Source of the DNA: a virus
DNA: 64,000 bases
IMG/VR virus record: IMGVR_UViG_3300033153_007754
Span: 64,001-128,000 of that record
Reading direction: 5' to 3' (one strand)
Part shown: one piece after another, positions 1-64,000 of the stretch
How positions within the stretch are numbered: the first letter of the stretch is position 1
Layout of the letters: every line of letters begins with the position of its first letter
Made by a program: the position numbers and the translations under genes
Notes under the pieces: model-generated
What the model saw: only the letters and a program-made list of their open reading frames with translations
What the model was told of the DNA's origin: nothing
Databases searched by the model: none

Positions 1-922
1 CAATCCTATCTTGTGTTTGGTAGAATCGGCCCATTAATTCTTTAATTACCTCGAATCCTTCAGCACCCGCACCACCCGCACTAACATGTATTAATTCGGT
101 TGAATATATGTCAGCATCAGTGTTCTCAATTATCAAATTACTTTCAGATATATTATTACCCTCATTACCTAAAGTTTCATAAAAAGATACCGAAACGCTA
201 CCATATACATTTTTACCCAATTCATCATTAGAAAGTTTGATTAATAATTTATCATCTTCAGTGTAATCTAAATAATAAAACATTCCATCAACTAAAATAT
301 CACTAGTGTCTTCAATAGTTTTATTGTTTGCTAGAAACTCTATTTCAGAATCAGTTGGATTGTGTGTTACAACTAAACTATCATTATCAATATTCCATTT
401 ATGTGTATCTATAATTATTTCATTATCGTTTGTAGATATAAAATAAGTTTTTTCTACTAATTTACCTTGTTTGAATTCATACTTAGAATATGTTTCATCA
501 AACACAGTATCATTTTCTAAAATATGGTAAAATTCAGTGTCATCAGCCTTTACAATAATTACATCACCCTTATCTAATGTTTTACTTGTTACACTAGCAT
601 CTAAATTAGTATCAGAAAGTCTTAATTCTAGTGTAATTCTGCTGGAAATCATCCGTCTTGGTTCATACCCATATTTTTTGATTAAACTCATGATACTACT
701 TTCTATTTTTGCGTTTGGTGTGACTTCGTTTATCATCAAATCAGTCTTTATAGATAAAGTAGTAAAAACATATGTAAGTGCTGAAATCAGTGTTGATATG
801 TTAGAACCATCAAAATTTACATCTTTTAGTTGTGAATTATTTTCAGCAGCTTTTTCTAAAAAATACTTTTTAATTAAAATTGAAACATTTTCAGGTGTAT
901 CATGTAAGTAATTTATATCCAT
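1..922 (-). CDS. Baseplate wedge protein, T4 gp6-like (runs off the left window edge)
   Basis: Not in the ORF track. ATG at 922 gives MDINYLHD...DVNFDGSNISTLISALTY...KKYGYEPRR and later GGAGAEGFEVIK...QDRI, matching the gp6 DFEGS/LAY and GG..ESI..QNR motifs. Confidence 0.8.
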   Translation of the reverse strand, partial: MDINYLHDTPENVSILIKKYFLEKAAENNSQLKDVNFDGSNISTLISALTYVFTTLSIKTDLMINEVTPNAKIESSIMSLIKKYGYEPRRMISSRITLELRLSDTNLDASVTSKTLDKGDVIIVKADDTEFYHILENDTVFDETYSKYEFKQGKLVEKTYFISTNDNEIIIDTHKWNIDNDSLVVTHNPTDSEIEFLANNKTIEDTSDILVDGMFYYLDYTEDDKLLIKLSNDELGKNVYGSVSVSFYETLGNEGNNISESNLIIENTDADIYSTELIHVSAGGAGAEGFEVIKELMGRFYQTQDRI

Positions 923-1060
923 ATTCAACCTTTTTTAAAATTTAATCTAAAACTATTTATTAAATATAGAAAAAATCTTATAATAAGGCACATATTTGAT
1001 AGTAACTTAATTGGTTAAAAGAAGCCCTGCCTTTTGGTAGGGCTAAGACCCAAGTTGTAA

Positions 1061-2041
1061 TTACAATAAAAAACTTTCCGTTGGTGTATTTATTGAGTTT
1101 CTCAACACAATTTCAGAATTGAAATCAATATTGTTTTGGATTAATTCATTTACATCTTTAATTAAAATAATATTAAAATTACTTTTAGCAAATAACTTCC
1201 AACTAAATACATGATATCCATTTAGAATTAATTCATTTGATGTTTCGTAACCAGCTTCATCATTATCCAAAATAAAATATAAATTCTTTTTTGGAATCTC
1301 ATTATTTATACAATATTCAAGAAATAAATCTGTTTTACTTATGCTACCTAATGCAATATTATTATCAAAAAAAATTGAATCAATCTCACCTTCCAATATA
1401 AAAATTGGTTGATTAATATCTATACCATCCATATTAAAAAATGTTAATTCTGGTGGTAATTCCTTTTTGATTGTTAGATATTTAAGTTTAGGTTTTTGTA
1501 ATAATGAACGGCCTTTTAAAGCATATATATCCCCCTTGTAGTCTAAGTATTTAATTAAAATCCTTTTATCAGGGAAATAAAACTTTTTATTTATTTTATT
1601 AATATTATAATATAGCTGCATAAAGTTTTCTGAATATGTAAAAAAGTGGTGTTTATTTTTGGGTATCATTCTTTTTTTTAAGAATATGTTTAATAAATTA
1701 CTATTATCATTAGTGGCATTATTATAATAAATCATTTCTTCTTTAGTAAATACATTAAAATTATGTTCAACACGTTTTTTTTTAATTATAACTTCTTTGG
1801 GTTTAACATATGTTAATAATTCTAGGTTTATATTGGTGTCTGTTTCTGTATGGTAATCTTCCCCGATTCGTTTATAATATTGTTCTGCGTGTATGCTTGT
1901 TTTACACCTAAAACACTTATACCAAATCCCCTTTGGGTGTTTGTCTAAGCCTAAAACATATGCTCTATAATCTTTGGGGTTATCCCCTCTTGAACCATTA
2001 CCGCAAAAGGTACAAAAAACTGATGTTCTATCATTTACCAT
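1061..2041 (-). CDS. DNA primase, T4 gp61-like
   Basis: Zn ribbon CTFCG...YKCFRC; TOPRIM motifs ILEGEIDS, LDND, KDVNE. Confidence 0.92.
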   Translation of the reverse strand: MVNDRTSVFCTFCGNGSRGDNPKDYRAYVLGLDKHPKGIWYKCFRCKTSIHAEQYYKRIGEDYHTETDTNINLELLTYVKPKEVIIKKKRVEHNFNVFTKEEMIYYNNATNDNSNLLNIFLKKRMIPKNKHHFFTYSENFMQLYYNINKINKKFYFPDKRILIKYLDYKGDIYALKGRSLLQKPKLKYLTIKKELPPELTFFNMDGIDINQPIFILEGEIDSIFFDNNIALGSISKTDLFLEYCINNEIPKKNLYFILDNDEAGYETSNELILNGYHVFSWKLFAKSNFNIILIKDVNELIQNNIDFNSEIVLRNSINTPTESFLL

Positions 2042-2933
2042 TTTCTAATCTCTTTAATTTTATTTTAAAATCCATTTCAATTTTATCTAATTCAGTATTC
2101 AATTTTTGGTTGTAACCATCAATATCAATATTTTCATATTTATCAGCATTCATATAATTCATAATTTCCCCTGAAACTTCTATCTCCACATCTGTATTAC
2201 CAGGTGTTTTATAAAAATTAGAACGTTCAATTAATTCTTTATATTTAAAAAATAGTTTTGGTGTTATCTTTCTATTGTCAACTGGGTTTATTATTATATT
2301 ATTATAATCAATTATTCCATCTTCAGATTTAAAATATAAGGAATCGTATTTATTATAAACACTATATTGTTCTTTAAAATCATCTTCACCAAATTGCATC
2401 ATTAATTGTTTTTTTACACTTGGGTGATATTTATTAAAGTTATAAAATCCCTTTACTTTATACCTTTTTAACCTAGTTTTATTTACTTCATATTTTCTAA
2501 ATATTCTATACTTTTCACCAAGCAATTTTCCCGAAACATCTAGTATTAATTTATTCAAATCTCCACTTGGGATTCTTTGTATCTTATTGTTGTGTAAATA
2601 TTCTGGAAATAGTTTATCAAAAAAAAGACTGATGTTTTTATTAGAAGGTTTATTGTATATAACAAAACCAATACCATCATCAACCTCAATTTCAGGGTTT
2701 TCCATCAATGCGGTGAAATCAAAAACCCCTTTACTTTTTTTAAATTCTTCGATATATTTATAGATATTAAATATACCATTTGGAAAAGTTATATCTAATA
2801 ACTGCCAAAAAAATTTATAATTTCTTTGGTTGATTTTTGTGATATTATTTGCATATAAAAGTGATTTGATAATCACTAAATTTTCGTTTGCTGTCTTTCT
2901 GTTTTTTGTTGGTAAATTAAATTTGTTTTCCAT
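2031..2933 (-). CDS. Hypothetical protein
   Basis: 300-aa ORF overlapping the primase start; no motif recognised. Confidence 0.6.
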   Translation of the reverse strand: MENKFNLPTKNRKTANENLVIIKSLLYANNITKINQRNYKFFWQLLDITFPNGIFNIYKYIEEFKKSKGVFDFTALMENPEIEVDDGIGFVIYNKPSNKNISLFFDKLFPEYLHNNKIQRIPSGDLNKLILDVSGKLLGEKYRIFRKYEVNKTRLKRYKVKGFYNFNKYHPSVKKQLMMQFGEDDFKEQYSVYNKYDSLYFKSEDGIIDYNNIIINPVDNRKITPKLFFKYKELIERSNFYKTPGNTDVEIEVSGEIMNYMNADKYENIDIDGYNQKLNTELDKIEMDFKIKLKRLENGK

Positions 2934-3206
2934 TTTATCCGGCCCCTATAAATACCCTAAGAATTATAATATAGGAAGCAAGTAATGTCAAGTATTTACA
3001 TGTAAAATTGCCATATTTTCATTAAAATAACTGATTGCGAAATATGCGTCGACTGATTTATCAATTTTATCTTCATCATATTCTTCTAATAGACTTAAAT
3101 CTTCAATTAAATTAACCAATCTTTTACGATATTCTGTTCTTAATTCAACTATATTGTCTTCATTCATTTAAAAAAAACCCCATTTAAAAACAAATTATAG
3201 TATAAT

Positions 3207-3722
3207 TTATTTATTTAATAAAGGCTTGTATCCGTGACGTTTAAGGCTTCTTTCATCTTCTAGTTTATCAATTAAATTAATTTCATCACCTTTTAAAATA
3301 TTAAACATAATGTGGTATGTTTTTTGGCCTGATGATTCAGTATCAAAAGTACCAACAAAAGCGTATGTATTATTTTTTTTATTATACCAAATTGATTCCA
3401 AATCCTTAAATTTAACCCACCCAAAACCATTCCATTCGGGCTCAACGGAATCTATCATATCTTCAACTTCTTCGTCTAAATCTGAATATAATAATATAAG
3501 CTTAACTTCATCATATGTTAATGGGTTCAATATATAGGCTTCCTTTAATTTCTCTACATTATTTCTTATGTCTTCTAAAACATTAACTGATAAATTATCT
3601 TTTTTTAATAATTCTTTATATTCATTCATTTTAATAGTAATAATGTCTATGTTTTCTTTTTCTATTAGTAGCTTTTCAGCTACTATTTTTTGTAATCCAT
3701 CAATTTCTTTAATTAAATCCAT
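3207..3722 (-). CDS. Hypothetical protein (late promoter upstream)
   Basis: ORF with GAGG RBS and TATAAATA upstream. Confidence 0.6.
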   Translation of the reverse strand: MDLIKEIDGLQKIVAEKLLIEKENIDIITIKMNEYKELLKKDNLSVNVLEDIRNNVEKLKEAYILNPLTYDEVKLILLYSDLDEEVEDMIDSVEPEWNGFGWVKFKDLESIWYNKKNNTYAFVGTFDTESSGQKTYHIMFNILKGDEINLIDKLEDERSLKRHGYKPLLNK

Positions 3723-3744
3723 TATATAACCTCTTTATCAATAA

Positions 3745-3760
3745 TATAAATATATTTATA
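3745..3760. promoter_or_regulatory. Pair of inverted T4-type late promoter motifs (TATAAATA/TATTTATA)
   Basis: Perfect TATAAATA on both strands between divergent ORFs. Confidence 0.55.
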
Positions 3761-3779
3761 AATTTTAATAAGGTAAAAT

Positions 3780-4121
3780 ATGAGTGATTTTAAAAGTGAA
3801 ATAACATTAAAAAAAATTGTAGAAGGTGTTACAGATATTAAAGAATTATTTCCTGAAACTGTTAGTGGATATACTTATTATAATAAAATAGAATTAAGTA
3901 TTGCAGCAGCAACGAATAAGGATATTGTATTTGAAAATTCTACTAAATTGTTTATTTTTGCTGAAAATGCTGTAACAATTAAACATGATAATGCGGATAG
4001 TATTGTGTTGGCGAAAGGAAAAAAGTTAATATTGGATAACACGGACGGTTTAACTACTATTAATATAGAAAATGAATCAACTGATACACCTGTATTAGTT
4101 AAATTATTTTTAGTTAATTAA
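3780..4121 (+). CDS. Hypothetical protein, possibly virion
   Basis: Beta-rich composition; late promoter and AAGGT RBS. Confidence 0.55.
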   Translation: MSDFKSEITLKKIVEGVTDIKELFPETVSGYTYYNKIELSIAAATNKDIVFENSTKLFIFAENAVTIKHDNADSIVLAKGKKLILDNTDGLTTINIENESTDTPVLVKLFLVN

Positions 4122-4146
4122 AAATTAGGTAACTATGCTTTAAGCC

Positions 4147-5127
4147 CTACACAAAAACGGTATTGATATCACTAACAATAAACCCAGCAGCCCCAGCGTG
4201 TCCACCACCTTTATTTCCATTATACACAAATTGAGCTGCTATATAAGATACATCTATTCCTTCTTTATCCGACCAAATGGAACACCTATATTTATCACCA
4301 TCAAAGATATACCCAATCATCAAATCCCATTTCTCTGAGTCCCATTTTGAATCATATGTTAGTGATGTTCTATCACTAGTGTTTAAAACCAAAGCTTTAA
4401 GTTTTTTATCCAATTGTTCTGCATAAACTTCTCTTGTATAAGAATAAGAATGAACGTTTATTTTATCTTTTACTTGTTGGTAATACAATAAAGATTTCCC
4501 TTCATTTAAAATTCTATCTATATCTAAAAACCATTTATTAGGTTTTCTGTTATAAATACCAGCACTATATATATCTTCCCAATTTTCATAATTGAAAATA
4601 GTACTTAAACTCTGTTTTTTCATACCAAATTGAAACGGTAATATTTTATTTTTCCATTTGTTCATATCAGATTTATCAAATACATCATAACGACCTAATA
4701 AATTAATAACACGTGGTATTTTTTCGTCACCTCTGAAGTATTTCCAAACTAATTCTATTGCAGAAAAGTTAGTATCCCTTATACCCTCAAACACACCTTC
4801 CATTTCTAAATAAGTTTTTTCGTGGTGGTCAATCCATGTAAAACTTTTACAATATTCACCACTATTTAATTTATCCATATATTCTTGTGGAAAAGATAAA
4901 TCTGTCATAAAAATATGAACTGGGTTAAACTCCTGTATGTCTAATATAACATTTTCATAATTTTCATAATATCTAAGTGGCTTAAACTCGATTAATTCAG
5001 GGTTAAAATTGTATTGGTGGGATAGTAAAAACTTTACTAATGCACCACTACCTTTTCCATCCAAGTCACCTTTATCATGAATAATCAAGGTTTTATCATT
5101 TACTGCATATTCTTTCATTTTATTCAT
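4147..5127 (-). CDS. DHH/DHHA1-family phosphoesterase
   Basis: DLDG, TDLS, IDHH and GGGHAGAAG motifs. Confidence 0.9.
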   Translation of the reverse strand: MNKMKEYAVNDKTLIIHDKGDLDGKGSGALVKFLLSHQYNFNPELIEFKPLRYYENYENVILDIQEFNPVHIFMTDLSFPQEYMDKLNSGEYCKSFTWIDHHEKTYLEMEGVFEGIRDTNFSAIELVWKYFRGDEKIPRVINLLGRYDVFDKSDMNKWKNKILPFQFGMKKQSLSTIFNYENWEDIYSAGIYNRKPNKWFLDIDRILNEGKSLLYYQQVKDKINVHSYSYTREVYAEQLDKKLKALVLNTSDRTSLTYDSKWDSEKWDLMIGYIFDGDKYRCSIWSDKEGIDVSYIAAQFVYNGNKGGGHAGAAGFIVSDINTVFV

Positions 5128-5836
5128 CCAATACGGTATTCATGATTATTATGAAATCTGTTTCTGTAGATTCCCATTTAACTAATCTAATATTTTCATA
5201 AAAAGTTATATCCCAAGAATCAACATGTGGAAACCAATTTAATGTGTGTGTATTTTCTTCAAATGCTTCTGAAGATTCAGAAATCTTTTCCTTAATTTCA
5301 TTTCCAGTACCAGTTGTTTTAATAAAAGATACATTACCATCTTTGATAGTGAATTGATATTCACCTTCATATGAATGAAACATATCATTCAATTTTTTTA
5401 ATTCTTTAAATCTTTCAGAAGATAGTGAAACTGTTGTTTTTTTAGCACCTGAAAACACATTTTTTTCTAAAGTATCCACTGCGCTCATAACGGTTATGTC
5501 ATCACCATTTTTATTCTTTGTTAAATGATTATCTGTTTCATCAGTGCTAAAAGTATATACCATACTTCTTTCATTATTTTTAATTTTTAGATGACTTTCT
5601 TCATTAACAACCGTTTCAAATTCCAGTGTTGGTAATTTATCTGGTGTTACAACAGTAAACAAAGCCATTTTATTTAAAAAATCTTTGATAGAATGTAACT
5701 CTTTACCCTCAAAATCACCAAAACCATCTAATGTTGTTTTAACAAAAATAGAACCATGTTCATCACTAATTGCAACACTATGTTCTAATTTTAATAAATC
5801 TGTGTAATTGCTTAATTTTCTTAAATTAATTAACAT
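5120..5836 (-). CDS. Sliding clamp, T4 gp45-like (start moved to ATG 5836)
   Basis: LHSIKDFLNKMALF resembles gp45 IYDLNGFLGILSL; size about 240 aa; clustered with gp32 and gp44; AGGGG RBS. Confidence 0.6.
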   Translation of the reverse strand: MLINLRKLSNYTDLLKLEHSVAISDEHGSIFVKTTLDGFGDFEGKELHSIKDFLNKMALFTVVTPDKLPTLEFETVVNEESHLKIKNNERSMVYTFSTDETDNHLTKNKNGDDITVMSAVDTLEKNVFSGAKKTTVSLSSERFKELKKLNDMFHSYEGEYQFTIKDGNVSFIKTTGTGNEIKEKISESSEAFEENTHTLNWFPHVDSWDITFYENIRLVKWESTETDFIIIMNTVLDE

Positions 5837-6035
5837 TTTCACCCCTATTATTTTTCTTGTTTTTAGTTTCAGCATTCTTTGTTTTTTTGTCAATATTCAC
5901 CTGGTGTTTATATGTATGTTTTGGTACATATTTAAAACCACCAAGTCTAACTAAGTTTTCTGCAATACCATCAGATTTTCTAACAATACGACCTGTTTTT
6001 ATTTCTTTAATTGTTTTCATTTTTATCTCCATCAA
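5826..6035 (-). CDS. Small basic hypothetical protein
   Basis: ORF packed into the replication operon. Confidence 0.5.
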   Translation of the reverse strand: MMEIKMKTIKEIKTGRIVRKSDGIAENLVRLGGFKYVPKHTYKHQVNIDKKTKNAETKNKKNNRGENVN

Positions 6036-6291
6036 GACTGATTATGACCATTTCGGTCAAGGTTGATAAACGACCCATATTAAAAATAATTTCCCTTGCT
6101 GATTGCCTTTTAATTGTTACATTCATTGCAAAACCCTCAACACTATTAAAAAGTGTGTTTAAAAGAACCATATCAGTTAAAAATGGTTGCAGCATTACTA
6201 GCTTTCGGTTAATATCACCAACAAGTGCTATATAATCAGTTACACCATAATCATTTAATAACTCATACAATTCTTTTAACACATCTTTCAT
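6007..6291 (-). CDS. Hypothetical protein
   Basis: ORF in operon. Confidence 0.55.
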   Translation of the reverse strand: MKDVLKELYELLNDYGVTDYIALVGDINRKLVMLQPFLTDMVLLNTLFNSVEGFAMNVTIKRQSAREIIFNMGRLSTLTEMVIISLDGDKNENN

Positions 6292-6302
6292 TTTTTTCTA
6301 TC

Positions 6303-7175
6303 CTAAATGTCTGTAATTAAATCATTTACCGTATTCTTATTTACCACAATATCACTTTTAGCTTTTTCATTTTTAACTTCATCCTGTTTTGGGTTAATAT
6401 TAACTTCTTCCTTATGTCCATCAAGAATTTTTTGAACATCTGTTACAATATCATTATATGGTTTTAAATTTTGTTCCATCTTAGTAACAACTTCAGTGAT
6501 GGATGGTAAAGCTGTATATTCAACATCTAATTCACTAAGATGGTGGTCTTTGGGTAGAACAGCAATATTCCAATTCAATTTATTTTGGTCTGGTACTGTA
6601 ACAACTACTTTTAATATCTTACCTTTTTCTGCAAAATAAGGTGTACCCACATCTTCATCAGCATATAATTCCCATAATTTTTCTTTTACGGTTTTTGAAA
6701 AATACCATCTAAATATTTTACCAACATTATCAGGGTTGCTACTATCTTCAGTTACATAAATAAAAGCATACTGTGATTTTTTACTTTTTAATTCTTGATA
6801 TAATTCCTTATCCTTATTTTCCATATCTTCAGGATAAGACTGAAATATTTCTGAAATTAAAGCCTTAGTCTTACCTTCTTCTTTTGTACAAATAGGACAA
6901 TCTTTTCCAAACAGTGTAGGACATACACAATATAATTCAGAAGTGAATTTACCATCAACCTTTTTTTGGTATGCCTTATGCGTAATACTTTCGATAAAAA
7001 ACAATTCGTTATCAATCGCCTTACCATCACAAATTGATGGTAGAATACGTGCTTTAAATACGTGCTTTTTTCCTGTCTTTGGTGTCTCAAAACGATACAA
7101 ACCGGGGAATCCTGTGTTTGATTTATTTTGTGCTTCTGTTTCAGATTTCTTTGCATAATCTTTTAATGATATCAT
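6303..7175 (-). CDS. ssDNA-binding protein, T4 gp32-like (start ATG 7175)
   Basis: RILP, CPTLFGKDCPIC, NPDNVGKIF; AGGAG RBS. Confidence 0.88.
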   Translation of the reverse strand: MISLKDYAKKSETEAQNKSNTGFPGLYRFETPKTGKKHVFKARILPSICDGKAIDNELFFIESITHKAYQKKVDGKFTSELYCVCPTLFGKDCPICTKEEGKTKALISEIFQSYPEDMENKDKELYQELKSKKSQYAFIYVTEDSSNPDNVGKIFRWYFSKTVKEKLWELYADEDVGTPYFAEKGKILKVVVTVPDQNKLNWNIAVLPKDHHLSELDVEYTALPSITEVVTKMEQNLKPYNDIVTDVQKILDGHKEEVNINPKQDEVKNEKAKSDIVVNKNTVNDLITDI

Positions 7176-7238
7176 TTTACTCCTTTGTAATAATATGATT
7201 GTTAATATAATACATTTTTTCATTATTTAATAAACTTT

Positions 7239-8249
7239 TTATTTAACCAACTTACTTAATATTAATAATAAATTTGTAATAGTAATTACTTTATCCACAC
7301 TAAATGAAATTTCCCAGCTTGCACGTGCCAATTCAACAATAGCCTGGTGTTCACCTTTTTCTACAAAATATTTTCTTAATTCAACAAAAATTTGATTCTC
7401 AACATATGTATTTTTCGCATATTCGTGTAACTCTCTTATGTCACCTTTTTTTAAAATATCTATTAATAATTTACTATCAATATTTTGTATTTTATTCTTT
7501 AAATCCCCGTTTCTAATATATTCCTGGTATAATATAGAAAGAATACTTCTAAAATCAGGATAAAACATTTTAATGGCATCAACAACAACACTTTCTTCAT
7601 ATTCTATACTTTCTTTTTTTAATATTGAAAATATTCTATGTAATAATTGTGTGATTATTTCACTCTGATTTTCTTTATATATTTTATCTAAAAATAATTC
7701 CCCAGATTTAAACCGACTTCTAATTGGTGGTATTATTTTTTCTGGATAATTAAGTGTTGCAATAAACCTAACCCTGTCTTTATATTCTTCTATAAAACCC
7801 CTTAATGATTTTTGTGCTTCTACTGTAAAATTATCAAATTCGTCCAATACAATTATCTTTTTGTCTATATCATTTTGTGTATATGCGAGTACTGATTTTC
7901 TAGTAGCAAATTCTTGTAATTGTTTTCTAACAACATCTATACCATTTTGTGTGGATGCATTAATGAATAATGGTTTTATATTTAATTCTTTTGTTATTAT
8001 TTTTGCAAGTGTTGTTTTACCTAAACCTTGATATCCAATTAACATTATATTTGGCATATCTAATTTATATGAACCATTTCTTTTCTTTTCCAAACTAATC
8101 CAATTCTTCACTAATTGTTTATATTTTTCTGGAAAAACATATTCATTTAAATCTTCAGGATGGTATCTATCCACCCAATCTTTTGATGCTTTCATTTTAT
8201 CAACCACTTCCTTAATGTTTATTTTTTTACCATCCTTTTTTTTAGTCAT
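7239..8249 (-). CDS. Clamp loader AAA+ subunit, T4 gp44-like
   Basis: GLGKTT, INAS, VLDEFD, AQKSLRGFIEE, PIRSR. Confidence 0.93.
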   Translation of the reverse strand: MTKKKDGKKINIKEVVDKMKASKDWVDRYHPEDLNEYVFPEKYKQLVKNWISLEKKRNGSYKLDMPNIMLIGYQGLGKTTLAKIITKELNIKPLFINASTQNGIDVVRKQLQEFATRKSVLAYTQNDIDKKIIVLDEFDNFTVEAQKSLRGFIEEYKDRVRFIATLNYPEKIIPPIRSRFKSGELFLDKIYKENQSEIITQLLHRIFSILKKESIEYEESVVVDAIKMFYPDFRSILSILYQEYIRNGDLKNKIQNIDSKLLIDILKKGDIRELHEYAKNTYVENQIFVELRKYFVEKGEHQAIVELARASWEISFSVDKVITITNLLLILSKLVK

Positions 8250-8328
8250 TCATTTACCTCACTATAGTATATCATGAAATATTATTACATTTTTTTTTTA
8301 TTTAACTAAATCATTTTAAAAAAAATAC

Positions 8329-8399
8329 TTGACAAACCCAAAAAAAACTGTATATTGTAGATAGATGGCAATTAAGCCATGATTCAATAGGAGAATGAT
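8329..8399 (+). promoter_or_regulatory. Early promoter + stem-loop + RBS cassette, copy 1
   Basis: TTGACA...TATATT, ATGGC-AATTAA-GCCAT (8365-8380), AGGAGA. Confidence 0.85.
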
Positions 8400-9380
8400 A
8401 TGATTGAGAATACTATGTGGTGTCCAAATTGTAATGAGGGCGAGGAATTAAAGAACATTAGTGATGGAAATATAAAGTGTAGAACATGTGGGTACATAGG
8501 AAAGCCGAATTGTCTTACCAATCCGTCATCGACAGAATTGGTAACCAGTGAGGAAGATATTAACGAATTGGTAGATTGTGTTACGGATAAATCACATCAA
8601 ACAACTGGTATTGGCTTTTTTAGTGCAGGGTCTGTTGATATAATTAATTTAATAAATGAAAATGAAGGGTTATTGAAATATGATTCATATGGTTCATTTA
8701 TTTTTATTATTTGGAATGGGGAAAACACCCAAAAAGTAATAGATTTATTAAAAAAAGGCGATGTGTTTCATGCCTTTATTTTAAATCACAATCATTGGTC
8801 ATATTCACAGGAAGATACACTTAAAAGAATTTCAGGTCTAATTCAATATTGGAATAACCATACTTCATCCATTACCTATCATAAGGTAAAAAATCAACAA
8901 ATTGAATTAAATAAAAAACATGTAGAATGTATGGAAGGTATGGGAGTATATTCTACTAAAGATATTAATGATTTTATGCATCCAATATATTTACTAAACA
9001 GAATATATAAAAACAAAGAAATAACTAAAAGGGATATGGGTGAGTTAAAAAAACTTATCCCTGATAATGCTGAAGGGATTAAATTAATTGAAAATTTTAA
9101 ATCTGATGTGTGTAGAGATTTTTTTCACCATGGTCATTTAGGTTATGATGAATATTTAGATACACATCTACCCATTTACAATATGTTAATAAAAAATCTA
9201 CCAGAAAACATTAAAAAAATCATATCTGGAGGGACTGATTCTTATAGTTACTCATATGAAGAAGAATGGGGTAAAAGAATGAACCAAAATGTCCATAGAA
9301 TTGACACTGAATTTATGCTTAATCAATTAAAAGGTTTAAGGCAATATGCTAGACTATTAATAGATATAGAAAAAAACTAA
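8400..9380 (+). CDS. Early hypothetical protein with N-terminal Zn ribbon
   Basis: CPNC...CRTCG; directly behind cassette 1. Confidence 0.7.
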   Translation: MIENTMWCPNCNEGEELKNISDGNIKCRTCGYIGKPNCLTNPSSTELVTSEEDINELVDCVTDKSHQTTGIGFFSAGSVDIINLINENEGLLKYDSYGSFIFIIWNGENTQKVIDLLKKGDVFHAFILNHNHWSYSQEDTLKRISGLIQYWNNHTSSITYHKVKNQQIELNKKHVECMEGMGVYSTKDINDFMHPIYLLNRIYKNKEITKRDMGELKKLIPDNAEGIKLIENFKSDVCRDFFHHGHLGYDEYLDTHLPIYNMLIKNLPENIKKIISGGTDSYSYSYEEEWGKRMNQNVHRIDTEFMLNQLKGLRQYARLLIDIEKN

Positions 9381-9415
9381 ACAATCCCCAATTAAATAAA
9401 ATAAAATAAAAACGC

Positions 9416-9485
9416 TTGACGAATCCCGAAAAATCAGTATACTCTAAGTAGATGGTAATTAAGCCATAACCCAAGGGAGGATACT
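9416..9485 (+). promoter_or_regulatory. Early promoter + stem-loop cassette, copy 2
   Basis: TTGACG...TATACT, ATGGT-AATTAA-GCCAT (9452-9467), GGAGG. Confidence 0.85.
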
Positions 9486-10073
9486 ATGAAAGTCATTGAA
9501 TCAAATAACGCATATATGCAGAAAGCGGAATCAATAATTATAACTTTTATTCAACCTATGTTTCATAGGGATTATAAGAATTCTTTAATGTATAATATCA
9601 AAGAAGTGTTATCATACCTATCAAAAAGAAAAAACACACCATCATTAAGCCTACATTGGTTGAATATGTCTTTAGAAAATGGATTCACTCACATGGCATT
9701 AAATAAAAGAATAGAAAAAAAAACTATAAAAAAACTTAATAAAATTAGATTAAAAAAAATATCATTATCCGATAATGAATATAGGTTACTGGGTACACAC
9801 ATTGGTTTAAATGGTAGTAATTCAATTAACTCTTTGGTTGATGATAACTATTCTTATGTTGCACTAGAAGATTATAAGGATGGAACTAATTTTTCAAAAC
9901 ATAAAATAGCCGGTTTAATATCTTCATTAGAAGAAAAAGGTTTTATATATAATGAAGATATTGGTCAAAATACTTTATATGTATTAAATGTTGATTATTT
10001 ATTAGAATATATTTTAACTGAGGAAGAATGTAGTATGTCTTTTTGGGATTGGGAATTATTCAGAGTGAAATAA
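9486..10073 (+). CDS. Early hypothetical protein (possible C-terminal wHTH)
   Basis: SKHKIAGLISSLEEKGFI is winged-helix-like. Confidence 0.55.
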   Translation: MKVIESNNAYMQKAESIIITFIQPMFHRDYKNSLMYNIKEVLSYLSKRKNTPSLSLHWLNMSLENGFTHMALNKRIEKKTIKKLNKIRLKKISLSDNEYRLLGTHIGLNGSNSINSLVDDNYSYVALEDYKDGTNFSKHKIAGLISSLEEKGFIYNEDIGQNTLYVLNVDYLLEYILTEEECSMSFWDWELFRVK

Positions 10074-10131
10074 AACATCAGACCTAAACAAGTCTTAAAA
10101 CTGTTTTTTTTTCATTAGGAGGGTTGTAATA

Positions 10132-10875
10132 ATGTATAAGTACACGGTAACATTGATATGTTACCAAAACAGGAAGTTTTTAGAAATCGTATTCATTGTC
10201 ACATCAATATGTGGTTTAGAACATTTTAGTGGTGGTGAATTATTGGATATTATCGAAAAATTAAACATTGATATTGTATTTGATACTTCAATTATATGTG
10301 ACGATTGGGAATCAGATGTAGATTTTAAAATAATACACCAAAATGAATTGGTGTTAAAAGATGAAAACAAAATAAACACCAAATTTAAAATTAAAGCTGA
10401 TGAATTAAATAGTGATATATTAAAACATAAATTAGAAAGTCTAAAATTAAAGTGTGAAAAATATGATTTTATAAGTGAGATTTTAGAATCAGAAACAAGA
10501 AATTTAACTAAGGATGAAAAATTGTTTCATAGTGGTTTTAGTTTTGAATATGACGAATATATGTATTTTAAAGAAAGAAGAATGAAGGAATTTATAATTG
10601 ACAGGAAGGGTAGAATACATAGGGTTGCTGAAAACCTTTATTTTTCCCGTTGGGGTTGGGATGGTACATCATTTCATGATAAAATCACCAAACCATTTTT
10701 CCAAAATGTTAAATACCCTAAATCACATGCAGTTAATAAAGGATGGATTATAATTGGTAGCCATGTTGGATTTAAAATTATTGTAATGCCAACAATAAGA
10801 CAAATAGAAACATTAAAAAAATTGGGTTGGCATAGTATATGGTTTAATGGTGAATATTTAAATATTAATAATTAG
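10132..10875 (+). CDS. Hypothetical protein
   Basis: ORF with AGGAGG RBS. Confidence 0.65.
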   Translation: MYKYTVTLICYQNRKFLEIVFIVTSICGLEHFSGGELLDIIEKLNIDIVFDTSIICDDWESDVDFKIIHQNELVLKDENKINTKFKIKADELNSDILKHKLESLKLKCEKYDFISEILESETRNLTKDEKLFHSGFSFEYDEYMYFKERRMKEFIIDRKGRIHRVAENLYFSRWGWDGTSFHDKITKPFFQNVKYPKSHAVNKGWIIIGSHVGFKIIVMPTIRQIETLKKLGWHSIWFNGEYLNINN

Positions 10876-10884
10876 GAGGATAGT

Positions 10885-11037
10885 ATGTGTGTTCAAAAAG
10901 AAAATGTAATGAACCAAACAACAGGGTTTGGTTTTTTTAGTGCTGGTGATATTGAACACATTAACACTAAATTCATGCTTAATCAATTAAGAGGTGTAAT
11001 TCAATGCCTTAGATTATTAACAGATATAGGAAAATAG
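10885..11037 (+). pseudogene. 50-aa internally deleted paralog of 8400..9380
   Basis: QTTGFGFFSAG fused to INTKFMLNQLRG...RLLTDIGK; AGGAGG RBS intact. Confidence 0.75.
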
Positions 11038-11058
11038 GAACACACTATTCTCTCAAAA

Positions 11059-12147
11059 CTAAACAATACCCATCTCAATCAAATTAAAAATAAAATTTTC
11101 ATAATTACTGACAGTTCCAGCAAAAGTATCAAAGTTTAACGAATCTATATACCCATTTAATATAGCTGGTTGTAGAATATCTAATTTCACCACAATATCT
11201 TTTAATAAAATTGTATCAACATAACCATATTTAATATATTTTTTGTAATCATTTAAGTATAACTTTTCAAGGTTACCTTCATCGTGGTAATTAACTTTCC
11301 CATATTCATCACCTAAAATTGTTTTTGCAACATAATCTAAAGAATATTTTGGAAGTGGTGGGTAATACACTTTTAATAAATCCATACTATCTATCTGTGA
11401 AACCCCCAAAATATCAACAGCATCATATTCACCAAATTTATCCCTGCCTGTATAAGTTCTTACCTTACCAAAAGGTGAAAAGTTCTTACCACCGAGACCA
11501 ATTTTTTCAGCACGATAATAGAGATATGGGTCATCAAATTTAGAACCATTATGTGCTATTATGATATCATTATTTTCTTTTAAATATTCAAAGAAATGTG
11601 ATATTAAATCTTTTTCGTTTTCAAAATGTTTATAATAATCATATGTCTGAGTATAATCTTCTTTGTAACCAAAAGCAAAACTATGTTTTTTATTAAAATC
11701 ATAACCTGTTATTAGTGTTACAGCGTGTTTGGCTTCTTTAACATTCACTCTTTTACCATCGAACCTGGTTTCTATGTCATAATAAAGTGGCCGTGGAATG
11801 TTTAAATCCATTAAATCTACATCCAAACTAAAGTTTTTACTGATATATTGACACTCTATAGTATCAACACCATACAAATCTATTTCACCATCTTTTTTCA
11901 ATGTTCGTAATAAATTTTTATATTCTTTAATGTCGTTTGATTTATATTCAGCAACATTAACACCTTCTATTGTAACACAAGTGTTTTCACTTTCATTTGC
12001 AGATTCTATATATAACCTTAAAGGCATTTGTTTTATTATTTTTGAAACATATTCTAATGTCATAAAATCATAATATTTTAAATATAATTTATTTCTATAT
12101 TCCTTGATATAAGTATATTGTTGTTTTATTTCCATGTTATTACCCAT
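11059..12147 (-). CDS. Family B DNA polymerase, N-terminal/3'-5' exonuclease half (gp43 part A)
   Basis: ExoI YYDIET, ExoII HNGSKFDDPY, KYSLDYVA, ExoIII YGYVD; ends at ENFIFNL. Confidence 0.9.
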   Translation of the reverse strand: MGNNMEIKQQYTYIKEYRNKLYLKYYDFMTLEYVSKIIKQMPLRLYIESANESENTCVTIEGVNVAEYKSNDIKEYKNLLRTLKKDGEIDLYGVDTIECQYISKNFSLDVDLMDLNIPRPLYYDIETRFDGKRVNVKEAKHAVTLITGYDFNKKHSFAFGYKEDYTQTYDYYKHFENEKDLISHFFEYLKENNDIIIAHNGSKFDDPYLYYRAEKIGLGGKNFSPFGKVRTYTGRDKFGEYDAVDILGVSQIDSMDLLKVYYPPLPKYSLDYVAKTILGDEYGKVNYHDEGNLEKLYLNDYKKYIKYGYVDTILLKDIVVKLDILQPAILNGYIDSLNFDTFAGTVSNYENFIFNLIEMGIV

Positions 12148-12349
12148 TCTTGAAAAGAATAATTATAGTTTTTTTTTGATATTTAAGGAATCTTTTTTTG
12201 TTAAGATTTCATTTCATTAAGTTGATTCTTAATGTCTTTAACGTCATTTTCTGATAGTTTAACTCCACCCAGACGTTCATCCACATCATTTAATATTTCG
12301 CTCAATTCATCTAAATGTTCACTCATTTTTACCTCCATATATTAACTTT

Positions 12350-12658
12350 TTATTTAGTGATAATATTCACCAATTTTTTAGGAATAAGAACTATCTTTTC
12401 GATATTTTTATCACCAATATATTTTATTACAGCCGAATTATTCATAGCAAGTCTTTCAATTGCACCCTTGTCTTCATCTTTATATATAACTTCTTTCCCT
12501 ATTAATTTCCCATCCACTTGAAAAATGACAACTGTATATTCACCCTCTTCTTTCCATCCACATTTAGTTGATTCAATATATGAAAAAGGGTTGAGAAAAA
12601 AACAATCAATACATTCTGCTATATCATTAATAAGTATTTCACGTATTTCATCAATCAT
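12350..12658 (-). CDS. Protein carrying a LeuRS C-terminal-domain-like module
   Basis: FQVDGKL...AVIKYIGDKNIEKIVLIPKKLVNII matches LeuRS VQVNGK...KVIYVPGKLVNIV. Confidence 0.75.
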   Translation of the reverse strand: MIDEIREILINDIAECIDCFFLNPFSYIESTKCGWKEEGEYTVVIFQVDGKLIGKEVIYKDEDKGAIERLAMNNSAVIKYIGDKNIEKIVLIPKKLVNIITK

Positions 12659-13014
12659 TTTTTACCACCATGTTGATTTAATAAAAGTTCAATTTCTTTA
12701 TCTTCTTCATCAGTTGTATCAAGACCTTTATCTTCTGTCAATAAATTGTTTACTTCGATTAATTTATTTAATAACACCATGTTACTTGTATTGTAGCCAT
12801 CTAAAGTAATCCTTAAAGAATCATGTATCTCTTTAATTAACTTAATTAACCCTAAATCAACATCTTCATTATTATTATTATCTGCACGTTGCATCAATTT
12901 CTTTAAAAATTGTTTTAAATCCTTTATTGATTCTTTATATTCTTTACGGATAAAAACAACTTCATTGTTAAACGCTTTTACATTCCCCTCTATTTTAATA
13001 ACATCCTTATCCAT
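12655..13014 (-). CDS. Helical protein, possible terminase small subunit (gp16-like)
   Basis: Size and helical pattern only. Confidence 0.3.
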   Translation of the reverse strand: MDKDVIKIEGNVKAFNNEVVFIRKEYKESIKDLKQFLKKLMQRADNNNNEDVDLGLIKLIKEIHDSLRITLDGYNTSNMVLLNKLIEVNNLLTEDKGLDTTDEEDKEIELLLNQHGGKK

Positions 13015-13642
13015 AGTAATCACCAATATTAAATTTAATAACAAATTCAAATATATGTTTAAAATCACCTTCTTTATCAAATTGATAATTAACACCAACT
13101 TCATCATCATATTCATGTAAAAGATTCACCCCATTTGGTGGTAAATTTGTTAAATAATTTTCTGTGTTATGATATAAATAAAGTAACATAACACTTTCAT
13201 AATAATTCTCTAAACTAGATAAAATCTCTTCACTAATATTTTTCCAATTAATTATCTTTCTTATGTATAAATAATAAGAATCAGTGTTATAATTTAATAA
13301 CATATTGTTTAATGCAGTACTATCATTTTCGTCAACAAATTTTAAATATCTTGTTACAAAAGGTGTAACATTCTTATCAACATGTATTTTATCATAATCA
13401 TTAGAATCACCTGTATCATAGCAAAGCGTTAATAAGCCATCCGCATCTGAAAGTATATTATTTAACAATAAAACATTTGGGTCAGAGCTTCTAATATCTT
13501 CATATGTTGTTGTTGCCGTTGCTGTATTTATTTTATCTTTAGATAAAAGTAAATATAAAAATTTACCATTTTTAATAAATCTCACAATCATTTTTATTAT
13601 ACCAGCATTAACAGCATTAAAAATCGTATTTTGTTTACTCAT
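13007..13642 (-). CDS. Hypothetical protein, probably virion
   Basis: In a late operon. Confidence 0.5.
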   Translation of the reverse strand: MSKQNTIFNAVNAGIIKMIVRFIKNGKFLYLLLSKDKINTATATTTYEDIRSSDPNVLLLNNILSDADGLLTLCYDTGDSNDYDKIHVDKNVTPFVTRYLKFVDENDSTALNNMLLNYNTDSYYLYIRKIINWKNISEEILSSLENYYESVMLLYLYHNTENYLTNLPPNGVNLLHEYDDEVGVNYQFDKEGDFKHIFEFVIKFNIGDYYG

Positions 13643-13644
13643 GT

Positions 13645-15345
13645 TTACCTCTCATTTAAATAACGATAAACACCACTATCTTTATCATAGTAACCTAAAA
13701 TAACATATTCCCCATAATACCCCGTTAGCTCTGTTTTAGTTGCACCACCAGCATCTTCCACTAATTTTAGTTCACCACTTAAATGTGATTCTAAAAGATA
13801 AAATGATTTAACAGCTCCTTCATTTGCGTAACTTTTTAATATAAATGCATTATTTAAAATTATATTACTTGATGTAAACAATGGTTTTATTATAATGCTA
13901 TCAGTACCACTTTCTTTAACCAACATACCATCAAACATATTATTTTCATTTGCGAATTCAGTGTTTTTAGGTAAATTAATTAAAAATTGTTTTCTTTCTG
14001 TTATGTTTCCTAAAGCCATATTAACATTTAATGGCATTACACATAAATAATCATCATTTTTTCGCATAACAATATAATCATTTGTTATATACGCAACATC
14101 AGATAAATTAAAAACTTCATCATTTAAAATGTCATCATTATTGTCTTTTTGGATTGGTATATTCCATTGTGATAATAATACACCAGTATTTAAATCAAGT
14201 GATTGCATAAATGTATTATCACCGTTTTTATTTGGTGATGCCCTAAACAACACAAAAACCTGTCTGATAATATCTATTTGGTGTGATATATAATCCGTAT
14301 CAGTCAAACTAATTGCTTGTATTACACTCACATCTGTATTATTTACGGTAACACTACTTCCAGTTCCACTTAATGTAAAATAACCAACATTTAGATTATC
14401 CACACCTGAAGTACCTGTAATATACCACATGTTTGAACCTGATGTTGTTATGTACATTTGCCTAAAATTGGTGGCTGAATTAATTGTCAATGAACCAGTA
14501 TTTAATGAAAGAGGGTACGGAATTGCGTCCGAAGCTACATATGCAATACTAACAGTTGTATCATACGGATTTACACCATAGATAGATGTTATAATAGCAT
14601 AATCATTATCCATATCATATGTTACATCATAGCTTTGTATAGTCTCTGTTGTTGAGTTACCAAGGGTTGACATAACCGTTGTAATACTTGGTGTAATAAA
14701 GTTAAATAAAAACTTAGCAGTCCAATGATATTTAGTTCCTGGTGCACCAGTTATATAATTAGTAGCAGTAACATAAAAACCCAGTGATTGACTTCCAGAA
14801 TCATAATAACAATAAATGTGAGAGTTTTGTGAGGTTTTTTCCTGTAATATTTGGTTTGTTGTTATTACCTCACTATGTTCTCCATTATAAAAATCTAGTG
14901 TATCACCATTTAATCCATCATATTTAACAAAAAGATGTGTTTCGTTATTGTATTCATATAGAACTAAATAAAAAATAATACTATAATCACCCCCAATCAT
15001 ATAATATTTTTTTACTTCATGAATATAAGTATAATCCACCCCTAAATTAAATGTCATATATCCATCGTTTAATGTGGATGGTATGCTTATACCTTCAGGT
15101 GTATTGATATACACTAAATGTTCACTTTGAAATTCAGGTGCATCTAATACAGAAACTTGGTGTTTTTTAAACATATCTGTTTCCGTGTTGAAATTATTCT
15201 CAACTAATTTGTTGTATTTTTCGTAAAACTCTTTAATTTTATTGGTACTTGGAATGACCAGTAAATCCGATTTTGGATATAAACTCATATTTTTTAAACT
15301 CCTATAAAAAATCCATTGTGAAATATTCATATATAAATTCGACAT
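13645..15345 (-). CDS. Putative virion structural protein
   Basis: S/T/G/N/Y-rich beta-type composition; late operon. Confidence 0.55.
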   Translation of the reverse strand: MSNLYMNISQWIFYRSLKNMSLYPKSDLLVIPSTNKIKEFYEKYNKLVENNFNTETDMFKKHQVSVLDAPEFQSEHLVYINTPEGISIPSTLNDGYMTFNLGVDYTYIHEVKKYYMIGGDYSIIFYLVLYEYNNETHLFVKYDGLNGDTLDFYNGEHSEVITTNQILQEKTSQNSHIYCYYDSGSQSLGFYVTATNYITGAPGTKYHWTAKFLFNFITPSITTVMSTLGNSTTETIQSYDVTYDMDNDYAIITSIYGVNPYDTTVSIAYVASDAIPYPLSLNTGSLTINSATNFRQMYITTSGSNMWYITGTSGVDNLNVGYFTLSGTGSSVTVNNTDVSVIQAISLTDTDYISHQIDIIRQVFVLFRASPNKNGDNTFMQSLDLNTGVLLSQWNIPIQKDNNDDILNDEVFNLSDVAYITNDYIVMRKNDDYLCVMPLNVNMALGNITERKQFLINLPKNTEFANENNMFDGMLVKESGTDSIIIKPLFTSSNIILNNAFILKSYANEGAVKSFYLLESHLSGELKLVEDAGGATKTELTGYYGEYVILGYYDKDSGVYRYLNER

Positions 15346-15814
15346 CTACTGTTTTATACACAACGTCTTGTATAAGTGATGTTCTATTAATACGACTATA
15401 ACTCGCAAATATAGTATTGTGATAAGTTATTTTAATAAGAGGTTTTTTAGAAACATTATCCATTTTAAAAACAACTAAATTAAAACGATTAGCGTCTTCA
15501 CTAATTCTATGTTTTAATGAAGACATATCTATTAGATTTTCAGCAAAATATTTATATAAAAATTTCATAATATTCCACTTATTATCTAAAATAAACGGAA
15601 TAGTAATATTTTCAAAATTCAATATTGTATCAACAATTATGTGTTCATAACCGTTTCTATGGTTCTTTTTTTTAGTGAAATTCAGACCCATCCCAACTAA
15701 ATCAACACTTAAGGCATAATGTTCTAAATTTTCACCACCTTTAAAATCAAATACGATTAAATAATTATTGTCAATGTCAAAATTCTTTGGTAGTTCACCT
15801 GTAAATTCAATCAT
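15302..15814 (-). CDS. Tail tube-fold protein, gp3 (tube terminator)-like
   Basis: FENITIPFILDNKWNIMKFLY and C-terminal VEFIYEYF; 170 aa. Confidence 0.55.
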   Translation of the reverse strand: MIEFTGELPKNFDIDNNYLIVFDFKGGENLEHYALSVDLVGMGLNFTKKKNHRNGYEHIIVDTILNFENITIPFILDNKWNIMKFLYKYFAENLIDMSSLKHRISEDANRFNLVVFKMDNVSKKPLIKITYHNTIFASYSRINRTSLIQDVVYKTVDVEFIYEYFTMDFL

Positions 15815-16048
15815 TTACGCAATCCATATTCTAATGCCATAAATTATCGTTTGGTTTAATGGTGTATCGTTAAAATAAATTGCCTGTGTTGCGTCTTCTG
15901 TTATTTTAAAACTCCCCGTTTCAAAATCAATTGATAAACCCTCATTTGCAAAAACAGTAATATCGTTTTCTGTATTATAATCTTCTAAATTATGTTTTTT
16001 TTGAAATGTTTTAAATAATTCATTAAATTCTCTAATATATTCACCCAC
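15815..16048 (-). CDS. Hypothetical protein
   Basis: First ORF after TATAAATA (16072-16079). Confidence 0.45.
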   Translation of the reverse strand: MGEYIREFNELFKTFQKKHNLEDYNTENDITVFANEGLSIDFETGSFKITEDATQAIYFNDTPLNQTIIYGIRIWIA

Positions 16049-16074
16049 AAATAACCCCTAAATATATAATCTAT

Positions 16075-16371
16075 TTATAGAAAATCGTTAATACCATTGC
16101 TTTTTTTATTTTTCTTGAATTCATTAAAGAAATAACCACCATCTTTATATAGTTTCTGAATTCTATCTTTAAAAAAGCCTGGCATATTTTTATTGAAATC
16201 ATCTAATTCATTATCATCTTCTACGTTATACATACTCAACGCATTTACTAATAATTTAGCTATATTATCACCTTCTACATAATCTTCATAAACTTTATTC
16301 CAAATTATGTTATAAAATTTATTCTTTAGTGCTGTGTCATTTTTTAAATCTTTAAAGCTGTGAAAATCCAT
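16075..16371 (-). CDS. Hypothetical protein
   Basis: Start codon overlaps the polymerase stop. Confidence 0.55.
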   Translation of the reverse strand: MDFHSFKDLKNDTALKNKFYNIIWNKVYEDYVEGDNIAKLLVNALSMYNVEDDNELDDFNKNMPGFFKDRIQKLYKDGGYFFNEFKKNKKSNGINDFL

Positions 16372-18287
16372 TAAAAGTACTCCCTAAAATTGTTTGTTTT
16401 TTTCAATTGCCATCCGGCCGCCCCTAATAAAATATTTAAACTAGATAGATAAAAAGCATCAAATTGTAAATCATAATCTATATCAGTTACAAAATATTTC
16501 ATCATTTCTAAATTTCTAAAAGTGATTGTATCACCTTTACCCGTAAATTGTTTATTTGCCTTTAAATACACGAAATAAGCATAATCACCATTTTCAATAA
16601 AAGATGTTGGGATATTGTGTTTTCTAATTAAATAATTACAATAAGCTGCGCCCCTAAGTATTGGAGTTGCTTTTGGTTGTATTACATAATCAGCTTTTTT
16701 TATTATCTTATTATCTTTAAATAATTTTCTATAAGTATTTATCTTATAAGCATTTTTTAATGCATTATGTGTACTATATTCTTTTATATATTTGTGATAT
16801 TTATTTACCTTTGTGTTTTGTGCAATTTGTGTTATATCCATAGTTTTAAATTCTTTTCTTATTTTTTCAACAAATCCCCTTAATTCATCAATTTTATTTC
16901 TAAATATTATATCAACACTATGTTCTAACCACTTTGTTATAACAACCGGGTACGAAACATTTTTTGTAGATAACCCCGTTGTTTTTAATTTGTATGGTGT
17001 AAAAAACTTACCTTCGTCATACAAAGTTTTCATTACGTATTTTTTCTTTTCAACGTGCAAAGCCGCTTCATTAATCTTTTCAATTTTCATTTTCATTTTA
17101 TATTCAAATTTATTAATATAGTCACTACTATTTTTAAATGTTGTATCAATTATTGGTTGTGCAACCTTTTCATTAAATACTAAAATATCATTAATTAGTT
17201 CCTTGTTGGTTGCATAGACTTTGTTTTTATATAGTGCCTGTATAAGTGGGTCAATATTTACGTAAACCGAATCTGTGTCTATATATATAGATGGTTCATA
17301 ATCTTTGTAATCTGGAAACATAATTTTAAAATTATCTGTTACGGATTTAGCAATAGATTTAATATAATATTGGCTTAAAGATGTTATTGCATTTGCAACA
17401 TCCAAATCATAATATTTGTAATAAGCATTCGCAAAAGCACCATAACCCTTGTTTAAATTCCGTTTAAATGCTAAATCTTTCGTTCTGTAAACCCTTTCTT
17501 GTTCACCCCAATATTTAATGTTCTTTTCGTCATTGTTTTCTTTAGCTTTATTTAATCCATCAATAGCATTACTTCTATGTGCTTTTGCAACTAAACGTTT
17601 ATCATATAAATAATTCATAGCCACACACATAACACTTTTCTTGTTTAGTTTAAAAAACATAAGATTTGGTGTTACTGATAAATTATACTTTTCTAAAAAA
17701 CCACCAAAATCTATTGTTCTTGTTACCATCAAATCTATTGTTGCGGCTAAAATATCTCTATAAAGTGGGTCACTCGATTTTCTATATAAAATGTTAAAAT
17801 ATGATTTTGGAAATTCAAAACTTAATAAATCATCTTTTCTATATTCATCTGTTTTAATTAATAAGTATTCCCCACCTCTTTTAACTGCAATTCTTTTACC
17901 TTCTTCAATTTTTTCTTTTTTTAATTTACCAGTTCCATCAAAAAAATGATGATAAAAAGTAGAACCCTTTCTGCTATACATAGACTTTGTCATTTTCTTT
18001 ATAGGAACGTGTCTACCTTTGCCAGTTTCAAACACATTGAATATCTCAACCTGTTTAAATAAATGTTCCCTAAAGTCAATTGGTAAATCAGCCAACATTA
18101 TTTTATTTTCCTTTCCAATATTAGCTGTCATAATAGCGGATGGATATTCCGAGTTAACATCAAAAGACATTGTAAAACCATACAATCCACGTTTAGTTAA
18201 ATAATTATAACCACCCAAATAAGGGTACTTTTCTGAATGTGCAACAAAACGCCCACTAACCAATTTTCTATTCATATTTTGCACCAC
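16371..18287 (-). CDS. Family B DNA polymerase, palm/fingers/thumb half (gp43 part B)
   Basis: Motif A SFDVNSEYPS, motif B KRNLNKGYG, motif C YIDTDSVY, KKKY; aromatic C-terminus FREYF. Confidence 0.92.
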   Translation of the reverse strand: MVQNMNRKLVSGRFVAHSEKYPYLGGYNYLTKRGLYGFTMSFDVNSEYPSAIMTANIGKENKIMLADLPIDFREHLFKQVEIFNVFETGKGRHVPIKKMTKSMYSRKGSTFYHHFFDGTGKLKKEKIEEGKRIAVKRGGEYLLIKTDEYRKDDLLSFEFPKSYFNILYRKSSDPLYRDILAATIDLMVTRTIDFGGFLEKYNLSVTPNLMFFKLNKKSVMCVAMNYLYDKRLVAKAHRSNAIDGLNKAKENNDEKNIKYWGEQERVYRTKDLAFKRNLNKGYGAFANAYYKYYDLDVANAITSLSQYYIKSIAKSVTDNFKIMFPDYKDYEPSIYIDTDSVYVNIDPLIQALYKNKVYATNKELINDILVFNEKVAQPIIDTTFKNSSDYINKFEYKMKMKIEKINEAALHVEKKKYVMKTLYDEGKFFTPYKLKTTGLSTKNVSYPVVITKWLEHSVDIIFRNKIDELRGFVEKIRKEFKTMDITQIAQNTKVNKYHKYIKEYSTHNALKNAYKINTYRKLFKDNKIIKKADYVIQPKATPILRGAAYCNYLIRKHNIPTSFIENGDYAYFVYLKANKQFTGKGDTITFRNLEMMKYFVTDIDYDLQFDAFYLSSLNILLGAAGWQLKKTNNFREYF

Positions 18288-18507
18288 AAATTATTTGGGT
18301 TTTTCTCTTATTAAACAATAATAAATCATCACATTTGAGACACTTTTTATCAGCCACAAGGCAATTTTTTTTATCACAAACATTTTGTGTTATCTTATTA
18401 TTAATTATTGTAAATAAACTAATTAAATTAACATTTGCATCTTCTATATATTTATTATCATCACTTTCTTTATATGGTTTCCCAAACATTATTTTATATT
18501 CCATCAT
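18268..18507 (-). CDS. Small Cys-rich hypothetical protein
   Basis: Between the clamp and polymerase genes; four clustered Cys. Confidence 0.5.
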   Translation of the reverse strand: MMEYKIMFGKPYKESDDNKYIEDANVNLISLFTIINNKITQNVCDKKNCLVADKKCLKCDDLLLFNKRKTQIICGAKYE

Positions 18508-18512
18508 ATCCC

Positions 18513-19610
18513 CTAATCTAAATCCATTGGCATTATATAATAATTAGTTTTAATACTACTATTTAATTTAGGATACACTCTAATTACTTCATCATTCTGA
18601 ATAAAATCAAATACCACTTCATTACTTTTCAATTTTTTTAATATTAACTCTAAAAAATGACCAGACAATCCTATTTGATTTATTTTATATTTGGATAATC
18701 CTATTTTAATTTTAGACTTTAATTTACTGTTATCAAAATCGTTTGTTCTTAAATACATGTTTTTACCATCAAGTGAATCTAATATAATTAAAAATGTATC
18801 TTTATTACTTAAAGCATTGATATCTGTAACATTTTTCAACAAACGTTTTCTATTAAAAAACAAAAGATTACCATTCTCTCTTGTTATAGATTCCCAGTTA
18901 ATAAAATCATTCCCTTGTGTTAATTCCCAGATTTCAAAATACTTGTTTTTAACACAAAACATATTATTACTTTTATCATAACTAATTTGTACTTTTAAAT
19001 TATTATTTCGGTATGGTGTTAATACTTTTATTAGATTTATTACAAATGTATTGTGTAATAAGAATTGGTATTCAACATCAGTTTGTTTAAAAATATTGAC
19101 ATTATTATGTGCTAATATAAAACTATTAGTTCCTATTATACCCTTATTACCAATACACACATTTTGTAATCTTTTTTTTGTAACATCTTTAGATGTCATT
19201 TCAGCAACATTTTCTAACTTTTCCAATAAACTGTTTAATGATATTTCACCCTTTAATTCATATTTGCTTATGTTTTGCGGATAAACAAAGCCATTATCAT
19301 GTAAATTCTCCACAACAAAGTTATATTTTTTATTAGAAATTTCGATTGAATCAAACAATTTCACCTCTGTTTGATAATCACTTAGATGGTTTTTAATTTT
19401 TAGTAAAACCTGTGGATTAAAGAATATGTTTTTAGTTGTTTCCTTGTTGATAGTAACGTTTTTTGGTAGATTGTATATAATACCACCACCTTCACTAATT
19501 CTTGCTACCAGCGCCTTTTTTTTAACATCCAAACAGACTGGATTGAAATTAAAATCCATAGTATTTAAAAAATTGGTTACACTGGTTATTATCGTATTAA
19601 ACTTTTGCAC
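18513..19610 (-). CDS. dnaN: Bacterial-type DNA polymerase III beta clamp homolog
   Basis: 365 aa; GTNSFILA (ATDGHRLA-like), IGLSGHFLELILK (IGFN..YL.DVL-like), C-terminal YIMPM. Confidence 0.8.
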   Translation of the reverse strand: MQKFNTIITSVTNFLNTMDFNFNPVCLDVKKKALVARISEGGGIIYNLPKNVTINKETTKNIFFNPQVLLKIKNHLSDYQTEVKLFDSIEISNKKYNFVVENLHDNGFVYPQNISKYELKGEISLNSLLEKLENVAEMTSKDVTKKRLQNVCIGNKGIIGTNSFILAHNNVNIFKQTDVEYQFLLHNTFVINLIKVLTPYRNNNLKVQISYDKSNNMFCVKNKYFEIWELTQGNDFINWESITRENGNLLFFNRKRLLKNVTDINALSNKDTFLIILDSLDGKNMYLRTNDFDNSKLKSKIKIGLSKYKINQIGLSGHFLELILKKLKSNEVVFDFIQNDEVIRVYPKLNSSIKTNYYIMPMDLD

Positions 19611-19702
19611 TATTAAAACTCCATTAAATATATTGTTTGTATTATAATGTAGTTGTAATATTTAATAAATATTTTTATGCAATGTTTTTTAAGGGGGTTG
19701 TT

Positions 19703-19804
19703 ATGGCAACATGTAAGTGTGGTAGTAGTAGAACTGTAATGGGTGATGATGGTGTTTTGTATTGTGTTAGTTGTGGAAAAAAATTAAGTGGTGGTAGAAA
19801 ATGA
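19703..19804 (+). CDS. 33-aa Zn-ribbon micro-protein
   Basis: MATCKCGSS...YCVSCGKK; GGGGG RBS; ATGA overlap with the next ORF. Confidence 0.6.
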   Translation: MATCKCGSSRTVMGDDGVLYCVSCGKKLSGGRK

Positions 19805-20361
19805 TAAAATTAATAACAAAAATAATTGATTTAATAACCTTAATATTTACTTTTTGGAAAGATAGAAAAAATAAAGACGATGTTAAAACAACTGGCATCA
19901 ATTCACTGAATGATTTAAATCTTACAACAGACGATTTTACAAATTTATGGTTACTAGCTAATGATAATAAAAATAAATTGATAAGATTAAGATTGAATAA
20001 AAAACAAAAAAAAGCAAATAAAGGTAAAATTGTGAACTGGGAAAAACAAGATGGGAAATCAACAATAATTTTATTACAGATTTTTATGGCTATGATAAAA
20101 GAAGTTAATAACGGAAAAAAATTTGGTTTAATATTAGATAGTGTTAGTAGATTTCAAAAAGTTGCTACTTTTTTAAAAGAAATCCAAAGCGCAAATAACA
20201 ACCTAAGGAATAATTTTAGTCTTTTAAAAATAGAAACAAACAAAACAATTACTTGTGATATAAATAACACTAAATTATACATAACATCTAAAAGAAAAAA
20301 AGATGATGATTTTAAAGCGCTTGATTTAAATTTTTTATTTGAGGATATAAATGAGATATAA
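19801..20361 (+). CDS. Degenerate terminase-ATPase-like protein
   Basis: KQDGKSTI versus TerL RQIGKTVV; FKALDLNFLFED versus FRGLSMNWVFVDE. Confidence 0.5.
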   Translation: MIKLITKIIDLITLIFTFWKDRKNKDDVKTTGINSLNDLNLTTDDFTNLWLLANDNKNKLIRLRLNKKQKKANKGKIVNWEKQDGKSTIILLQIFMAMIKEVNNGKKFGLILDSVSRFQKVATFLKEIQSANNNLRNNFSLLKIETNKTITCDINNTKLYITSKRKKDDDFKALDLNFLFEDINEI

Positions 20362-20935
20362 CAAACATTTTAGATGGTTTCTTGCATCTAATATTAATAA
20401 TAACCCAGCTTTAACATACGAAACAAAGCCGTTTATTGCTTTTGGTTATAACCCTGCTGTAAATACTGATACTGAACCTGATTTTAGTGATTTCGTGGGT
20501 GGTGGGTTTAATAAACTGGATAAAATAAAAATAGTTAAAGATAAAGAATTACTGGAAACACCACATATAACTATAAATGGTAGAGATTATTTATATCTTT
20601 CTAGTGTTTCCAACTTCGATACTTTTGATGACATAATTGGAAGTGTAGATATAAGTAAAGACGATGTTTTTTATCACTTACATTTACAAAAAGCTGTTGA
20701 TTTAACATACTATAAAAACAATACAATCCATGATAAAATTAATCAAATATTAATATTTTTAATTAAAAATAAAACTGGTTCGCCTTACAAATATGATGAT
20801 TACACACTTGATGAATTAAATTGTGATAATCTAACATCTGATTATGAGATAATCCCACTTGCTTTACAGTATACAACTATTTTAGATTTATCAGCCACTT
20901 CGGAATTATATTTTCAATTTGATGTAATTATTTAA
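20351..20935 (+). CDS. Putative baseplate protein (weakly gp8-like)
   Basis: FIAFG and INQILI patterns; late operon. Confidence 0.35.
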   Translation: MRYNKHFRWFLASNINNNPALTYETKPFIAFGYNPAVNTDTEPDFSDFVGGGFNKLDKIKIVKDKELLETPHITINGRDYLYLSSVSNFDTFDDIIGSVDISKDDVFYHLHLQKAVDLTYYKNNTIHDKINQILIFLIKNKTGSPYKYDDYTLDELNCDNLTSDYEIIPLALQYTTILDLSATSELYFQFDVII

Positions 20936-20995
20936 ATTTCTTTACTAATTAAATACAAAATACTATAATTATATTTTTCACAGGAAGGTATTATT

Positions 20996-21511
20996 ATGAA
21001 AAAGAATGAAGTCATTTTATCAATAAAATATGGTAAAAATGATAAATTAGAAGATTTATTTGGCACAATAAAAGAAAAAGGTTATGAAATGGAAATAATC
21101 GAATATAAAAATAGGTTTAATTTCTTTTCTTTCATTAAAAATATCTGGAATAAAATAAAAAAAACATATAATAAATATAATATTGAAATTGGTGGTGTTA
21201 TATTTGTAGTTGTTTTTATTGTGGTGGTGGGTTTATTAGGTCAATCTCTTTTCAAATACTTGAGTGAATCACAGCGAAAAAGTGATGATGAATATAAACA
21301 ATATTTGAAGACAACTATAGAAAAAAATATTACAATTGGTGTATCTAAAGATTGCTTAATAAAGTATAAAAAACCAGCAAATGAATTAATTCGTAATATA
21401 TACAAGGATAGATATTCTGATATAGGTTCTTCACCAAAAAAGGATAAAGAAATAGAACTTGAAATAAACAAATCTTTAAATGAACTATGTGAAGGTTTTG
21501 TTAATGAATAA
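20996..21511 (+). CDS. Single-pass membrane protein, paralog A
   Basis: Central TM; two Cys; ends LCEGFVNE. Confidence 0.75.
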   Translation: MKKNEVILSIKYGKNDKLEDLFGTIKEKGYEMEIIEYKNRFNFFSFIKNIWNKIKKTYNKYNIEIGGVIFVVVFIVVVGLLGQSLFKYLSESQRKSDDEYKQYLKTTIEKNITIGVSKDCLIKYKKPANELIRNIYKDRYSDIGSSPKKDKEIELEINKSLNELCEGFVNE

Positions 21512-21533
21512 ATTATTATAAAATGGTGGTGTT

Positions 21534-22049
21534 ATGGATAAGAATGAAGTTGCATTATTAATTAAATATAATGAAGAGGATAAGTTAGAAAACCTGTTTT
21601 TAGGAATCAAAGAAAAAGGTTACGAAATGGAGATAATTGAATATAAAAGGAAGTTTAAACCCGTTTCGTTTATTAATATTATTTTATCTGGATACAAGGA
21701 TATATATATTAAATATTATAGAGAAATCTGGGTTACTATAATCTCAATATTTTTTTTACTTCTAATATCAGTTACATACACATTCACCTCTGATTTAGCA
21801 AAATCCTTAAATAAAAATGATGATGGTGGGTATGATTTATTTTTAAAGAAAAGTATACAAAAAAATATTACAATGGGTGTGTCTGGGTCTTGTTTAAAAA
21901 CATATAGTAAAACAGCAAATAATATTATTAAGAAAATATACACCCATAATCGTACTAATATAGGTTATTCACCCAAAGAAGATAATAAAATAAATAATAA
22001 AATAAACAAGTCTTTAAATGGACTATGTGAAGGTTTTGTTAATGAATAA
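21534..22049 (+). CDS. Single-pass membrane protein, paralog B
   Basis: Same length and same termini as paralog A. Confidence 0.75.
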   Translation: MDKNEVALLIKYNEEDKLENLFLGIKEKGYEMEIIEYKRKFKPVSFINIILSGYKDIYIKYYREIWVTIISIFFLLLISVTYTFTSDLAKSLNKNDDGGYDLFLKKSIQKNITMGVSGSCLKTYSKTANNIIKKIYTHNRTNIGYSPKEDNKINNKINKSLNGLCEGFVNE

Positions 22050-22373
22050 ATGGAGATGTATATGGAAGATTTATTGGGTTCAATTTTCACCGTAATTGTA
22101 GTTTTTGGTTCTTTCCCAGTAATACATAATTTTATAACCAAGGATTACCAGGAAACAAATAAAAAGCGCAATGACTTCAAGAAAAAACAAGTAGAACTAG
22201 TTATTAAAAAAGGTGTGTCAGAAGTATGTATTTTAAAGTATAAAAAATCAAGCAATAAAATAATCAATGACATTTATTATAAACATAAAAGGGTGATTGG
22301 AGAAAGCTTTAAAAAAGATACTGAAATTGAATATGAAATATATGATGCATTAGAACAATTATGTGGTGTTTAA
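22050..22373 (+). CDS. Single-pass membrane protein, paralog C (lacks the N-terminal domain)
   Basis: GVSEVCILKYKK...IGES.KKD...LCGV. Confidence 0.7.
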   Translation: MEMYMEDLLGSIFTVIVVFGSFPVIHNFITKDYQETNKKRNDFKKKQVELVIKKGVSEVCILKYKKSSNKIINDIYYKHKRVIGESFKKDTEIEYEIYDALEQLCGV

Positions 22374-22786
22374 ACTAATTCTAAAAGAAAGTGGTATTTA
22401 TCATCTTTTCCCCAAAAATGAGACAATGTATAAACATCATCTTCATACATTTTTTTTAATGCATTCCCAACATCCACAATTGAGTTGGGTACAATTTCCA
22501 AATATTCTTTTACAATATGAGCATATGAAGAATTTTTTAAAAAATCTTTGCCGTAATTGTCTATTAAAGCCTTTTTGAAATCATTTATTACTTCATTAGC
22601 ATCATAATATATATATGATGCCTTGTTTTTCAACATTTTTTTAATTCTTTTTGCATTTTGAATTAAAAGCCGTTCATTCAACACTTTTAATTCACCCTTG
22701 ATTACTTTCTTTTCATTTCTTTTATTTTTCATTCCATAATAACTTAACATACTACCTCCTAAAAGTAAAAGACAACCCGTTATCAT
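22370..22786 (-). CDS. Hypothetical protein with N-terminal hydrophobic segment
   Basis: ORF; TTGACA upstream. Confidence 0.5.
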   Translation of the reverse strand: MITGCLLLLGGSMLSYYGMKNKRNEKKVIKGELKVLNERLLIQNAKRIKKMLKNKASYIYYDANEVINDFKKALIDNYGKDFLKNSSYAHIVKEYLEIVPNSIVDVGNALKKMYEDDVYTLSHFWGKDDKYHFLLELV

Positions 22787-23056
22787 AACATAACTAATTT
22801 TTCTTCATTTGTCAAGCTGTTTTTTAGTTTTTAGTTTATATCACCGACCTGAATGTCGATGTTTCGTAGTAATTTATGTGAAGTTTTAAAGGATGTTTAG
22901 CGTTTAATATATTTGAAAATCTTTTTTAACAATAACAACACACCACTTATATTTATTTTAGTTCCTTGCTTATCTAAACCAACTTTTCTGGTTATAGCAT
23001 TAAATTCACTCATTGAAAGTTTTTTAGACTTTTCTAATGCTTTTTTTAATGAGATT

Positions 23057-23311
23057 TTATTGTTCATCATAAGTCAACTTAAAAACATCTGGTTTACACG
23101 GGTAAAATTCACCTGTAACACCTTTTATTATATAATCCCCAATACTAGTATTCATTACACCTTCAAGCGTCTTAATCGGGATGTTTGATGTGTCATTGAT
23201 ATCACCACAATCTTTTCCTATAAACTCAATACATTCTTGAAAGGATTTTTTACTTCCATCAAACAAAACAGCTTTAACAACAATTCTTTTTTTTACATAT
23301 TCTTTAATCAT
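23057..23311 (-). CDS. Conserved phage protein (TLEG...GDYIIKGV.GEFYPCKPD family)
   Basis: Signature of a widespread phage family of unknown function. Confidence 0.8.
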   Translation of the reverse strand: MIKEYVKKRIVVKAVLFDGSKKSFQECIEFIGKDCGDINDTSNIPIKTLEGVMNTSIGDYIIKGVTGEFYPCKPDVFKLTYDEQ

Positions 23312-23337
23312 TACTTTTTACCTCATCAAATATTAAT

Positions 23338-23852
23338 TTATATAACTTCTTTACCATTAAGAAATAATATTTCATACTCTTTAGTGCCATCTTTTTTCCC
23401 AGCCTTATAAATTGCCTGATATGACATTATCCCGTTTTCATACCACGCAATTTCAATACCATCTTGATATCCATTTTTAAACTTCCGTTCTAATTCTTTA
23501 TATCATAATACCATGTTGCCAATCCATGGATTTCCCCATTTTTATAATTAAATTCTTCTACTTTTTTACCACCAACCCACCTTAAACAAGTTTTACCATG
23601 TAATTTACCTTTTTTATAATGTTCAACTAATCTTAAACCAGAAAAAAATGACACAAATCTACCATGTTTTTTTCCATTTTTATAATAACCTTTTTCTTCA
23701 ACCTCACCATTATCATCCCATTCAATAAATATACCATGCAACCTATCTTTATTATAATGTTTTATAGCCTTTAAATCACCATTCTGGTATTCTCTGTGTT
23801 CACCATTTTTAACAATCTTCTTTTCTTTCTTAATTGATTTGCTTTTAGTCAT
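23338..23852 (-). pseudogene. MORN-variant (YwqK-like) repeat protein with frameshift near 23495
   Basis: YKNGKKHG-type repeats continue in the -1 frame (KFKNGYQDGIEIAWYENG) to a TAA at 23338. Confidence 0.75.
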
Positions 23853-23875
23853 TTATCCCCTTAATGAATTAAAAT

Positions 23876-24169
23876 TTATAAAGAATATTTTTTTTTTATG
23901 TCATCCAAAGTTAGTGTACCATTTTTTTCTAATATCTTTATTATTATATGAAATGGTGTATATGTTGGTAAATCACAACCATCTTCAATCCTAAAACCAA
24001 TACCATCAGAGTCAAAAATATTAAAAGTAATTTCGCAATTAAGCATATTACCAATCATTTCCGCCATTTTTGAAGCGGCATCATATACTTTATTTTCATA
24101 TTTATTTATATTCTCATGCAATTTTTTAATTTTTTTTATATCATCTTTCATATCAACACCCAATAACAC
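23876..24169 (-). CDS. Early hypothetical protein
   Basis: Behind cassette 3; true start probably ATG 24151. Confidence 0.6.
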   Translation of the reverse strand: MLLGVDMKDDIKKIKKLHENINKYENKVYDAASKMAEMIGNMLNCEITFNIFDSDGIGFRIEDGCDLPTYTPFHIIIKILEKNGTLTLDDIKKKYSL

Positions 24170-24223
24170 ATGGCTTAATTACCATGTATTGATAGTATAC
24201 ATATGTTACAAATAAATTGTCAA
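24170..24223 (-). promoter_or_regulatory. Early promoter + stem-loop cassette, copy 3
   Basis: TTGACA-18-TATACT, ATGGT-AATTAA-GCCAT. Confidence 0.8.
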
Positions 24224-24235
24224 GTATTTTTTTCA

Positions 24236-24535
24236 TCATTTGATTTTGCATATCTCATTGATTAGTTTAATTGCAGGAATTACATCAACTGTGCCACTCA
24301 TTTTTTTTTCTTTTTCTGATATTATATTTAACATAGATTTAACACATTTATTTTCCAACATTTCGATTGTTTCAAAATGTTTTGATATTATTGGTGAATT
24401 ATATTTTTTTCCTTCTTTAAATACAATAACAATTGTTACAAAAAAGGTAATAATGGATAAAATGATAATGTAAGGTATAAGGAAATCAATCTTATTAAAT
24501 AATTTATTTAACATTTTTAACACCACACATCTCAT
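24236..24535 (-). CDS. Single-pass membrane protein, two-Cys family
   Basis: TM; ENKCVKSM...INEIC. Confidence 0.65.
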   Translation of the reverse strand: MRCVVLKMLNKLFNKIDFLIPYIIILSIITFFVTIVIVFKEGKKYNSPIISKHFETIEMLENKCVKSMLNIISEKEKKMSGTVDVIPAIKLINEICKIK

Positions 24536-24773
24536 TGATTTCTTTAATTATTTTAATTCTCTTACTACTGCTTTCCCCTGATGTTTTTATCATAGAATTA
24601 ACACACTTATTTTCAGATAACCCCATAACACTATAATGGTTTGATAGTTTTTTATGCGTTTCCCCATTTTCATTGTGTTCATCAATTAATATTATAGTTG
24701 CTGTTATAAACATGAGAATTAACACAATAAAGAATGTACTCATTACATAATCCATAAAATTCATATCGTTCAT
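24504..24773 (-). CDS. Single-pass membrane protein, two-Cys family
   Basis: TM; ENKCVNSM...INEMCGV. Confidence 0.65.
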   Translation of the reverse strand: MNDMNFMDYVMSTFFIVLILMFITATIILIDEHNENGETHKKLSNHYSVMGLSENKCVNSMIKTSGESSSKRIKIIKEINEMCGVKNVK

Positions 24774-24789
24774 TTAAAAACCTCCTTAT

Positions 24790-27570
24790 TTAACATTTAG
24801 AATTACCACACGATTTACATATTTCACAACCACCTTCAAACACCATATTTTCACCACATTCATCACAAGTAACACCTTTTACGATGCTTCCTTCTAAATA
24901 TGTTTTTAATAATTTTTTAACCTGAAATAAAAATGAATAAATTGGTGGTTCAACATTTTCAATCGAATTTATTATTTCTATAATAGGTATTCTATGTCTT
25001 AATAACATAGATATAATCCTAGACATCTTTTGTATATTAGATTGCTTATGTGACTTACCTTCTAATTCTTTAACTAACTCAGGTTTTAAATGTAAATAAG
25101 CAAGTTTTAAAAGTTCCGTTTCAACATTATTCGTCAATAATCTTGTTTCAGTACTATTTGTAAAGGTAAATATGTCATACGGTAAATTAGTTTCAGAATC
25201 AGGTGTTATAAAAACATACCATTTTCGATATTCACTTTTAATTATTTTTCTAATAACATTATTTACATCCGGATTCATAGATTTAACATCTTGTAAAACA
25301 GGTGAATCTAATTTATACTTTGTTTCTGTTTGGTTTTCCTTAACAGAACTTAATACATTACCCCTGCAACCATCTCTATAAACAGTTATACCTTTCAGTC
25401 CATTTTTCCAAGCTGATTTATATATATCACTTATAACACTTTTATCAACACTTTCAGGTAAATTCACTGTTGAAGAAATTGATGAAGTAATATGTTTTTG
25501 TATAGTTGCTTGCATTTTAATACGATATTCATAATCAATATTTTCAGCTTCAACAAAAATTTCTTTACTGCATTTCTCACCTTCAATTTCTTCATATCTT
25601 TTCAATGTATGATGTTGTGTTATCATTTCAAGAGTTTCATCACCAGATTTAACTTTTCTTACTTGTTGAATACTATAAACAGGTTCAATTCCAGCAGAAC
25701 AATTATCATGTGTCAAAGAAATTGAACCATTTGGTGCAACCGTTGTTAAAGATACATTTCTAATACCATGTATTTGTAACTTTTTTTGATATTCACTACT
25801 TAATGTTTTAAAATAATCATGATTTTTAAAGTTTTTTATTTCTTGGTTTTCTGAGTGTTTCACCATATATGGAAAAGCGCCCCTTTCAATAGCTAAATCT
25901 ATAGATGTCTTAATAGTTTGATTCTTTATAAAAGACATTAAATCATCAACAACTTTAATTGCTTCATCAGAATCATATTTAATACCTAAAAATGCTAACA
26001 TATCTGCTAAACCAGTTATACCTAAACCAATTCGTCTACCATCTAATAGTTTTATTTTGTTTGCTAATAATGGTTGTTTATCTTGGTTGATTTCAACGAT
26101 ATTATCTAATCCACGAATTAATAATTCAACACTTTTACTTAATTTATCATAGTCTATAACTGCATTTTTCCTAAAAGGATTTATTACAAAATTATGTAAA
26201 ACAATAGAACCTAAATTACAACTTTCGTTTGCAGACATAGGAATTTCACCGCAATTATGAACCAAACATGTAGAATCACATACATCATTATTAATATAAA
26301 AATTATGGTTATCTTCAACCGTTAAATCATACACATCAATACTTTCATTTAAATCTTCTATTTTTATTACTTTAACAGTATATTCTTGATAATTATATGG
26401 ATTAAAATTATCATGGATAGCCATACCCAATGTATTCTTTGCTTCTGTATATGTTCCATCTAGGTTGGCAATTAAATGTTCTGGCGTACATACAAAATCA
26501 AATCCATTACTTAAATATAATTTTATAACTTTTTTATGTCCTGTTTTAAAGGCAATTGCATTTTTAACTTCACAAACCCATTCTTTACCATTGTGTTTGG
26601 CAGAATAAACTGGGAATTCTTTATTTTCTTCAGATAATACCCTAATATCTACACCACCACGACCATCAGCAACAGCAATACTTGTATCACCAGCAAAACA
26701 CGGGTTAGTAGTGACATATTTAAAATGTTCAATCTGATTTGCTGGGTCATTTTTCAATATAGCATCATTAAATAAACAAGCTGGTTCAGCATCGGAATGA
26801 TTGTTATCAATAAATGCTTCCCATATATCACCTACTCTAAAATTCTTTTTAAAGACATCACCATTTTCAAGTTTAAATGCTGTTTCCCATTCAGCATCCA
26901 TTTCATTATTATATACTAATCCCATAAACTTATCTGTCATTTGAATGGATATATTCGCATTTTCTATTTTGGTTTTATCACCATGTTTAATTTTAATGAA
27001 ATCCATCACGTCTGGGTGGTTGATGGAAATTGTTAAAATTAATGCTCCACGTCTTCCGTTTTGTGCTATTATCCCAGTTGCAGTAGAAAATAAATCCATA
27101 AATGAAACCGCACCAGTTGATATTTTTGCGGAATTATTAACTGGTGCACCTTTTGGTCTTAATTTAGAAATATCAAAACCAACACCACCGCCCATTTTCA
27201 TGATGTTCATCATATCTTTATTTGTTGCTGATATGCCATCTATAGAGTCTTTTTCTATATCTAATACAAAACAGTTAGATAGCGTTGATTTGGTGTCATA
27301 CGGGTTATTTAGTGCATATAAAACCCTACCGGCGAATGTTATTAGATTATTATCAAATTGTTCCTTAAATATTTCATACCATTTTGAATAATCATTTTTA
27401 AAAGAATCCCTTTCACACTTTGCCATTCCACCAGCCAGCCTATGATTCATATCTTTTTTACTCATTTCCAATACGTTATTATCTTTATCTGTTAATGCAT
27501 ATTTATTATAAAACACGAATGTTGATAAATCATGTTTATGTTTTTCAAGTAAGACATTTTTCTTTTCCAT
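24790..27570 (-). CDS. nrdJ: Class II (AdoCbl-dependent) ribonucleotide reductase with intein
   Basis: LSNCFV, GGGVG, RRGA, TNPC/GE, RRIGLG, APNGSIS, KGITVYRDG; C-terminal CDECG...EGGCEICKSCG. Confidence 0.92.
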   Translation of the reverse strand: MEKKNVLLEKHKHDLSTFVFYNKYALTDKDNNVLEMSKKDMNHRLAGGMAKCERDSFKNDYSKWYEIFKEQFDNNLITFAGRVLYALNNPYDTKSTLSNCFVLDIEKDSIDGISATNKDMMNIMKMGGGVGFDISKLRPKGAPVNNSAKISTGAVSFMDLFSTATGIIAQNGRRGALILTISINHPDVMDFIKIKHGDKTKIENANISIQMTDKFMGLVYNNEMDAEWETAFKLENGDVFKKNFRVGDIWEAFIDNNHSDAEPACLFNDAILKNDPANQIEHFKYVTTNPCFAGDTSIAVADGRGGVDIRVLSEENKEFPVYSAKHNGKEWVCEVKNAIAFKTGHKKVIKLYLSNGFDFVCTPEHLIANLDGTYTEAKNTLGMAIHDNFNPYNYQEYTVKVIKIEDLNESIDVYDLTVEDNHNFYINNDVCDSTCLVHNCGEIPMSANESCNLGSIVLHNFVINPFRKNAVIDYDKLSKSVELLIRGLDNIVEINQDKQPLLANKIKLLDGRRIGLGITGLADMLAFLGIKYDSDEAIKVVDDLMSFIKNQTIKTSIDLAIERGAFPYMVKHSENQEIKNFKNHDYFKTLSSEYQKKLQIHGIRNVSLTTVAPNGSISLTHDNCSAGIEPVYSIQQVRKVKSGDETLEMITQHHTLKRYEEIEGEKCSKEIFVEAENIDYEYRIKMQATIQKHITSSISSTVNLPESVDKSVISDIYKSAWKNGLKGITVYRDGCRGNVLSSVKENQTETKYKLDSPVLQDVKSMNPDVNNVIRKIIKSEYRKWYVFITPDSETNLPYDIFTFTNSTETRLLTNNVETELLKLAYLHLKPELVKELEGKSHKQSNIQKMSRIISMLLRHRIPIIEIINSIENVEPPIYSFLFQVKKLLKTYLEGSIVKGVTCDECGENMVFEGGCEICKSCGNSKC
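26254..26700 (-). mobile_element. Mini-intein (149 aa) at the RNR active-site NP/CGE
   Basis: Starts CFAGDT, block B CTPEH, ends VYDLTVEDNHNF...LVHN followed by C. Confidence 0.93.
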
Positions 27571-27606
27571 ATTAATGACCTTATTATTGTTAAATTATTA
27601 ATAAAA

Positions 27607-28290
27607 TTATTTCTTTTTAGTTATTTTCTTTTTGGTTGTTTTTTTAGTTTTATTAACTGTTTTTGGTTTTGTATTTTTTTTAGATTTAACAGTGACTTTT
27701 ACCACAGCAGTTTTAGATTGTTCGCCATTACTCGAATCGAATCCGATGGTAGTTTTATTGTCATTGGTTACACTATCAATAACCTCATCCAACACACCTT
27801 TTTTTTGTTCTTTTGGGAATAAATAATCTACATTATTATTAACCCTAGTTATAGATTTAACTCTTATAAAATTCAAGTTAAATTTTTCTTTTTTGATATA
27901 AAGGTTTATTAAAGAAAGTTTGTTAATAAAAATAGGTATAAGTGTATATCCACCAATGTCAAGACTTATTAATAAATTTCTTGTGGTTTCTAAATCCAAA
28001 ACCCGTTCTTTTTTGTTTACTTCTGTATATGTTAATTTAATGGCATAGACTTTTCCACCCGAAAATGAAACATATATTTTACGTATGTTTTTGTTCTTGT
28101 TTAAATAGTGTTGTAACTCAGTGGCTACCAATACAGCTCTTTTATCACCACCTAAATAATGAAACCCAACAGCCTCTTTTTCTAAAAGAACTGTGATGAT
28201 TTCTTCCTGAATTTTAAACACACCATATTGATTATCATCTTTTTGTAACACTCTGAATTCTTCACTTCTTAACATATTGTACCCTCTCAA
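27607..28290 (-). CDS. Hypothetical protein with K/T-rich tail
   Basis: ORF. Confidence 0.55.
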   Translation of the reverse strand: MRGYNMLRSEEFRVLQKDDNQYGVFKIQEEIITVLLEKEAVGFHYLGGDKRAVLVATELQHYLNKNKNIRKIYVSFSGGKVYAIKLTYTEVNKKERVLDLETTRNLLISLDIGGYTLIPIFINKLSLINLYIKKEKFNLNFIRVKSITRVNNNVDYLFPKEQKKGVLDEVIDSVTNDNKTTIGFDSSNGEQSKTAVVKVTVKSKKNTKPKTVNKTKKTTKKKITKKK

Positions 28291-28363
28291 AATAAAAATT
28301 AATTATATAATGTAAAACATATTTAGTAAAAATATAATAAATAATTTTTTTAGGTAGTATTAA

Positions 28364-29116
28364 ATGTATATTGGCAAAATAAAATATGTTAAAGATAATG
28401 AAATAAGAGTGTTAGTTTATGGTGTTTTTGATGATGATATGCCAACAACAAATTACCCGAAAGCAATATTAACCTCTTCTTTAAATATTAAAAATGGAAT
28501 TGGTATTAATAATAAAATATCGGTAGGTGATAATGTTATTTGTGCATTCTTAAATGGTGATTATTCACAACCAATTATATTAGGTTTCATAAATAACGAA
28601 AATGACACAAAAGAATCTTGGTTTAATTCTAATACTATGGATATTAAAACAAAATCTGGTTATGGGATTTCTATAAGAAATGTTGATGAAAATAAAAATT
28701 TTGATATTGATTTTGATGGTGAAATTAATATTAATAAAACAGATGATAATTATAAAAGTGTTCTTAAGCAATTGAATGATTTAAGGGATATTTTAAATAG
28801 TTTTATTAATAAATACAACACACATAAACATGAAACATTAAATTCACAGGGAATAAAAGGTAAGGCTTTGGGTATGGGCGAAACTACCAACATACAAGGC
28901 GATAAATCTATCCCAGAATTAAATGAAGCTGCCATTCGTGCAGCAATACCAGCCAATTTAGGTATAGACCCAGTAACAGGTTTAACGGCCGTACAAATAG
29001 GCGCAATGTTAGCAATCAATATACCTGAAACAGCTCGAATAATGGCTATATTAAGTGGTGAAACTGAAAGTACTGATGGTGATTATAATGTTGAATTTAA
29101 AAGTAAAAGTAAGTAG
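28364..29116 (+). CDS. Baseplate central spike, gp5 OB-fold type without lysozyme domain
   Basis: IRVLVYG, VGDNVICAFLNGDYSQPIILG, HKH apex-like motif. Confidence 0.8.
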   Translation: MYIGKIKYVKDNEIRVLVYGVFDDDMPTTNYPKAILTSSLNIKNGIGINNKISVGDNVICAFLNGDYSQPIILGFINNENDTKESWFNSNTMDIKTKSGYGISIRNVDENKNFDIDFDGEININKTDDNYKSVLKQLNDLRDILNSFINKYNTHKHETLNSQGIKGKALGMGETTNIQGDKSIPELNEAAIRAAIPANLGIDPVTGLTAVQIGAMLAINIPETARIMAILSGETESTDGDYNVEFKSKSK

Positions 29117-29121
29117 TAGTT

Positions 29122-29448
29122 TTACTTTTTTTTGAAGTCGTTGATGATTTTATTTATTTCATCAAGTTTTGCTTTAAATTCCTGTTCTATATCTCTTTTT
29201 TCTGAATAACATTCTATCCTATCACCAAAAATCTCAAACTCTAAGTAATCATCATTATTTTCATATTCCAGTTGTATAGAATTTCGATATGTTGGAAAAA
29301 CTTCAAATCCATTTAAATCAGTTATTTTATTTATTGTTTCTTTTGTTTTTACCACGACGTTATTAGTGAAACAAGGTGTTCCATCATCAATCCAAGCATC
29401 ATTTTCTATTCTGAAATCATCAACTACACTTAATAGTTCTTCTAACAT
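29122..29448 (-). CDS. Hypothetical protein, single-copy relative of the 42387..43055 repeat
   Basis: IQLEYENNDDYLEFEI versus LVLEYDNGDNFIDFDI. Confidence 0.65.
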   Translation of the reverse strand: MLEELLSVVDDFRIENDAWIDDGTPCFTNNVVVKTKETINKITDLNGFEVFPTYRNSIQLEYENNDDYLEFEIFGDRIECYSEKRDIEQEFKAKLDEINKIINDFKKK

Positions 29449-29491
29449 TTAAACCTCAAAAAAAATTACAAATTTATTTATTCTTGAATTG

Positions 29492-29588
29492 AAAAAGGGG
29501 ATAAACAACCGAATTGTTATTTACCCCCTTTTTACTAGGAGAATCGTATGATAATGAAACAACCAAAAGAAGAAGTAACCCATCAACA
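29492..29588 (-). ncRNA. Candidate small RNA containing an anti-SD tract
   Basis: TTGACA-17-AATAAT upstream; terminator hairpin whose two plus-strand mismatches are G-U pairs on the minus strand. Confidence 0.5.
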
Positions 29589-29663
29589 TAACTATTATTG
29601 CATTTATTATTATCTTTGTCAAGTTTTTTTTAAATAAATATCTTATATTATCAGGATTTTTTT

Positions 29664-31187
29664 ATGAAGCTAGAAAATATAGAAGAAGAACTAACGTATT
29701 ATAATGGTTTAAATAACTTAAGAGGTATTAAAACTAAAGTAAAGCCACTCACAAAATTACAAAAAGTTAAAACAGCTTTATGTAAACAAAATGTCGAATA
29801 TTTCGCAGAAGAATATTATTACATTGTATCACAGGACAACGGAAGACATAAAATAAAACTAAGAGATTACCAAAAAACTATGATTAAGATGCTGTTGAAT
29901 GAAGACAGAGTTGTTATGAATACGTCAAGACAAATTGGAAAAACTGTTGTGACTGCTATTCCCATACTACATTATGCATTATTTAATGAAGCTAAATTAA
30001 TTGGGATAGCAGGGGATAACTTAGCTACTGCAAAAGAAATTTTAGATAGAATAAAAAGCGCATATATGGAATTACCAATTTGGCTTCAAAAACCTGTCGT
30101 AAAATGGAATGAAAAAGAGGTTAGATTTGCTGATGGCACACGAATATTAGCGCAAGCAACAACGGGTTCAACATTTCGTGGTTTATCTATGAATTGGGTA
30201 TTTGTTGATGAAACAGCTTTTGTCGATGATTTGCTATGGGCTGCCTTTACTGATGCTTTTTTGGCCACTGTTGCTGATAGTGTTACTGCAAAAATAACAT
30301 ACACTTCAACACCAAATGGATACAACCATTTCCATCGAATATGGACTGATGCGGTAAATGGTGTATCCAATTTTAAACCATTTCAGGTGGTTTGGACTGA
30401 TGTAAAAACAAGGAATGAAGCATGGAAAATTAAAACCATGAAAGATATTGATGCAATAGATAAAGAAAGTGCTTTCAGGCAAAACTATTGCGGTGAATTT
30501 ATAACCACTGGAACTACTTTTATTAAACAGGGTATAATAGAAAAGCTATCTTACCTTACAGCTTTAAACGCAGATGATGGCAAAGATTATCTAAACATAT
30601 ATGAAAACCCTCTTAAAAATCATATATATTCAATTGGTGTTGATTTAGGTAAAGGTGTTGGTAAGGATTTTACAACAATACAAATTGTTGATATAACAGA
30701 TGTGGATAATATCAAGTTAGTTCTATCATTCAGGCATAATAATATCGGTAGTATAGAAATAGCACCAATAATTGAATTCTTTTCTGTTTATTATAACAAT
30801 GCATATACATTAGTAGAAAATAACAAATTTGATGTTGCTGATGATTTATTCTATAATTATGGATTTGATAATCTAGTGCATAACAAAGATAATGGTGTTG
30901 CAGGTATATATACAGATAAAAAAACAAAACCTATTATGCTTAATAATCTTAAATATTTAATAACAAATAATAAATTACATATTCCCGATTACCACACTAT
31001 AAACGAATTAGCTCATTTTGTTGTTAAAAATAATGGTTCAATAGAAGCTGATTCAGGTCACCATGATGATACTATTATGGGTTTAGCATTAGCACTATAT
31101 GTTTTAAAATTAGGAGTTGTGGATAATGACCAGGAATCTATAACGAGAGAAGTTAAACAAAAAGCAATTGTATCATTTTTATTATGA
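29664..31187 (+). CDS. terL: Terminase large subunit, gp17-like
   Basis: LRDYQ, SRQIGKT, FVDETAF, STPNG, GVDLGKG, HDDTIM. Confidence 0.96.
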   Translation: MKLENIEEELTYYNGLNNLRGIKTKVKPLTKLQKVKTALCKQNVEYFAEEYYYIVSQDNGRHKIKLRDYQKTMIKMLLNEDRVVMNTSRQIGKTVVTAIPILHYALFNEAKLIGIAGDNLATAKEILDRIKSAYMELPIWLQKPVVKWNEKEVRFADGTRILAQATTGSTFRGLSMNWVFVDETAFVDDLLWAAFTDAFLATVADSVTAKITYTSTPNGYNHFHRIWTDAVNGVSNFKPFQVVWTDVKTRNEAWKIKTMKDIDAIDKESAFRQNYCGEFITTGTTFIKQGIIEKLSYLTALNADDGKDYLNIYENPLKNHIYSIGVDLGKGVGKDFTTIQIVDITDVDNIKLVLSFRHNNIGSIEIAPIIEFFSVYYNNAYTLVENNKFDVADDLFYNYGFDNLVHNKDNGVAGIYTDKKTKPIMLNNLKYLITNNKLHIPDYHTINELAHFVVKNNGSIEADSGHHDDTIMGLALALYVLKLGVVDNDQESITREVKQKAIVSFLL

Positions 31188-31193
31188 AAATAA

Positions 31194-31529
31194 TTACTTT
31201 TCTAATTCCCACCAGGTAAATGTATCAATAAGTCTTGTATATTCTTGTTTCACATTTGTTAGTTTTTTATTTTCTATAGAGAATATATATTTTTCAATTT
31301 CACCATTCTGATTCTTTAGTTCCACCAAAAAAGGATTTCCATATCTATTAATATAAACATTTATCACATTTTTTGGCGAAATTCTAAAATGTTTACTAAT
31401 GTACTTCATTAGCTTTTTTTTAGGGATGTCTTTCGGTTTCTGTTGTGACATTGAAATCTCATTCAATGTGGATACCAAATCACCTTCAAGTTCTTCCATT
31501 AAAAAATTATTACAATTTGTATATAACAT
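31194..31529 (-). CDS. Hypothetical protein
   Basis: AGGAG RBS; CATAAATA upstream. Confidence 0.55.
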   Translation of the reverse strand: MLYTNCNNFLMEELEGDLVSTLNEISMSQQKPKDIPKKKLMKYISKHFRISPKNVINVYINRYGNPFLVELKNQNGEIEKYIFSIENKKLTNVKQEYTRLIDTFTWWELEK

Positions 31530-31575
31530 TTTTCACTCCTATCTAACATAAGTCATTAATATATTTATGTTTTGT

Positions 31576-31657
31576 GTTTTTTCCATTGGTGGTTTTACCA
31601 TAGATGGGTTTTCCACCTATGGTTTTTCTATTGGTGGTTTTACCGTTTATGGTAAAA
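31576..31657. repeat. Five tandem 15-bp iteron-like repeats
   Basis: gttttttccattggt / ggttttaccatagat / gggttttccacctat / ggtttttctattggt / ggttttaccgtttat. Confidence 0.85.
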
Positions 31658-31732
31658 ATAAATAAAACACTTGACATTCACTCAAAAATTGTGTACAATC
31701 TTTTTGTTGGTGTGTGTTTTTAGGAGAGAGAT

Positions 31733-32515
31733 ATGTCATTAATTAACAATAATATAACAGATAATTCATATTTGATTGACGCTGAATTAAGTCTTAAAGC
31801 AAAAGGATTATTAGGGATTTTAATTAATTTCTCTGGTGAAAACCTTAATATGGAAGACATCAAGGGTTACACCGATAGTGGGGTAACCCAAATAAAAAAC
31901 ACACTGAAAGAATTAAAAAAAGTAGGATATTTATTATCCAATAAAATAAGAAATAAAAAAGGTCGTGTAGATTTTATTTTTAAATTAGAAAATAAAACAC
32001 CTAAAAGTGTTCTGAATGATGATATTAAAAAAATTGAACAAACATCAGTTCCAACCAAAAAAGTGTTACCAGCAGTTAAAAAACATGGTTTATCCGCAAA
32101 GAAAATCATTTCGTTCTATAATAAACAAGTAAAAAAAGGTGGTAACCAACAACAAGCCGTCGTTAATCTTTTACCATTTTTAGAAAAAGGTTTAAAAGAA
32201 GATACAATTAAAAGTGCAATACTTGCATATAAAAACACTTTAAATGATTTAAGATATGCAAGTAAAGTTGAAAACTTTTTCATCAATGACATTGAAAAAC
32301 ATATTGATGAAACAGACAATAGGTATGAATCTTTAACTGAAATAAAAGAGAAAGTAAATTCTTTGACACCTAAACAGGAAAGTGAAATATTGAAGCTGGT
32401 TTTTGATGAAAACCCTAGTTATGATTATGAAGGGTTTAATCTGAAAACATTGTTGGAAGTATCACCAACAACTTACAATCATTATATTAAAAAATATAAT
32501 AGAAATGTTGCTTAG
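31733..32515 (+). CDS. Replication-initiator-like wHTH protein
   Basis: LSLKAKGLL...LKELKKVGYL N-terminus typical of phage replisome organisers; own TTGACA-17-TACAAT promoter. Confidence 0.7.
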   Translation: MSLINNNITDNSYLIDAELSLKAKGLLGILINFSGENLNMEDIKGYTDSGVTQIKNTLKELKKVGYLLSNKIRNKKGRVDFIFKLENKTPKSVLNDDIKKIEQTSVPTKKVLPAVKKHGLSAKKIISFYNKQVKKGGNQQQAVVNLLPFLEKGLKEDTIKSAILAYKNTLNDLRYASKVENFFINDIEKHIDETDNRYESLTEIKEKVNSLTPKQESEILKLVFDENPSYDYEGFNLKTLLEVSPTTYNHYIKKYNRNVA

Positions 32516-32889
32516 TCTTTATAGAAATTAAAGGCATAGCCACCTATAAAACCAACAAATAATAAACCTAAAGAAAATAAAGCTTTTTCCATAAAACTAT
32601 GTTTTTCTATATATACAATCTTTTCAATAGTTTCTGTTTCAATTATTGTTTCATCATCACAAAAATAAGTTTTATTTGCCAATAGTTTCCACTTATTTAT
32701 TTGTCTTAATCCTTCAATATCAACCAACACAAACATTTCACTTTGTGGTAGTTCATTTAGATTAATTTCTAACCTACCATCATTCTGTAAAAAATGTACT
32801 TCTTCATTCTTCACAAAAACAGTGTATTTAAATAAATCATTTCCTAATATGGAAATAGAAATTAACATCATTAATAAAATCTTTTTCAT
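32512..32889 (-). CDS. Signal peptide + C-terminal TM protein
   Basis: Hydrophobic N- and C-termini. Confidence 0.55.
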   Translation of the reverse strand: MKKILLMMLISISILGNDLFKYTVFVKNEEVHFLQNDGRLEINLNELPQSEMFVLVDIEGLRQINKWKLLANKTYFCDDETIIETETIEKIVYIEKHSFMEKALFSLGLLFVGFIGGYAFNFYKD

Positions 32890-32898
32890 ATCAACCTC

Positions 32899-34512
32899 CT
32901 ATAAAAGTTTCTTTTTTTTCTTTTTTTTCTTTTTACTTTCATCAATTTTTTCAACATAAATAACAAAACCTTCGGCTTGTTCTTTTCTTAATTCATCATG
33001 TAATTTTTTAATTTCATCATCACTATATCCCATTATATCCCTATATACACCAGCAACAGAAAACAATGGTACTATGTCAGGTCTGCTTTCTGTTGGAAGG
33101 CCTATGTAATCTTTAATATCATTTATTAAAGATATTTTCTCTCTAATATCAGCAAATTTAAAAATTTTCGCATAATCAACAGAATCATGGAATTCTAAAT
33201 ATAAAGAATTCTTAAAAGATACCATGAAATCATCTGAAATATCTGTGTTTTTCTCTTCTTTAATTTTATCATTAATATAATCAAATAACATAGTAATATA
33301 TATTGGAGAAAAAGCCTTTCTATTAGCTAAAACAAAAAACCTAAACCGTCTCATATCTTCACTTATTTCATTTACGTTATCAGCTTTTGGGTGTTGGCCC
33401 CTACCATCTTCAAAATCAATTCTTTTATTTGGAATAAATAAACTCCTATAGGCTTCACGCATAGCAATTTTGTAATCATCTATATTATTTAAATTCATAT
33501 TTCCACCAATAGTGGATACTTCAGTCGCTTTATTTTTATTTCTACTAAACCAGAAATTATCTATCATGGCATGTTTAGCATTTACCGCAGAATATTGTCC
33601 AGTTTCTTGATTGAAAATTGTTTTAAGGTTATATTCATTCTTAATCTTATTTACATGTGCTTTTGCTTTTTTATCTGCCATCATACCTGTGTCTATATAG
33701 AATACAAGGCGTTCAGGTGCTCGTACTATTCGATAAATCAATAATGTGTCTTTTAGTATGTTCAATTGGTTTATCGGTCTAAGCGCTTGATGTAGATACG
33801 AAACCGTTTCGCCATTTATTTTTTTTCCGGATTCTAAATGTATCATGTCTTTTGTCGCTATACCCCTCACATCTTTTCCGTTTTGTTGTGCATAATTTAT
33901 CTTATTATTATTATTTTCTTCTTTATTTTTATATTCATATTGTTTCTTTTCTTTATTATAAAAAACTTTTGTTGGTTCTAGTATATTATAAGAAGATATT
34001 ACACCCTTTGTTCTTTTCTTTTCGATATATAATCTGCCATCCACATAAAATTGTTCAAATAGAATACTTGCGTTATCAGTAAACACCTTTCTATCAACAT
34101 AGAATTTTTCTATATATTCAATTACTTTATTTTTGGCTTTAGTGTTTTTATCTAATAGTGTATTAGATTTTAACATAAATTTAAATGGTGCTGTGTCTTC
34201 AACATTTACAATCACATTATTTTTAATTTCTTCTATTGCTATTTGTACTTCTGTAAATAGAGAGGCACTACGATATTTTCTTATTAATTCATCTAATGTA
34301 GACCACACTTGATAATTCATATTTATATCATCTTTATGTCTACCATACACAAAATTGTTTTGGAGAGCGTTCTCGTTTTTCAATTCCGCTTCCCTGTTGA
34401 CAACTACATTGTTTTTATTCTTCAATTTTGCTTCTGTTAATTTTTTAGATTCATTCAAAACATCTAAATATTTAGCATCAACATCACTTTCCAATATGAT
34501 TTTATTACTCAT
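32899..34512 (-). CDS. Portal protein, gp20-like
   Basis: FYVDGRLY, SYLHQA, YRIVRAPERLVFYIDTG, TEVSTIGG. Confidence 0.95.
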   Translation of the reverse strand: MSNKIILESDVDAKYLDVLNESKKLTEAKLKNKNNVVVNREAELKNENALQNNFVYGRHKDDINMNYQVWSTLDELIRKYRSASLFTEVQIAIEEIKNNVIVNVEDTAPFKFMLKSNTLLDKNTKAKNKVIEYIEKFYVDRKVFTDNASILFEQFYVDGRLYIEKKRTKGVISSYNILEPTKVFYNKEKKQYEYKNKEENNNNKINYAQQNGKDVRGIATKDMIHLESGKKINGETVSYLHQALRPINQLNILKDTLLIYRIVRAPERLVFYIDTGMMADKKAKAHVNKIKNEYNLKTIFNQETGQYSAVNAKHAMIDNFWFSRNKNKATEVSTIGGNMNLNNIDDYKIAMREAYRSLFIPNKRIDFEDGRGQHPKADNVNEISEDMRRFRFFVLANRKAFSPIYITMLFDYINDKIKEEKNTDISDDFMVSFKNSLYLEFHDSVDYAKIFKFADIREKISLINDIKDYIGLPTESRPDIVPLFSVAGVYRDIMGYSDDEIKKLHDELRKEQAEGFVIYVEKIDESKKKKKKKKKLL

Positions 34513-34593
34513 TTAAACCTCTTAGTGTTATATTTGTAATTTATTTATAGTATTTTTGGATTGTTTAGTAAACTTTTTTTTTAGATGTATTTT

Positions 34594-34902
34594 TTACTTG
34601 CCTTCTTTTTTCATCTCAACTAGTTTTTCTTGAATTTCTTTGAGTTCATCTTCAGATAAATTACCACCTTCAACTTCTTCCTTGATTTTTTTTAATTCTC
34701 CTTCAATTTCATCAGCACTAGTTTTTTTAGAATTTTCTTTAATTGTTTGAATTTCTTTTTTAATTTCAAGCAATTGTTCTTTAGTATAATTACCATTTGC
34801 AATCATTTCGTGGATTTTTTTAATCTGTTCTTCTGGTTTTTGTTCATTTAACTTGCTTTCAACCAACTCTACCAATTCTTTCAACCCTTTAATTTCATTC
34901 AT
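34594..34902 (-). CDS. Acidic coiled-coil protein, possible prohead core
   Basis: E/K-rich; adjacent to the portal gene. Confidence 0.4.
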   Translation of the reverse strand: MNEIKGLKELVELVESKLNEQKPEEQIKKIHEMIANGNYTKEQLLEIKKEIQTIKENSKKTSADEIEGELKKIKEEVEGGNLSEDELKEIQEKLVEMKKEGK

Positions 34903-34950
34903 TTTAACTCCTTATTTTTAAAAATAAAAAAACTTAATATAACTTATTTA

Positions 34951-35685
34951 TTAACCAACATATAAATCACTTCCGGCCGAATATTCAGACTTAAATTTTT
35001 CTTCTAAAGCTTCAACATCACTTTTCCCTTCAGTGTAAATAAAATTAGCATTAACGTTCGCACCACCTGAAAGCTGTCTATCACCAAATTTAGATAAATT
35101 AAAACCCCAATAAGATTTACTCCATGCGACAGCATAAGCACGAATCCAAATGTTATTATAATAAACAGGGGAATCAATATCATATCTTGCTTCAACTTCC
35201 AAGAATATTTCATCACCAATTTTAGGTGTTGGTACTATATTTAATTCTCTACTTTCAGAACTAAATTCAAATTTCACACCACCTGAAAAATGATTTTCAA
35301 CCATAGTTGCATATTCAGCATATAATTCATAAGATATTATATCATAATTGTTATAACTAGAACCTGAACGCCAAGCCAGTGAATAGTCATCAAATAAGAC
35401 ACCTTCACCAAAACGAGCTGATAATGTGCCACTTTTACTTTTTAAAACTTCATTAATAGCCATTGTACCGGCTGGCAAAACAATGGAAGTAGGGTCATCA
35501 ATCGTAATCTTTATTACTTTGCGTCTTGTGGATTCCATAGATGTTTTACTAATATAATATCTCAATGCTTTGTCAATTGCGTGTTTTACTTGTATCTTAG
35601 CAACTTCCTGATGTATAATTGGGTGTCCTAGTTCTACTAATATGTAATTAACAAATTCGTCATATGTTTGTATATTTATTATCAT
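34951..35685 (-). CDS. Neck protein, gp13-like
   Basis: LGHPII..EV...I..AL; WIRAYA...WG.NLSKF...L.GG..VN. Confidence 0.9.
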   Translation of the reverse strand: MIINIQTYDEFVNYILVELGHPIIHQEVAKIQVKHAIDKALRYYISKTSMESTRRKVIKITIDDPTSIVLPAGTMAINEVLKSKSGTLSARFGEGVLFDDYSLAWRSGSSYNNYDIISYELYAEYATMVENHFSGGVKFEFSSESRELNIVPTPKIGDEIFLEVEARYDIDSPVYYNNIWIRAYAVAWSKSYWGFNLSKFGDRQLSGGANVNANFIYTEGKSDVEALEEKFKSEYSAGSDLYVG

Positions 35686-36350
35686 ACCTTACCTTCTTTT
35701 TCAATTTCAATCATTTCATAAATTGATGAATTAACCAATTTTTTTAATTTAATTGCAAAATATTCTCTTCTAACATGTATTGATTTACTAGACATTATTA
35801 AAACTTCGATTTCTTGTAAAAAACGCTCAATTGCGGGAGCATGTATTAAACTAAAACGTTCAATTAGTGGCTTTGTTATCCCTGCTTCTTCCCATATTTG
35901 AGTATAATGGGTTACAGTTTTTTCAGCATATGATTTAATATTATTCATTTCAGTTTCATTGTCATAAAAATTTGAATTTAAGAATCTTAATGTTATAACA
36001 CCTTTTAGAAATATATCTTTTACTGCTAATATTTTAATATTTAATAATTTCTTTTTTTCAATGTCTACATTATTATTCCCATTTATCATATCCTGTAATT
36101 GATGTAGATATGTAGATATTTCATGAAATAACCCCCTCCCACTAATTAATACATATTCGTAAACTACATCTATAGCAATATAATGTACAAATGTAAGAAT
36201 GAAAAAAGCATAAAAAGGGTTATTTAAACTTAATATTAAGTTAATTGCTATAAAAGCTAAAATACCCGACAACAAGAATTTTACTATAAATGGTCGTCTC
36301 ATTCTTTTTAACATATTAATTATTTTAATTTTCATTTCCATCTTCTCCAT
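35682..36350 (-). CDS. Membrane protein (2 TM), possible lysis protein
   Basis: Two N-terminal hydrophobic segments; late operon. Confidence 0.4.
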   Translation of the reverse strand: MEKMEMKIKIINMLKRMRRPFIVKFLLSGILAFIAINLILSLNNPFYAFFILTFVHYIAIDVVYEYVLISGRGLFHEISTYLHQLQDMINGNNNVDIEKKKLLNIKILAVKDIFLKGVITLRFLNSNFYDNETEMNNIKSYAEKTVTHYTQIWEEAGITKPLIERFSLIHAPAIERFLQEIEVLIMSSKSIHVRREYFAIKLKKLVNSSIYEMIEIEKEGKV

Positions 36351-36750
36351 TTAGATATTTAACAATTTCTTCAATGTCATTTTTGTTTTTATCTGATTTT
36401 AAAATTAATAATAGTTTCACCAAAAAAGAACTTTTTTTATTTTTTAAAAAATTAACAATATCATTAAAAATAAATATAATGAATAATTGTACAAAAATAA
36501 CACCTAAAAAATAAGAATGAATATGTGCAATTACAATAACCGTTTTGTATATAATTATATGATAAACCATTACAATTACACAATTGTTAATAAAAAACTT
36601 GAATGTACTTTTTAATTCTTTTTTGATTATAACTTCATTTGTTTCACGGTTAATTAAATATTTATATGCTACAAGAAATACACCCCTGAAAACAAGAAAC
36701 AATAGTATGTATATATATATTAATGTGTAGCTTTCCAAAATAACCTTCAA
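36325..36750 (-). CDS. Multi-pass membrane protein, possible holin
   Basis: About 3 TM segments and a charged C-terminus. Confidence 0.4.
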   Translation of the reverse strand: MKVILESYTLIYIYILLFLVFRGVFLVAYKYLINRETNEVIIKKELKSTFKFFINNCVIVMVYHIIIYKTVIVIAHIHSYFLGVIFVQLFIIFIFNDIVNFLKNKKSSFLVKLLLILKSDKNKNDIEEIVKYLNGEDGNEN

Positions 36751-36764
36751 ACATATAAAACTAT

Positions 36765-37604
36765 TTACATGTAAACATAAATCCCAGTTATTAGATTACC
36801 CTCTCCACTTATCATAAATCCTATTTTAAGGTAATATTCGTAACTGTAAGTATCTTTGTTTTTAGTGTATAAGTTATATAGCTTTAAATTATGTTCATCT
36901 ATACTAGAAACACTATCAGGTATATCAAATAATTTATTATAAGCAATATCAACACTTTCTAGTGATTTATTAAGAATGGATTTTAAATTATCTTCAGCAA
37001 CATCCAACATAAATGTATCAAGTTTATCACCTTTTAGTGTATATAATAAATTATAGTATTTATCTATTACTGGTCTTAAACACTTATAATTTTTTATTTC
37101 AGATAATTTTAAATCACAACTTATTTCTTTATAATTGGATACACTCATTTCACCTAAAAAAATATTATATTTAACATTAAATATTTCATCAGGGTAATTT
37201 CCCTTTATGTAATTAAACACATTTTCATTAAGTGTATAAAGATGTATTTTTTCACCTAATTTTCTTGCAACAGCTAGTTTAGTATAAAAATCATTATTAG
37301 CAAATCTTTCAGTAAAATATAAACTACTATTTTTATAAATTGTTTCCATTAATATATCACTTAATTTATCTTGTTTTAAACCATCTTCATAATCAGTTAT
37401 TTTTCTTTTATTTTTTATTTTATATTTTTTATTCTCAATGTGAAAATAATCACCAATAATTTCTATCATTTGATTATCTGTTTTTCTATATTGCTTTTTT
37501 AACCTTGAATACGCTGATTTTGTGAATTCGTAGTAAAAATCATTATATACAATCACATTTTCAATAGGTGTTTTAAACTTAATTTTATACATATCACCTC
37601 TCAT
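36765..37604 (-). CDS. Hypothetical protein
   Basis: ORF. Confidence 0.55.
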   Translation of the reverse strand: MRGDMYKIKFKTPIENVIVYNDFYYEFTKSAYSRLKKQYRKTDNQMIEIIGDYFHIENKKYKIKNKRKITDYEDGLKQDKLSDILMETIYKNSSLYFTERFANNDFYTKLAVARKLGEKIHLYTLNENVFNYIKGNYPDEIFNVKYNIFLGEMSVSNYKEISCDLKLSEIKNYKCLRPVIDKYYNLLYTLKGDKLDTFMLDVAEDNLKSILNKSLESVDIAYNKLFDIPDSVSSIDEHNLKLYNLYTKNKDTYSYEYYLKIGFMISGEGNLITGIYVYM

Positions 37605-38137
37605 TCTCTGGATAAAAAATAGGCATCAACGATATCTGAAATTCCATCTTTGCCATATTTAATATTATACTTATCTGCTAATGTTTTTATATATCCTTTA
37701 ACCAGTTTTTCAGGGATAGATTTAAACATATCCAACTTATCTGCATTACCATTTCCGGTGGCGTTTTTCTTTAATACTTTAATCCCAACAAGATTTATTT
37801 CTATACTGCTTTTACTAATCAAATATTTAATTGTACCAATTAATTCACCTATCTGATATAAACGCATAGATGCACGTGAAAAAGCATAGTTTTCTACGGA
37901 TATTCTTATTGGATTGTGTGATATTATAAAGTGTGATATAGTATCTATTCGTTCATTAGGTGTTATTTCACAATCAACAAATTCAACATTAAAATTACCA
38001 TCATCAGAATTATATTTTTTTAATTTTATCAACTTTTTTCTGGATGTTAATAATAATACATTTATAATACCATTATCAGTATTTTTTATATAAATACAAG
38101 ATTTTTTTAGTGCAAGGTCACAACCAACTTGAATCAT
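37601..38137 (-). CDS. RuvC-like Holliday junction resolvase
   Basis: GCDLA, VENY, KKNATGNGNADK, DIVDAY. Confidence 0.85.
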   Translation of the reverse strand: MIQVGCDLALKKSCIYIKNTDNGIINVLLLTSRKKLIKLKKYNSDDGNFNVEFVDCEITPNERIDTISHFIISHNPIRISVENYAFSRASMRLYQIGELIGTIKYLISKSSIEINLVGIKVLKKNATGNGNADKLDMFKSIPEKLVKGYIKTLADKYNIKYGKDGISDIVDAYFLSRE

Positions 38138-38529
38138 TATTGCAACTCTAAAAAATTAGAAATATGGTTTTCATTTATACTTGGTACATTCCAGATAACA
38201 TTATAAATTAAAGTGAATTCACCTAGTGTTTGTGTAGAACCCAATATATTTATTTCAATTCGATTGATTTTATACACTCCATTTGGTAAATTGATAGATA
38301 AATCAATCTGATTTAAACCCTCGCTTCGTTTTGTCGGTATACCTGTTGTTATACCCCCCTTGTATGTTAAAACGCTTGCATCGTTCAATTTTGTGACTTC
38401 AATTTCTAAATAAAAATCATTATTATCAACATCAAATTCAGATAACAGTGCAGACTTATCAGGGAACATGAAATTCATATTGTTTCGGTATACATTAATT
38501 TGTGGTGAGTTTGCTAAATTTAAAGCCAT
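38137..38529 (-). CDS. Hypothetical late protein
   Basis: AATAAATA upstream. Confidence 0.5.
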   Translation of the reverse strand: MALNLANSPQINVYRNNMNFMFPDKSALLSEFDVDNNDFYLEIEVTKLNDASVLTYKGGITTGIPTKRSEGLNQIDLSINLPNGVYKINRIEINILGSTQTLGEFTLIYNVIWNVPSINENHISNFLELQ

Positions 38530-38609
38530 AAATAACCCCTTAAAACATATAAATATTGTTACATATTTATTTTAAATAATAAAGTTATTTATTTTTTTAT
38601 GGTTTTCTC

Positions 38610-38849
38610 CTATAGGTTTGAAATTTTTGTGTCTATTTCTTTTAAAATATCTTCTGAATAACCTGAAAATGAAAAATAACAGTGTTGGAAATTACTAACA
38701 GTTGCATTAAAATCAGTGTCACCAATTATAATATTCCAAATTTTATTATTTTTCCAATTTTCTACATTCCCGAATATACCAACAAATATTTCATTATTTT
38801 TATTTTGGTTTTTCCTTTTTAATTTTTTCAATGCTTTTAATAAATCCAT
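38610..38849 (-). CDS. Hypothetical protein
   Basis: GAGG RBS. Confidence 0.5.
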   Translation of the reverse strand: MDLLKALKKLKRKNQNKNNEIFVGIFGNVENWKNNKIWNIIIGDTDFNATVSNFQHCYFSFSGYSEDILKEIDTKISNL

Positions 38850-38859
38850 AATACCACCT

Positions 38860-38888
38860 CAAAAAAAGAAGCCCCTTAAATGGGGCTT
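38860..38888 (-). terminator. Rho-independent terminator
   Basis: AAGCCCC/GGGGCTT stem plus U tract on the minus strand. Confidence 0.75.
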
Positions 38889-38894
38889 TAAATG

Positions 38895-40367
38895 TTAACC
38901 ATTAATTATATAAGTTGTCCATACATTGTAGTCATCAAAACCACCTTTCTTCGATGTGCAATTTAGGTTCAACCAACTTTCAGGTGAACCAGATTCTTTT
39001 AAAAACCCTTCTAAATAACTATTATTTGTAAGTATCCCAGAATATGAATGTAGCTTTACTTTTATTTCTTCACCATTTTCATATTTTTCATAGTCTAATT
39101 GTAATTTATCACTTGCCATTTTTTCTTTTTGTTTTTCAGCAATCAAACCACATTTTTTATTTAGATAAGCAAATTGTTCAATATCTCTTATACCACCTAT
39201 TTTTTTGCCATCTAAAGTGGCTTTTTCAAACTGTATTGTATCCCATTGTATTTCACAATTATTTAAGTAAGATGATATTTTTTTATACTTAAGACCATCC
39301 GCCTTAACAGATACGCTTGTTTCAACTTTACCATCTAAAACAATGTATTGTATGTTTATAAAAAAGGTATGACCTTTTCTTTTAAGTTCAAATTCTTCTT
39401 GATGACTATAATCGTCAGTAGGATTTTCAATATCTTTTAAAAGTTCAATTTCTTCAAGTTCTTTTTGTTGTTTTACTTCTTCAATTTCTTCCAATCTTTT
39501 AATTTCTTTTTCTTTTTTAGCTTCTGCATTAACACTTTTAAATTTCTTAGATTCTTCTTCTGTTGTATCCAGAAAAAGAGTTTGTGAAAAATACATTGGG
39601 TCATCTTCTCCATAAGACATATCAACATTTTCACTTGCTAGTGCAATGTCTCTTTTATTTTGTCTTTTCCCACCACTCCAATAACATCTATTCATTAATT
39701 CTTCTGTTATTTCCATTCCATATTGACCTAGATATTCACCATGTTTTTTAATAAAATTATTCAATCTTTTTTCATTTTGTTTTTCAATTTTTTCATTTTC
39801 TACAATTTCATTTCTTTCTGCTTTTAATTCAGAAAGTTTTTTAATTTGTTCTTTTGTACCATTTTTTGAAACGAAATCAGCCTTTTGAGTTCTCCAAAAT
39901 TTATTAATATCAGTTTCAATAGCAGATAAATATTTATCTGCTATTTCTTCTTTTTTTGATGCAACAACATTTTTTAACTCTTCTAACATTTCAACATTTT
40001 CACCAGCAAATTCTTTACATTTCTTAATGCCATTACTATATAAGTAATCTGCATTTAAAACGTAATTTAAGGATTTATCAAAAGCTTTTCTATTTTTTTC
40101 ATCAATTTTTTCTTGTTTTTTAACTTCTTCTTCTTTTTTTGCATTTTCTAAATCACATTCTTCAATATGATAGGCAATTCTAACCTTGCCGTATCTACTT
40201 GAAGATACTTCAGTTTCACAATTTAAAGTATGAGTTTCCCCAACTTTAAAACTTTTCATGGTTTCTTTTTTTTCAAGTTTCCATTTAAGAGAATAACCCT
40301 TAAATTCTGTAGTGCAATGTATCCATTTTCTTCCCATCTTTTCTATCTTTAGTGTTAATTCAATCAT
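38895..40367 (-). CDS. Early hypothetical protein (490 aa)
   Basis: Behind cassette 4. Confidence 0.7.
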   Translation of the reverse strand: MIELTLKIEKMGRKWIHCTTEFKGYSLKWKLEKKETMKSFKVGETHTLNCETEVSSSRYGKVRIAYHIEECDLENAKKEEEVKKQEKIDEKNRKAFDKSLNYVLNADYLYSNGIKKCKEFAGENVEMLEELKNVVASKKEEIADKYLSAIETDINKFWRTQKADFVSKNGTKEQIKKLSELKAERNEIVENEKIEKQNEKRLNNFIKKHGEYLGQYGMEITEELMNRCYWSGGKRQNKRDIALASENVDMSYGEDDPMYFSQTLFLDTTEEESKKFKSVNAEAKKEKEIKRLEEIEEVKQQKELEEIELLKDIENPTDDYSHQEEFELKRKGHTFFINIQYIVLDGKVETSVSVKADGLKYKKISSYLNNCEIQWDTIQFEKATLDGKKIGGIRDIEQFAYLNKKCGLIAEKQKEKMASDKLQLDYEKYENGEEIKVKLHSYSGILTNNSYLEGFLKESGSPESWLNLNCTSKKGGFDDYNVWTTYIING

Positions 40368-40437
40368 GTGATTCTCCTACAAATCATGGCTTAATTACCA
40401 TCTATTTACAGTATATTGATTTTTCGGGATTTGTCAA
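40368..40437 (-). promoter_or_regulatory. Early promoter + stem-loop cassette, copy 4
   Basis: TTGACA...TATACT, ATGGT-AATTAA-GCCAT, AGGAGA. Confidence 0.85.
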
Positions 40438-40459
40438 GGGTTTTGTTACTTTTTTTGTA

Positions 40460-40909
40460 TTATTTTTTAGAAATCTTATCTAACACAACTGAATGTACAT
40501 TTTCTCTTACTATTTTATAATTGTATTTAGTTTTAAATTCATCATTAAAAAAGATATAATTATGTACCACTACACCATGAACATAACCATATAATCTTAG
40601 GTGACTTGGTGGATTAAGTTCTTTTATCATTTCTTTCGCAATCTTTATATTTTCTTTTCTAACTTCTTCATAGTCTTTCAATTTACCAACTTTTTTTAAT
40701 ATTCTTTCAAATAAATTTTCTGCTGTATTTTTTTCCAATACTTTCCAGTACCAACTATTGTTGTTTATATACACTTCCCATTCATTTTCGTATTCTAAAT
40801 ATTCTACATACCCGTAATATTTTCCTAATTCATTATATAATAAATCATCAATATCTTTTTCTATTTGTTTGATTATGTTAATGTTTAATGTTCTTTTACC
40901 CTTAGTCAT
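40460..40909 (-). CDS. Early hypothetical protein
   Basis: Behind cassette 5. Confidence 0.7.
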   Translation of the reverse strand: MTKGKRTLNINIIKQIEKDIDDLLYNELGKYYGYVEYLEYENEWEVYINNNSWYWKVLEKNTAENLFERILKKVGKLKDYEEVRKENIKIAKEMIKELNPPSHLRLYGYVHGVVVHNYIFFNDEFKTKYNYKIVRENVHSVVLDKISKK

Positions 40910-40977
40910 ATAATCCTCCCAGATTGTGGTTTAATTGCCACCTATATACAATATACTCATTTATTTAAATTTGTCAA
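40910..40977 (-). promoter_or_regulatory. Early promoter + stem-loop cassette, copy 5
   Basis: TTGACA...TATATT, GTGGC-AATTAA-ACCAC, GGAGG. Confidence 0.8.
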
Positions 40978-41090
40978 GGCTTTTCTTACTTTTTTTTGAT
41001 TATTTTTTAGATATATTACCTAATACAACTGAATGTACATTTTCTCTTAGAATTTTATTATTATATTTACTTTTGTGGATTTATGTTTTT

Positions 41091-41477
41091 TTATTTATAT
41101 TCTCTAAATTGAACATGCTTGAATAGTGGTCTCTTTTTCACAGTACCATCCGGTAAAATTTCTTCACTACTTTCTCGCCGTGTTGTAGCATACACCGCAA
41201 TAATACCATTTTTTTTACCAAAATTAACTAGGTTATATGTTACACCAAACTCACCAGATATGAACAATACATCTCCTTTGTTTAATTTTGAGATTTCCTT
41301 TTTGAATGAGTTAAGCATTTCAGAATCCAATTCCCCATCAGGTGGTACCTGTGAAAATCTCTTTTGTAAATCCTCACTAATAGTTTTAAATTTTTCAATA
41401 CCATATTTTAATGTGGCATCTTTTTTTTGATTCTCATTCATTGGGTGGCTTGTCATTTTTAACATTGTCTTATTCAT
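41091..41477 (-). CDS. Csx20-like protein, putative cyclic-oligoadenylate ring nuclease (start ATG 41477)
   Basis: SH.M...QKKDA, FSQVPP, GDVLFISGEFGVTY, VYATTRRES.E, FKHVQFREY match my recollection of the Csx20 consensus. Confidence 0.8.
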   Translation of the reverse strand: MNKTMLKMTSHPMNENQKKDATLKYGIEKFKTISEDLQKRFSQVPPDGELDSEMLNSFKKEISKLNKGDVLFISGEFGVTYNLVNFGKKNGIIAVYATTRRESSEEILPDGTVKKRPLFKHVQFREYK

Positions 41478-41548
41478 ATCATTCTCCTGTTGAATCATGG
41501 CTTAATTGCCATCTATCTATAACATACGGATTTTTTTAGATTTGTCAA
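41478..41548 (-). promoter_or_regulatory. Early promoter + stem-loop cassette, copy 6
   Basis: Leader nearly identical to copy 1 (ATGGCAATTAAGCCATGATTCAACAGGAGAATGATATG). Confidence 0.85.
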
Positions 41549-41649
41549 GGGCTTTCTTACTTTTTTTGAAATTTAATTTGGATAAAAAACAATAGTACTA
41601 CACATGCTACCCATATAATACAGGAAATTAAAGTGAAATTAAGTTTTAT

Positions 41650-42387
41650 TTATATCCCAACAATATTTGGTTTAATTGGTTCTTTTTCATTAACACTTAT
41701 ATTTGCACGTTCTAATTTAATTTGTTTTTCCACATCATTTTCTTCAACTTCAGATTCATTAATTGTGAAATACTCATTAAATACATCTAATCCAATATTG
41801 TTAATCATAGTTTTACAAGATTTACATTTTCCACAATGACTTAAGACATCATCATGAATTAAGGGGTTTTCACACGTAGATATCATTTTTTTTAATTTAT
41901 CGTCAATCATATTCCATATATGTGTTTTTTTTATTTTAATCAAAGGGAATTTCAAAACAGGTCTTCTTACATATGTATGTATAAATGGTTTATAAGCATT
42001 ATATAATCTCTTGATTTCGGGTAAATAACTAATTGCATCATCACCCATAACATAACCTAGATGTATTTCATCAATGCTACTAGAAAAAATACTACACCCC
42101 ATAATCCATAACACCGGTTGTATTAAAGTTGCACTATACAGGTCACCTACTTTAATATCTACTTTCATTTGTGCACGATTAAATTCAACCCGATTGCCAT
42201 ACCTTTCTTTGAAATAATTATAAATTATATCACGAGCCTTGTTTTCCATCTTGGTTTGTGTTATGTTATTCCCTATTTCAAATTTAATTAAATAAACATG
42301 GTTGTCTGTGCTTGCTTCTAAAGCTTTTTGAATTAAATAAGTAGAATCCAAACCACCTGAAAACGGTATTAAAATATCTTTTCTCAT
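41650..42387 (-). CDS. QueC-like PP-loop ATPase
   Basis: FSGGLDST and Zn site CENP...CGKCKSC. Confidence 0.8.
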   Translation of the reverse strand: MRKDILIPFSGGLDSTYLIQKALEASTDNHVYLIKFEIGNNITQTKMENKARDIIYNYFKERYGNRVEFNRAQMKVDIKVGDLYSATLIQPVLWIMGCSIFSSSIDEIHLGYVMGDDAISYLPEIKRLYNAYKPFIHTYVRRPVLKFPLIKIKKTHIWNMIDDKLKKMISTCENPLIHDDVLSHCGKCKSCKTMINNIGLDVFNEYFTINESEVEENDVEKQIKLERANISVNEKEPIKPNIVGI

Positions 42388-43055
42388 TATTTACCTTCCT
42401 TTTTAAAAAAAATATTAACTAATTGGCTTATATTATTATAATCAATATTTTTCTTGGTTACTAATATATTATCAATAACTTCTTCCATATCTATTAAAAC
42501 GCCTTCTTTAGTATTATATATATCAAAATCAATGAAATTATCCCCATTATCATATTCTAACACCAAATCATTTTCATAAAGTGGCGAAATAAATGGAAAA
42601 TGTTCTAATTGATTAGCAATTTTATTAATTATAAGTAAAACATCTTTATGTATCAAATATGAATATTTTTCTTTTAAATCTTTCAATCTTTTTTCAATCT
42701 TTTCTTTCACGCTTGCTTTGTCAATCTTTTTATAAAAATCCTTAACTAATTGATTTATATTATTATAATCAACTTTTTTTTCTTTTATTAATACATAATC
42801 AACCACTTCTTCCATATCTATTAAAACACCTTTTTCAGTATTATATATATGAAATTCAATATAATCATAATTCCAATAATATTCCAATATTACACCACGT
42901 TCAACACCACGTTCAATTAGTGGATTAACAAAAGGTGGTCGTTCTAATTTACTAGAAATATTATTAATTACAAGCAATACATCTTCATGTATTAGATATA
43001 AACGTTTTTCTTTTAAATCTTTCAATTTTTTTTCAATCTTTTCTTTCACATTCAT
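42387..43055 (-). CDS. Hypothetical protein with two tandem ~110-aa repeats
   Basis: VKEKIEK.LKDLKEK...GVLIDMEEV...DYNNI occurs twice. Confidence 0.75.
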   Translation of the reverse strand: MNVKEKIEKKLKDLKEKRLYLIHEDVLLVINNISSKLERPPFVNPLIERGVERGVILEYYWNYDYIEFHIYNTEKGVLIDMEEVVDYVLIKEKKVDYNNINQLVKDFYKKIDKASVKEKIEKRLKDLKEKYSYLIHKDVLLIINKIANQLEHFPFISPLYENDLVLEYDNGDNFIDFDIYNTKEGVLIDMEEVIDNILVTKKNIDYNNISQLVNIFFKKEGK

Positions 43056-43195
43056 TTATTTTACCCTCCAATTCAATTTTTTTACATTTATTTTTATATT
43101 CACAATTAAAACAACCTATTTTATTACAAGTACATTTTTCAAGTAAACATAGTTGTTTTTTAAGTATATCAATCTTTTTTTTCTTCAAAAACAAC

Positions 43196-43639
43196 TCATT
43201 TTCCATTATGCACACCTATAGAAAATAACCCACGTTCTTTTTTAAATGGACTACTAAATAACGTTCTAATACTAATATAATCAGCGGAATTATCAAACCA
43301 TTCTTCATCAATGCATATACTAATTAAATGTATGGGATATATTTCTTTTTTTTCTTTATTACATCTATCTAATATGATTTTATCAACTTCATTCACAAAC
43401 TTTTTGATGAAATCATTTGAATATAAATATTCTTTAAGATTTATAGTAAAACCATTCAAATATAAATGCGAAAAAAGCCTTAATAAATCGTGTTTTACTT
43501 CCTTATCTTCAATTCCATATTCACTTATCACTCTATATACGTATCTTATACTAATATTCTCTACAAATTCATATAGCTTTCTTATAGCCTTGTTATTATG
43601 TTCTGATGTTACAAAATATTCATCCATGTTTACCCACAA
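43196..43639 (-). CDS. Hypothetical protein
   Basis: ORF. Confidence 0.5.
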   Translation of the reverse strand: MWVNMDEYFVTSEHNNKAIRKLYEFVENISIRYVYRVISEYGIEDKEVKHDLLRLFSHLYLNGFTINLKEYLYSNDFIKKFVNEVDKIILDRCNKEKKEIYPIHLISICIDEEWFDNSADYISIRTLFSSPFKKERGLFSIGVHNGK

Positions 43640-43694
43640 AAAATTAACTATGTGTATAATATCATAAGACTTAAATTTAAGGAATTAAATTGAT

Positions 43695-44471
43695 TTATTT
43701 AGTTTTTCTGAATGACTTTTTAATATCAAAACCAGCTTTTTTTATTTTAGTGTTATTACAGACTTCTGGTATGTTTTTTTCATTAAATCTTGCCGTATAC
43801 ATCAATATTTCCTGATATGCTTCAGTGTGTTCAACTGGTGCATTTATAAATTTTAATGGTATATTTTCTGATACACTCCAAATGGATTCTTCTGGTTTAA
43901 CGTAGTTTGGTTTAACAGGAAAATACGCCCATGAAACATTGCCGTTTTCACCTATTGGAAAAGCATTAAATATAATATTCAAAGAATAAACTTTATTTTT
44001 CATACAATATTCATCAAACACTTTTTTATTTAATATTTTATTAATATTTTTAAAATATTTTTGGTTTTGTCTTGCTTCATATTTATATAAATCATCAATA
44101 TCATAAAAAAATGGACTCACACCCCTACGTTCTTTACGTAATGTCATATAATGATAATAAAGATTTTTAAATCTATCATTTATCTCATAAAAGAATTCGT
44201 TTTTTGGGATTTCCGCACCATCTTTCTCAAAAACTATATAAGGATAGAATTTTCCACAAAAAAACAACACACCCGTTAATAACCCAATATTATCATAATA
44301 TTGCATTTTAGGGATGGCATCCCTATCTGATATAAAAGTGTCAAGTTCTTTTTCTTTCATATCTGTTACATTATTAAAAACCCGTCTTATATTAGTTTCC
44401 TGATAATCATATGCATAAAACATATAATCATAGAAATCATTGTAATTAGAATGTAATACTTTATTTTTCAT
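43695..44471 (-). CDS. Conserved phage hypothetical protein
   Basis: AYQEI...KI..AGFD.K.SFR C-terminal signature. Confidence 0.6.
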   Translation of the reverse strand: MKNKVLHSNYNDFYDYMFYAYDYQETNIRRVFNNVTDMKEKELDTFISDRDAIPKMQYYDNIGLLTGVLFFCGKFYPYIVFEKDGAEIPKNEFFYEINDRFKNLYYHYMTLRKERRGVSPFFYDIDDLYKYEARQNQKYFKNINKILNKKVFDEYCMKNKVYSLNIIFNAFPIGENGNVSWAYFPVKPNYVKPEESIWSVSENIPLKFINAPVEHTEAYQEILMYTARFNEKNIPEVCNNTKIKKAGFDIKKSFRKTK

Positions 44472-44536
44472 ATTTTCCTTCTACTATTTTTTTGAGTTTA
44501 ACCCAGAGATAAAGGGCTATAAGGGATAGTACTATA

Positions 44537-44926
44537 TTAATCATTTCTAACAAGAAAAAATTGTGACTTCTCATCAATATAATTTTTACCCACATAACAC
44601 CTTTTTTTGGTTTTTCTGTCTATAATACCTGTAACCAAACTACCATTATTAAATATAATTTTATCACCTATTTTTAAATTTTTATAATCAGGCAATTTAT
44701 CTAAATTATCTGGTAAAATAATTGTGTTATGTTGCCCTGAATGGAATAAAAATCTTTTATTGTTATCTAAAGTAGAATACACCACTATCAAACATTTTTT
44801 TTGAGATGGTGAAACCCCTACTTTACATATAGATAAACCTTTTCCACGGTTATATGTGCCTGTCCCATTTTGTGTTATAATAACCTTTGTGTCAACTTTT
44901 GCTGTCATAATATCAATGTTTTTCAT
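44537..44926 (-). CDS. Hypothetical protein
   Basis: TTGACA...TATACT promoter and GGGAG RBS upstream. Confidence 0.6.
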   Translation of the reverse strand: MKNIDIMTAKVDTKVIITQNGTGTYNRGKGLSICKVGVSPSQKKCLIVVYSTLDNNKRFLFHSGQHNTIILPDNLDKLPDYKNLKIGDKIIFNNGSLVTGIIDRKTKKRCYVGKNYIDEKSQFFLVRND

Positions 44927-44986
44927 ACTTCACTCCCTTAAAAACATATAAACAGTATATAAGACAATTTCCAATATGTCAAGTTA

Positions 44987-45196
44987 TTAATAAGTTTTCC
45001 CATAAATAAAACGACCAAACACCTTTAAGAAAATACCCACTACCATATCAAATAAAAATAAACCGATATAAAGCACAACAAAGGCAATTATAATTGCAAA
45101 AGTTCCAGCCCAACCTAATTGTGAAGCACCTACAATTTTAAGTACAATCATAAATATTTGTATTAAAAATAATAATTCAATCAATTTTTCCTCCAT
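44987..45196 (-). CDS. Small membrane protein
   Basis: Two hydrophobic segments. Confidence 0.55.
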   Translation of the reverse strand: MEEKLIELLFLIQIFMIVLKIVGASQLGWAGTFAIIIAFVVLYIGLFLFDMVVGIFLKVFGRFIYGKTY

Positions 45197-45741
45197 ATTT
45201 CGTTAATTAACATATAAATAGTATTTTCTTGTTGTGTAGTAAAAGAAGCTTTAGTATTAATAAATCTTTCAGCCCAAATACATGGTGACTTATTAAATTC
45301 TTGTGATAGTGCACACCAATCACAAACCATTTCTGCCATTGATGGGTAATCCATTGTTGTTGCATCCACAATATTACCAGAACCCAATTCACCAATATTA
45401 AAATTTTTATCCCAAAACAGTGGATTATGTTTGTTGGTTGTCATATGATGGAATCTAGCTTGTTTGAATTCTTCCTTTATTTTATCATTAACAACATAAT
45501 CCACTGTTTCATTTAATCTTTTTGATTCATGCAAATCTGTTAATAAAATATAAGGTTCAAGCTCAATTTTAGAAAACTTACTTCCATCATGTTTTTTAAT
45601 TTCTTTAAATTCATCAGGTGTTATTAACCCTAAGTCAACCATTTTTTTAGCAAAATGTACAACTAATGCAATGTGTATAGCTGTACGTTTTACGAAATAT
45701 TCCATCATTTCACGTGTTGTATGCTTACTACATTCCATCAC
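45181..45741 (-). CDS. HD-like metal-binding protein (DUF5662-like)
   Basis: HI..V, HDGSKF, HH...N.H.P, EMVCDW. Confidence 0.7.
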   Translation of the reverse strand: MMECSKHTTREMMEYFVKRTAIHIALVVHFAKKMVDLGLITPDEFKEIKKHDGSKFSKIELEPYILLTDLHESKRLNETVDYVVNDKIKEEFKQARFHHMTTNKHNPLFWDKNFNIGELGSGNIVDATTMDYPSMAEMVCDWCALSQEFNKSPCIWAERFINTKASFTTQQENTIYMLINEIWRKN

Positions 45742-46202
45742 ACCACCTCATTTAATATTTCAAGTATCTTTTCTTCATTATTAAAATCAAATAAATTCGG
45801 ATTAACATAAAAATTATTAGTAAAACAATTAATGTATTTACCACACTTTAATATTTCACCATCAAAACTTTTTAGTCTTAACTTATCTTCATGTTTTACA
45901 AGCATAAATTTTGTCTTAAATACTTGTTGTCTTAATTTATTTAATTCATTTACCATTTTTTTTGTTAATTTATCAGGTTTTACAGCACTATATACATCTA
46001 ATAAGGTTAGTTTTTTTACGCTTAATATATTATCTTTATCAATAAATATTTTATCACCATCTTCAACATCAATACGTTTGGCTTCTTGTATTAATTTTAT
46101 TTTTTTTCCATTTATTTTAACACCTTTTTCTGTCAATACTTTATTTATAGCATCACCATAAACACATGTTAAATAACCATATAAATTAATCACAGTATTC
46201 AC
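45738..46202 (-). CDS. Hypothetical protein
   Basis: ORF in operon. Confidence 0.55.
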   Translation of the reverse strand: MNTVINLYGYLTCVYGDAINKVLTEKGVKINGKKIKLIQEAKRIDVEDGDKIFIDKDNILSVKKLTLLDVYSAVKPDKLTKKMVNELNKLRQQVFKTKFMLVKHEDKLRLKSFDGEILKCGKYINCFTNNFYVNPNLFDFNNEEKILEILNEVV

Positions 46203-46479
46203 TCCTTTCTTTTGCCATTTTATAAATTTGTTTGATAACTAAAACATTCAATAAATCTATATAGAAATCTGTAAAATTGACAACCTCTTTCACGCTATAA
46301 TCACTTGTCTCATCAAATTTACTTAAATCATTAAAAAACTCTTTGAATTCATCCAAAAGCGTTTCAGAATCAAGCTTGTTTGTAAAATACCCATCAACAC
46401 CACACCCAAGCAGTAGGTTAAACCTTTTTTTTGTATCTTCTATGATTTTTACAAATAACACATATTCCAAATCTTCCAT
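46186..46479 (-). CDS. Hypothetical protein
   Basis: ORF in operon. Confidence 0.5.
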   Translation of the reverse strand: MEDLEYVLFVKIIEDTKKRFNLLLGCGVDGYFTNKLDSETLLDEFKEFFNDLSKFDETSDYSVKEVVNFTDFYIDLLNVLVIKQIYKMAKERSEYCD

Positions 46480-46553
46480 AATTTCCCCATTATAAAAAAG
46501 GATTGAAAAAATTCAATCAGGTTATTATAAGTTTTTTGTGATATTTAATAAAT

Positions 46554-47666
46554 TTATTTTTTTAGAATGGTTTTGATTTCTAGTGCTATCTTTGCGTTAC
46601 TATGTTTTTGTATATCTTTTATATCAATTTCGTTCCCATCAGCATCAATAACCAAATCACAATTAATTTCATATTTACCATCCAACTCACTAATAAAATC
46701 TTTTGTTGCATCAGAATGTATAATTGTGATAAATTTAGATATTTCCTGATGTGATTTTACACCACCTTCTCTTGATATAATAGAGTTAATTCTGTGTGTT
46801 GTGATATAAGCAGAATAAATAGGGATTAAAGGATTATTGAATTTCACTTTTTTATTACTATTCTTTTTATTAACACCACTTTTATCATTAAATTTAATAG
46901 ATTTCTTTTTAATATAATAAGTGTTTGCACCATTGAATTTTAAATCATATGGCTTAATTACAATACCTTCTATCATATCACTACCATAAAGGCTTTTTGC
47001 GTTCTCAACATCAAATTCAAGGGCTTCTTTTAATGTTTTAACACCATAATCTTTAATATAATATTCAGATAATCCCAATTCATTAAATAATTCTTTAGTT
47101 TTTTTAGGACTTATTAATTCACCATCCAAAAATAAATCATAAAATACTATTTGTTTATGTTTTGAATATCTAATTTCTTTCTGTATACCATCACCAAACA
47201 TTTCACATTCTAATACAATATGTTTGTGTTTATTTTTATAAAAATCTGCAATAGTGTTTATAACATTTTGATAGTCTTTCACTACATTTTTATGTTCAAA
47301 AAAGTTAATGTTTTCACTTAAATACATAGTTCTTTTACCATAATCAACCACCATTTCTTGACCATCAAAAAATATTGATATTGCAAAATGTGTTCCATGA
47401 ATTTTAGATGTTAAAATCCATTCTTGATTGTTATTAGTATTTATTAAAAGTTTATCTAATTTAGTGTTATAATGATTACCAATTGAGCTGTATTTTCTAA
47501 ATGGAATTAATGTCAATTCACCATTTATTTTTTTATGGATAATACCACTCAATAGAATTCCACAATTAGAACATTTTTTATTGGTAATTTTTCTTTTAAA
47601 TTCATTTAAATCACCAATATTTACAATTTTACTTTCACCACAACTACAATTAATTACATAATTCAT
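46554..47666 (-). CDS. RNA ligase, Rnl2 family, with N-terminal Zn ribbon
   Basis: KIHG, EMFG, FYDL, EGIVIKP, IKKK..KF. Confidence 0.88.
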   Translation of the reverse strand: MNYVINCSCGESKIVNIGDLNEFKRKITNKKCSNCGILLSGIIHKKINGELTLIPFRKYSSIGNHYNTKLDKLLINTNNNQEWILTSKIHGTHFAISIFFDGQEMVVDYGKRTMYLSENINFFEHKNVVKDYQNVINTIADFYKNKHKHIVLECEMFGDGIQKEIRYSKHKQIVFYDLFLDGELISPKKTKELFNELGLSEYYIKDYGVKTLKEALEFDVENAKSLYGSDMIEGIVIKPYDLKFNGANTYYIKKKSIKFNDKSGVNKKNSNKKVKFNNPLIPIYSAYITTHRINSIISREGGVKSHQEISKFITIIHSDATKDFISELDGKYEINCDLVIDADGNEIDIKDIQKHSNAKIALEIKTILKK

Positions 47667-47732
47667 AAAAACCTCCTGATGGGATAATTCCCATTATAAT
47701 AATATTTTATTATGTATTTTTTGTCAAGTTTT

Positions 47733-48104
47733 TTAAAATATCAAGAAAAGAATTGATATTGTATTAATGATTATATGAAAAGTGTTGTCTATTATTATCA
47801 TCAACCATGTTGATAAGAAGGGTGGCGTTTTTTCACCATAACCGAAATTAGTTTTACCCCAACTCCAATTAACCAGTTTAATCCAGTAAACCGCAAGCCT
47901 AAACCTATCAATCAAAAAATGTGTGGAAAATATTACAAATAAAGCTAAGGTAAAACCAGTAATAAAATAAAATAATGCAGTATATAAACCAGCATGTAAT
48001 AATGCAATCCATGTTTTTTTTGTTTTATTATTTGCAATCCAACTATTTTGTAACAAATAATCCCCGACCAAATGAAATAATAAACTTAAGGCTATTTTAC
48101 TCAT
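47733..48104 (-). CDS. DUF3307-like membrane protein
   Basis: HLVGDYLLQ, H..Y, HFLID, DNTFH. Confidence 0.75.
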   Translation of the reverse strand: MSKIALSLLFHLVGDYLLQNSWIANNKTKKTWIALLHAGLYTALFYFITGFTLALFVIFSTHFLIDRFRLAVYWIKLVNWSWGKTNFGYGEKTPPFLSTWLMIIIDNTFHIIINTISILFLIF

Positions 48105-48436
48105 TTATCACCACCAATTAAGATATTAAAATATGCATCCCAGTCTATAGTATGTTCCAATTCAGCCCCTCCATAAACATTGTTTTTACCAACATAAAAT
48201 TTAAAATTATCACTATCAAAAACAAACCAATTTCCACATAAAGTAAATTTTTTACGTTCTTTACTATTTTCAACTCTCACACCTCTTGTTTCAAAACCTT
48301 TTTTTAATAGATATGCTTCCAAATTTTTAGGCGTAAACAATACTTTTATATATGCTGTTTTAATATTAACTTTAAAACCTTTTTTTAAATTTTCAATCAA
48401 TTTATTAATTTTTTTCATTTTTAAAATACCTCTCAA
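48101..48436 (-). CDS. Hypothetical protein
   Basis: ORF. Confidence 0.5.
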   Translation of the reverse strand: MRGILKMKKINKLIENLKKGFKVNIKTAYIKVLFTPKNLEAYLLKKGFETRGVRVENSKERKKFTLCGNWFVFDSDNFKFYVGKNNVYGGAELEHTIDWDAYFNILIGGDK

Positions 48437-48860
48437 TTAAATTATCAACAGTAATGTTTCTATATCCATCAGCACCCTTCTTTTTTAGGGATACTGCGCC
48501 TGTATTATTCCATGTAAACACCCTTAAATATCTTTTAGTGTCCTTATTCAAGATATCAATAAAACCGCTGCCACTGTCGTATTTCATATAGTAATTACCC
48601 TCGAATCCTCTTAGTTTTTTATACCCAGAATTGATTTTAGTGTTTATGTCTTTTGTTTCAACGCCTTCGACGTCAGTTAAAGCTTGAAAATCAACTCTTG
48701 AATTAATCATAAATATCATTTTATGGTCTCCTGTTACTATTCCATAATGTTCATTTAACAAGTAAGTACAACCCGTTATACCAACTTTGTTTTCATCCTT
48801 AAATAATTCACTAAATTCCATTTCTTCTGTATTGTTTCCTATTATTTTTAATAACCTCAT
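48405..48860 (-). CDS. Hypothetical protein
   Basis: ORF. Confidence 0.5.
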   Translation of the reverse strand: MRLLKIIGNNTEEMEFSELFKDENKVGITGCTYLLNEHYGIVTGDHKMIFMINSRVDFQALTDVEGVETKDINTKINSGYKKLRGFEGNYYMKYDSGSGFIDILNKDTKRYLRVFTWNNTGAVSLKKKGADGYRNITVDNLIERYFKNEKN

Positions 48861-49597
48861 TTTAACCCCTTTGATTTTGTTATCAATCGTTGTGTATATC
48901 TTTTAACATTATCGACTGGAAAATGTTGTTCTAAATGTTCAAAAACATAATTTACGTTTACGTCATTTGTTTTATTTTTATCATTCGGAAACATAAAGGT
49001 AAGAATAAGTACCATCACATCCAGCATTTCCTCCCATAGCATACCAGATTTTTTATTTATATCAAAAATACGATTTATCGTATTCCTTGCATCTTCATAG
49101 TAATTTACAGACACACTTAATTCAATTTTACCATCATTTTTTATAATTACATTATGGATGCCAACATCAGGTATTAATATGTTAACATCTTGTTGTTTTA
49201 CTAAAATTGTATCTGTTAATATTAAATCATCATATTTAATTTTACCAACAATTGAATCAGAATCATCAATCATATCTTTTTGGAAAATAATACCTATATT
49301 CCCCATCATTGCATTAAAATTAACACATTCATCAACAAAATATATATCAGAACCATATTCAAGTGGTACGGGTGAGCCAACATCATCATTAATGTTATGT
49401 AAAATTAACACACTACCTTTATAAATTTCATTATCCGTTATTTGATAAAAGATGTTTTCCGCTGTACATTTCGGACTAATCTCAGACCAAACTTCAAAAA
49501 AATTATCACTTTCTTCGTATTCATCTTTAAAGTTTGTTTTGAACTGTCTTATTACTATCATATTTGATACCTCACAAAAAAAGATATAATAACACAA
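48857..49597 (-). CDS. Hypothetical protein
   Basis: ORF. Confidence 0.5.
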   Translation of the reverse strand: MCYYIFFCEVSNMIVIRQFKTNFKDEYEESDNFFEVWSEISPKCTAENIFYQITDNEIYKGSVLILHNINDDVGSPVPLEYGSDIYFVDECVNFNAMMGNIGIIFQKDMIDDSDSIVGKIKYDDLILTDTILVKQQDVNILIPDVGIHNVIIKNDGKIELSVSVNYYEDARNTINRIFDINKKSGMLWEEMLDVMVLILTFMFPNDKNKTNDVNVNYVFEHLEQHFPVDNVKRYTQRLITKSKGLK

Positions 49598-49601
49598 TAA
49601 T

Positions 49602-49997
49602 TTAATTTAAGAAATATTTAATGAAATCTGTTATTTTAATTAAAACTAAAATGCTAGCATAATTATCACCACCCTTTACAGTTCTGGGTTTTTTCTTTTT
49701 TATATATTCTTTTAATACTTCAACTGGAATCATTAATGAAAATTTGTGTTCACCCTTTTTTGTAAAGTTTTGCACCCAAATTTCTGATTCTGTTGTTATT
49801 ATACCCGAATCTTTACCCCAAGACGAAACCTCTATTACCATATTACCAGATTTAACCCATATATCCTTTTCTGTTTTAACTTCACATTTTGTTACACCAG
49901 AAAATATATTATCTACATATTCTTCCCATTGTCGACCAAAAGCCAAATCGATATCAAATTTCTTTAAAACTTTAATGTCTTTACTATCGTTTAGCAT
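49602..49997 (-). CDS. PD-(D/E)XK-like phage protein
   Basis: CEVKTE..W..SGN..IE..S.GK.SGI.TT. Confidence 0.65.
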   Translation of the reverse strand: MLNDSKDIKVLKKFDIDLAFGRQWEEYVDNIFSGVTKCEVKTEKDIWVKSGNMVIEVSSWGKDSGIITTESEIWVQNFTKKGEHKFSLMIPVEVLKEYIKKKKPRTVKGGDNYASILVLIKITDFIKYFLN

Positions 49998-50000
49998 ACC

Positions 50001-50330
50001 CTATACCTCCTCATATGTTTCTAAAATAATACCACTGCTATATCCACCTTTTTTCTTAATTTTATTTGAATATAAATCTAAGACATCTTCGATTACCATT
50101 TCCGGATTTACCAATAAAAATAAACTAATAACATCACATGCAAATGTACTAAAATCTGTTTTTGATGTTAAATCAAGGTGTTTTATGTCATCATTTATTT
50201 TTTTCATTACTTCTTTGTTAATATCCCCTTTAAGTGGTTTAATTGTGCATTTACCACCCTTTTCAACTATCATTTGCGGAACATTGTTTCTAACTAAAAG
50301 ATTATAAACCGCTATTTTATTGTTTTCCAT
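50001..50330 (-). CDS. Hypothetical protein
   Basis: ORF after the helicase. Confidence 0.5.
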   Translation of the reverse strand: MENNKIAVYNLLVRNNVPQMIVEKGGKCTIKPLKGDINKEVMKKINDDIKHLDLTSKTDFSTFACDVISLFLLVNPEMVIEDVLDLYSNKIKKKGGYSSGIILETYEEV

Positions 50331-50346
50331 TTCACCACCTTAAAAA

Positions 50347-51783
50347 TTATTTTCTAATATACTGATTCATACCACTTAATGTAATTGTTTTTTTAACTTC
50401 TTTTTTGGGTTCAGCACTAATACTATTATCAATACCACCTAATTCATTATCATTTCTATCTAAAGACACTGTTTGTCTTATATAATCCACATGTGGATAA
50501 AAGAGTACTTCATTTTCATGACCCATTCTATTTTTTAATAGTTTCATACCAAGTCTTCTTAGTTTCACTAATTCACCATTTTTAAAGCCACCAATAATAA
50601 CATCTGCATGGTCATTAATTGCTTTGGAATCACCAATTTCATCAAGAGATATGTCAACTGGGTTGGCTCTATTACCGGCTCTTGTTGTTTGTGCACCAGA
50701 AAATATTATTGCATCCCTATCAATTCCAATTCCACGTAATACAGCAGCTATTCCACCAATTCTTTCATATGAATTATCACCGAAAGTTGCTTTCATAATT
50801 CCTAAATAATCTATTGCAATTAAATCAGGCTTAAAACCTTTTTTAACATATAATTGTTCTAAATAAGCTTCTAATTTATATGTTGTTAGGGAAAATGGTG
50901 TAAACTGTCTTAATACTAGTCTTTCATTCGTTTTGTATTGTGTACGTACCCTATCCCTTAAATCCTTGTATGATTGTTTATCCATTTTTTTTATTTCAGC
51001 TTCAGGTACACCACTTAAAGACCAATCAAATCTAGCAGCAATTTTATTAACTGGTATTTCTAAACTAACATATAATACTTTTAATTCAGGATTACTTTTT
51101 AACATTGCAGCAGCTTCAGATATCATAACCATCGTTTTCCCTACATGTGTTCGCATCATAAAAATATTTAATGTTCCCTTTTCGTATCCACCTTGCGTTT
51201 TAGAATTTACCCAATCAATACCAGATGGATATTTATGTCCAGATTGTGTATAATAATCATACATCTCTTCCCAATTTGAATGATATTCAGTACCTAACTC
51301 TAAATTAAAATTAATTTTAGCAACTTCTTTAAATAATTCATTGATTTTAAAAACAGCATCATGAGCATTTTCTAATTTAAAATCAATTTTTTTATACAAC
51401 TTACTTGCTGTTAGCATTGCGTCGTGTGTTGCTGAAACAGTTACAAATTTTTCAATCAAATGCAATACAAACTTTTCAGTTCCACTCAAAATACCTATTC
51501 TTTCATTTTTAATTTGTTCAATTAATTTATCAATATTTGCAACACTAATTGCACCATTATGTATTAATATGTTACTTAATTGTTCAAAATTTGGAAGTGA
51601 TTCATAATCCTTATAAAAGTTATTAATTGCATCCCAAACCAATGATATGTTTTTAGTTTCATTCTTCACATAGCTAAGTTTTACGTTATCATATAACATT
51701 CGATACATTGTTTCACCCTTTTCAGGTGTATCCAATATGTATTTAATCAATTTGCTATAAGATAATACAGAATCTTGTATCAT
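50347..51783 (-). CDS. Replicative helicase, gp41/DnaB-like
   Basis: VGKT, YVSLE, IDYLGI, AQTTR, LKNR. Confidence 0.93.
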   Translation of the reverse strand: MIQDSVLSYSKLIKYILDTPEKGETMYRMLYDNVKLSYVKNETKNISLVWDAINNFYKDYESLPNFEQLSNILIHNGAISVANIDKLIEQIKNERIGILSGTEKFVLHLIEKFVTVSATHDAMLTASKLYKKIDFKLENAHDAVFKINELFKEVAKINFNLELGTEYHSNWEEMYDYYTQSGHKYPSGIDWVNSKTQGGYEKGTLNIFMMRTHVGKTMVMISEAAAMLKSNPELKVLYVSLEIPVNKIAARFDWSLSGVPEAEIKKMDKQSYKDLRDRVRTQYKTNERLVLRQFTPFSLTTYKLEAYLEQLYVKKGFKPDLIAIDYLGIMKATFGDNSYERIGGIAAVLRGIGIDRDAIIFSGAQTTRAGNRANPVDISLDEIGDSKAINDHADVIIGGFKNGELVKLRRLGMKLLKNRMGHENEVLFYPHVDYIRQTVSLDRNDNELGGIDNSISAEPKKEVKKTITLSGMNQYIRK

Positions 51784-51847
51784 TTAACCCACTTTAAAAA
51801 AGTTATAATGATATATATAGCATTTCAATAATATTTAAGAAAGAATA

Positions 51848-51869
51848 AAAAAGGGGGCTTACACCCCCT
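51848..51869 (-). terminator. Terminator after the capsid gene
   Basis: AGGGGG/CCCCCT stem plus U tract. Confidence 0.75.
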
Positions 51870-51898
51870 ATATTAAATTATAAATTTAATTGTTTAAC

Positions 51899-53365
51899 TT
51901 AAGACTTTGTAGCCATAAATCCGATATCAGCTAATACCAACTTTCTATAGTAATTTTCAGCACCATAAAGGTCTGTTGCAATACCATATCTACTAGATAA
52001 AAGTTTCTTTCTACGGAAATCATTTTCACCGATTGCAGACTCAACCTCGATTGGACGGTAAGGGCAAAAGATAATTCCGTTATCCCTTTCTGTCATTCCT
52101 TTATAACCAATTAATGCACTTAACGCATCACGTTGATTATCATTAAAAATATTGAATTTTCCACCTAAAGTACCAATAAAACCTTCACCTGTTGGACTAA
52201 CTTGTGCGGCTGGCTTGAAGTTCGGCATTGCTTGTATAAAGGTAGAAAATGTAGAACCACCAACAATCCAATTCGCTTCACCCTTTCTGTTACTTTTATT
52301 TATCATTTTAGCTTGATTCAATAATTCAATCCAAATGGTTTGTAACTTGGTCATTTCAGACACATGATGCGACATTTGTGTATCAACTTGAATTGTGTAA
52401 GTACCATTCAATATAGCTTTGGCTTCAATTTCAGCCAAAATTTCACCATCAGTTTCTCTTGCAAGTAAATAAGCACCATTTGTTAAAATATCATCTTCAA
52501 TATCAAATCCATGTGAGGATAACATATCTTGTCTAGCATACTTAGAAAATTCTGCTGTTAACTCTCTTGCTTTCGCAGTAACAGTTTGTGAAACGGTTTT
52601 AAATCCCATTCTATTTCTTTTTACAACATTATCTTCCCAATATGTTTCACTTTGTGGACCTGTATAATTCTTAAAATAGGTATAAGCGATATCATCATTA
52701 TTTAAACCTAAAGTAAAGGCATAAGTAGTACCACCTTGTGTAATTTCTACATCAGTTACAGAATCATTAATATCAGCTTTTAAAGCGGCCAAAGTTGTTG
52801 ACGCAAAATCTGTTATCTTAAATAATACTCTATTACCTTCAAGATGTACTTTTAAAACCTTAACACCTTCAGAGGCAGTTGTACCACTACTACCATCATC
52901 TGTTGCAATAGTATAAACACTATTCACCAAATCATCAGTACCATCATCACCTTCACTATCCATAACAACAATTAACGAAGTTCCTTGGTCAACAATTTTA
53001 CTATTAGTTCCACCAATATCTGTATCAAGAGAACCTTGAAGGTGGTATCTTAAAGCATATTGTTCACCAGTATTGGCGCTCATTGGAACAACACCAACCA
53101 GTTGTGTACTAAATAATTGAGGAACCATTCTTGTTACAAGTGGTAAAATAATTGGCGAGTGAAGAGCTGTGCTTCCGTGGCCAACAAATGCTTGCGGGTC
53201 TTCTTTCATCATCTGCTTTGTGTTTTCCACAAGAGCGTTTGTAATCCATTGCGTACGTCTATCTGTTATACCATTCTTAGCTAACAAACCGTTTACTCTT
53301 GCTTCGTCAAACTTACCCATTACTGCGAATAATTCATTCTCAGTTAATCTTTTTTTTGTTTGCAT
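51899..53365 (-). CDS. Major capsid protein, gp23-like
   Basis: LVGVVPM, VTAKAREL, HGFD.E, RKGEANWI, GYKG, GIIFCPY, SRYG; TATAAATA at 53406-53413. Confidence 0.95.
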   Translation of the reverse strand: MQTKKRLTENELFAVMGKFDEARVNGLLAKNGITDRRTQWITNALVENTKQMMKEDPQAFVGHGSTALHSPIILPLVTRMVPQLFSTQLVGVVPMSANTGEQYALRYHLQGSLDTDIGGTNSKIVDQGTSLIVVMDSEGDDGTDDLVNSVYTIATDDGSSGTTASEGVKVLKVHLEGNRVLFKITDFASTTLAALKADINDSVTDVEITQGGTTYAFTLGLNNDDIAYTYFKNYTGPQSETYWEDNVVKRNRMGFKTVSQTVTAKARELTAEFSKYARQDMLSSHGFDIEDDILTNGAYLLARETDGEILAEIEAKAILNGTYTIQVDTQMSHHVSEMTKLQTIWIELLNQAKMINKSNRKGEANWIVGGSTFSTFIQAMPNFKPAAQVSPTGEGFIGTLGGKFNIFNDNQRDALSALIGYKGMTERDNGIIFCPYRPIEVESAIGENDFRRKKLLSSRYGIATDLYGAENYYRKLVLADIGFMATKS

Positions 53366-53417
53366 GTTACACTCCTTTAAAATGTTTTAGCGCATTCTTT
53401 AAATCTATTTATATATG

Positions 53418-54488
53418 TTAATACATGTCGTAATAATCATCTAAATAAGCAAGTACATTATCAACCTGTGTGGCTGGAACTAAATCAATTTGATTAGCTT
53501 CACTGGTTAACTCAACTTTACTTGTTTGTTTTGTTTCAGGTACTTCTTCAATTTTCTTTTCTTCCAAATCTTCACACATAAACCCAAAGTCCCACTCATG
53601 TCCATAGTCAACATTTTTACTGTTATCTAAAGAATTTAAATAACTCTCTTTACCATCTTCCATGAAACTATTTTTAACAAGACCAACCTCAGGGTTTAAC
53701 ACGGAATTAATTTCTTCATTAGTGTTTGTATTCATAAATGTTTGGGGTGTAACTAATGGGGCATTTCCTTGTACAACCGCTTCTTTAAATACATCACCAT
53801 TTTCTGGAACACTCCAAAAATCCTGACTAAGCATTTTATTTTCTTTTTTCTTTTCATTGTTTTCTATTGATACATTGCGATTTTTTGTAACCAAACCACC
53901 TTCGATTTTACTTTCTAATTGATTAATTACTTCTTCAACAATTGGTATACTTAAAATGTTTTTTATAGTCTCTTCATCATCAACAAGTTTAGATTTCAGT
54001 GTTTTATACGTAATGATTTTTTCATCATCACCCTTTACTTCACTAATATCTTCATTTAAAAACTTATGGAATAAATCAATACTATCACCTCGTGTGGTTT
54101 CGGGTTTTAATTCTTTAACTTTTTTTATAAATTTAAAATAATTTTCAGAGATACCCTTGACTCCCATTTCTTTCTGTATTTCCTCACCAAAACGTACTTT
54201 ATCCGACATACTACCCCTTTTAGTTCTATCAAGAACTTTTTCATTTTTTTTGATTTTTATACTTTTAACTTTCACATTACCATTTGTTTTAACTGTAACT
54301 GTTGGTTTTGTTGTTATATCATTTTTAACAATATCAGTAACACCCTTAACAGCATCTTTAACTAAATTAGTTCCACCATTATTTTTTTCCGGTTTTCTAA
54401 TCTTCATGCTTAAATCGTTTAGGTTTTTTTCGGATACATTTATATTATATTTTCCGAACAGGTTTTTTATATTTGCTTTTAGACCCAT
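53418..54488 (-). CDS. Hypothetical protein, possible head scaffold
   Basis: Immediately upstream of the capsid gene; acidic C-terminus. Confidence 0.4.
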   Translation of the reverse strand: MGLKANIKNLFGKYNINVSEKNLNDLSMKIRKPEKNNGGTNLVKDAVKGVTDIVKNDITTKPTVTVKTNGNVKVKSIKIKKNEKVLDRTKRGSMSDKVRFGEEIQKEMGVKGISENYFKFIKKVKELKPETTRGDSIDLFHKFLNEDISEVKGDDEKIITYKTLKSKLVDDEETIKNILSIPIVEEVINQLESKIEGGLVTKNRNVSIENNEKKKENKMLSQDFWSVPENGDVFKEAVVQGNAPLVTPQTFMNTNTNEEINSVLNPEVGLVKNSFMEDGKESYLNSLDNSKNVDYGHEWDFGFMCEDLEEKKIEEVPETKQTSKVELTSEANQIDLVPATQVDNVLAYLDDYYDMY

Positions 54489-54552
54489 ATTTGCATCCCT
54501 TTTATAAATATAATTTATTTATGTTTTTTTTTAAAAGTGTTTTTTTTGATAT

Positions 54553-55257
54553 CTATCGATTGTATATTTCTTCTATTTTTTCAGATAAAACACCTGATTT
54601 AAGTTCTTTTTTGTGATTTTCTAATTCATTTAGTTCATTTTCTGAAAAGAATTGCAATTTAAATTCATCATCACTTGTTACTATAAAATCTGATTCAATA
54701 ATACCTTCTTTGATTAATTCAATTAAATCTTTAATACTTGCACCATTATCAAAATTTTCTTTAAATAAATTTAATGAAACATTATCAAATTCTTTTAAAT
54801 CCTTTATTACATTTTCTTGAACTAATGTATTTAAGTCACTTATTTCATTAACCATGTTTTCTGGTAATGTAATCATATTCAGTTCTTTGATGTTTTCACC
54901 TAATTTTCTTTTAGTTATAGCGGCTTTTCTTTTTGCTGAACTTGTTTGTTTAGGCTTTTTTTTATTTTTCATTCTCAAACTTCTTTTTTTATCCGCTGCT
55001 TTTTGTGCCGCTGTTTTCTTTACTTTTCTAACCCGCCCATTTTCATCAACTTCGATTCGATAATTAGGGTCATCGCCTAACTTTTTTTTCATGGCTCTAT
55101 ATTTTAATGCAACTGTTTTACCATGTTTAGCTAATATACTGGCAATACTCTCATTTAAAACATCAAACCCATCCTTTTTACTTTCTTCTAAAACCTCTTT
55201 TTTCTTTTTAATTATACCTAAAATCTTATTAAAACTTTCATTAATATTTTCCCTCAT
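54553..55257 (-). CDS. Prohead core protein (weakly gp68-like)
   Basis: Basic K/R/A stretch flanked by acidic regions. Confidence 0.4.
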   Translation of the reverse strand: MRENINESFNKILGIIKKKKEVLEESKKDGFDVLNESIASILAKHGKTVALKYRAMKKKLGDDPNYRIEVDENGRVRKVKKTAAQKAADKKRSLRMKNKKKPKQTSSAKRKAAITKRKLGENIKELNMITLPENMVNEISDLNTLVQENVIKDLKEFDNVSLNLFKENFDNGASIKDLIELIKEGIIESDFIVTSDDEFKLQFFSENELNELENHKKELKSGVLSEKIEEIYNR

Positions 55258-55268
55258 AGTTCACCTTC

Positions 55269-55925
55269 CTAACGCTTAAAAGGGTTATTGTCATCATTAT
55301 AAAATTCGTTCATATCACTTTCAATATCTGTCAATGTTTCTGTTTCATTAATTGCATTTATATTATCATTTTCAGTTCTAAATTCTGTTTTTTCACCAGA
55401 ATATTTATATTGTTTAGATTTCAGTTTATATAGGTAATTTTTACCACCCGAATAAAAAGAATTATCAACTTCATCATCAACAAATATAATTTTAAAAATC
55501 TTAGTTGATGGTGTATGTATTATTAAATCACCAATTATTGGTCGTCTACCTAATACCCTCTCTATAGTATTAATGTCAATTAAAAATGTAACTTCATCAT
55601 CAATTGTAACACCACCTAAATTAAAAAAATCACCACTCCCATCAAAGCTGTTATTATTTTCCATTAACATTCTAATTTTAAAAACATCTTTATATACTTT
55701 TTTCTTTAATTCACCCAGTACAAAATTTATATCTATATTGTTAATATCTAATTTTATAAACTCAACATCAACACCAAATAATGATATATATTCAGCACTT
55801 TGTATTTCATTTAAATTTTGTAATTCTAATGTATCATTATTAAATTTCATGTAAATATTTGCATTAACATCTTCTATGTTGTTAGCCGTGTTATTACCGT
55901 TTAATAAATCTTCTATAAAAGCCAT
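55269..55925 (-). CDS. Neck protein, gp14-like
   Basis: E.I.LFG.DV, FDGSGDFF..GG..IDDE, P.IGDLI, YSGE. Confidence 0.88.
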   Translation of the reverse strand: MAFIEDLLNGNNTANNIEDVNANIYMKFNNDTLELQNLNEIQSAEYISLFGVDVEFIKLDINNIDINFVLGELKKKVYKDVFKIRMLMENNNSFDGSGDFFNLGGVTIDDEVTFLIDINTIERVLGRRPIIGDLIIHTPSTKIFKIIFVDDEVDNSFYSGGKNYLYKLKSKQYKYSGEKTEFRTENDNINAINETETLTDIESDMNEFYNDDNNPFKR

Positions 55926-55926
55926 T

Positions 55927-56595
55927 TTAAAACCTTAATTCATGTATGTTAATTTTCAATTCTTTTAGTAGTTTATCAACATCTTTTTTAAATTTCTTAG
56001 GGAAATATAATAGTGATGAATTGGCAATATCTACATACATAATATTACTACCTTTATTCCCAATATTAAATGTTACAGTTTTATTCTCTATAGATGTTGT
56101 TGCTATTTTAATATCACCATTCCGTAATAGTTTCAAAATATTTTTTAAGGATTCCCTTGAAATATCTTCCAATTTTGGCAAATATCTATATTCAATTTTC
56201 ATTTCCTTTGAGTCATTTAATAAGTCTAAGCCATCATTCTCAAATCTTGTCAAGAAAAAGGTAAGTGAATCAAAATAGTTTTGAGTTGAACCGATACGAT
56301 TCTTTTCATTTCTTAACTCGTATTCTTCTGTTATATCATCATTAGAATAAACTAGATATATAACACCATCATCATCAGTAATAAATGAAACATAATTAAA
56401 ATTTTCCTTAATATTATATGCACCATCAGGATTAATAAACATATCAAATAATAGGTTTTCTGTTTCTAAATCTTCAATTATTTTCAAAATAATATTTTTA
56501 ATTTTAGGTGTACTATATTTTTCTAAAATTTCATCTTCTGAATACAGTAAACCTCTTTCTAATACTTGCAAAAATGTATTTAATTCCATGTTCAT
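55927..56595 (-). CDS. Hypothetical protein
   Basis: ORF. Confidence 0.5.
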   Translation of the reverse strand: MNMELNTFLQVLERGLLYSEDEILEKYSTPKIKNIILKIIEDLETENLLFDMFINPDGAYNIKENFNYVSFITDDDGVIYLVYSNDDITEEYELRNEKNRIGSTQNYFDSLTFFLTRFENDGLDLLNDSKEMKIEYRYLPKLEDISRESLKNILKLLRNGDIKIATTSIENKTVTFNIGNKGSNIMYVDIANSSLLYFPKKFKKDVDKLLKELKINIHELRF

Positions 56596-56602
56596 CCTAT
56601 AT

Positions 56603-56628
56603 AAAAAAACAGGGGTTATATAACCCCT
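56603..56628 (-). terminator. Terminator after the sheath gene
   Basis: AGGGGTTA/TAACCCCT stem plus U tract. Confidence 0.7.
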
Positions 56629-56645
56629 ATCTTAAATATTAAAAA

Positions 56646-59126
56646 TTATAATAATGATTTATTCTTAGCTCTTGCAAAAATACGTTCAATTGCTGTTTTA
56701 TGGTCAATACCATAATCAAGATATAAGTCAGTTGCACCTTCAGTATTGTTAGTTAAATCACACACAACAATAAAAGCATCAATTCCCCTGTTATCTAATT
56801 CATTTTGTAAATATTTAGATACAATTCTTTGTAACTTATCCCTTGTTGGTGCATCATTATCTTCAGCAACAAAAGAATCAACCATTTCATCAATGTAATA
56901 CATACATTCATTATGCTTAAATCGTACGTTAACACGGTTTAATGAGCTTTCTGTGTTTAACCCTGTTTTATTACCTACCTTGACGATACCAGTGTTTTTC
57001 TTGAATATCAATGGATTCACACGTCTTAAATATAACTCATTTGCATCGTCTTTACCAGGTACCCACTCAACCGATTTATAACGACTCGCAACACCTCTAT
57101 TTTTACCAAACACACCTTTTTGTCTTCCATAAACATCCATTGCCTGAATGTCATTTTTTATCATCACAACATTGGATGGAATCCTAATATCTTTATCCCC
57201 ATATTTGTTACTTATATTAAAAAATGTTGGCAAAGTTTCATATGCGTGTCTTGTACTAGAAATACCCCAACCACCAGCATCAAACCATGTTTCAAATGCT
57301 CCAATTATATCAGCATTTAATTGTAAAGAATAAGGTAAATTAAATTTACCAAATGTATCTAATTGTGAATCTATAACAGAAGTATTAACACCTTCATTAA
57401 TGATAGCTAAATCAGCAGCGCTATATGTTCCATTTCCCGTTAAAACAAGTGGACAGGTATATTCTTCCAAACCAAATTGTTTATATGCAGTTAGAACATC
57501 ATTTGCGACAATTGTACCATCAGCACCATTTTCTAATGTAACATCAATATCCAAATGGTTAACCACTTCATCAGGCAAGTTCACAAATATACTAATCAAT
57601 TTAGATTGTGCAATTAACTTATCTTCAATATAGTATCTATTACCATTATCATCCCTTGCCGTAACATCTGTATTAACTGTAACAATAAACTTTTCTGATA
57701 CACTACCATTTGCAACTAAAATTAATAATTCATGGTCTGCGAAAGTTCTGAAATTAACAAGTTTTTTTAATGTTATAGAACCTTCAATTGCATCTTTACC
57801 ATGTATTTGGACTGTTGTTGTATTTCCCCAAATACCTGGTGTTTTAGCAAAAATGATTATATCTTGTAGATTAATATTGCTTTTTAAATTTGTTTCAAAA
57901 GTACTATCGAATGCATCATAAATTTGTTCAGCAGTTCCATAAACATTGTTTACAGATTGATAAGTAATTGGTCTTGAAATAGTTGCATTTACAATATCTT
58001 GATAATAAAACACAGTATCAAATTGTTCAAAGACATCACCAGAATCATATCTTGCTATAATACTACTATTTACACTTATAACGGGTTTCCCTGTTTCACT
58101 TTCTACATACAAAGTAACAACACCATTATCAATTGTATGTGATATATAATTACAACTTATTTTTGTTGTTATATCAACACCAACAGCAGAAGCAGGCGCA
58201 CTAAAAAAATCACTAACAACATCCGTTCCAGCCGAAGGCGCTTCGATTTCAATACCTGAAACAGTACTGATTTTATCTGAGGATAATACTAAAAAATTGT
58301 TTGAATCAACACTTGCGATATCAACACCAACAGTAGTATTAATTGCACTAATTAAAGATGCTGTATCAGTAACAGTAGATAAATCAATGTCACCATCAAA
58401 ATCAGTTCCATTTAATACTATACCAATAGCATCTCCACCAACACCAGTAAATAAAGAAGCATCTACATCACCTGTTATAATAGCTCTGGAATCACCATCT
58501 TCATCAATATATAATTTATCGTCACTATCTACACTTAAGGAAGCGCCATAAAATTTAAATTTAGAAGTGTTTAGTGGATTATTTGTCACATGGCTTTCAA
58601 CCACATATGGAATCATACCACCATTTGTAACTTCTAAATTAGAAACACCATCAGTAATTGTAATATCAGTTAAATTCTTTACAAAAACTTTTACAGAATC
58701 AACATCATATTCTTCAACTTTAACAAGTGTTACAGCATTGCCATCTATAGCATAAGTAGTAGTACTTAACATGTTAGATAAAACAGTATTAGAAACTATT
58801 AATTCAAAAACAAATGATGGCAAACTATTTGTTATATTTTTCAATGCTGTTTTGGTTGTACCATCATTAAAGGCTCGGGAAACACTAACAATCGAATCCT
58901 GAGACATATAATCAACCACATGCCAATCTTGTATTACATTAGATTTATCACCATCACCAAAAACAGAAGTAAAATTACTATTACTAACATCAATTGGTCG
59001 ACCGATAAAACCTTTTTCAAACGCCCCAGAAAAACCAACTTTTTCGTCTATCACTACCGCAGATGGTGTACTTTCGTCAGGTACTTCTGAAGAATAAACC
59101 CCAGCAATATTTAATACTTTTGCCAT
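56646..59126 (-). CDS. Tail sheath protein, gp18-like
   Basis: AGVYSSE, AKTPGIWGN, NRG, LY..RVNP, GNKT, RVNVR, VVCDLTNNT. Confidence 0.93.
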   Translation of the reverse strand: MAKVLNIAGVYSSEVPDESTPSAVVIDEKVGFSGAFEKGFIGRPIDVSNSNFTSVFGDGDKSNVIQDWHVVDYMSQDSIVSVSRAFNDGTTKTALKNITNSLPSFVFELIVSNTVLSNMLSTTTYAIDGNAVTLVKVEEYDVDSVKVFVKNLTDITITDGVSNLEVTNGGMIPYVVESHVTNNPLNTSKFKFYGASLSVDSDDKLYIDEDGDSRAIITGDVDASLFTGVGGDAIGIVLNGTDFDGDIDLSTVTDTASLISAINTTVGVDIASVDSNNFLVLSSDKISTVSGIEIEAPSAGTDVVSDFFSAPASAVGVDITTKISCNYISHTIDNGVVTLYVESETGKPVISVNSSIIARYDSGDVFEQFDTVFYYQDIVNATISRPITYQSVNNVYGTAEQIYDAFDSTFETNLKSNINLQDIIIFAKTPGIWGNTTTVQIHGKDAIEGSITLKKLVNFRTFADHELLILVANGSVSEKFIVTVNTDVTARDDNGNRYYIEDKLIAQSKLISIFVNLPDEVVNHLDIDVTLENGADGTIVANDVLTAYKQFGLEEYTCPLVLTGNGTYSAADLAIINEGVNTSVIDSQLDTFGKFNLPYSLQLNADIIGAFETWFDAGGWGISSTRHAYETLPTFFNISNKYGDKDIRIPSNVVMIKNDIQAMDVYGRQKGVFGKNRGVASRYKSVEWVPGKDDANELYLRRVNPLIFKKNTGIVKVGNKTGLNTESSLNRVNVRFKHNECMYYIDEMVDSFVAEDNDAPTRDKLQRIVSKYLQNELDNRGIDAFIVVCDLTNNTEGATDLYLDYGIDHKTAIERIFARAKNKSLL

Positions 59127-59139
59127 ATCTATTTACCTC

Positions 59140-59769
59140 TTATTCAAATTCATTGTTAAAGTTATCTTTACTTATATCAGACAATTTTCCAAAATAGCTA
59201 TTTATGGAATCCAACACATCTGTTAAACCAACTAATGGTATATATTTTTGTTTAGAATATAAAAAAGTTACAGTATATTCCGATACTGATTCTGTATCTT
59301 CACTATTATTTTCAATTTCACTAATTTCTTGTATAAAACAATCTTTTAATAACCATCCATAAACAGGGTTACTCTTAGTATCTCGTTGTACTAATTTTAT
59401 ATCAGCCGTCTTACCATCAAGAATTAAATCACCATTGTCATCAAAATAACTGTTCGATTCCATCCATGCTTGAAAGAATGGTTTTAAAATATGTTTCGGG
59501 TCATTGGATACTGTAATAGTGAAAGGGGAAACTTCCATACTACCAGACAAATGAACTGTATGTCCTTTCCATTTAAATGTTGTAACATTCATAGACGTGG
59601 ATGGCTGATTCATGCTTTTAACTAATGTCATAGCACGAGTTAGCGAGTCTGTTGGTAATTCAATACCTAAAGCACTAGATAACCCTAAAATTTCACCAAT
59701 CGAAATTTCATATTGGCCAGCCCGAAGCCCCTGTGATAAAATATTTTTATAATCTCTTGCTTTACTCAT
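59140..59769 (-). CDS. Tail tube protein, gp19-like
   Basis: G.RAGQY, FTITVSND, F.AW, EYTVTF.Y. Confidence 0.85.
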   Translation of the reverse strand: MSKARDYKNILSQGLRAGQYEISIGEILGLSSALGIELPTDSLTRAMTLVKSMNQPSTSMNVTTFKWKGHTVHLSGSMEVSPFTITVSNDPKHILKPFFQAWMESNSYFDDNGDLILDGKTADIKLVQRDTKSNPVYGWLLKDCFIQEISEIENNSEDTESVSEYTVTFLYSKQKYIPLVGLTDVLDSINSYFGKLSDISKDNFNNEFE

Positions 59770-59806
59770 TTATTTAACTCCTTTTTTACTTTCTATAACA
59801 TATTTA

Positions 59807-62800
59807 TTATTTGAATTTTTCTACTGTATCAATCACAACATTGTAATCAGTTCGATTTAAAGTATTTTCATCAGGATTTATATATTTAAAATCAAACTTT
59901 CTTTTAACAAGGTAATTTCCTTTATCAGTTTCTTTCTTACCATTATTCAAATAAAAATAAAACATTTGTTCAATCATTCTAATAAATTTATCACGTTTAC
60001 CAATACCCAAATCTTCAATTTCACTTAATTCAGCTCCATATACAAATTCTAAAATTGGCTCCATATATGAAAGTACTTTATGTAATGGTAATTTATTAGC
60101 TTTTAATATAGTTTTTTCATCATTCACAAACATAGTAAAAGATAGGTTGTATAAGTTAGCGTCTGTTTTCTTTGCACGTTTAAGAAGCATATTTACACTT
60201 AAAACATTTTCACCACTAATTGGTTCAAAATTATCATAATCACCTTCATTTGCCATAAAATTCAAACTATAAGTTTTATTAATTTCGGTAACAGGATAAT
60301 CGTATTGACTTATTGTTCCATCCCTTGAATCAAAAACAAAAGGGAATCCTTTCCCAGTTTTACTTTTCCCATCTCTCCATGTACCATTCAAATCAGATAA
60401 ATCACCAATTAATGTAACTATATCACTTTTATTTGTGATTTTATTTTTAACACCTTTTACCTCATCAAGTATACCATCAATAATAAAATCAGTTCCTTCT
60501 TCACCCATAGAAACGACTATTTTACTTTCTATATCAGTCACTAAATTTTCTGTTGGTGAAAATGTACTATTTCGGATATAAGGACCGATTTCGTCATAAA
60601 AGTTTTCATCCTTTTTATACCAATATTTTAATGCATTAAATATTGCAATTTTTGTTGCACCTTTATAGAGCCCTGTAATTAAACTTGAAAAACGGTAATC
60701 TCTCTTCAATGCACCTTCATGTTCAACAACAGAGTTGTTATGTCGTACAATATTATCAATAAGCATTTTAAGGAATTTCTCAAAAAACAAAGTACCTTCT
60801 TTTTGTGAAATAACGCTATTTTTAATTAAATCTTTTCTTATTCTTTGGAAGTCAAAAACATGTAAAAAATTATTATCACTTCTTATTGCTAAATCGTGTT
60901 TCTTAATGAATTTGTCGGCAAGCTTATTATTACCTGAAAATATACCATAAGATTCATCAAATGCATCTGCAGGGTGGTATTTATCTACAGTATCCATGAA
61001 GCTTGCATCAAATATTTCCACACCTTTATCATCAGATATACTGCCTAATAATATCATTATAATCTCTTGCTTTTCGTCAACATCAAAGTATAAATCACTA
61101 ACTTCAATTATCATTTCAGCAAAATTAGAATCAATTAAACCTGCGTTTTTCCCCATTAAAACATATTTTGCTACATGAGGTTGGGATACTACAAAGTTAC
61201 GCAAACCATTCGATAACATCTTATTACGATATTGGGATGTAAACCCAACTTTTTTATCAAGTTTATCAAAGCCATATTTTCGACCTGTTTTAATAACATC
61301 ATCATAACGTAAATCAATAAATGGGTATAAACCAATACCAAATAACGCACCCATATCATTACTATTTTCGTATGCAAATTCTATATATTCCTTATAATTC
61401 TTTTCTGTTATATTTGGTAGAACATGTTTAGTTAAGAAATCACCAAATCCAATGTGACTAAAAGCAGCAAGATATGTTTTAAAATCATTAGATTTCTTCC
61501 TGAAAAATTTAAGATATGGGTATACATCATCACTCAATCTGGTGCTATCAGAAATCCTATCAAATAAATCACCTGTTTCACTATTTATCTTTCTAAAATA
61601 TTTTTTGAATTTACTAAATACATGCATATCATTCCAATCCATTATTGACGAATTTTTATGAAAAAACATTTCAGCAATATTGGTTGCTTGTACAATAGTT
61701 CTCAAATCTACTAACCCATTTTTCACACCATTTAATAAGATATTAGCAAGTGATATATGTGTATCACCAAACCACCCTTTATCGTTTGCCTTATCAACAA
61801 ACTTCTTGGCATTTGGTAATACATGGTAATCACCCCATTCTTGAATGCCATACGTAACTAAACGATTTAAAACAACAGCCAACTGGTTGATGTCTTTCAT
61901 TAATAATTCCTTTATCTCTTCTACTTTCCTAACTTCATCGTCAAATGGGTTTTCAAACATTTGTATAAGATACCCAAAACTATATGTATCCAGAAGATGA
62001 CCTTTGTTATCAACACTCTTTAATTCAACGTCATCAGCCTTTTCAGGTGTATCCAATGGTGTTGATGGTGTTGGTATTGTTGCCGGTGATGGTGCTTTGA
62101 TTTCAGGCTCAGAAGGTTGGGTTACTGTTACAGGTTCAATAGGTTTAACCGGTGTTTCAAGTTCTTTGGCAATATCTTCTTCTGGTTCTACGATTCTAGG
62201 TGTTTTATCTACTAAATACCAAGCCTTCCTTTTACCACCCCATCTAAAACCAAAAGATTTGATTTTATTCTTATGTTTATAAGTGTCACCAGAAACCCAC
62301 ATCCAAGTTCCATCCAATTTTATTTCCAACCCATCTAAATTCTTTAATCCTTTATATGCTTCCCATTGTTTTTGGCTTAATTCATCTGTATTTAAACCAC
62401 TTGCATCAATATTTGCATCTGGAACATCTGTTATCACAACTTCTTCAGTATCCTCAATTGGTGCTTCAACTTTCCAATTTTCAATATCACTTTTAAATAA
62501 AGAATTGTATATATTTGCATCTGGAAAAGAATCTTTTAATAATTTTTTTTGTGCTTTTAGTGTATTAAAAAACAAATCTGAATAAGTAATATCTCTATAA
62601 AACTTATCAATATTACTATCACCAATATTTTCCATGTGTATTTGTAAAAACTTACCAACATTTTCCACATTTTCAGGCGTCACAGAAACATCACTTAAAG
62701 ATAACATAGCAAAATAATCATATACTTCATCTTGTGTTAAATAATCATTCAAATTTGTATATAATACATTTAATTCTGTCTCTGGTAATTTACCTCCCAT

Positions 62801-62959
62801 GAATTGGAATATTTTACCCTCAATTTTTTCAAAATTATCATCTAATATTTTTTTTGGGTTAAAATCGGTAAAGAAATCATTAAATTGGTCGTAATCATCC
62901 AAATTAACCATTTCAAATAAAAATTCATTATTATGCTTCATTATCATTTCCCTCATCAA
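59807..62959 (-). CDS. Large multidomain protein, possibly virion-internal
   Basis: Acidic N-terminus, small GTWMWVSGDTY...GFRW...AWY domain, Pro-rich linker; late operon. Confidence 0.5.
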   Translation of the reverse strand: MMREMIMKHNNEFLFEMVNLDDYDQFNDFFTDFNPKKILDDNFEKIEGKIFQFMGGKLPETELNVLYTNLNDYLTQDEVYDYFAMLSLSDVSVTPENVENVGKFLQIHMENIGDSNIDKFYRDITYSDLFFNTLKAQKKLLKDSFPDANIYNSLFKSDIENWKVEAPIEDTEEVVITDVPDANIDASGLNTDELSQKQWEAYKGLKNLDGLEIKLDGTWMWVSGDTYKHKNKIKSFGFRWGGKRKAWYLVDKTPRIVEPEEDIAKELETPVKPIEPVTVTQPSEPEIKAPSPATIPTPSTPLDTPEKADDVELKSVDNKGHLLDTYSFGYLIQMFENPFDDEVRKVEEIKELLMKDINQLAVVLNRLVTYGIQEWGDYHVLPNAKKFVDKANDKGWFGDTHISLANILLNGVKNGLVDLRTIVQATNIAEMFFHKNSSIMDWNDMHVFSKFKKYFRKINSETGDLFDRISDSTRLSDDVYPYLKFFRKKSNDFKTYLAAFSHIGFGDFLTKHVLPNITEKNYKEYIEFAYENSNDMGALFGIGLYPFIDLRYDDVIKTGRKYGFDKLDKKVGFTSQYRNKMLSNGLRNFVVSQPHVAKYVLMGKNAGLIDSNFAEMIIEVSDLYFDVDEKQEIIMILLGSISDDKGVEIFDASFMDTVDKYHPADAFDESYGIFSGNNKLADKFIKKHDLAIRSDNNFLHVFDFQRIRKDLIKNSVISQKEGTLFFEKFLKMLIDNIVRHNNSVVEHEGALKRDYRFSSLITGLYKGATKIAIFNALKYWYKKDENFYDEIGPYIRNSTFSPTENLVTDIESKIVVSMGEEGTDFIIDGILDEVKGVKNKITNKSDIVTLIGDLSDLNGTWRDGKSKTGKGFPFVFDSRDGTISQYDYPVTEINKTYSLNFMANEGDYDNFEPISGENVLSVNMLLKRAKKTDANLYNLSFTMFVNDEKTILKANKLPLHKVLSYMEPILEFVYGAELSEIEDLGIGKRDKFIRMIEQMFYFYLNNGKKETDKGNYLVKRKFDFKYINPDENTLNRTDYNVVIDTVEKFK

Positions 62960-63938
62960 TAATTTCTTTATAGTCTTTTAAAAATTCTTTTAAATAATAT
63001 CTATCATTTTCCTTTAATTTAATACTTAAATCTTGCACTATACTACTACTATCATAGAAAAACTGTCTACCTTCAGGGGATTTATTAAGTCTTACATTCT
63101 CTATTTTCATTAAATTATAATTCATAATTAATACATCATTTACATATACTTTTGCTTTAACAGACAAAGGGTATTCTATTCCATGTGTACTTCTATCATC
63201 AGGATAAGAATACATTTGAAATTTACTTAATATTTTTTTTACTATTTCGATTTCTTTTGTTGTTGTTGGAATCAACCTAAAATCAAATTCAGGTTCCCTT
63301 CTCGCAATATCATTAAATTTCAAATAATCAGAATCGATTTTTGGATTTATACCTTTAAAAGATTTCAACATTTCATGTGCATCAGCCAGTTTACCAGCAA
63401 CCGAACCAATGGCTTTACCAACTTTAGGTATTAAATTAAATAAATTAGATTTCGCCAATTTCTTCATTCCAATATCTTTTAATAAGTCTTCTTTTTTCAT
63501 TAAAACATCAATCAAACCTTCATTTTCAGTTTTATTTTTTAATAAATTTGCAACCATCCCTATTAAACCAGCATCTTCAACACTCCAATCTAAATCGATA
63601 CTATTTATAATTTCCATATCAACAGGAAAAAACAATAAAATCCTATCATAAATTTCAATTTTTGGTATAAATATTTCTTTAATAATATCTTTATTTTTGG
63701 TGTTTTTTTTGATTACTTCTTGACCACAACTTTCATAGTTAGCTTTTTTATTAGGATTCGTTTTAGTAACAAATTTAACAGCTTCAAGACCTAGTTCTTT
63801 TAAACTATCAATGCTTACTTTTTTTTCAGAAACATTTTTATAAAAAGTAAATTCAATATAAGTTCCACCATCACTAACATTCTCAGGAAATTCCAGTAAC
63901 GTTTTATCTTTGATTTTTTCAGGTTGTTTTTTCGCCAT
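62931..63938 (-). CDS. Baseplate tail-tube cap, gp48-like
   Basis: FPEN, F..I.RR...F.F.LIP....E...V..I...F....YP, L.LKE. Confidence 0.8.
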   Translation of the reverse strand: MAKKQPEKIKDKTLLEFPENVSDGGTYIEFTFYKNVSEKKVSIDSLKELGLEAVKFVTKTNPNKKANYESCGQEVIKKNTKNKDIIKEIFIPKIEIYDRILLFFPVDMEIINSIDLDWSVEDAGLIGMVANLLKNKTENEGLIDVLMKKEDLLKDIGMKKLAKSNLFNLIPKVGKAIGSVAGKLADAHEMLKSFKGINPKIDSDYLKFNDIARREPEFDFRLIPTTTKEIEIVKKILSKFQMYSYPDDRSTHGIEYPLSVKAKVYVNDVLIMNYNLMKIENVRLNKSPEGRQFFYDSSSIVQDLSIKLKENDRYYLKEFLKDYKEIIDEGNDNEA

Positions 63939-64000
63939 ACAATATAACCTTATTGCAATTAATAAAGTTATTTATGTTTTTTTTAGGGGATTGCTTTTTA

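What the first reader, a model, noticed from the sequence alone, without database searches (positions are those of the whole stretch)
8329..41548. Six promoter + covarying stem-loop cassettes define an early regulon of orphan genes
Seen: at 8365, 9452, 24170, 40386, 40926 and 41497, a TTGAC(A/G)...TAnnnT promoter is followed within a few nt by RTGGY-AATTAA-RCCAY and usually an RBS. The loop is invariant and oriented. Stem changes are C>T (giving G-U) in three copies and a compensatory A-T>G-C swap in copy 5, which also has one mismatch; this favours an RNA hairpin. Known: promoter-early-stem-loop (PeSL) cassettes shuffle genes in some T4-like phages, and Aca2 binds leader hairpins of acr operons. 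Inference: since one cargo is Csx20-like, the other five (8400, 9486, 23876, 38895, 40460) are prime anti-defence or host-takeover candidates.
Basis: partly seen in the sequence, partly recalled or inferred. Interest (0 to 1): 0.8.

Follow-up and report, generated by a model that had tools for sequence, protein, structure and literature searches.

The report
Phage early promoter plus RNA-hairpin cassettes
An uncultured, very divergent T4-like phage reuses one ~100-base unit (strong host-type promoter, a small RNA hairpin at the predicted start of the message, ribosome site) in front of 19 mostly unknown accessory genes; it is a variant of the known "PeSL" cassettes of T4-type phages, not a new kind of system.

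Summary
All six sites exist exactly as described. The complete 153.5-kb phage genome holds 14 canonical and 5 diverged copies; one diverged copy (w47667-47727) heads an RNA ligase gene.

The unit is ~100-135 bp: A-rich upstream region, TTGACA, 16-nt spacer, TATAYT, 8 nt, the hairpin ATGGY-AATTAA-GCCAT, an SD region that may form a second small hairpin, then ATG. Compensatory stem changes in diverged copies, G.U pairs far outnumbering A.C, and a start 0-4 nt from the predicted transcription start favour a 5'-terminal RNA hairpin over a DNA operator.

The loop is the most conserved segment (0/84 deviating cells), which hints at a loop-specific reader that I could not identify. There is no upstream terminator stem-loop, so classic PeSL anatomy is only partly met. 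Copies are mosaic, which fits recombination between them.

Cargo: Csx20 ring nuclease (confirmed), RNA ligase, four MORN-repeat proteins, one DUF4942 protein, otherwise orphans. The anti-defence label for the orphans stays guilt by association.

No relatives carry the cassette, and no RegA, RegB, AsiA, MotA, Aca-type regulator or recombinase was found. The scan has noted similar promoter/5'-hairpin/RBS cassettes in unrelated coliphages (unchecked AI notes). Verdict: a new variant of a known kind, moderate interest.

The parts
8329..8399 (+). Cassette 1: -35 TTGACA 8329-8334, -10 TATATT 8351-8356, hairpin H1 8365-8380 (ATGGC-AATTAA-GCCAT), class-A leader with SD TAGGAGAAT, ATG at 8400
9416..9485 (+). 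Cassette 2: -35 TTGACG 9416-9421, -10 TATACT 9438-9443, H1 9452-9467 (G.U closing pair), class-B leader GGGAGGATA, ATG at 9486
24152..24223 (-). Cassette 3: -35 24223-24218, 18-nt spacer, -10 24199-24194, H1 24185-24170 (extendable to 7-10 bp), atypical leader, ATG at 24151
40368..40437 (-). Cassette 4: -35 40437-40432, -10 40415-40410, H1 40401-40386, class-A leader, ATG at 40367
40910..40977 (-). Cassette 5: -35 40977-40972, -10 40955-40950, H1 40941-40926 (GTGGC-AATTAA-ACCAC: compensatory outer pair, C.A inner mismatch), class-B leader, ATG at 40909
41478..41548 (-). Cassette 6: -35 41548-41543, -10 TATGTT 41526-41521, H1 41512-41497, class-A leader, ATG at 41477
47667..47727 (-). Cassette 7 (diverged, not in the finding): TTGACA-17-TATTAT, hairpin ATGGGA-ATTA-TCCCAT at 47694-47679, AGGAGG, ATG at 47666
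   Evidence: weak covariance-model hit (21.3 bits)
8400..9380 (+). Cargo 1: 326-aa orphan, 8 Cys
   Evidence: no family; Atlas uninformative
9486..11037 (+). Cargo 2: small operon of orphans (195 aa, 247 aa, 50 aa) ending at a bidirectional terminator at 10911-10934
   Evidence: (weak phrog_25342)
23876..24151 (-). Cargo 3: 91-aa orphan, followed by further small minus-strand ORFs
38895..40367 (-). Cargo 4: 490-aa orphan, followed by an intrinsic terminator at 38888-38869 that ends all three tandem units
40460..40909 (-). Cargo 5: 149-aa orphan
41091..41477 (-). Cargo 6: Csx20-family protein (cA4 ring nuclease family), 128 aa
   Evidence: activity of the family from bioRxiv 10.1101/2024.09.24.614671
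46554..47666 (-). Cargo 7: RNA ligase (370 aa) behind the diverged cassette
   Evidence: phrog_548, E 8.4e-32
46949..46964 (-). Chance 1-mismatch match to the hairpin inside the RNA ligase ORF; not a cassette

Best explanation
Each unit is a portable early-expression cassette. The host RNA polymerase holoenzyme recognises a near-consensus -35/-10 promoter preceded by an A-rich tract. Transcription is predicted to start at the conserved AG 7-8 nt after the -10, so the 16-nt hairpin H1 (AUGGY-AAUUAA-GCCAU) forms at the very 5' end of the mRNA with 0-2 unpaired nucleotides before it. A strong Shine-Dalgarno follows directly, possibly presented in a second 4-5 bp hairpin (H2), about 36 nt before the AUG. 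I infer that this 5'-terminal hairpin together with the nearby strong ribosome site acts on the message after transcription. It would most likely shield the 5' end from 5'-end-dependent decay, so accessory genes are expressed strongly and uniformly right after infection. The invariant loop suggests that an unidentified factor also reads the hairpin. Because the ~100-bp unit is shared, copies recombine, which makes the unit a shuffling point for accessory genes, as proposed for PeSLs. Shown: the sequence family, its copy number, covariation, strand bias, position and mosaicism. Inferred: the transcription start, the early timing, the stabilising effect and the gene shuffling.
For: There are 14 canonical and 5 diverged copies. 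The promoters score 10-11 of 12 and rank top in their regions. H1 and H2 are paired in 92% of cells, 5 of 9 pairs change on both sides, 0 of 500 shuffles reach that, and slid controls give 30-58%. RNAalifold predicts H1 de novo. Diverged copies keep a hairpin at the same place with other sequence: GTGAT-AATCAA-GTCAC, GTGGT-ATTAT-ACCAC, ATGGGT-AATTAA-ACCTAT and ATGGGA-ATTA-TCCCAT. Pairing is better on the sense strand: H1 92.9% against 85.9%, H2 90.8% against 72.3%, with 23 G.U cells and 5 A.C cells. Of 12 sequence-unrelated sigma-70-type promoters in the same genome, 4 also start with a hairpin of -4 kcal/mol or stronger within a few nt of the -10, against a 4% background; this points to a structural and positional role. 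The unit measures 100-135 bp at 75-83% identity and ends at the ATG. All four gametes occur at 259 of 465 site pairs. A separate late-type motif lies before the capsid and portal genes. That 5'-terminal stem-loops close to a ribosome site stabilise mRNA is established knowledge recalled from memory (E. coli ompA; B. subtilis aprE and ermC leaders), not checked here.
Against: There are no transcription-start, timing or half-life data, and the host is unknown. H1 is weak (-2 to -5.9 kcal/mol) and is broken in one copy (genome 152877). A pure stabiliser does not explain why the loop is the most conserved segment: 0/84 deviating cells, against 4/84 for the -35, 8/84 for the -10 and 16-37% for the flanks. 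Most G.U cells trace to one shared C/T polymorphism, so the number of independent events is small. All comparisons are between paralogous copies in one genome, because no relative carrying the cassette could be found. H2 is not predicted de novo, and its key covariation (T-A against C-G) may be a single event separating two leader classes.
Confidence: 0.55

Rival explanations
1. H1 (perhaps together with H2) is a sequence-specific RNA operator. A trans-acting factor would read the invariant loop and coordinately repress, process or time the whole early regulon, as Aca2, T4 RegA or gp43 operators do, or as a Cas6-type hairpin nuclease would.
For: The loop is invariant in 14 of 14 canonical copies and is the most conserved segment, while the stems tolerate compensated change. 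This is the pattern expected for a loop-reading RNA-binding protein. Diverged copies keep an AUUA or AUCA loop core. The two adjacent 5'UTR hairpins, the second holding the SD, resemble the Aca2 RNA motif described in PMC13551039. The phage encodes a Cas6b-type hairpin endoribonuclease with no CRISPR array. A putative early antisense RNA matches class-A leaders.
Against: No RegA, RegB, Aca2, XRE-HTH or RHH gene was detected, and none of the small cargo proteins looks regulator-like. Unrelated hairpins at other promoters argue for a generic structural role. The 8 nt after H1 are poorly conserved (37% non-consensus), unlike a crRNA handle.
Confidence: 0.2
2. The 5-6-5 inverted repeat is a DNA operator centred near +10. 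A dimeric repressor would bind it to shut off all early promoters at once.
For: The position overlaps the start site, like classical operators. The arms are spaced one helical turn apart (ATGGC-N6-GCCAT) in 14 near-identical copies.
Against: The centre is more conserved than the arms, the opposite of typical dimeric operators. Half of the copies break the DNA symmetry with T where RNA would still pair as G.U. Diverged copies change both arms together while keeping complementarity, which a fixed protein specificity would not tolerate. No HTH_3, RHH_1 or Aca2 gene is present.
Confidence: 0.12
3. The hairpin has no function of its own. It would be conserved because it rides in a homogenised repeat, or because it serves as a recombination hot spot or site for cassette shuffling.
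For: The whole unit is repeated and mosaic. In RB49 a PeSL crossover mapped inside the stem-loop's loop (PMC2839356). Inverted arms around an asymmetric invariant core resemble a recombinase core site.
Against: Conservation drops sharply on both sides of the hairpin (21% and 37% non-consensus in the adjacent 8-nt segments against 0% in the loop), not gradually as a conversion tract would. Stem covariation implies selection for pairing. No tyrosine or serine recombinase is encoded, and the controls worked.
Confidence: 0.08
4. The hairpins are solitary CRISPR-repeat mimics (RNA anti-CRISPRs, Racr) that titrate a host Cas6 or Cas complex.
For: They are strongly transcribed from early promoters, are present in many copies, and have Cas6-substrate-like size (5-bp stem, 6-nt loop). 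They lie in a genome with other CRISPR-related cargo, namely Csx20 and a type IV-B module. The concept comes from PMC10651486.
Against: No array built on this hairpin exists in ~185,000 species genomes. All 48 single outside hits are chance matches or ordinary terminators. The element is an mRNA leader, not a small RNA, and it lacks a conserved handle. The host and its repeats are unknown.
Confidence: 0.03

Closest known systems
PeSL (promoter-early stem-loop) cassettes of T4-type phages RB49/phi1, T4/PST and KVP40/nt-1 (Arbiol et al. 2010, PMC2839356; Comeau et al. 2014, PMC4122927)
   Same: Both occur in T4-type genomes. Both are ~100-bp composite repeats with an AT-rich upstream region, a near-consensus sigma-70 promoter, SD and ATG. 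Both are dispersed in front of ORFan or accessory genes, and the copies are recombinogenic or mosaic. One described PeSL subclass has its stem-loop downstream of the -10.
   Different: The PeSL stem-loop is G/C-rich, varies in sequence and position, lies mostly upstream of or inside the promoter, and acts as a terminator. Here it is a weak hairpin of fixed sequence and position with an invariant AAUUAA loop. It is transcribed at the 5' end of the message, has no T-run, and no upstream terminator is present. The host type also differs (GGAGG ribosome sites, 26% GC), and the phage is only ~25% identical in gp23 to cultured T4-like phages.
5'-terminal stem-loop mRNA stabilisers (E. coli ompA 5'UTR; B. 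subtilis aprE and ermC leaders; SP82 early-RNA 5' stabiliser), recalled from memory
   Same: Both have a hairpin within a few nucleotides of the 5' end followed closely by a strong ribosome-binding site.
   Different: The known stabilisers are single-gene leaders, not a 19-copy family, and their loops are not sequence-constrained. No stability data exist for the cassettes.
Aca2/Aca1 control of anti-CRISPR operons through promoter inverted repeats and 5'UTR hairpins (PMC13551039 and work cited there)
   Same: An inverted repeat at the promoter or start site reappears as hairpins in the 5'UTR next to or including the RBS. One motif marks several counter-defence operons, and csx20 homologues are among the regulated cargo.
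   Different: No Aca2, XRE-HTH or RHH gene is present in this genome. The motif sequence is unrelated. There are 19 units across a lytic T4-like genome rather than one or a few acr-aca operons.
Racr / solitary repeat units (Camara-Wilpert et al. 2023, PMC10651486)
   Same: Both are short hairpin RNAs placed directly behind a strong phage promoter.
   Different: The cassette hairpin resembles no known array repeat, is part of an mRNA leader, and lacks a conserved handle.
Promoter/5'-hairpin/RBS cassettes noted by this scan in phAPEC8-like and jumbo coliphages (earlier AI notes, unchecked)
   Same: They share the promoter, transcribed 5' hairpin, RBS architecture, the many copies and the tiny early genes.
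   Different: They share no sequence and belong to different phage lineages and hosts. There the cassettes sit in tandem arrays; here they are dispersed around the genome.

Membership tests
PeSL cassettes | Located in a T4-type phage genome | tested here: met
   The capsid protein is gp23-type (phrog_138; PF07068), although only ~25% identical to cultured T4-likes. A T4-type late motif TATAAATA lies before the capsid and portal genes.
PeSL cassettes | Near-consensus sigma-70-like promoter with an AT-rich upstream region | tested here: met
   TTGACA-16-TATAYT preceded by an A-tract.
PeSL cassettes | SD and start codon of the downstream gene at the 3' end of a ~100-bp conserved unit repeated through the genome, preferentially before ORFans | tested here: met
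   The units measure 100-135 bp at 75-83% identity and end at the ATG. There are 19 copies. The cargo is mostly orphan.
PeSL cassettes | Stable stem-loop that terminates or attenuates transcription coming from upstream | tested here: not met
   14 of 17 copies have no terminator-like hairpin upstream, and the few upstream candidates are weak, AT-rich stems. H1 has -2 to -5.9 kcal/mol and no T-run, and the terminator scan does not call it. The tandem units 41497, 40926 and 40386 share one terminator at 38869-38888.
PeSL cassettes | Recombination between copies creates indels between related phages, or minicircles | tested here: inconclusive
   Mosaicism among copies (259 of 465 site pairs with four gametes) and a 171-bp duplicated flank fit this. 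However, no related genome with cassettes exists for comparison.
5'-terminal stabiliser hairpin | Hairpin within ~0-4 nt of the real mRNA 5' end | not testable with these tools
   This is only predicted from promoter geometry: the -10 ends 8 nt before H1, and the conserved AG lies at the expected start.
5'-terminal stabiliser hairpin | Hairpin lengthens mRNA half-life | not testable with these tools
   An experiment is needed.
Aca-type DNA/RNA dual control | An Aca-family HTH or RHH regulator encoded in the element | tested here: not met
   PF08965, PF01381 and PF01402 are absent from the genome, and the controls ring.
Aca-type DNA/RNA dual control | Inverted repeat at the promoter that also forms 5'UTR hairpin(s) next to or including the RBS | tested here: met
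   H1 lies at about +3 to +18 and H2 spans the SD.
Racr / solitary repeat unit | Sequence and structure similarity to a CRISPR array repeat | tested here: not met
   No tandem occurrence in genome contigs. The single hits are chance matches or terminators. The host repeats are unknown.
Csx20 (cargo gene 41091-41477) | Full-length match above the curated cut-off to Csx20 models | tested here: met
   PADLOC PDLC01384, E 6.6e-38, residues 4-128. NCBIfam NF040559 equivalog, 130.5 bits against a cut-off of 70.

The most novel reading that the evidence does not exclude
H1 is the missing RNA substrate of the phage's own array-less CRISPR module. The Cas6b-type endoribonuclease, encoded with the type IV-B (Csf) genes about 100 bp past the window's end, would bind or cut the invariant hairpin at the 5' end of the ~15-19 early messages. 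The phage could thereby time, process or silence its own early regulon, perhaps by loading Csf subunits onto the leader. My evidence neither supports nor excludes this. The hairpin is the only repeated, conserved, Cas6-sized hairpin in the genome, but the 8 nt after it are not conserved like a crRNA handle, and Cas6b relatives with arrays could not be retrieved.
Probability: 0.06. Interest if true: 0.85.

Novelty: new variant of a known kind. Interest (0 to 1): 0.4.

Why it matters
The cassette acts as a sequence barcode. In an uncultured, very divergent T4-like phage it marks which genes are probably switched on first by the unmodified host polymerase. The marked set includes a Csx20 ring nuclease, an RNA ligase and many MORN-repeat proteins, so the orphan cargos are a short, rational list to screen for counter-defence or host-takeover activity. 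The finding also extends the PeSL idea in two ways: to a low-GC, Gram-positive-style translation context, and to a form in which the stem-loop is an mRNA 5' element with a sequence-constrained loop rather than a terminator. If a loop-specific reader exists, it would be a new regulon-wide post-transcriptional control in phages.

Tried and rejected
1. Relatives. Exact and relaxed cassette patterns found nothing in viral, metagenome and genome collections. The 49 hits to the 18-mer alone (1 viral, 28 metagenome, 20 genome) are chance matches or ordinary terminators. Megablast and blastn against cultured phages found nothing.

2. T4 regulators RegA, RegB, AsiA and MotA were not detected. This negative is weak because the control genomes lack these families too.

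3. Aca2, XRE-HTH and RHH regulators are absent, and the controls work.

4. Tyrosine and serine recombinases are absent, so the site-specific recombination reading was dropped.

5. Racr / repeat mimicry: no array carries this hairpin.

6. Cas6b route: the word-based homologue search found only the protein itself, so repeats next to relatives could not be examined.

7. Rfam gave no match to the leader or to the long leaders behind promoters 499 and 46015. There are no tRNAs.

8. Cargo annotation by Pfam, PHROGs, NCBIfam, PADLOC and the ESM Atlas named only Csx20, MORN_2, DUF4942 and the RNA ligase.

9. Generic promoter counts equal chance in this 26%-GC DNA. Only the top-scoring sites are meaningful.

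10. The 1-mismatch site at 46949 was rejected as chance.

Full report
WHAT IS THERE. The motif RTGGYAATTAARCCAY occurs exactly at the six stated window positions, against 1.2 expected by chance. The window is bases 64001-128000 of a complete 153,500-bp virus record. Its terminal repeat is 114 bp and its GC content is about 26%. The record is a very divergent T4-type phage. It has a gp23-type capsid protein, a portal, a large terminase, a DnaB-like helicase, a split DNA polymerase and a ribonucleotide reductase. The capsid protein is only ~25% identical to any cultured phage and 43% identical to the nearest metagenomic protein.

FAMILY SIZE AND ANATOMY. A genome-wide search finds 14 canonical cassettes. 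A profile of the whole unit, a covariance model and a hairpin scan add five diverged members, at genome 499, 16630, 18423, 111727 and 152126. Genome 111727 is window 47667-47727(-) and heads the RNA ligase gene at w46554-47666. The 1-mismatch site at w46949 is a chance match inside that gene.

The conserved unit is much longer than the finding says. It consists of an A-rich tract, cTTGACAAATCC, an A-rich spacer (16 nt between hexamers), TATAYT, 8 nt ending in AG, and the hairpin ATGGY-AATTAA-GCCAT. One of two leader types follows: class A (GATTYnnTAGGAGAATSAT) or class B (AAYCYrrGGGAGGATAAT). The ATG comes next. Pairwise homology runs from about -60/-88 to +35/+57 relative to the hairpin, at 75-83% identity. 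The generic promoter scanner places these promoters at the top of each region (10-11 of 12 matches). Overall promoter-like counts equal chance in this AT-rich DNA.

RNA HAIRPIN OR DNA SITE. I aligned 17 copies (A2). On that alignment hairpin 1 (H1) and a second small hairpin spanning the SD (H2) are paired in 92% of cells. Five of nine pairs change on both sides, and 0 of 500 shuffles reach the observed values. Sliding the 3' partner drops pairing to 30-58%. RNAalifold recovers H1 without being told, but not H2, so H2 is tentative.

Diverged copies keep a hairpin at the same position while changing its sequence: GTGAT-AATCAA-GTCAC, GTGGT-ATTAT-ACCAC, ATGGGT-AATTAA-ACCTAT and ATGGGA-ATTA-TCCCAT. 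A dimeric DNA-binding protein of fixed specificity would not tolerate that. Pairing is better on the sense strand than on its complement: H1 92.9% against 85.9%, H2 90.8% against 72.3%, with 23 G.U cells and 5 A.C cells. The G.U variant is common, while A.C mismatches are singletons. One caveat applies: most G.U cells come from one shared C/T polymorphism.

The -10 ends 8 nt before H1 and a conserved AG sits at the expected start. The predicted transcript therefore begins 0-2 nt before the stem. This is inference from promoter geometry; there are no transcription-start data.

Of 12 sequence-unrelated sigma-70-type promoters in the same genome, four also begin with a hairpin of -4 kcal/mol or stronger within a few nucleotides of the -10. 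The background rate is 4%. A 5'-proximal hairpin therefore looks like a general habit of this phage's host-type promoters.

WHAT THE CONSERVATION SAYS. The loop is the most conserved segment of the cassette:
- loop: 0 of 84 non-consensus cells
- -35 hexamer: 4/84
- -10 hexamer: 8/84
- stems: 9/70 and 6/70
- spacer: 16%
- linker: 21%
- 8 nt after H1: 37%

The sharp drop on both sides argues for selection on the hairpin itself rather than a gene-conversion gradient. An invariant loop with covarying stems is what a loop-reading factor would produce. A plain stabiliser does not need it. I could not identify such a factor:
- RegA, RegB, AsiA and MotA were not detected. This is a weak negative because the controls were silent.
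- Aca2, XRE-HTH and RHH families were not detected, and the controls work.
- The small cargo proteins do not look regulator-like.

H1 is also weak, at -2 to -5.9 kcal/mol, and is broken in one copy.

COMPARISON WITH PeSLs. PeSLs are ~100-bp composite units found before ORFans: an AT-rich region, a strong sigma-70-like promoter, a stem-loop, SD and ATG. Their stem-loop is G/C-rich, varies in position, and acts as a terminator or attenuator. Recombination between copies shuffles genes (PMC2839356, PMC4122927).

The present family meets the promoter, SD/ATG, unit-length, dispersion and ORFan features. It fails the terminator feature. Terminator-like hairpins are absent upstream of 14 of 17 copies, and the few candidates are weak, AT-rich stems. 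H1 has no T-run and is not called by the terminator scan. The three tandem units at 41497, 40926 and 40386 share a single terminator at 38869-38888.

Shuffling cannot be tested without relatives. The copies are nevertheless strongly mosaic: all four gametes occur at 259 of 465 site pairs. One pair shares a 171-bp flank. Both observations fit recombination between copies.

TIMING. TATAAATA lies within 80 nt upstream of 11 of 200 genes, against about 3.4 expected. These include the capsid and portal genes, often within the longer motif TATAAATATATTTAT. A separate T4-style late class therefore exists, and the sigma-70-type cassettes belong to another class, presumably early. This remains an inference.

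CARGO. The cargo genes are as follows:
- Csx20, confirmed by two libraries. The family degrades cA4 and has been found in a few phage genomes. The authors of PMC13551039 suggest it may be co-opted for counter-defence.
- RNA ligase.
- Four MORN-variant repeat proteins and one DUF4942 protein, all outside the window.
- Orphans in every library, and in the Atlas for the two largest that were queried, for the rest.

Inferring function from a shared regulatory motif has a published precedent in Aca regulons. Here it remains untested.

OTHER RIVALS. A site-specific recombination site has no enzyme behind it: no integrase or resolvase is encoded, and the controls work. CRISPR-repeat mimicry (Racr, PMC10651486) has no support. 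No array in ~185,000 species genomes is built on this hairpin, and all single outside hits are chance matches or ordinary terminators.

The phage's own Cas6b is an attractive but untested reader of H1. Its relatives could not be retrieved. A putative early antisense RNA at w29497-29590(-) is complementary to a class-A leader module and is recorded as a lead.

VERDICT. The RNA-hairpin reading is supported. The PeSL analogy holds for the portable promoter unit but not for the role of the stem-loop. The anti-defence label for the orphans is plausible but unproven.

This scan has noted the same architecture (promoter, transcribed 5' hairpin, RBS) in unrelated coliphages. Those are unchecked AI notes, and none shares sequence with this family. 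I file the finding as a new variant of a known kind, of moderate interest.

Noticed in passing
window 29497-29622 (-) and 29536-29663 (+): A cassette-like promoter (A-tract, TTGACA, 17 nt, TGcAATAAT) points into a ~92-nt RNA ending in a strong terminator. The RNA is antisense to a class-A leader module (TAGGAGAATCGTATG) that heads a 28-codon ORF just before the large terminase gene. TAGGAGAAT occurs only 7 times in the genome, always in cassette-type leaders. In predicted duplexes with 218 start regions, cassette cargos take 11 of the top 17 ranks, although this is driven by the anti-SD stretch. It could be a cis or trans antisense regulator.
   Followed up: partly
L010:499-655 (+) and L012:5915-6015 (-): Two promoters of the cassette type run into longer, GC-richer leaders (about 120 and 75 nt) instead of H1. 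The leaders share GGKTATATGAC before a cassette-type SD. At 499 the hairpin looks split by a ~48-nt insertion (ATGGG...ATTAAGCCCAC). There is no Rfam or tRNA match.
   Followed up: partly
L013:90-3966 (+), about 100 bp past the window's end: An array-less type IV-B module: Cas6b-like, Csf1, Csf2 with an inserted Cas11-like part, a BrxP/DndC-like (PAPS-reductase-type) protein, and Csf3. It has its own TTGCAA-17-TATAAT promoter (L013:24-52) and no cassette hairpin. Cassette 132820(-) drives two small ORFs that converge on its 3' end.
   Followed up: partly
whole genome; in the window upstream of 53365 (capsid) and 34512 (portal): The T4-type late-promoter motif TATAAATA, often as TATAAATATATTTAT, lies before 11 of 200 genes against about 3.4 expected.
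   Followed up: partly
whole genome (window, L010-L014): ARAGORN finds no tRNA gene in the ~98% of the genome scanned (bases 60,001-64,000 were not covered). From memory, many T4-type phages carry several.
   Followed up: no
window 40440-40570 and 40980-41110 (-): The ~130 nt upstream of cassettes 4 and 5 are homologous (171 bp at 81% including the cassette). The 3' end of the 149-aa ORF therefore matches non-coding DNA downstream of Csx20, which is a footprint of duplication or recombination.
   Followed up: partly
L028, L033, L038, L048, L050, L054, L057, L060: In unrelated low-GC bacteria and metagenomes the same 18-mer occurs as an ordinary intrinsic terminator (AGATGGC-AATTAA-GCCATCT followed by a T-run). 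This is convergence, not homology.
   Followed up: yes
L010:6116-6286 (+) and L011:8853-9104 (+): Two cassette cargos are very small hydrophobic proteins (56 and 83 aa), probably membrane proteins.
   Followed up: no
L010:9110-9200 (+), L012:17215-17300 (+), L010:13724-13800 (+): Sequence-unrelated sigma-70-type promoters also start with a small hairpin a few nt after the -10. The one at 9110 again has an AUUA loop.
   Followed up: partly

Follow-up and report, generated by a model that had tools for sequence, protein, structure and literature searches.

By analogy, the systems nearest by mechanism to the locus described here are c4, P22 sar and MicF, and those nearest by function are the T4 proteins RegA and RegB. 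P22 sar is reportedly (Liao et al. and Wu et al., Genes Dev 1987) an antisense RNA of ~69 nt whose sequence lies over a start site and whose 3′ end is set by an intrinsic terminator, and it is strictly cis-antisense to the actively transcribed ant leader. In the MicF/ompF pair, the sRNA gene is divergent from its neighbour, the pairing over the Shine-Dalgarno (SD) and AUG is imperfect, and duplication of the 5′ end of a target is the probable origin of the sRNA gene; MicF is encoded on the host chromosome, depends on Hfq and targets a paralogue of its neighbour. The c4 RNA of P1/P7 immI is a phage small RNA which acts in trans around the ribosome-binding site and blocks translation (PMC12197685); it is processed from the transcript of its own target, in a temperate phage, its control is limited to a single operon (ant), and Rfam has a family for it. 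In T4, RegA is a translational repressor and RegB is an endoribonuclease that cuts GGAG in early SDs, and the T4 review of 2010 states that, for this phage, the function of a trans-acting small regulatory RNA had yet to be characterised (PMC3014915). Early-gene shut-off after transcription in T4-type phages is known only via these two proteins. A last point of comparison is given by the PeSLs, which combine a strong sigma-70-type early promoter and an AT-rich upstream region with a terminating GGGG...CCCC stem-loop, and have been proposed to block the spill-over of early transcription into late genes (PMC2839356, PMC4122927). In a PeSL, the stem-loop is part of the promoter or adjoins it and stops upstream transcription, and is followed by an SD and a gene.

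The window that we analysed is a stretch of 64,000 nt (bases 64001-128000) of a source record of 153.5 kb, rated complete with terminal repeats and with a GC content of 26.8%. Judged from its sequence, the phage is an uncultured, distant and lytic T4-like one, the T4-like assignment coming from its T4-type terminase domains, gp20 portal and gp23 capsid protein. Its terminase (TerL) is at most 35% identical to those of cultured phages and 22-25% identical to its relatives in IMG/VR, and in a set of 5.8 billion proteins it found one near-identical protein (P0001), the next best being 36-38% identical. A blastn search gave no match in cultured phages, exact-pattern scans of viral and metagenome contigs, in which the unit and the cassette hairpin (see below) served as patterns, came back empty or with a chance match, the phage TnpB had no relatives among the species genomes searched, and no tRNAs were found in the window. 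The candidate RNA unit is held in a gap of 215 nt between ORF 29448 and TerL. The features of this region are as follows, the ends of the RNA having been inferred from the spacing to the -10 (start) and from the U5 tract (end):

29122-29448, minus strand: ORF 29448, 108 aa, without a family
29475-29482, minus strand: AATAAATA, resembling a late promoter, located past the terminator and 26 nt before the start of ORF 29448
29492-29533 (core 29528-29497), minus strand: putative intrinsic terminator, with A5, a 13-bp GGGGG...CCCC stem holding two G.U pairs, the loop AAUUCG and U5
29492-29587, minus strand: predicted RNA of ~96 nt, starting at G29587 (range 29585-29589) and with its 3′ end in U5 at 29496-29492
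29534-29552, minus strand: predicted anti-TIR seed, made of the linker GAUUCUCCUAGU (29545-29534) and the 17-mer AUCAUACGAUUCUCCUA (29552-29536)
29555-29587, minus strand: pyrimidine-rich 5′ half of the predicted RNA, imperfectly antisense to codons 3-13 of TerL
29594-29622, minus strand: P29622, a putative early-class sigma-70-type promoter, with TTGACA at 29622-29617, a 17-nt spacer, TG at 29602-29601 and AATAAT at 29599-29594
29623-29645, minus strand: upstream element of P29622, with a aaaaaaaaCTTGACAAA context common to other early promoters
29633-29640, plus strand: AATAAATA, resembling a late promoter, 23 nt before the start of TerL
29664-31187, plus strand: TerL, with T4-type terminase domains

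Neither Pfam nor PHROGs returned a family for ORF 29448, and no relatives of it were found.

As in c4, the regulator and target sequences would be related copies in one genome, but the candidate RNA has a promoter and a terminator of its own, comes from a lytic T4-like phage, has a dispersed regulon plus TerL as its predicted targets, and belongs to no Rfam family: at gathering thresholds nothing in the whole window matched, and a permissive search of 29400-29700 gave best scores of 15-23 bits against thresholds of 42-100. Like sar, the candidate would be a short RNA that lies over a start site and stops at an intrinsic terminator; a sense start site is present opposite it, but no plus-strand promoter of >=9/12 for this overlapped start site was found between 29052 and 29583, and the better-supported predicted targets are elsewhere. 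The layout is also MicF-like, being divergent from the neighbour with imperfect SD/AUG pairing and a seemingly duplicated 5′ end, but here the predicted targets are TerL, which is its own neighbour, together with the early cassettes. With RegA and RegB the candidate would share the proposed job, many early mRNAs being switched off at their start sites, and the cassette SD of this phage is UAGGAGAAU (compare the RegB site GGAG). Those two are proteins, whereas the candidate is an RNA, and profiles of neither family matched in this genome; the AsiA and MotA profiles also gave no match there. The missing RegA, RegB, AsiA and MotA leave room for an RNA solution and prove nothing. Finally, the unit has in common with PeSLs the sigma-70-like early promoter with an AT-rich upstream region, as described by Arbiol, Comeau and Krisch, the GGGG...CCCC stem-loop and an intergenic position in a mosaic T4-like region. 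We rejected a regular PeSL layout, since the stem-loop starts 57 nt past the -10 with no SD-led ORF between them. The next gene has a late motif of its own, and its SD lies 35 nt past the stem-loop.

P29622 scores 11/12 plus the TG (TGcAATAAT), which makes it the top site within 28000-31500 (3.5 kb). It carries the marks of this phage's early promoters, namely an upstream A-tract and the 9-mer CTTGACAAA, which the genome contains 18 times, almost every copy belonging to an early promoter in front of a gene; the upstream element overlaps the late-promoter-like motif of TerL on the opposite strand. At the other strong intergenic early promoters, an SD-ATG ORF follows 25-72 nt past the -10. Three promoters had this distance at 125, 143 and 335 nt on our crude gene map, but on inspection each of them has an SD-led ORF, two of these being small and absent from that map. 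P29622 is the sole strong early promoter here without an SD-led ORF before a terminator.

The hairpin that follows is strand-specific in its energy. By itself it reaches -17.4 kcal/mol on the minus strand against -8.0 kcal/mol on the plus strand, because two A.C mismatches of the plus strand are G.U pairs on the minus strand, and at 29497-29528 it is the lowest in energy of the 77 terminator-like hairpins found genome-wide (153.5 kb). Two transitions would both give G.U on the same strand with p = 0.25 in the absence of any strand preference, so that this feature alone is weak evidence for the strand. Over a length of 111 nt, RNA of the minus strand has a folding energy of -32.5 kcal/mol (z -4.4, with 0/200 shuffles as good), compared with -18.7 kcal/mol (z -1.7) for the plus strand. 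Other clear intergenic terminators of this phage are short GGGG/CCCC stems directly 3′ of genes.

The predicted RNA of 96 nt folds at -29.3 kcal/mol into a weak 5′ hairpin, an open linker and an 18-bp terminator stem, and the linker GAUUCUCCUAGU (12 nt, containing UCUCCUA) has an ensemble unpaired probability of about 0.9-1.0. Its 57-nt body is 63% pyrimidine and 37% purine; only 1.2% of sense windows have a purine content as low as this, so the plus strand looks sense-like and the transcribed strand antisense-like. The promoter (TTGACA 29622-29617, TG-n-AATAAT), a pyrimidine-rich transcript of about 95 nt and a terminator whose two plus-strand mismatches turn into G-U pairs on the minus strand had all been proposed in an earlier note made from the letters of the window, and our scores, energies and predicted length agree with it on each. 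The unit has what is expected of a trans-acting sRNA gene, that is, by consensus and energy only, its own promoter and Rho-independent terminator within 50-300 nt. From this genome alone, a self-contained minus-strand unit appears well supported, and a discrete short early RNA is likely to be made from it.

The possible targets of such an RNA are found in an early cassette that is dispersed in the genome in ~14 copies. The order within it is an A-tract, cTTGACAAAtcc, 16-17 nt, TATAcT, a 5-bp hairpin and a start site; the hairpin, AUGGY-AAUUAA-GCCAU, shows compensatory changes, and the start site comes in two variants, TAGGAGAAT-N3-ATG or GGGAGGATAATATG. By their architecture these cassettes resemble the PeSL cassettes of T4-type phages. 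There are seven copies of TAGGAGAAT in the genome, with N3-ATG after every one. Six of them are the starts of genes of 56-541 aa that are preceded, on their own strand, by an early promoter of the TTGACA type, whereas the seventh (29536, plus strand) lies antisense to an early promoter and heads only a 29-aa ORF. The longer 17-mer TAGGAGAATCGTATGAT (29536-29552, plus strand) has 3 matches against 0.23 expected, and the 17-mer AUCAUACGAUUCUCCUA of the RNA is complementary to TAGGAGAAT-N3-ATGAT. The two start sites that had been named in the earlier note as matching at 15/17, those of ORF 8400 and ORF 40367, were both found:

8388-8404, plus strand: predicted target TIR of the early-cassette gene 8400-9380, 15/17, cofold gain -16.3, the two flanking hairpins staying intact
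40363-40379, minus strand: predicted target TIR of the early-cassette gene 38895-40367, 15/17, cofold gain -21.4

The 13/15 match that the same note had given for the start of a csx20-like gene was likewise recovered, at 41488 on the minus strand. Altogether, four of the predicted cassette targets match at 15/17 and about a dozen pair at <= -18 kcal/mol.

When duplexes were ranked with a query of 62 nt, long interior loops inflated the result; this ranking was discarded, seed-restricted and cofold calculations being used instead. With the 30-nt seed, 31/220 start regions pair at <= -15 kcal/mol, compared with 4.75 (maximum 16) for shuffled seeds, and among the top 16 start regions 12 belong to early-cassette genes. 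Cofold gains for four cassette mRNAs are -15 to -21 kcal/mol, with the 5′ hairpin of the target and the terminator of the sRNA kept; those for portal, capsid and ORF 29448 are -3 to -9 kcal/mol. Spacer position 2 is an A in all real TIRs and a G in the copy at 29536, so that every cassette duplex would have a central A.C mismatch and consist of 9-10 bp plus 5-6 bp. In a seed optimised for the cassettes, a U would be expected opposite this position. In silico the seed is accessible and complementary to start sites beyond chance, and the mirror-image null stands, complementarity to starts being what the reverse complement of any canonical start site gives. The earlier note had inferred a trans-acting off-switch and had asked for a pairing ranking over all phage and host start regions. 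In favour of the off-switch are the unit itself and the pairing given above (31 against 4.75, with 12/16 cassettes), but its complementarity would follow trivially if the start site on the plus strand were a working one for the 29-aa ORF; the ranking did bring out an enrichment of cassettes over the 220 phage starts, but with the central A.C mismatch in every cassette target.

A second likeness concerns the neighbouring gene:

29528-29595, plus strand: putative chimeric pseudo gene start, a cassette TIR TAGGAGAAT-cgt-ATG (29536-29550) followed by ~13 TerL-like codons
29644-29711, plus strand: TerL TIR and first 16 codons, a candidate target from which the segment above was presumably duplicated

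Compared in register, 116 nt apart, these two segments share 56% of their bases. Genome-wide, the identity at this lag is 30.4% (sd 6.1), and a likeness as high as theirs is reached in only 7e-5 of windows; in an ATG-anchored comparison with 29528-29595, TerL ranks 1/220 gene starts. The RNA and the TerL mRNA in register would form 33 Watson-Crick and 8 G.U pairs over 57 positions, the duplex energy of the RNA 5′ half places TerL 2/220 among gene starts (-22.6 against a mean of -13.1, sd 3.2), and the cofold gain is -17.5 kcal/mol. TerL was one of four cofold controls, and the likeness was noticed afterwards. Also, part of it is a low-complexity GAA run, the CUUCUUCUU tract of the RNA facing GAA codons of TerL. 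Taking into account this run and the choice among four controls, p is about 0.005-0.02, and we regard the likeness to the TerL start as suggestive. On its sequence, the plus segment is best described as a chimera of a cassette-type SD block and a diverged, in-register duplicate of the TerL 5′ end, in which case the RNA would also be an imperfect antisense of the TerL mRNA. This antisense relation is new here and was absent from the earlier note.

We propose that the host sigma-70 RNA polymerase would start at P29622 and stop at the 29528-29497 hairpin and its U5, as read from consensus signals only, and that a non-coding RNA of ~96 nt would be released. The most likely mode of action would be pairing over the Shine-Dalgarno and AUG, by which 30S binding would be blocked. 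One set of targets would be the early-cassette mRNAs, and the other the TerL mRNA, reached via the pyrimidine-rich 5′ half; as an outcome, early-protein synthesis could be damped or shut off, terminase synthesis could be limited, or both. That the unit encodes a base-pairing antisense regulator which blocks translation is plausible in our opinion, with a probability of roughly 0.4. Given a discrete RNA, it is an antisense regulator that would account for the most features of the locus: the early promoter is intact, an SD is missing, the anti-start-site seed is exposed, the terminator is strong and strand-specific, and a perfect cassette SD block is retained in a segment whose likeness to TerL is otherwise only 56%. 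The fuller proposal, in which a chimeric trans-acting RNA would shut off a dispersed PeSL-type early regulon and also gate terminase synthesis, is more tentative and leans towards the unlikely. A point against a regulator is that one sRNA gene would face at least 14 strong cassette promoters. Moreover, the RNA shares its promoter class with its proposed early targets, so that the logic of the timing is not obvious; an AsiA-resistant extended -10 that would delay sRNA synthesis was considered and dropped, because no AsiA or MotA is detectable. The reading in which there is no transcription at all takes the share of probability left by the other readings.

Alternatively, the unit could be an empty or rearranged PeSL-type cassette, in which the promoter lost its ORFan by recombination and the RNA has no function in trans. 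The stem-loop would then stop early spill-over into the late ORF 29448, its plus side would weakly stop the read-through of gene 28364, and the start-site copy and the TerL-like segment would be scars of recombination or duplication. PeSLs do join strong sigma-70 promoters with terminating GGGG...CCCC stem-loops and recombine often (PMC2839356, PMC4122927). There are ~14 PeSL-like cassettes in the genome, the A5 and T5 that flank the hairpin at 29497-29528 give it the shape of a bidirectional terminator, and the central A.C mismatch, which all targets share, has the look of drift. However, a perfect 9/9 cassette SD block which has kept the exact N3-ATG spacing is unexpected for a scar, and this block differs from the SD region of TerL itself at no fewer than 6 positions (>=6). 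The promoter, exposed seed and terminator are also intact and correctly ordered, in a genome of which intergenic DNA makes up only 10%. We consider such a relic or insulator unlikely.

Two small ORFs overlap the unit, and each of them leads to another explanation:

29548-29637, plus strand: 29-aa ORF, whose second half is the reverse complement of P29622
29521-29589, minus strand: 22-aa hydrophobic ORF without an SD, its stop codon lying in the 5′ arm of the terminator

If the 29-aa ORF were a real micro-gene, the complementarity on the minus strand would be its mirror image and would provide at most a sar-like cis-antisense control; translation would have to come from late read-through of gene 28364 or from an unrecognised promoter. 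Its TAGGAGAAT-N3-ATG is perfect, as in six real genes, the plus strand is purine-rich like mRNA and has no terminator from 29116 to the weak 29497-29527 hairpin, and three other ORFs of 23-34 aa with strong SDs are present in intergenic DNA. By a rough composition estimate, a strong SD-ATG with a 29-codon frame would arise by chance in ~1 per thousand such regions, which argues that the plus strand, or its mirror image, is under selection. On the other hand, the stretch between 29052 and 29583 lacks a sigma-70 promoter at the threshold used above, no late-type motif is seen by inspection just upstream on the plus strand, and the ORF directly follows a hairpin and T5. The other small SD-led ORFs follow same-strand genes, which this one does not, and its final ~13 codons amount to no more than the promoter read as its complement, LCQVFF corresponding to TTTGTCAAGTTTT. 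Its codon log-likelihood is -2.0 compared with 10.3 (sd 4.3) for real in-frame windows, below the 5th percentile. Neither of the small ORFs shows the codon usage of the phage, both scoring as non-coding, and neither has a family match in PHROGs. A translated micro-gene on the plus strand is, on this evidence, quite unlikely.

It could also be that P29622 is the early promoter of ORF 29448, with the hairpin as a constitutive partial terminator (attenuator) and the short RNA as a by-product. Promoter, hairpin, RBS and gene is the standard order in this phage, one cassette has a leader of 125 nt, and the next gene on the minus strand, 146 nt past the -10, is ORF 29448. The U5 tail is short, so that read-through into ORF 29448 is possible, and with so modest a tail some of it is likely. 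However, ORF 29448 seems to have other means of expression. The core ATAAATA is enriched 20-39 nt 5′ of start codons in this genome (25/41 upstream occurrences), a positioning which, by analogy, is the pattern of T4 late promoters: the portal and gp23 genes have TATAAATA 29 and 40 nt upstream, gene 28364 has AATAAATA 20 nt upstream of its start, and the extended late motif AATAAATATnTTATAT recurs elsewhere in the genome. Since the AATAAATA of ORF 29448 is located at the modal distance of 26 nt and downstream of the terminator, this gene probably has a late promoter of its own. The hairpin is also far stronger than the 5-bp hairpins of the cassettes and is followed by a U-tract, and the start-site copy would be left unexplained. 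An attenuator for ORF 29448 had been listed as an alternative in the earlier note; it is weakened by the late-type motif and by the fold, in which we detected no antiterminator (-11.6 kcal/mol with the 3′ arm blocked against -31.9 kcal/mol free), the sole competitor of the terminator being a 6-bp UCUCCU/AGGGGG helix. With no competing antiterminator structure of this kind, an attenuator or riboswitch leader was rejected, and the simpler role as a leader of ORF 29448 is improbable.

The other peptide-based possibility, also raised before, is that the RNA is a leaderless or near-leaderless mRNA for a hydrophobic peptide of 20-22 aa (MLMGYFFFWLFHYHTILLVKRG), either a membrane peptide or one resembling a type I toxin; an AUG (29589-29587) does lie at the predicted start, with a frame open to the terminator, the only open one on the RNA, and a hydrophobic core followed by KRG, but there is no SD, the best-placed start, G29587 as inferred from the -10 spacing, would remove the first AUG, the hydrophobicity arises because the sequence is the complement of a purine-rich strand, and with the worst codon score of all (-6.9 against 7.7, sd 3.7, a value that 81% of wrong-frame ORFs equal or exceed) and no family match it is highly improbable. 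Three further candidates were rejected: a type I toxin-antitoxin pair, as the plus ORF has no promoter and is not a membrane helix while the hydrophobic minus ORF has neither an SD nor an antisense partner promoter; an R-loop primer at a replication origin, as a pyrimidine-rich RNA would be expected to disfavour stable R-loops and iteron-like repeats are found elsewhere, at 31.6 kb; and a programmed frameshift from the 29-aa ORF into TerL, as on inspection the frames differ and the stop is 27 nt before the TerL ATG.

If the plus micro-ORF or the relic proves to be the right explanation, the finding would be an ordinary one. If instead the unit does encode an antisense regulator, an RNA-based early shut-off would exist in the T4-like family, as an RNA counterpart of RegA and RegB. 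The mobile PeSL-like cassettes would then share a start-site 'address' by which shuffled accessory genes could be controlled together, and a riboregulator could arise from duplicated 5′ ends of its targets. It would also provide a compact anti-RBS module from an uncultured phage.

Approximately 14 early cassettes, likened to the PeSLs (promoter-early stem-loops) of T4-type phages, are scattered over the phage genome; part of them lie inside the window at the following positions, and more copies are found outside it.

8329-8404: PeSL-like early cassette
9416-9490: PeSL-like early cassette
24223-24150: PeSL-like early cassette
40437-40363: PeSL-like early cassette
40977-40905: PeSL-like early cassette
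41548-41474: PeSL-like early cassette
47727-47662: PeSL-like early cassette

The cassettes are ordered as an A-tract, cTTGACAAAtcc, TATAcT, a hairpin at +1 (AUGGY-AAUUAA-GCCAU) and a start site in either of two variants. Changes in the stem are compensatory, as at 40942, where an A-U pair is replaced by G-C, and the hairpin at 24186 carries an additional C-G in its stem. Two features set these hairpins apart from the published PeSLs: they sit within the 5′ UTR, and no U-tract comes after them. The terminator hairpin of the candidate sRNA (29497-29528, minus strand) has the loop AAUUCG, closed by a C-G pair, and AAUU opens both this loop and the invariant AAUUAA loop of the cassettes. Since AAUU is self-complementary, a 4-bp loop-loop contact, or a loop-binding protein common to both kinds of hairpin, is conceivable, although the common AAUU may be a coincidence.

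Upstream of the window, an early promoter at genome position 46015 (minus; 17985 nt before the window start) precedes a gene by a 72-nt leader, unusually GC-rich (agcaagcacgggataccctgaccgctgccagc...), that could be a structured 5′ UTR. Another, with a 12/12 match, at 48052 (minus; 15948 nt before the window start) leads to a 34-aa HTH-like ORF (MQQIRISKLAKDLGITKQTLWVWKREGKIEKQKN) immediately upstream of a gene for a TnpB-like protein (539 aa), of which the related-locus search found no relatives in the species genomes.

The ribonucleotide-reductase-like ORF (926 aa; 24790-27570, minus) appears, from its translation alone, to contain an intein (…NPCFAGDTS … LVHNCGEI…). The sole database protein nearly identical to the terminase TerL (29664-31187), P0001, is the same protein without the seven residues ADSGHHD (462-468, in the C-terminal nuclease region); this may be natural variation within the population, or else the two assemblies differ.

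A plus-strand gene (28364-29116) with weak matches to the baseplate-spike OB-fold converges with the minus-strand ORF 29122-29448 across a 5-nt gap (29116-29122) that holds no terminator. Given that late-type motifs are present for both, late transcripts overlapping in antisense would be expected there. The late-promoter-like motif (core ATAAATA) is itself longer at several sites, reading AATAAATATnTTATAT.

29633-29648: extended motif, in the window
880, 10304 and 60358 nt upstream of the window: further copies
~80090 in window numbering, past the window end: further copy

This recurrent extension suggests that the late-promoter consensus in this phage is longer than that of T4.
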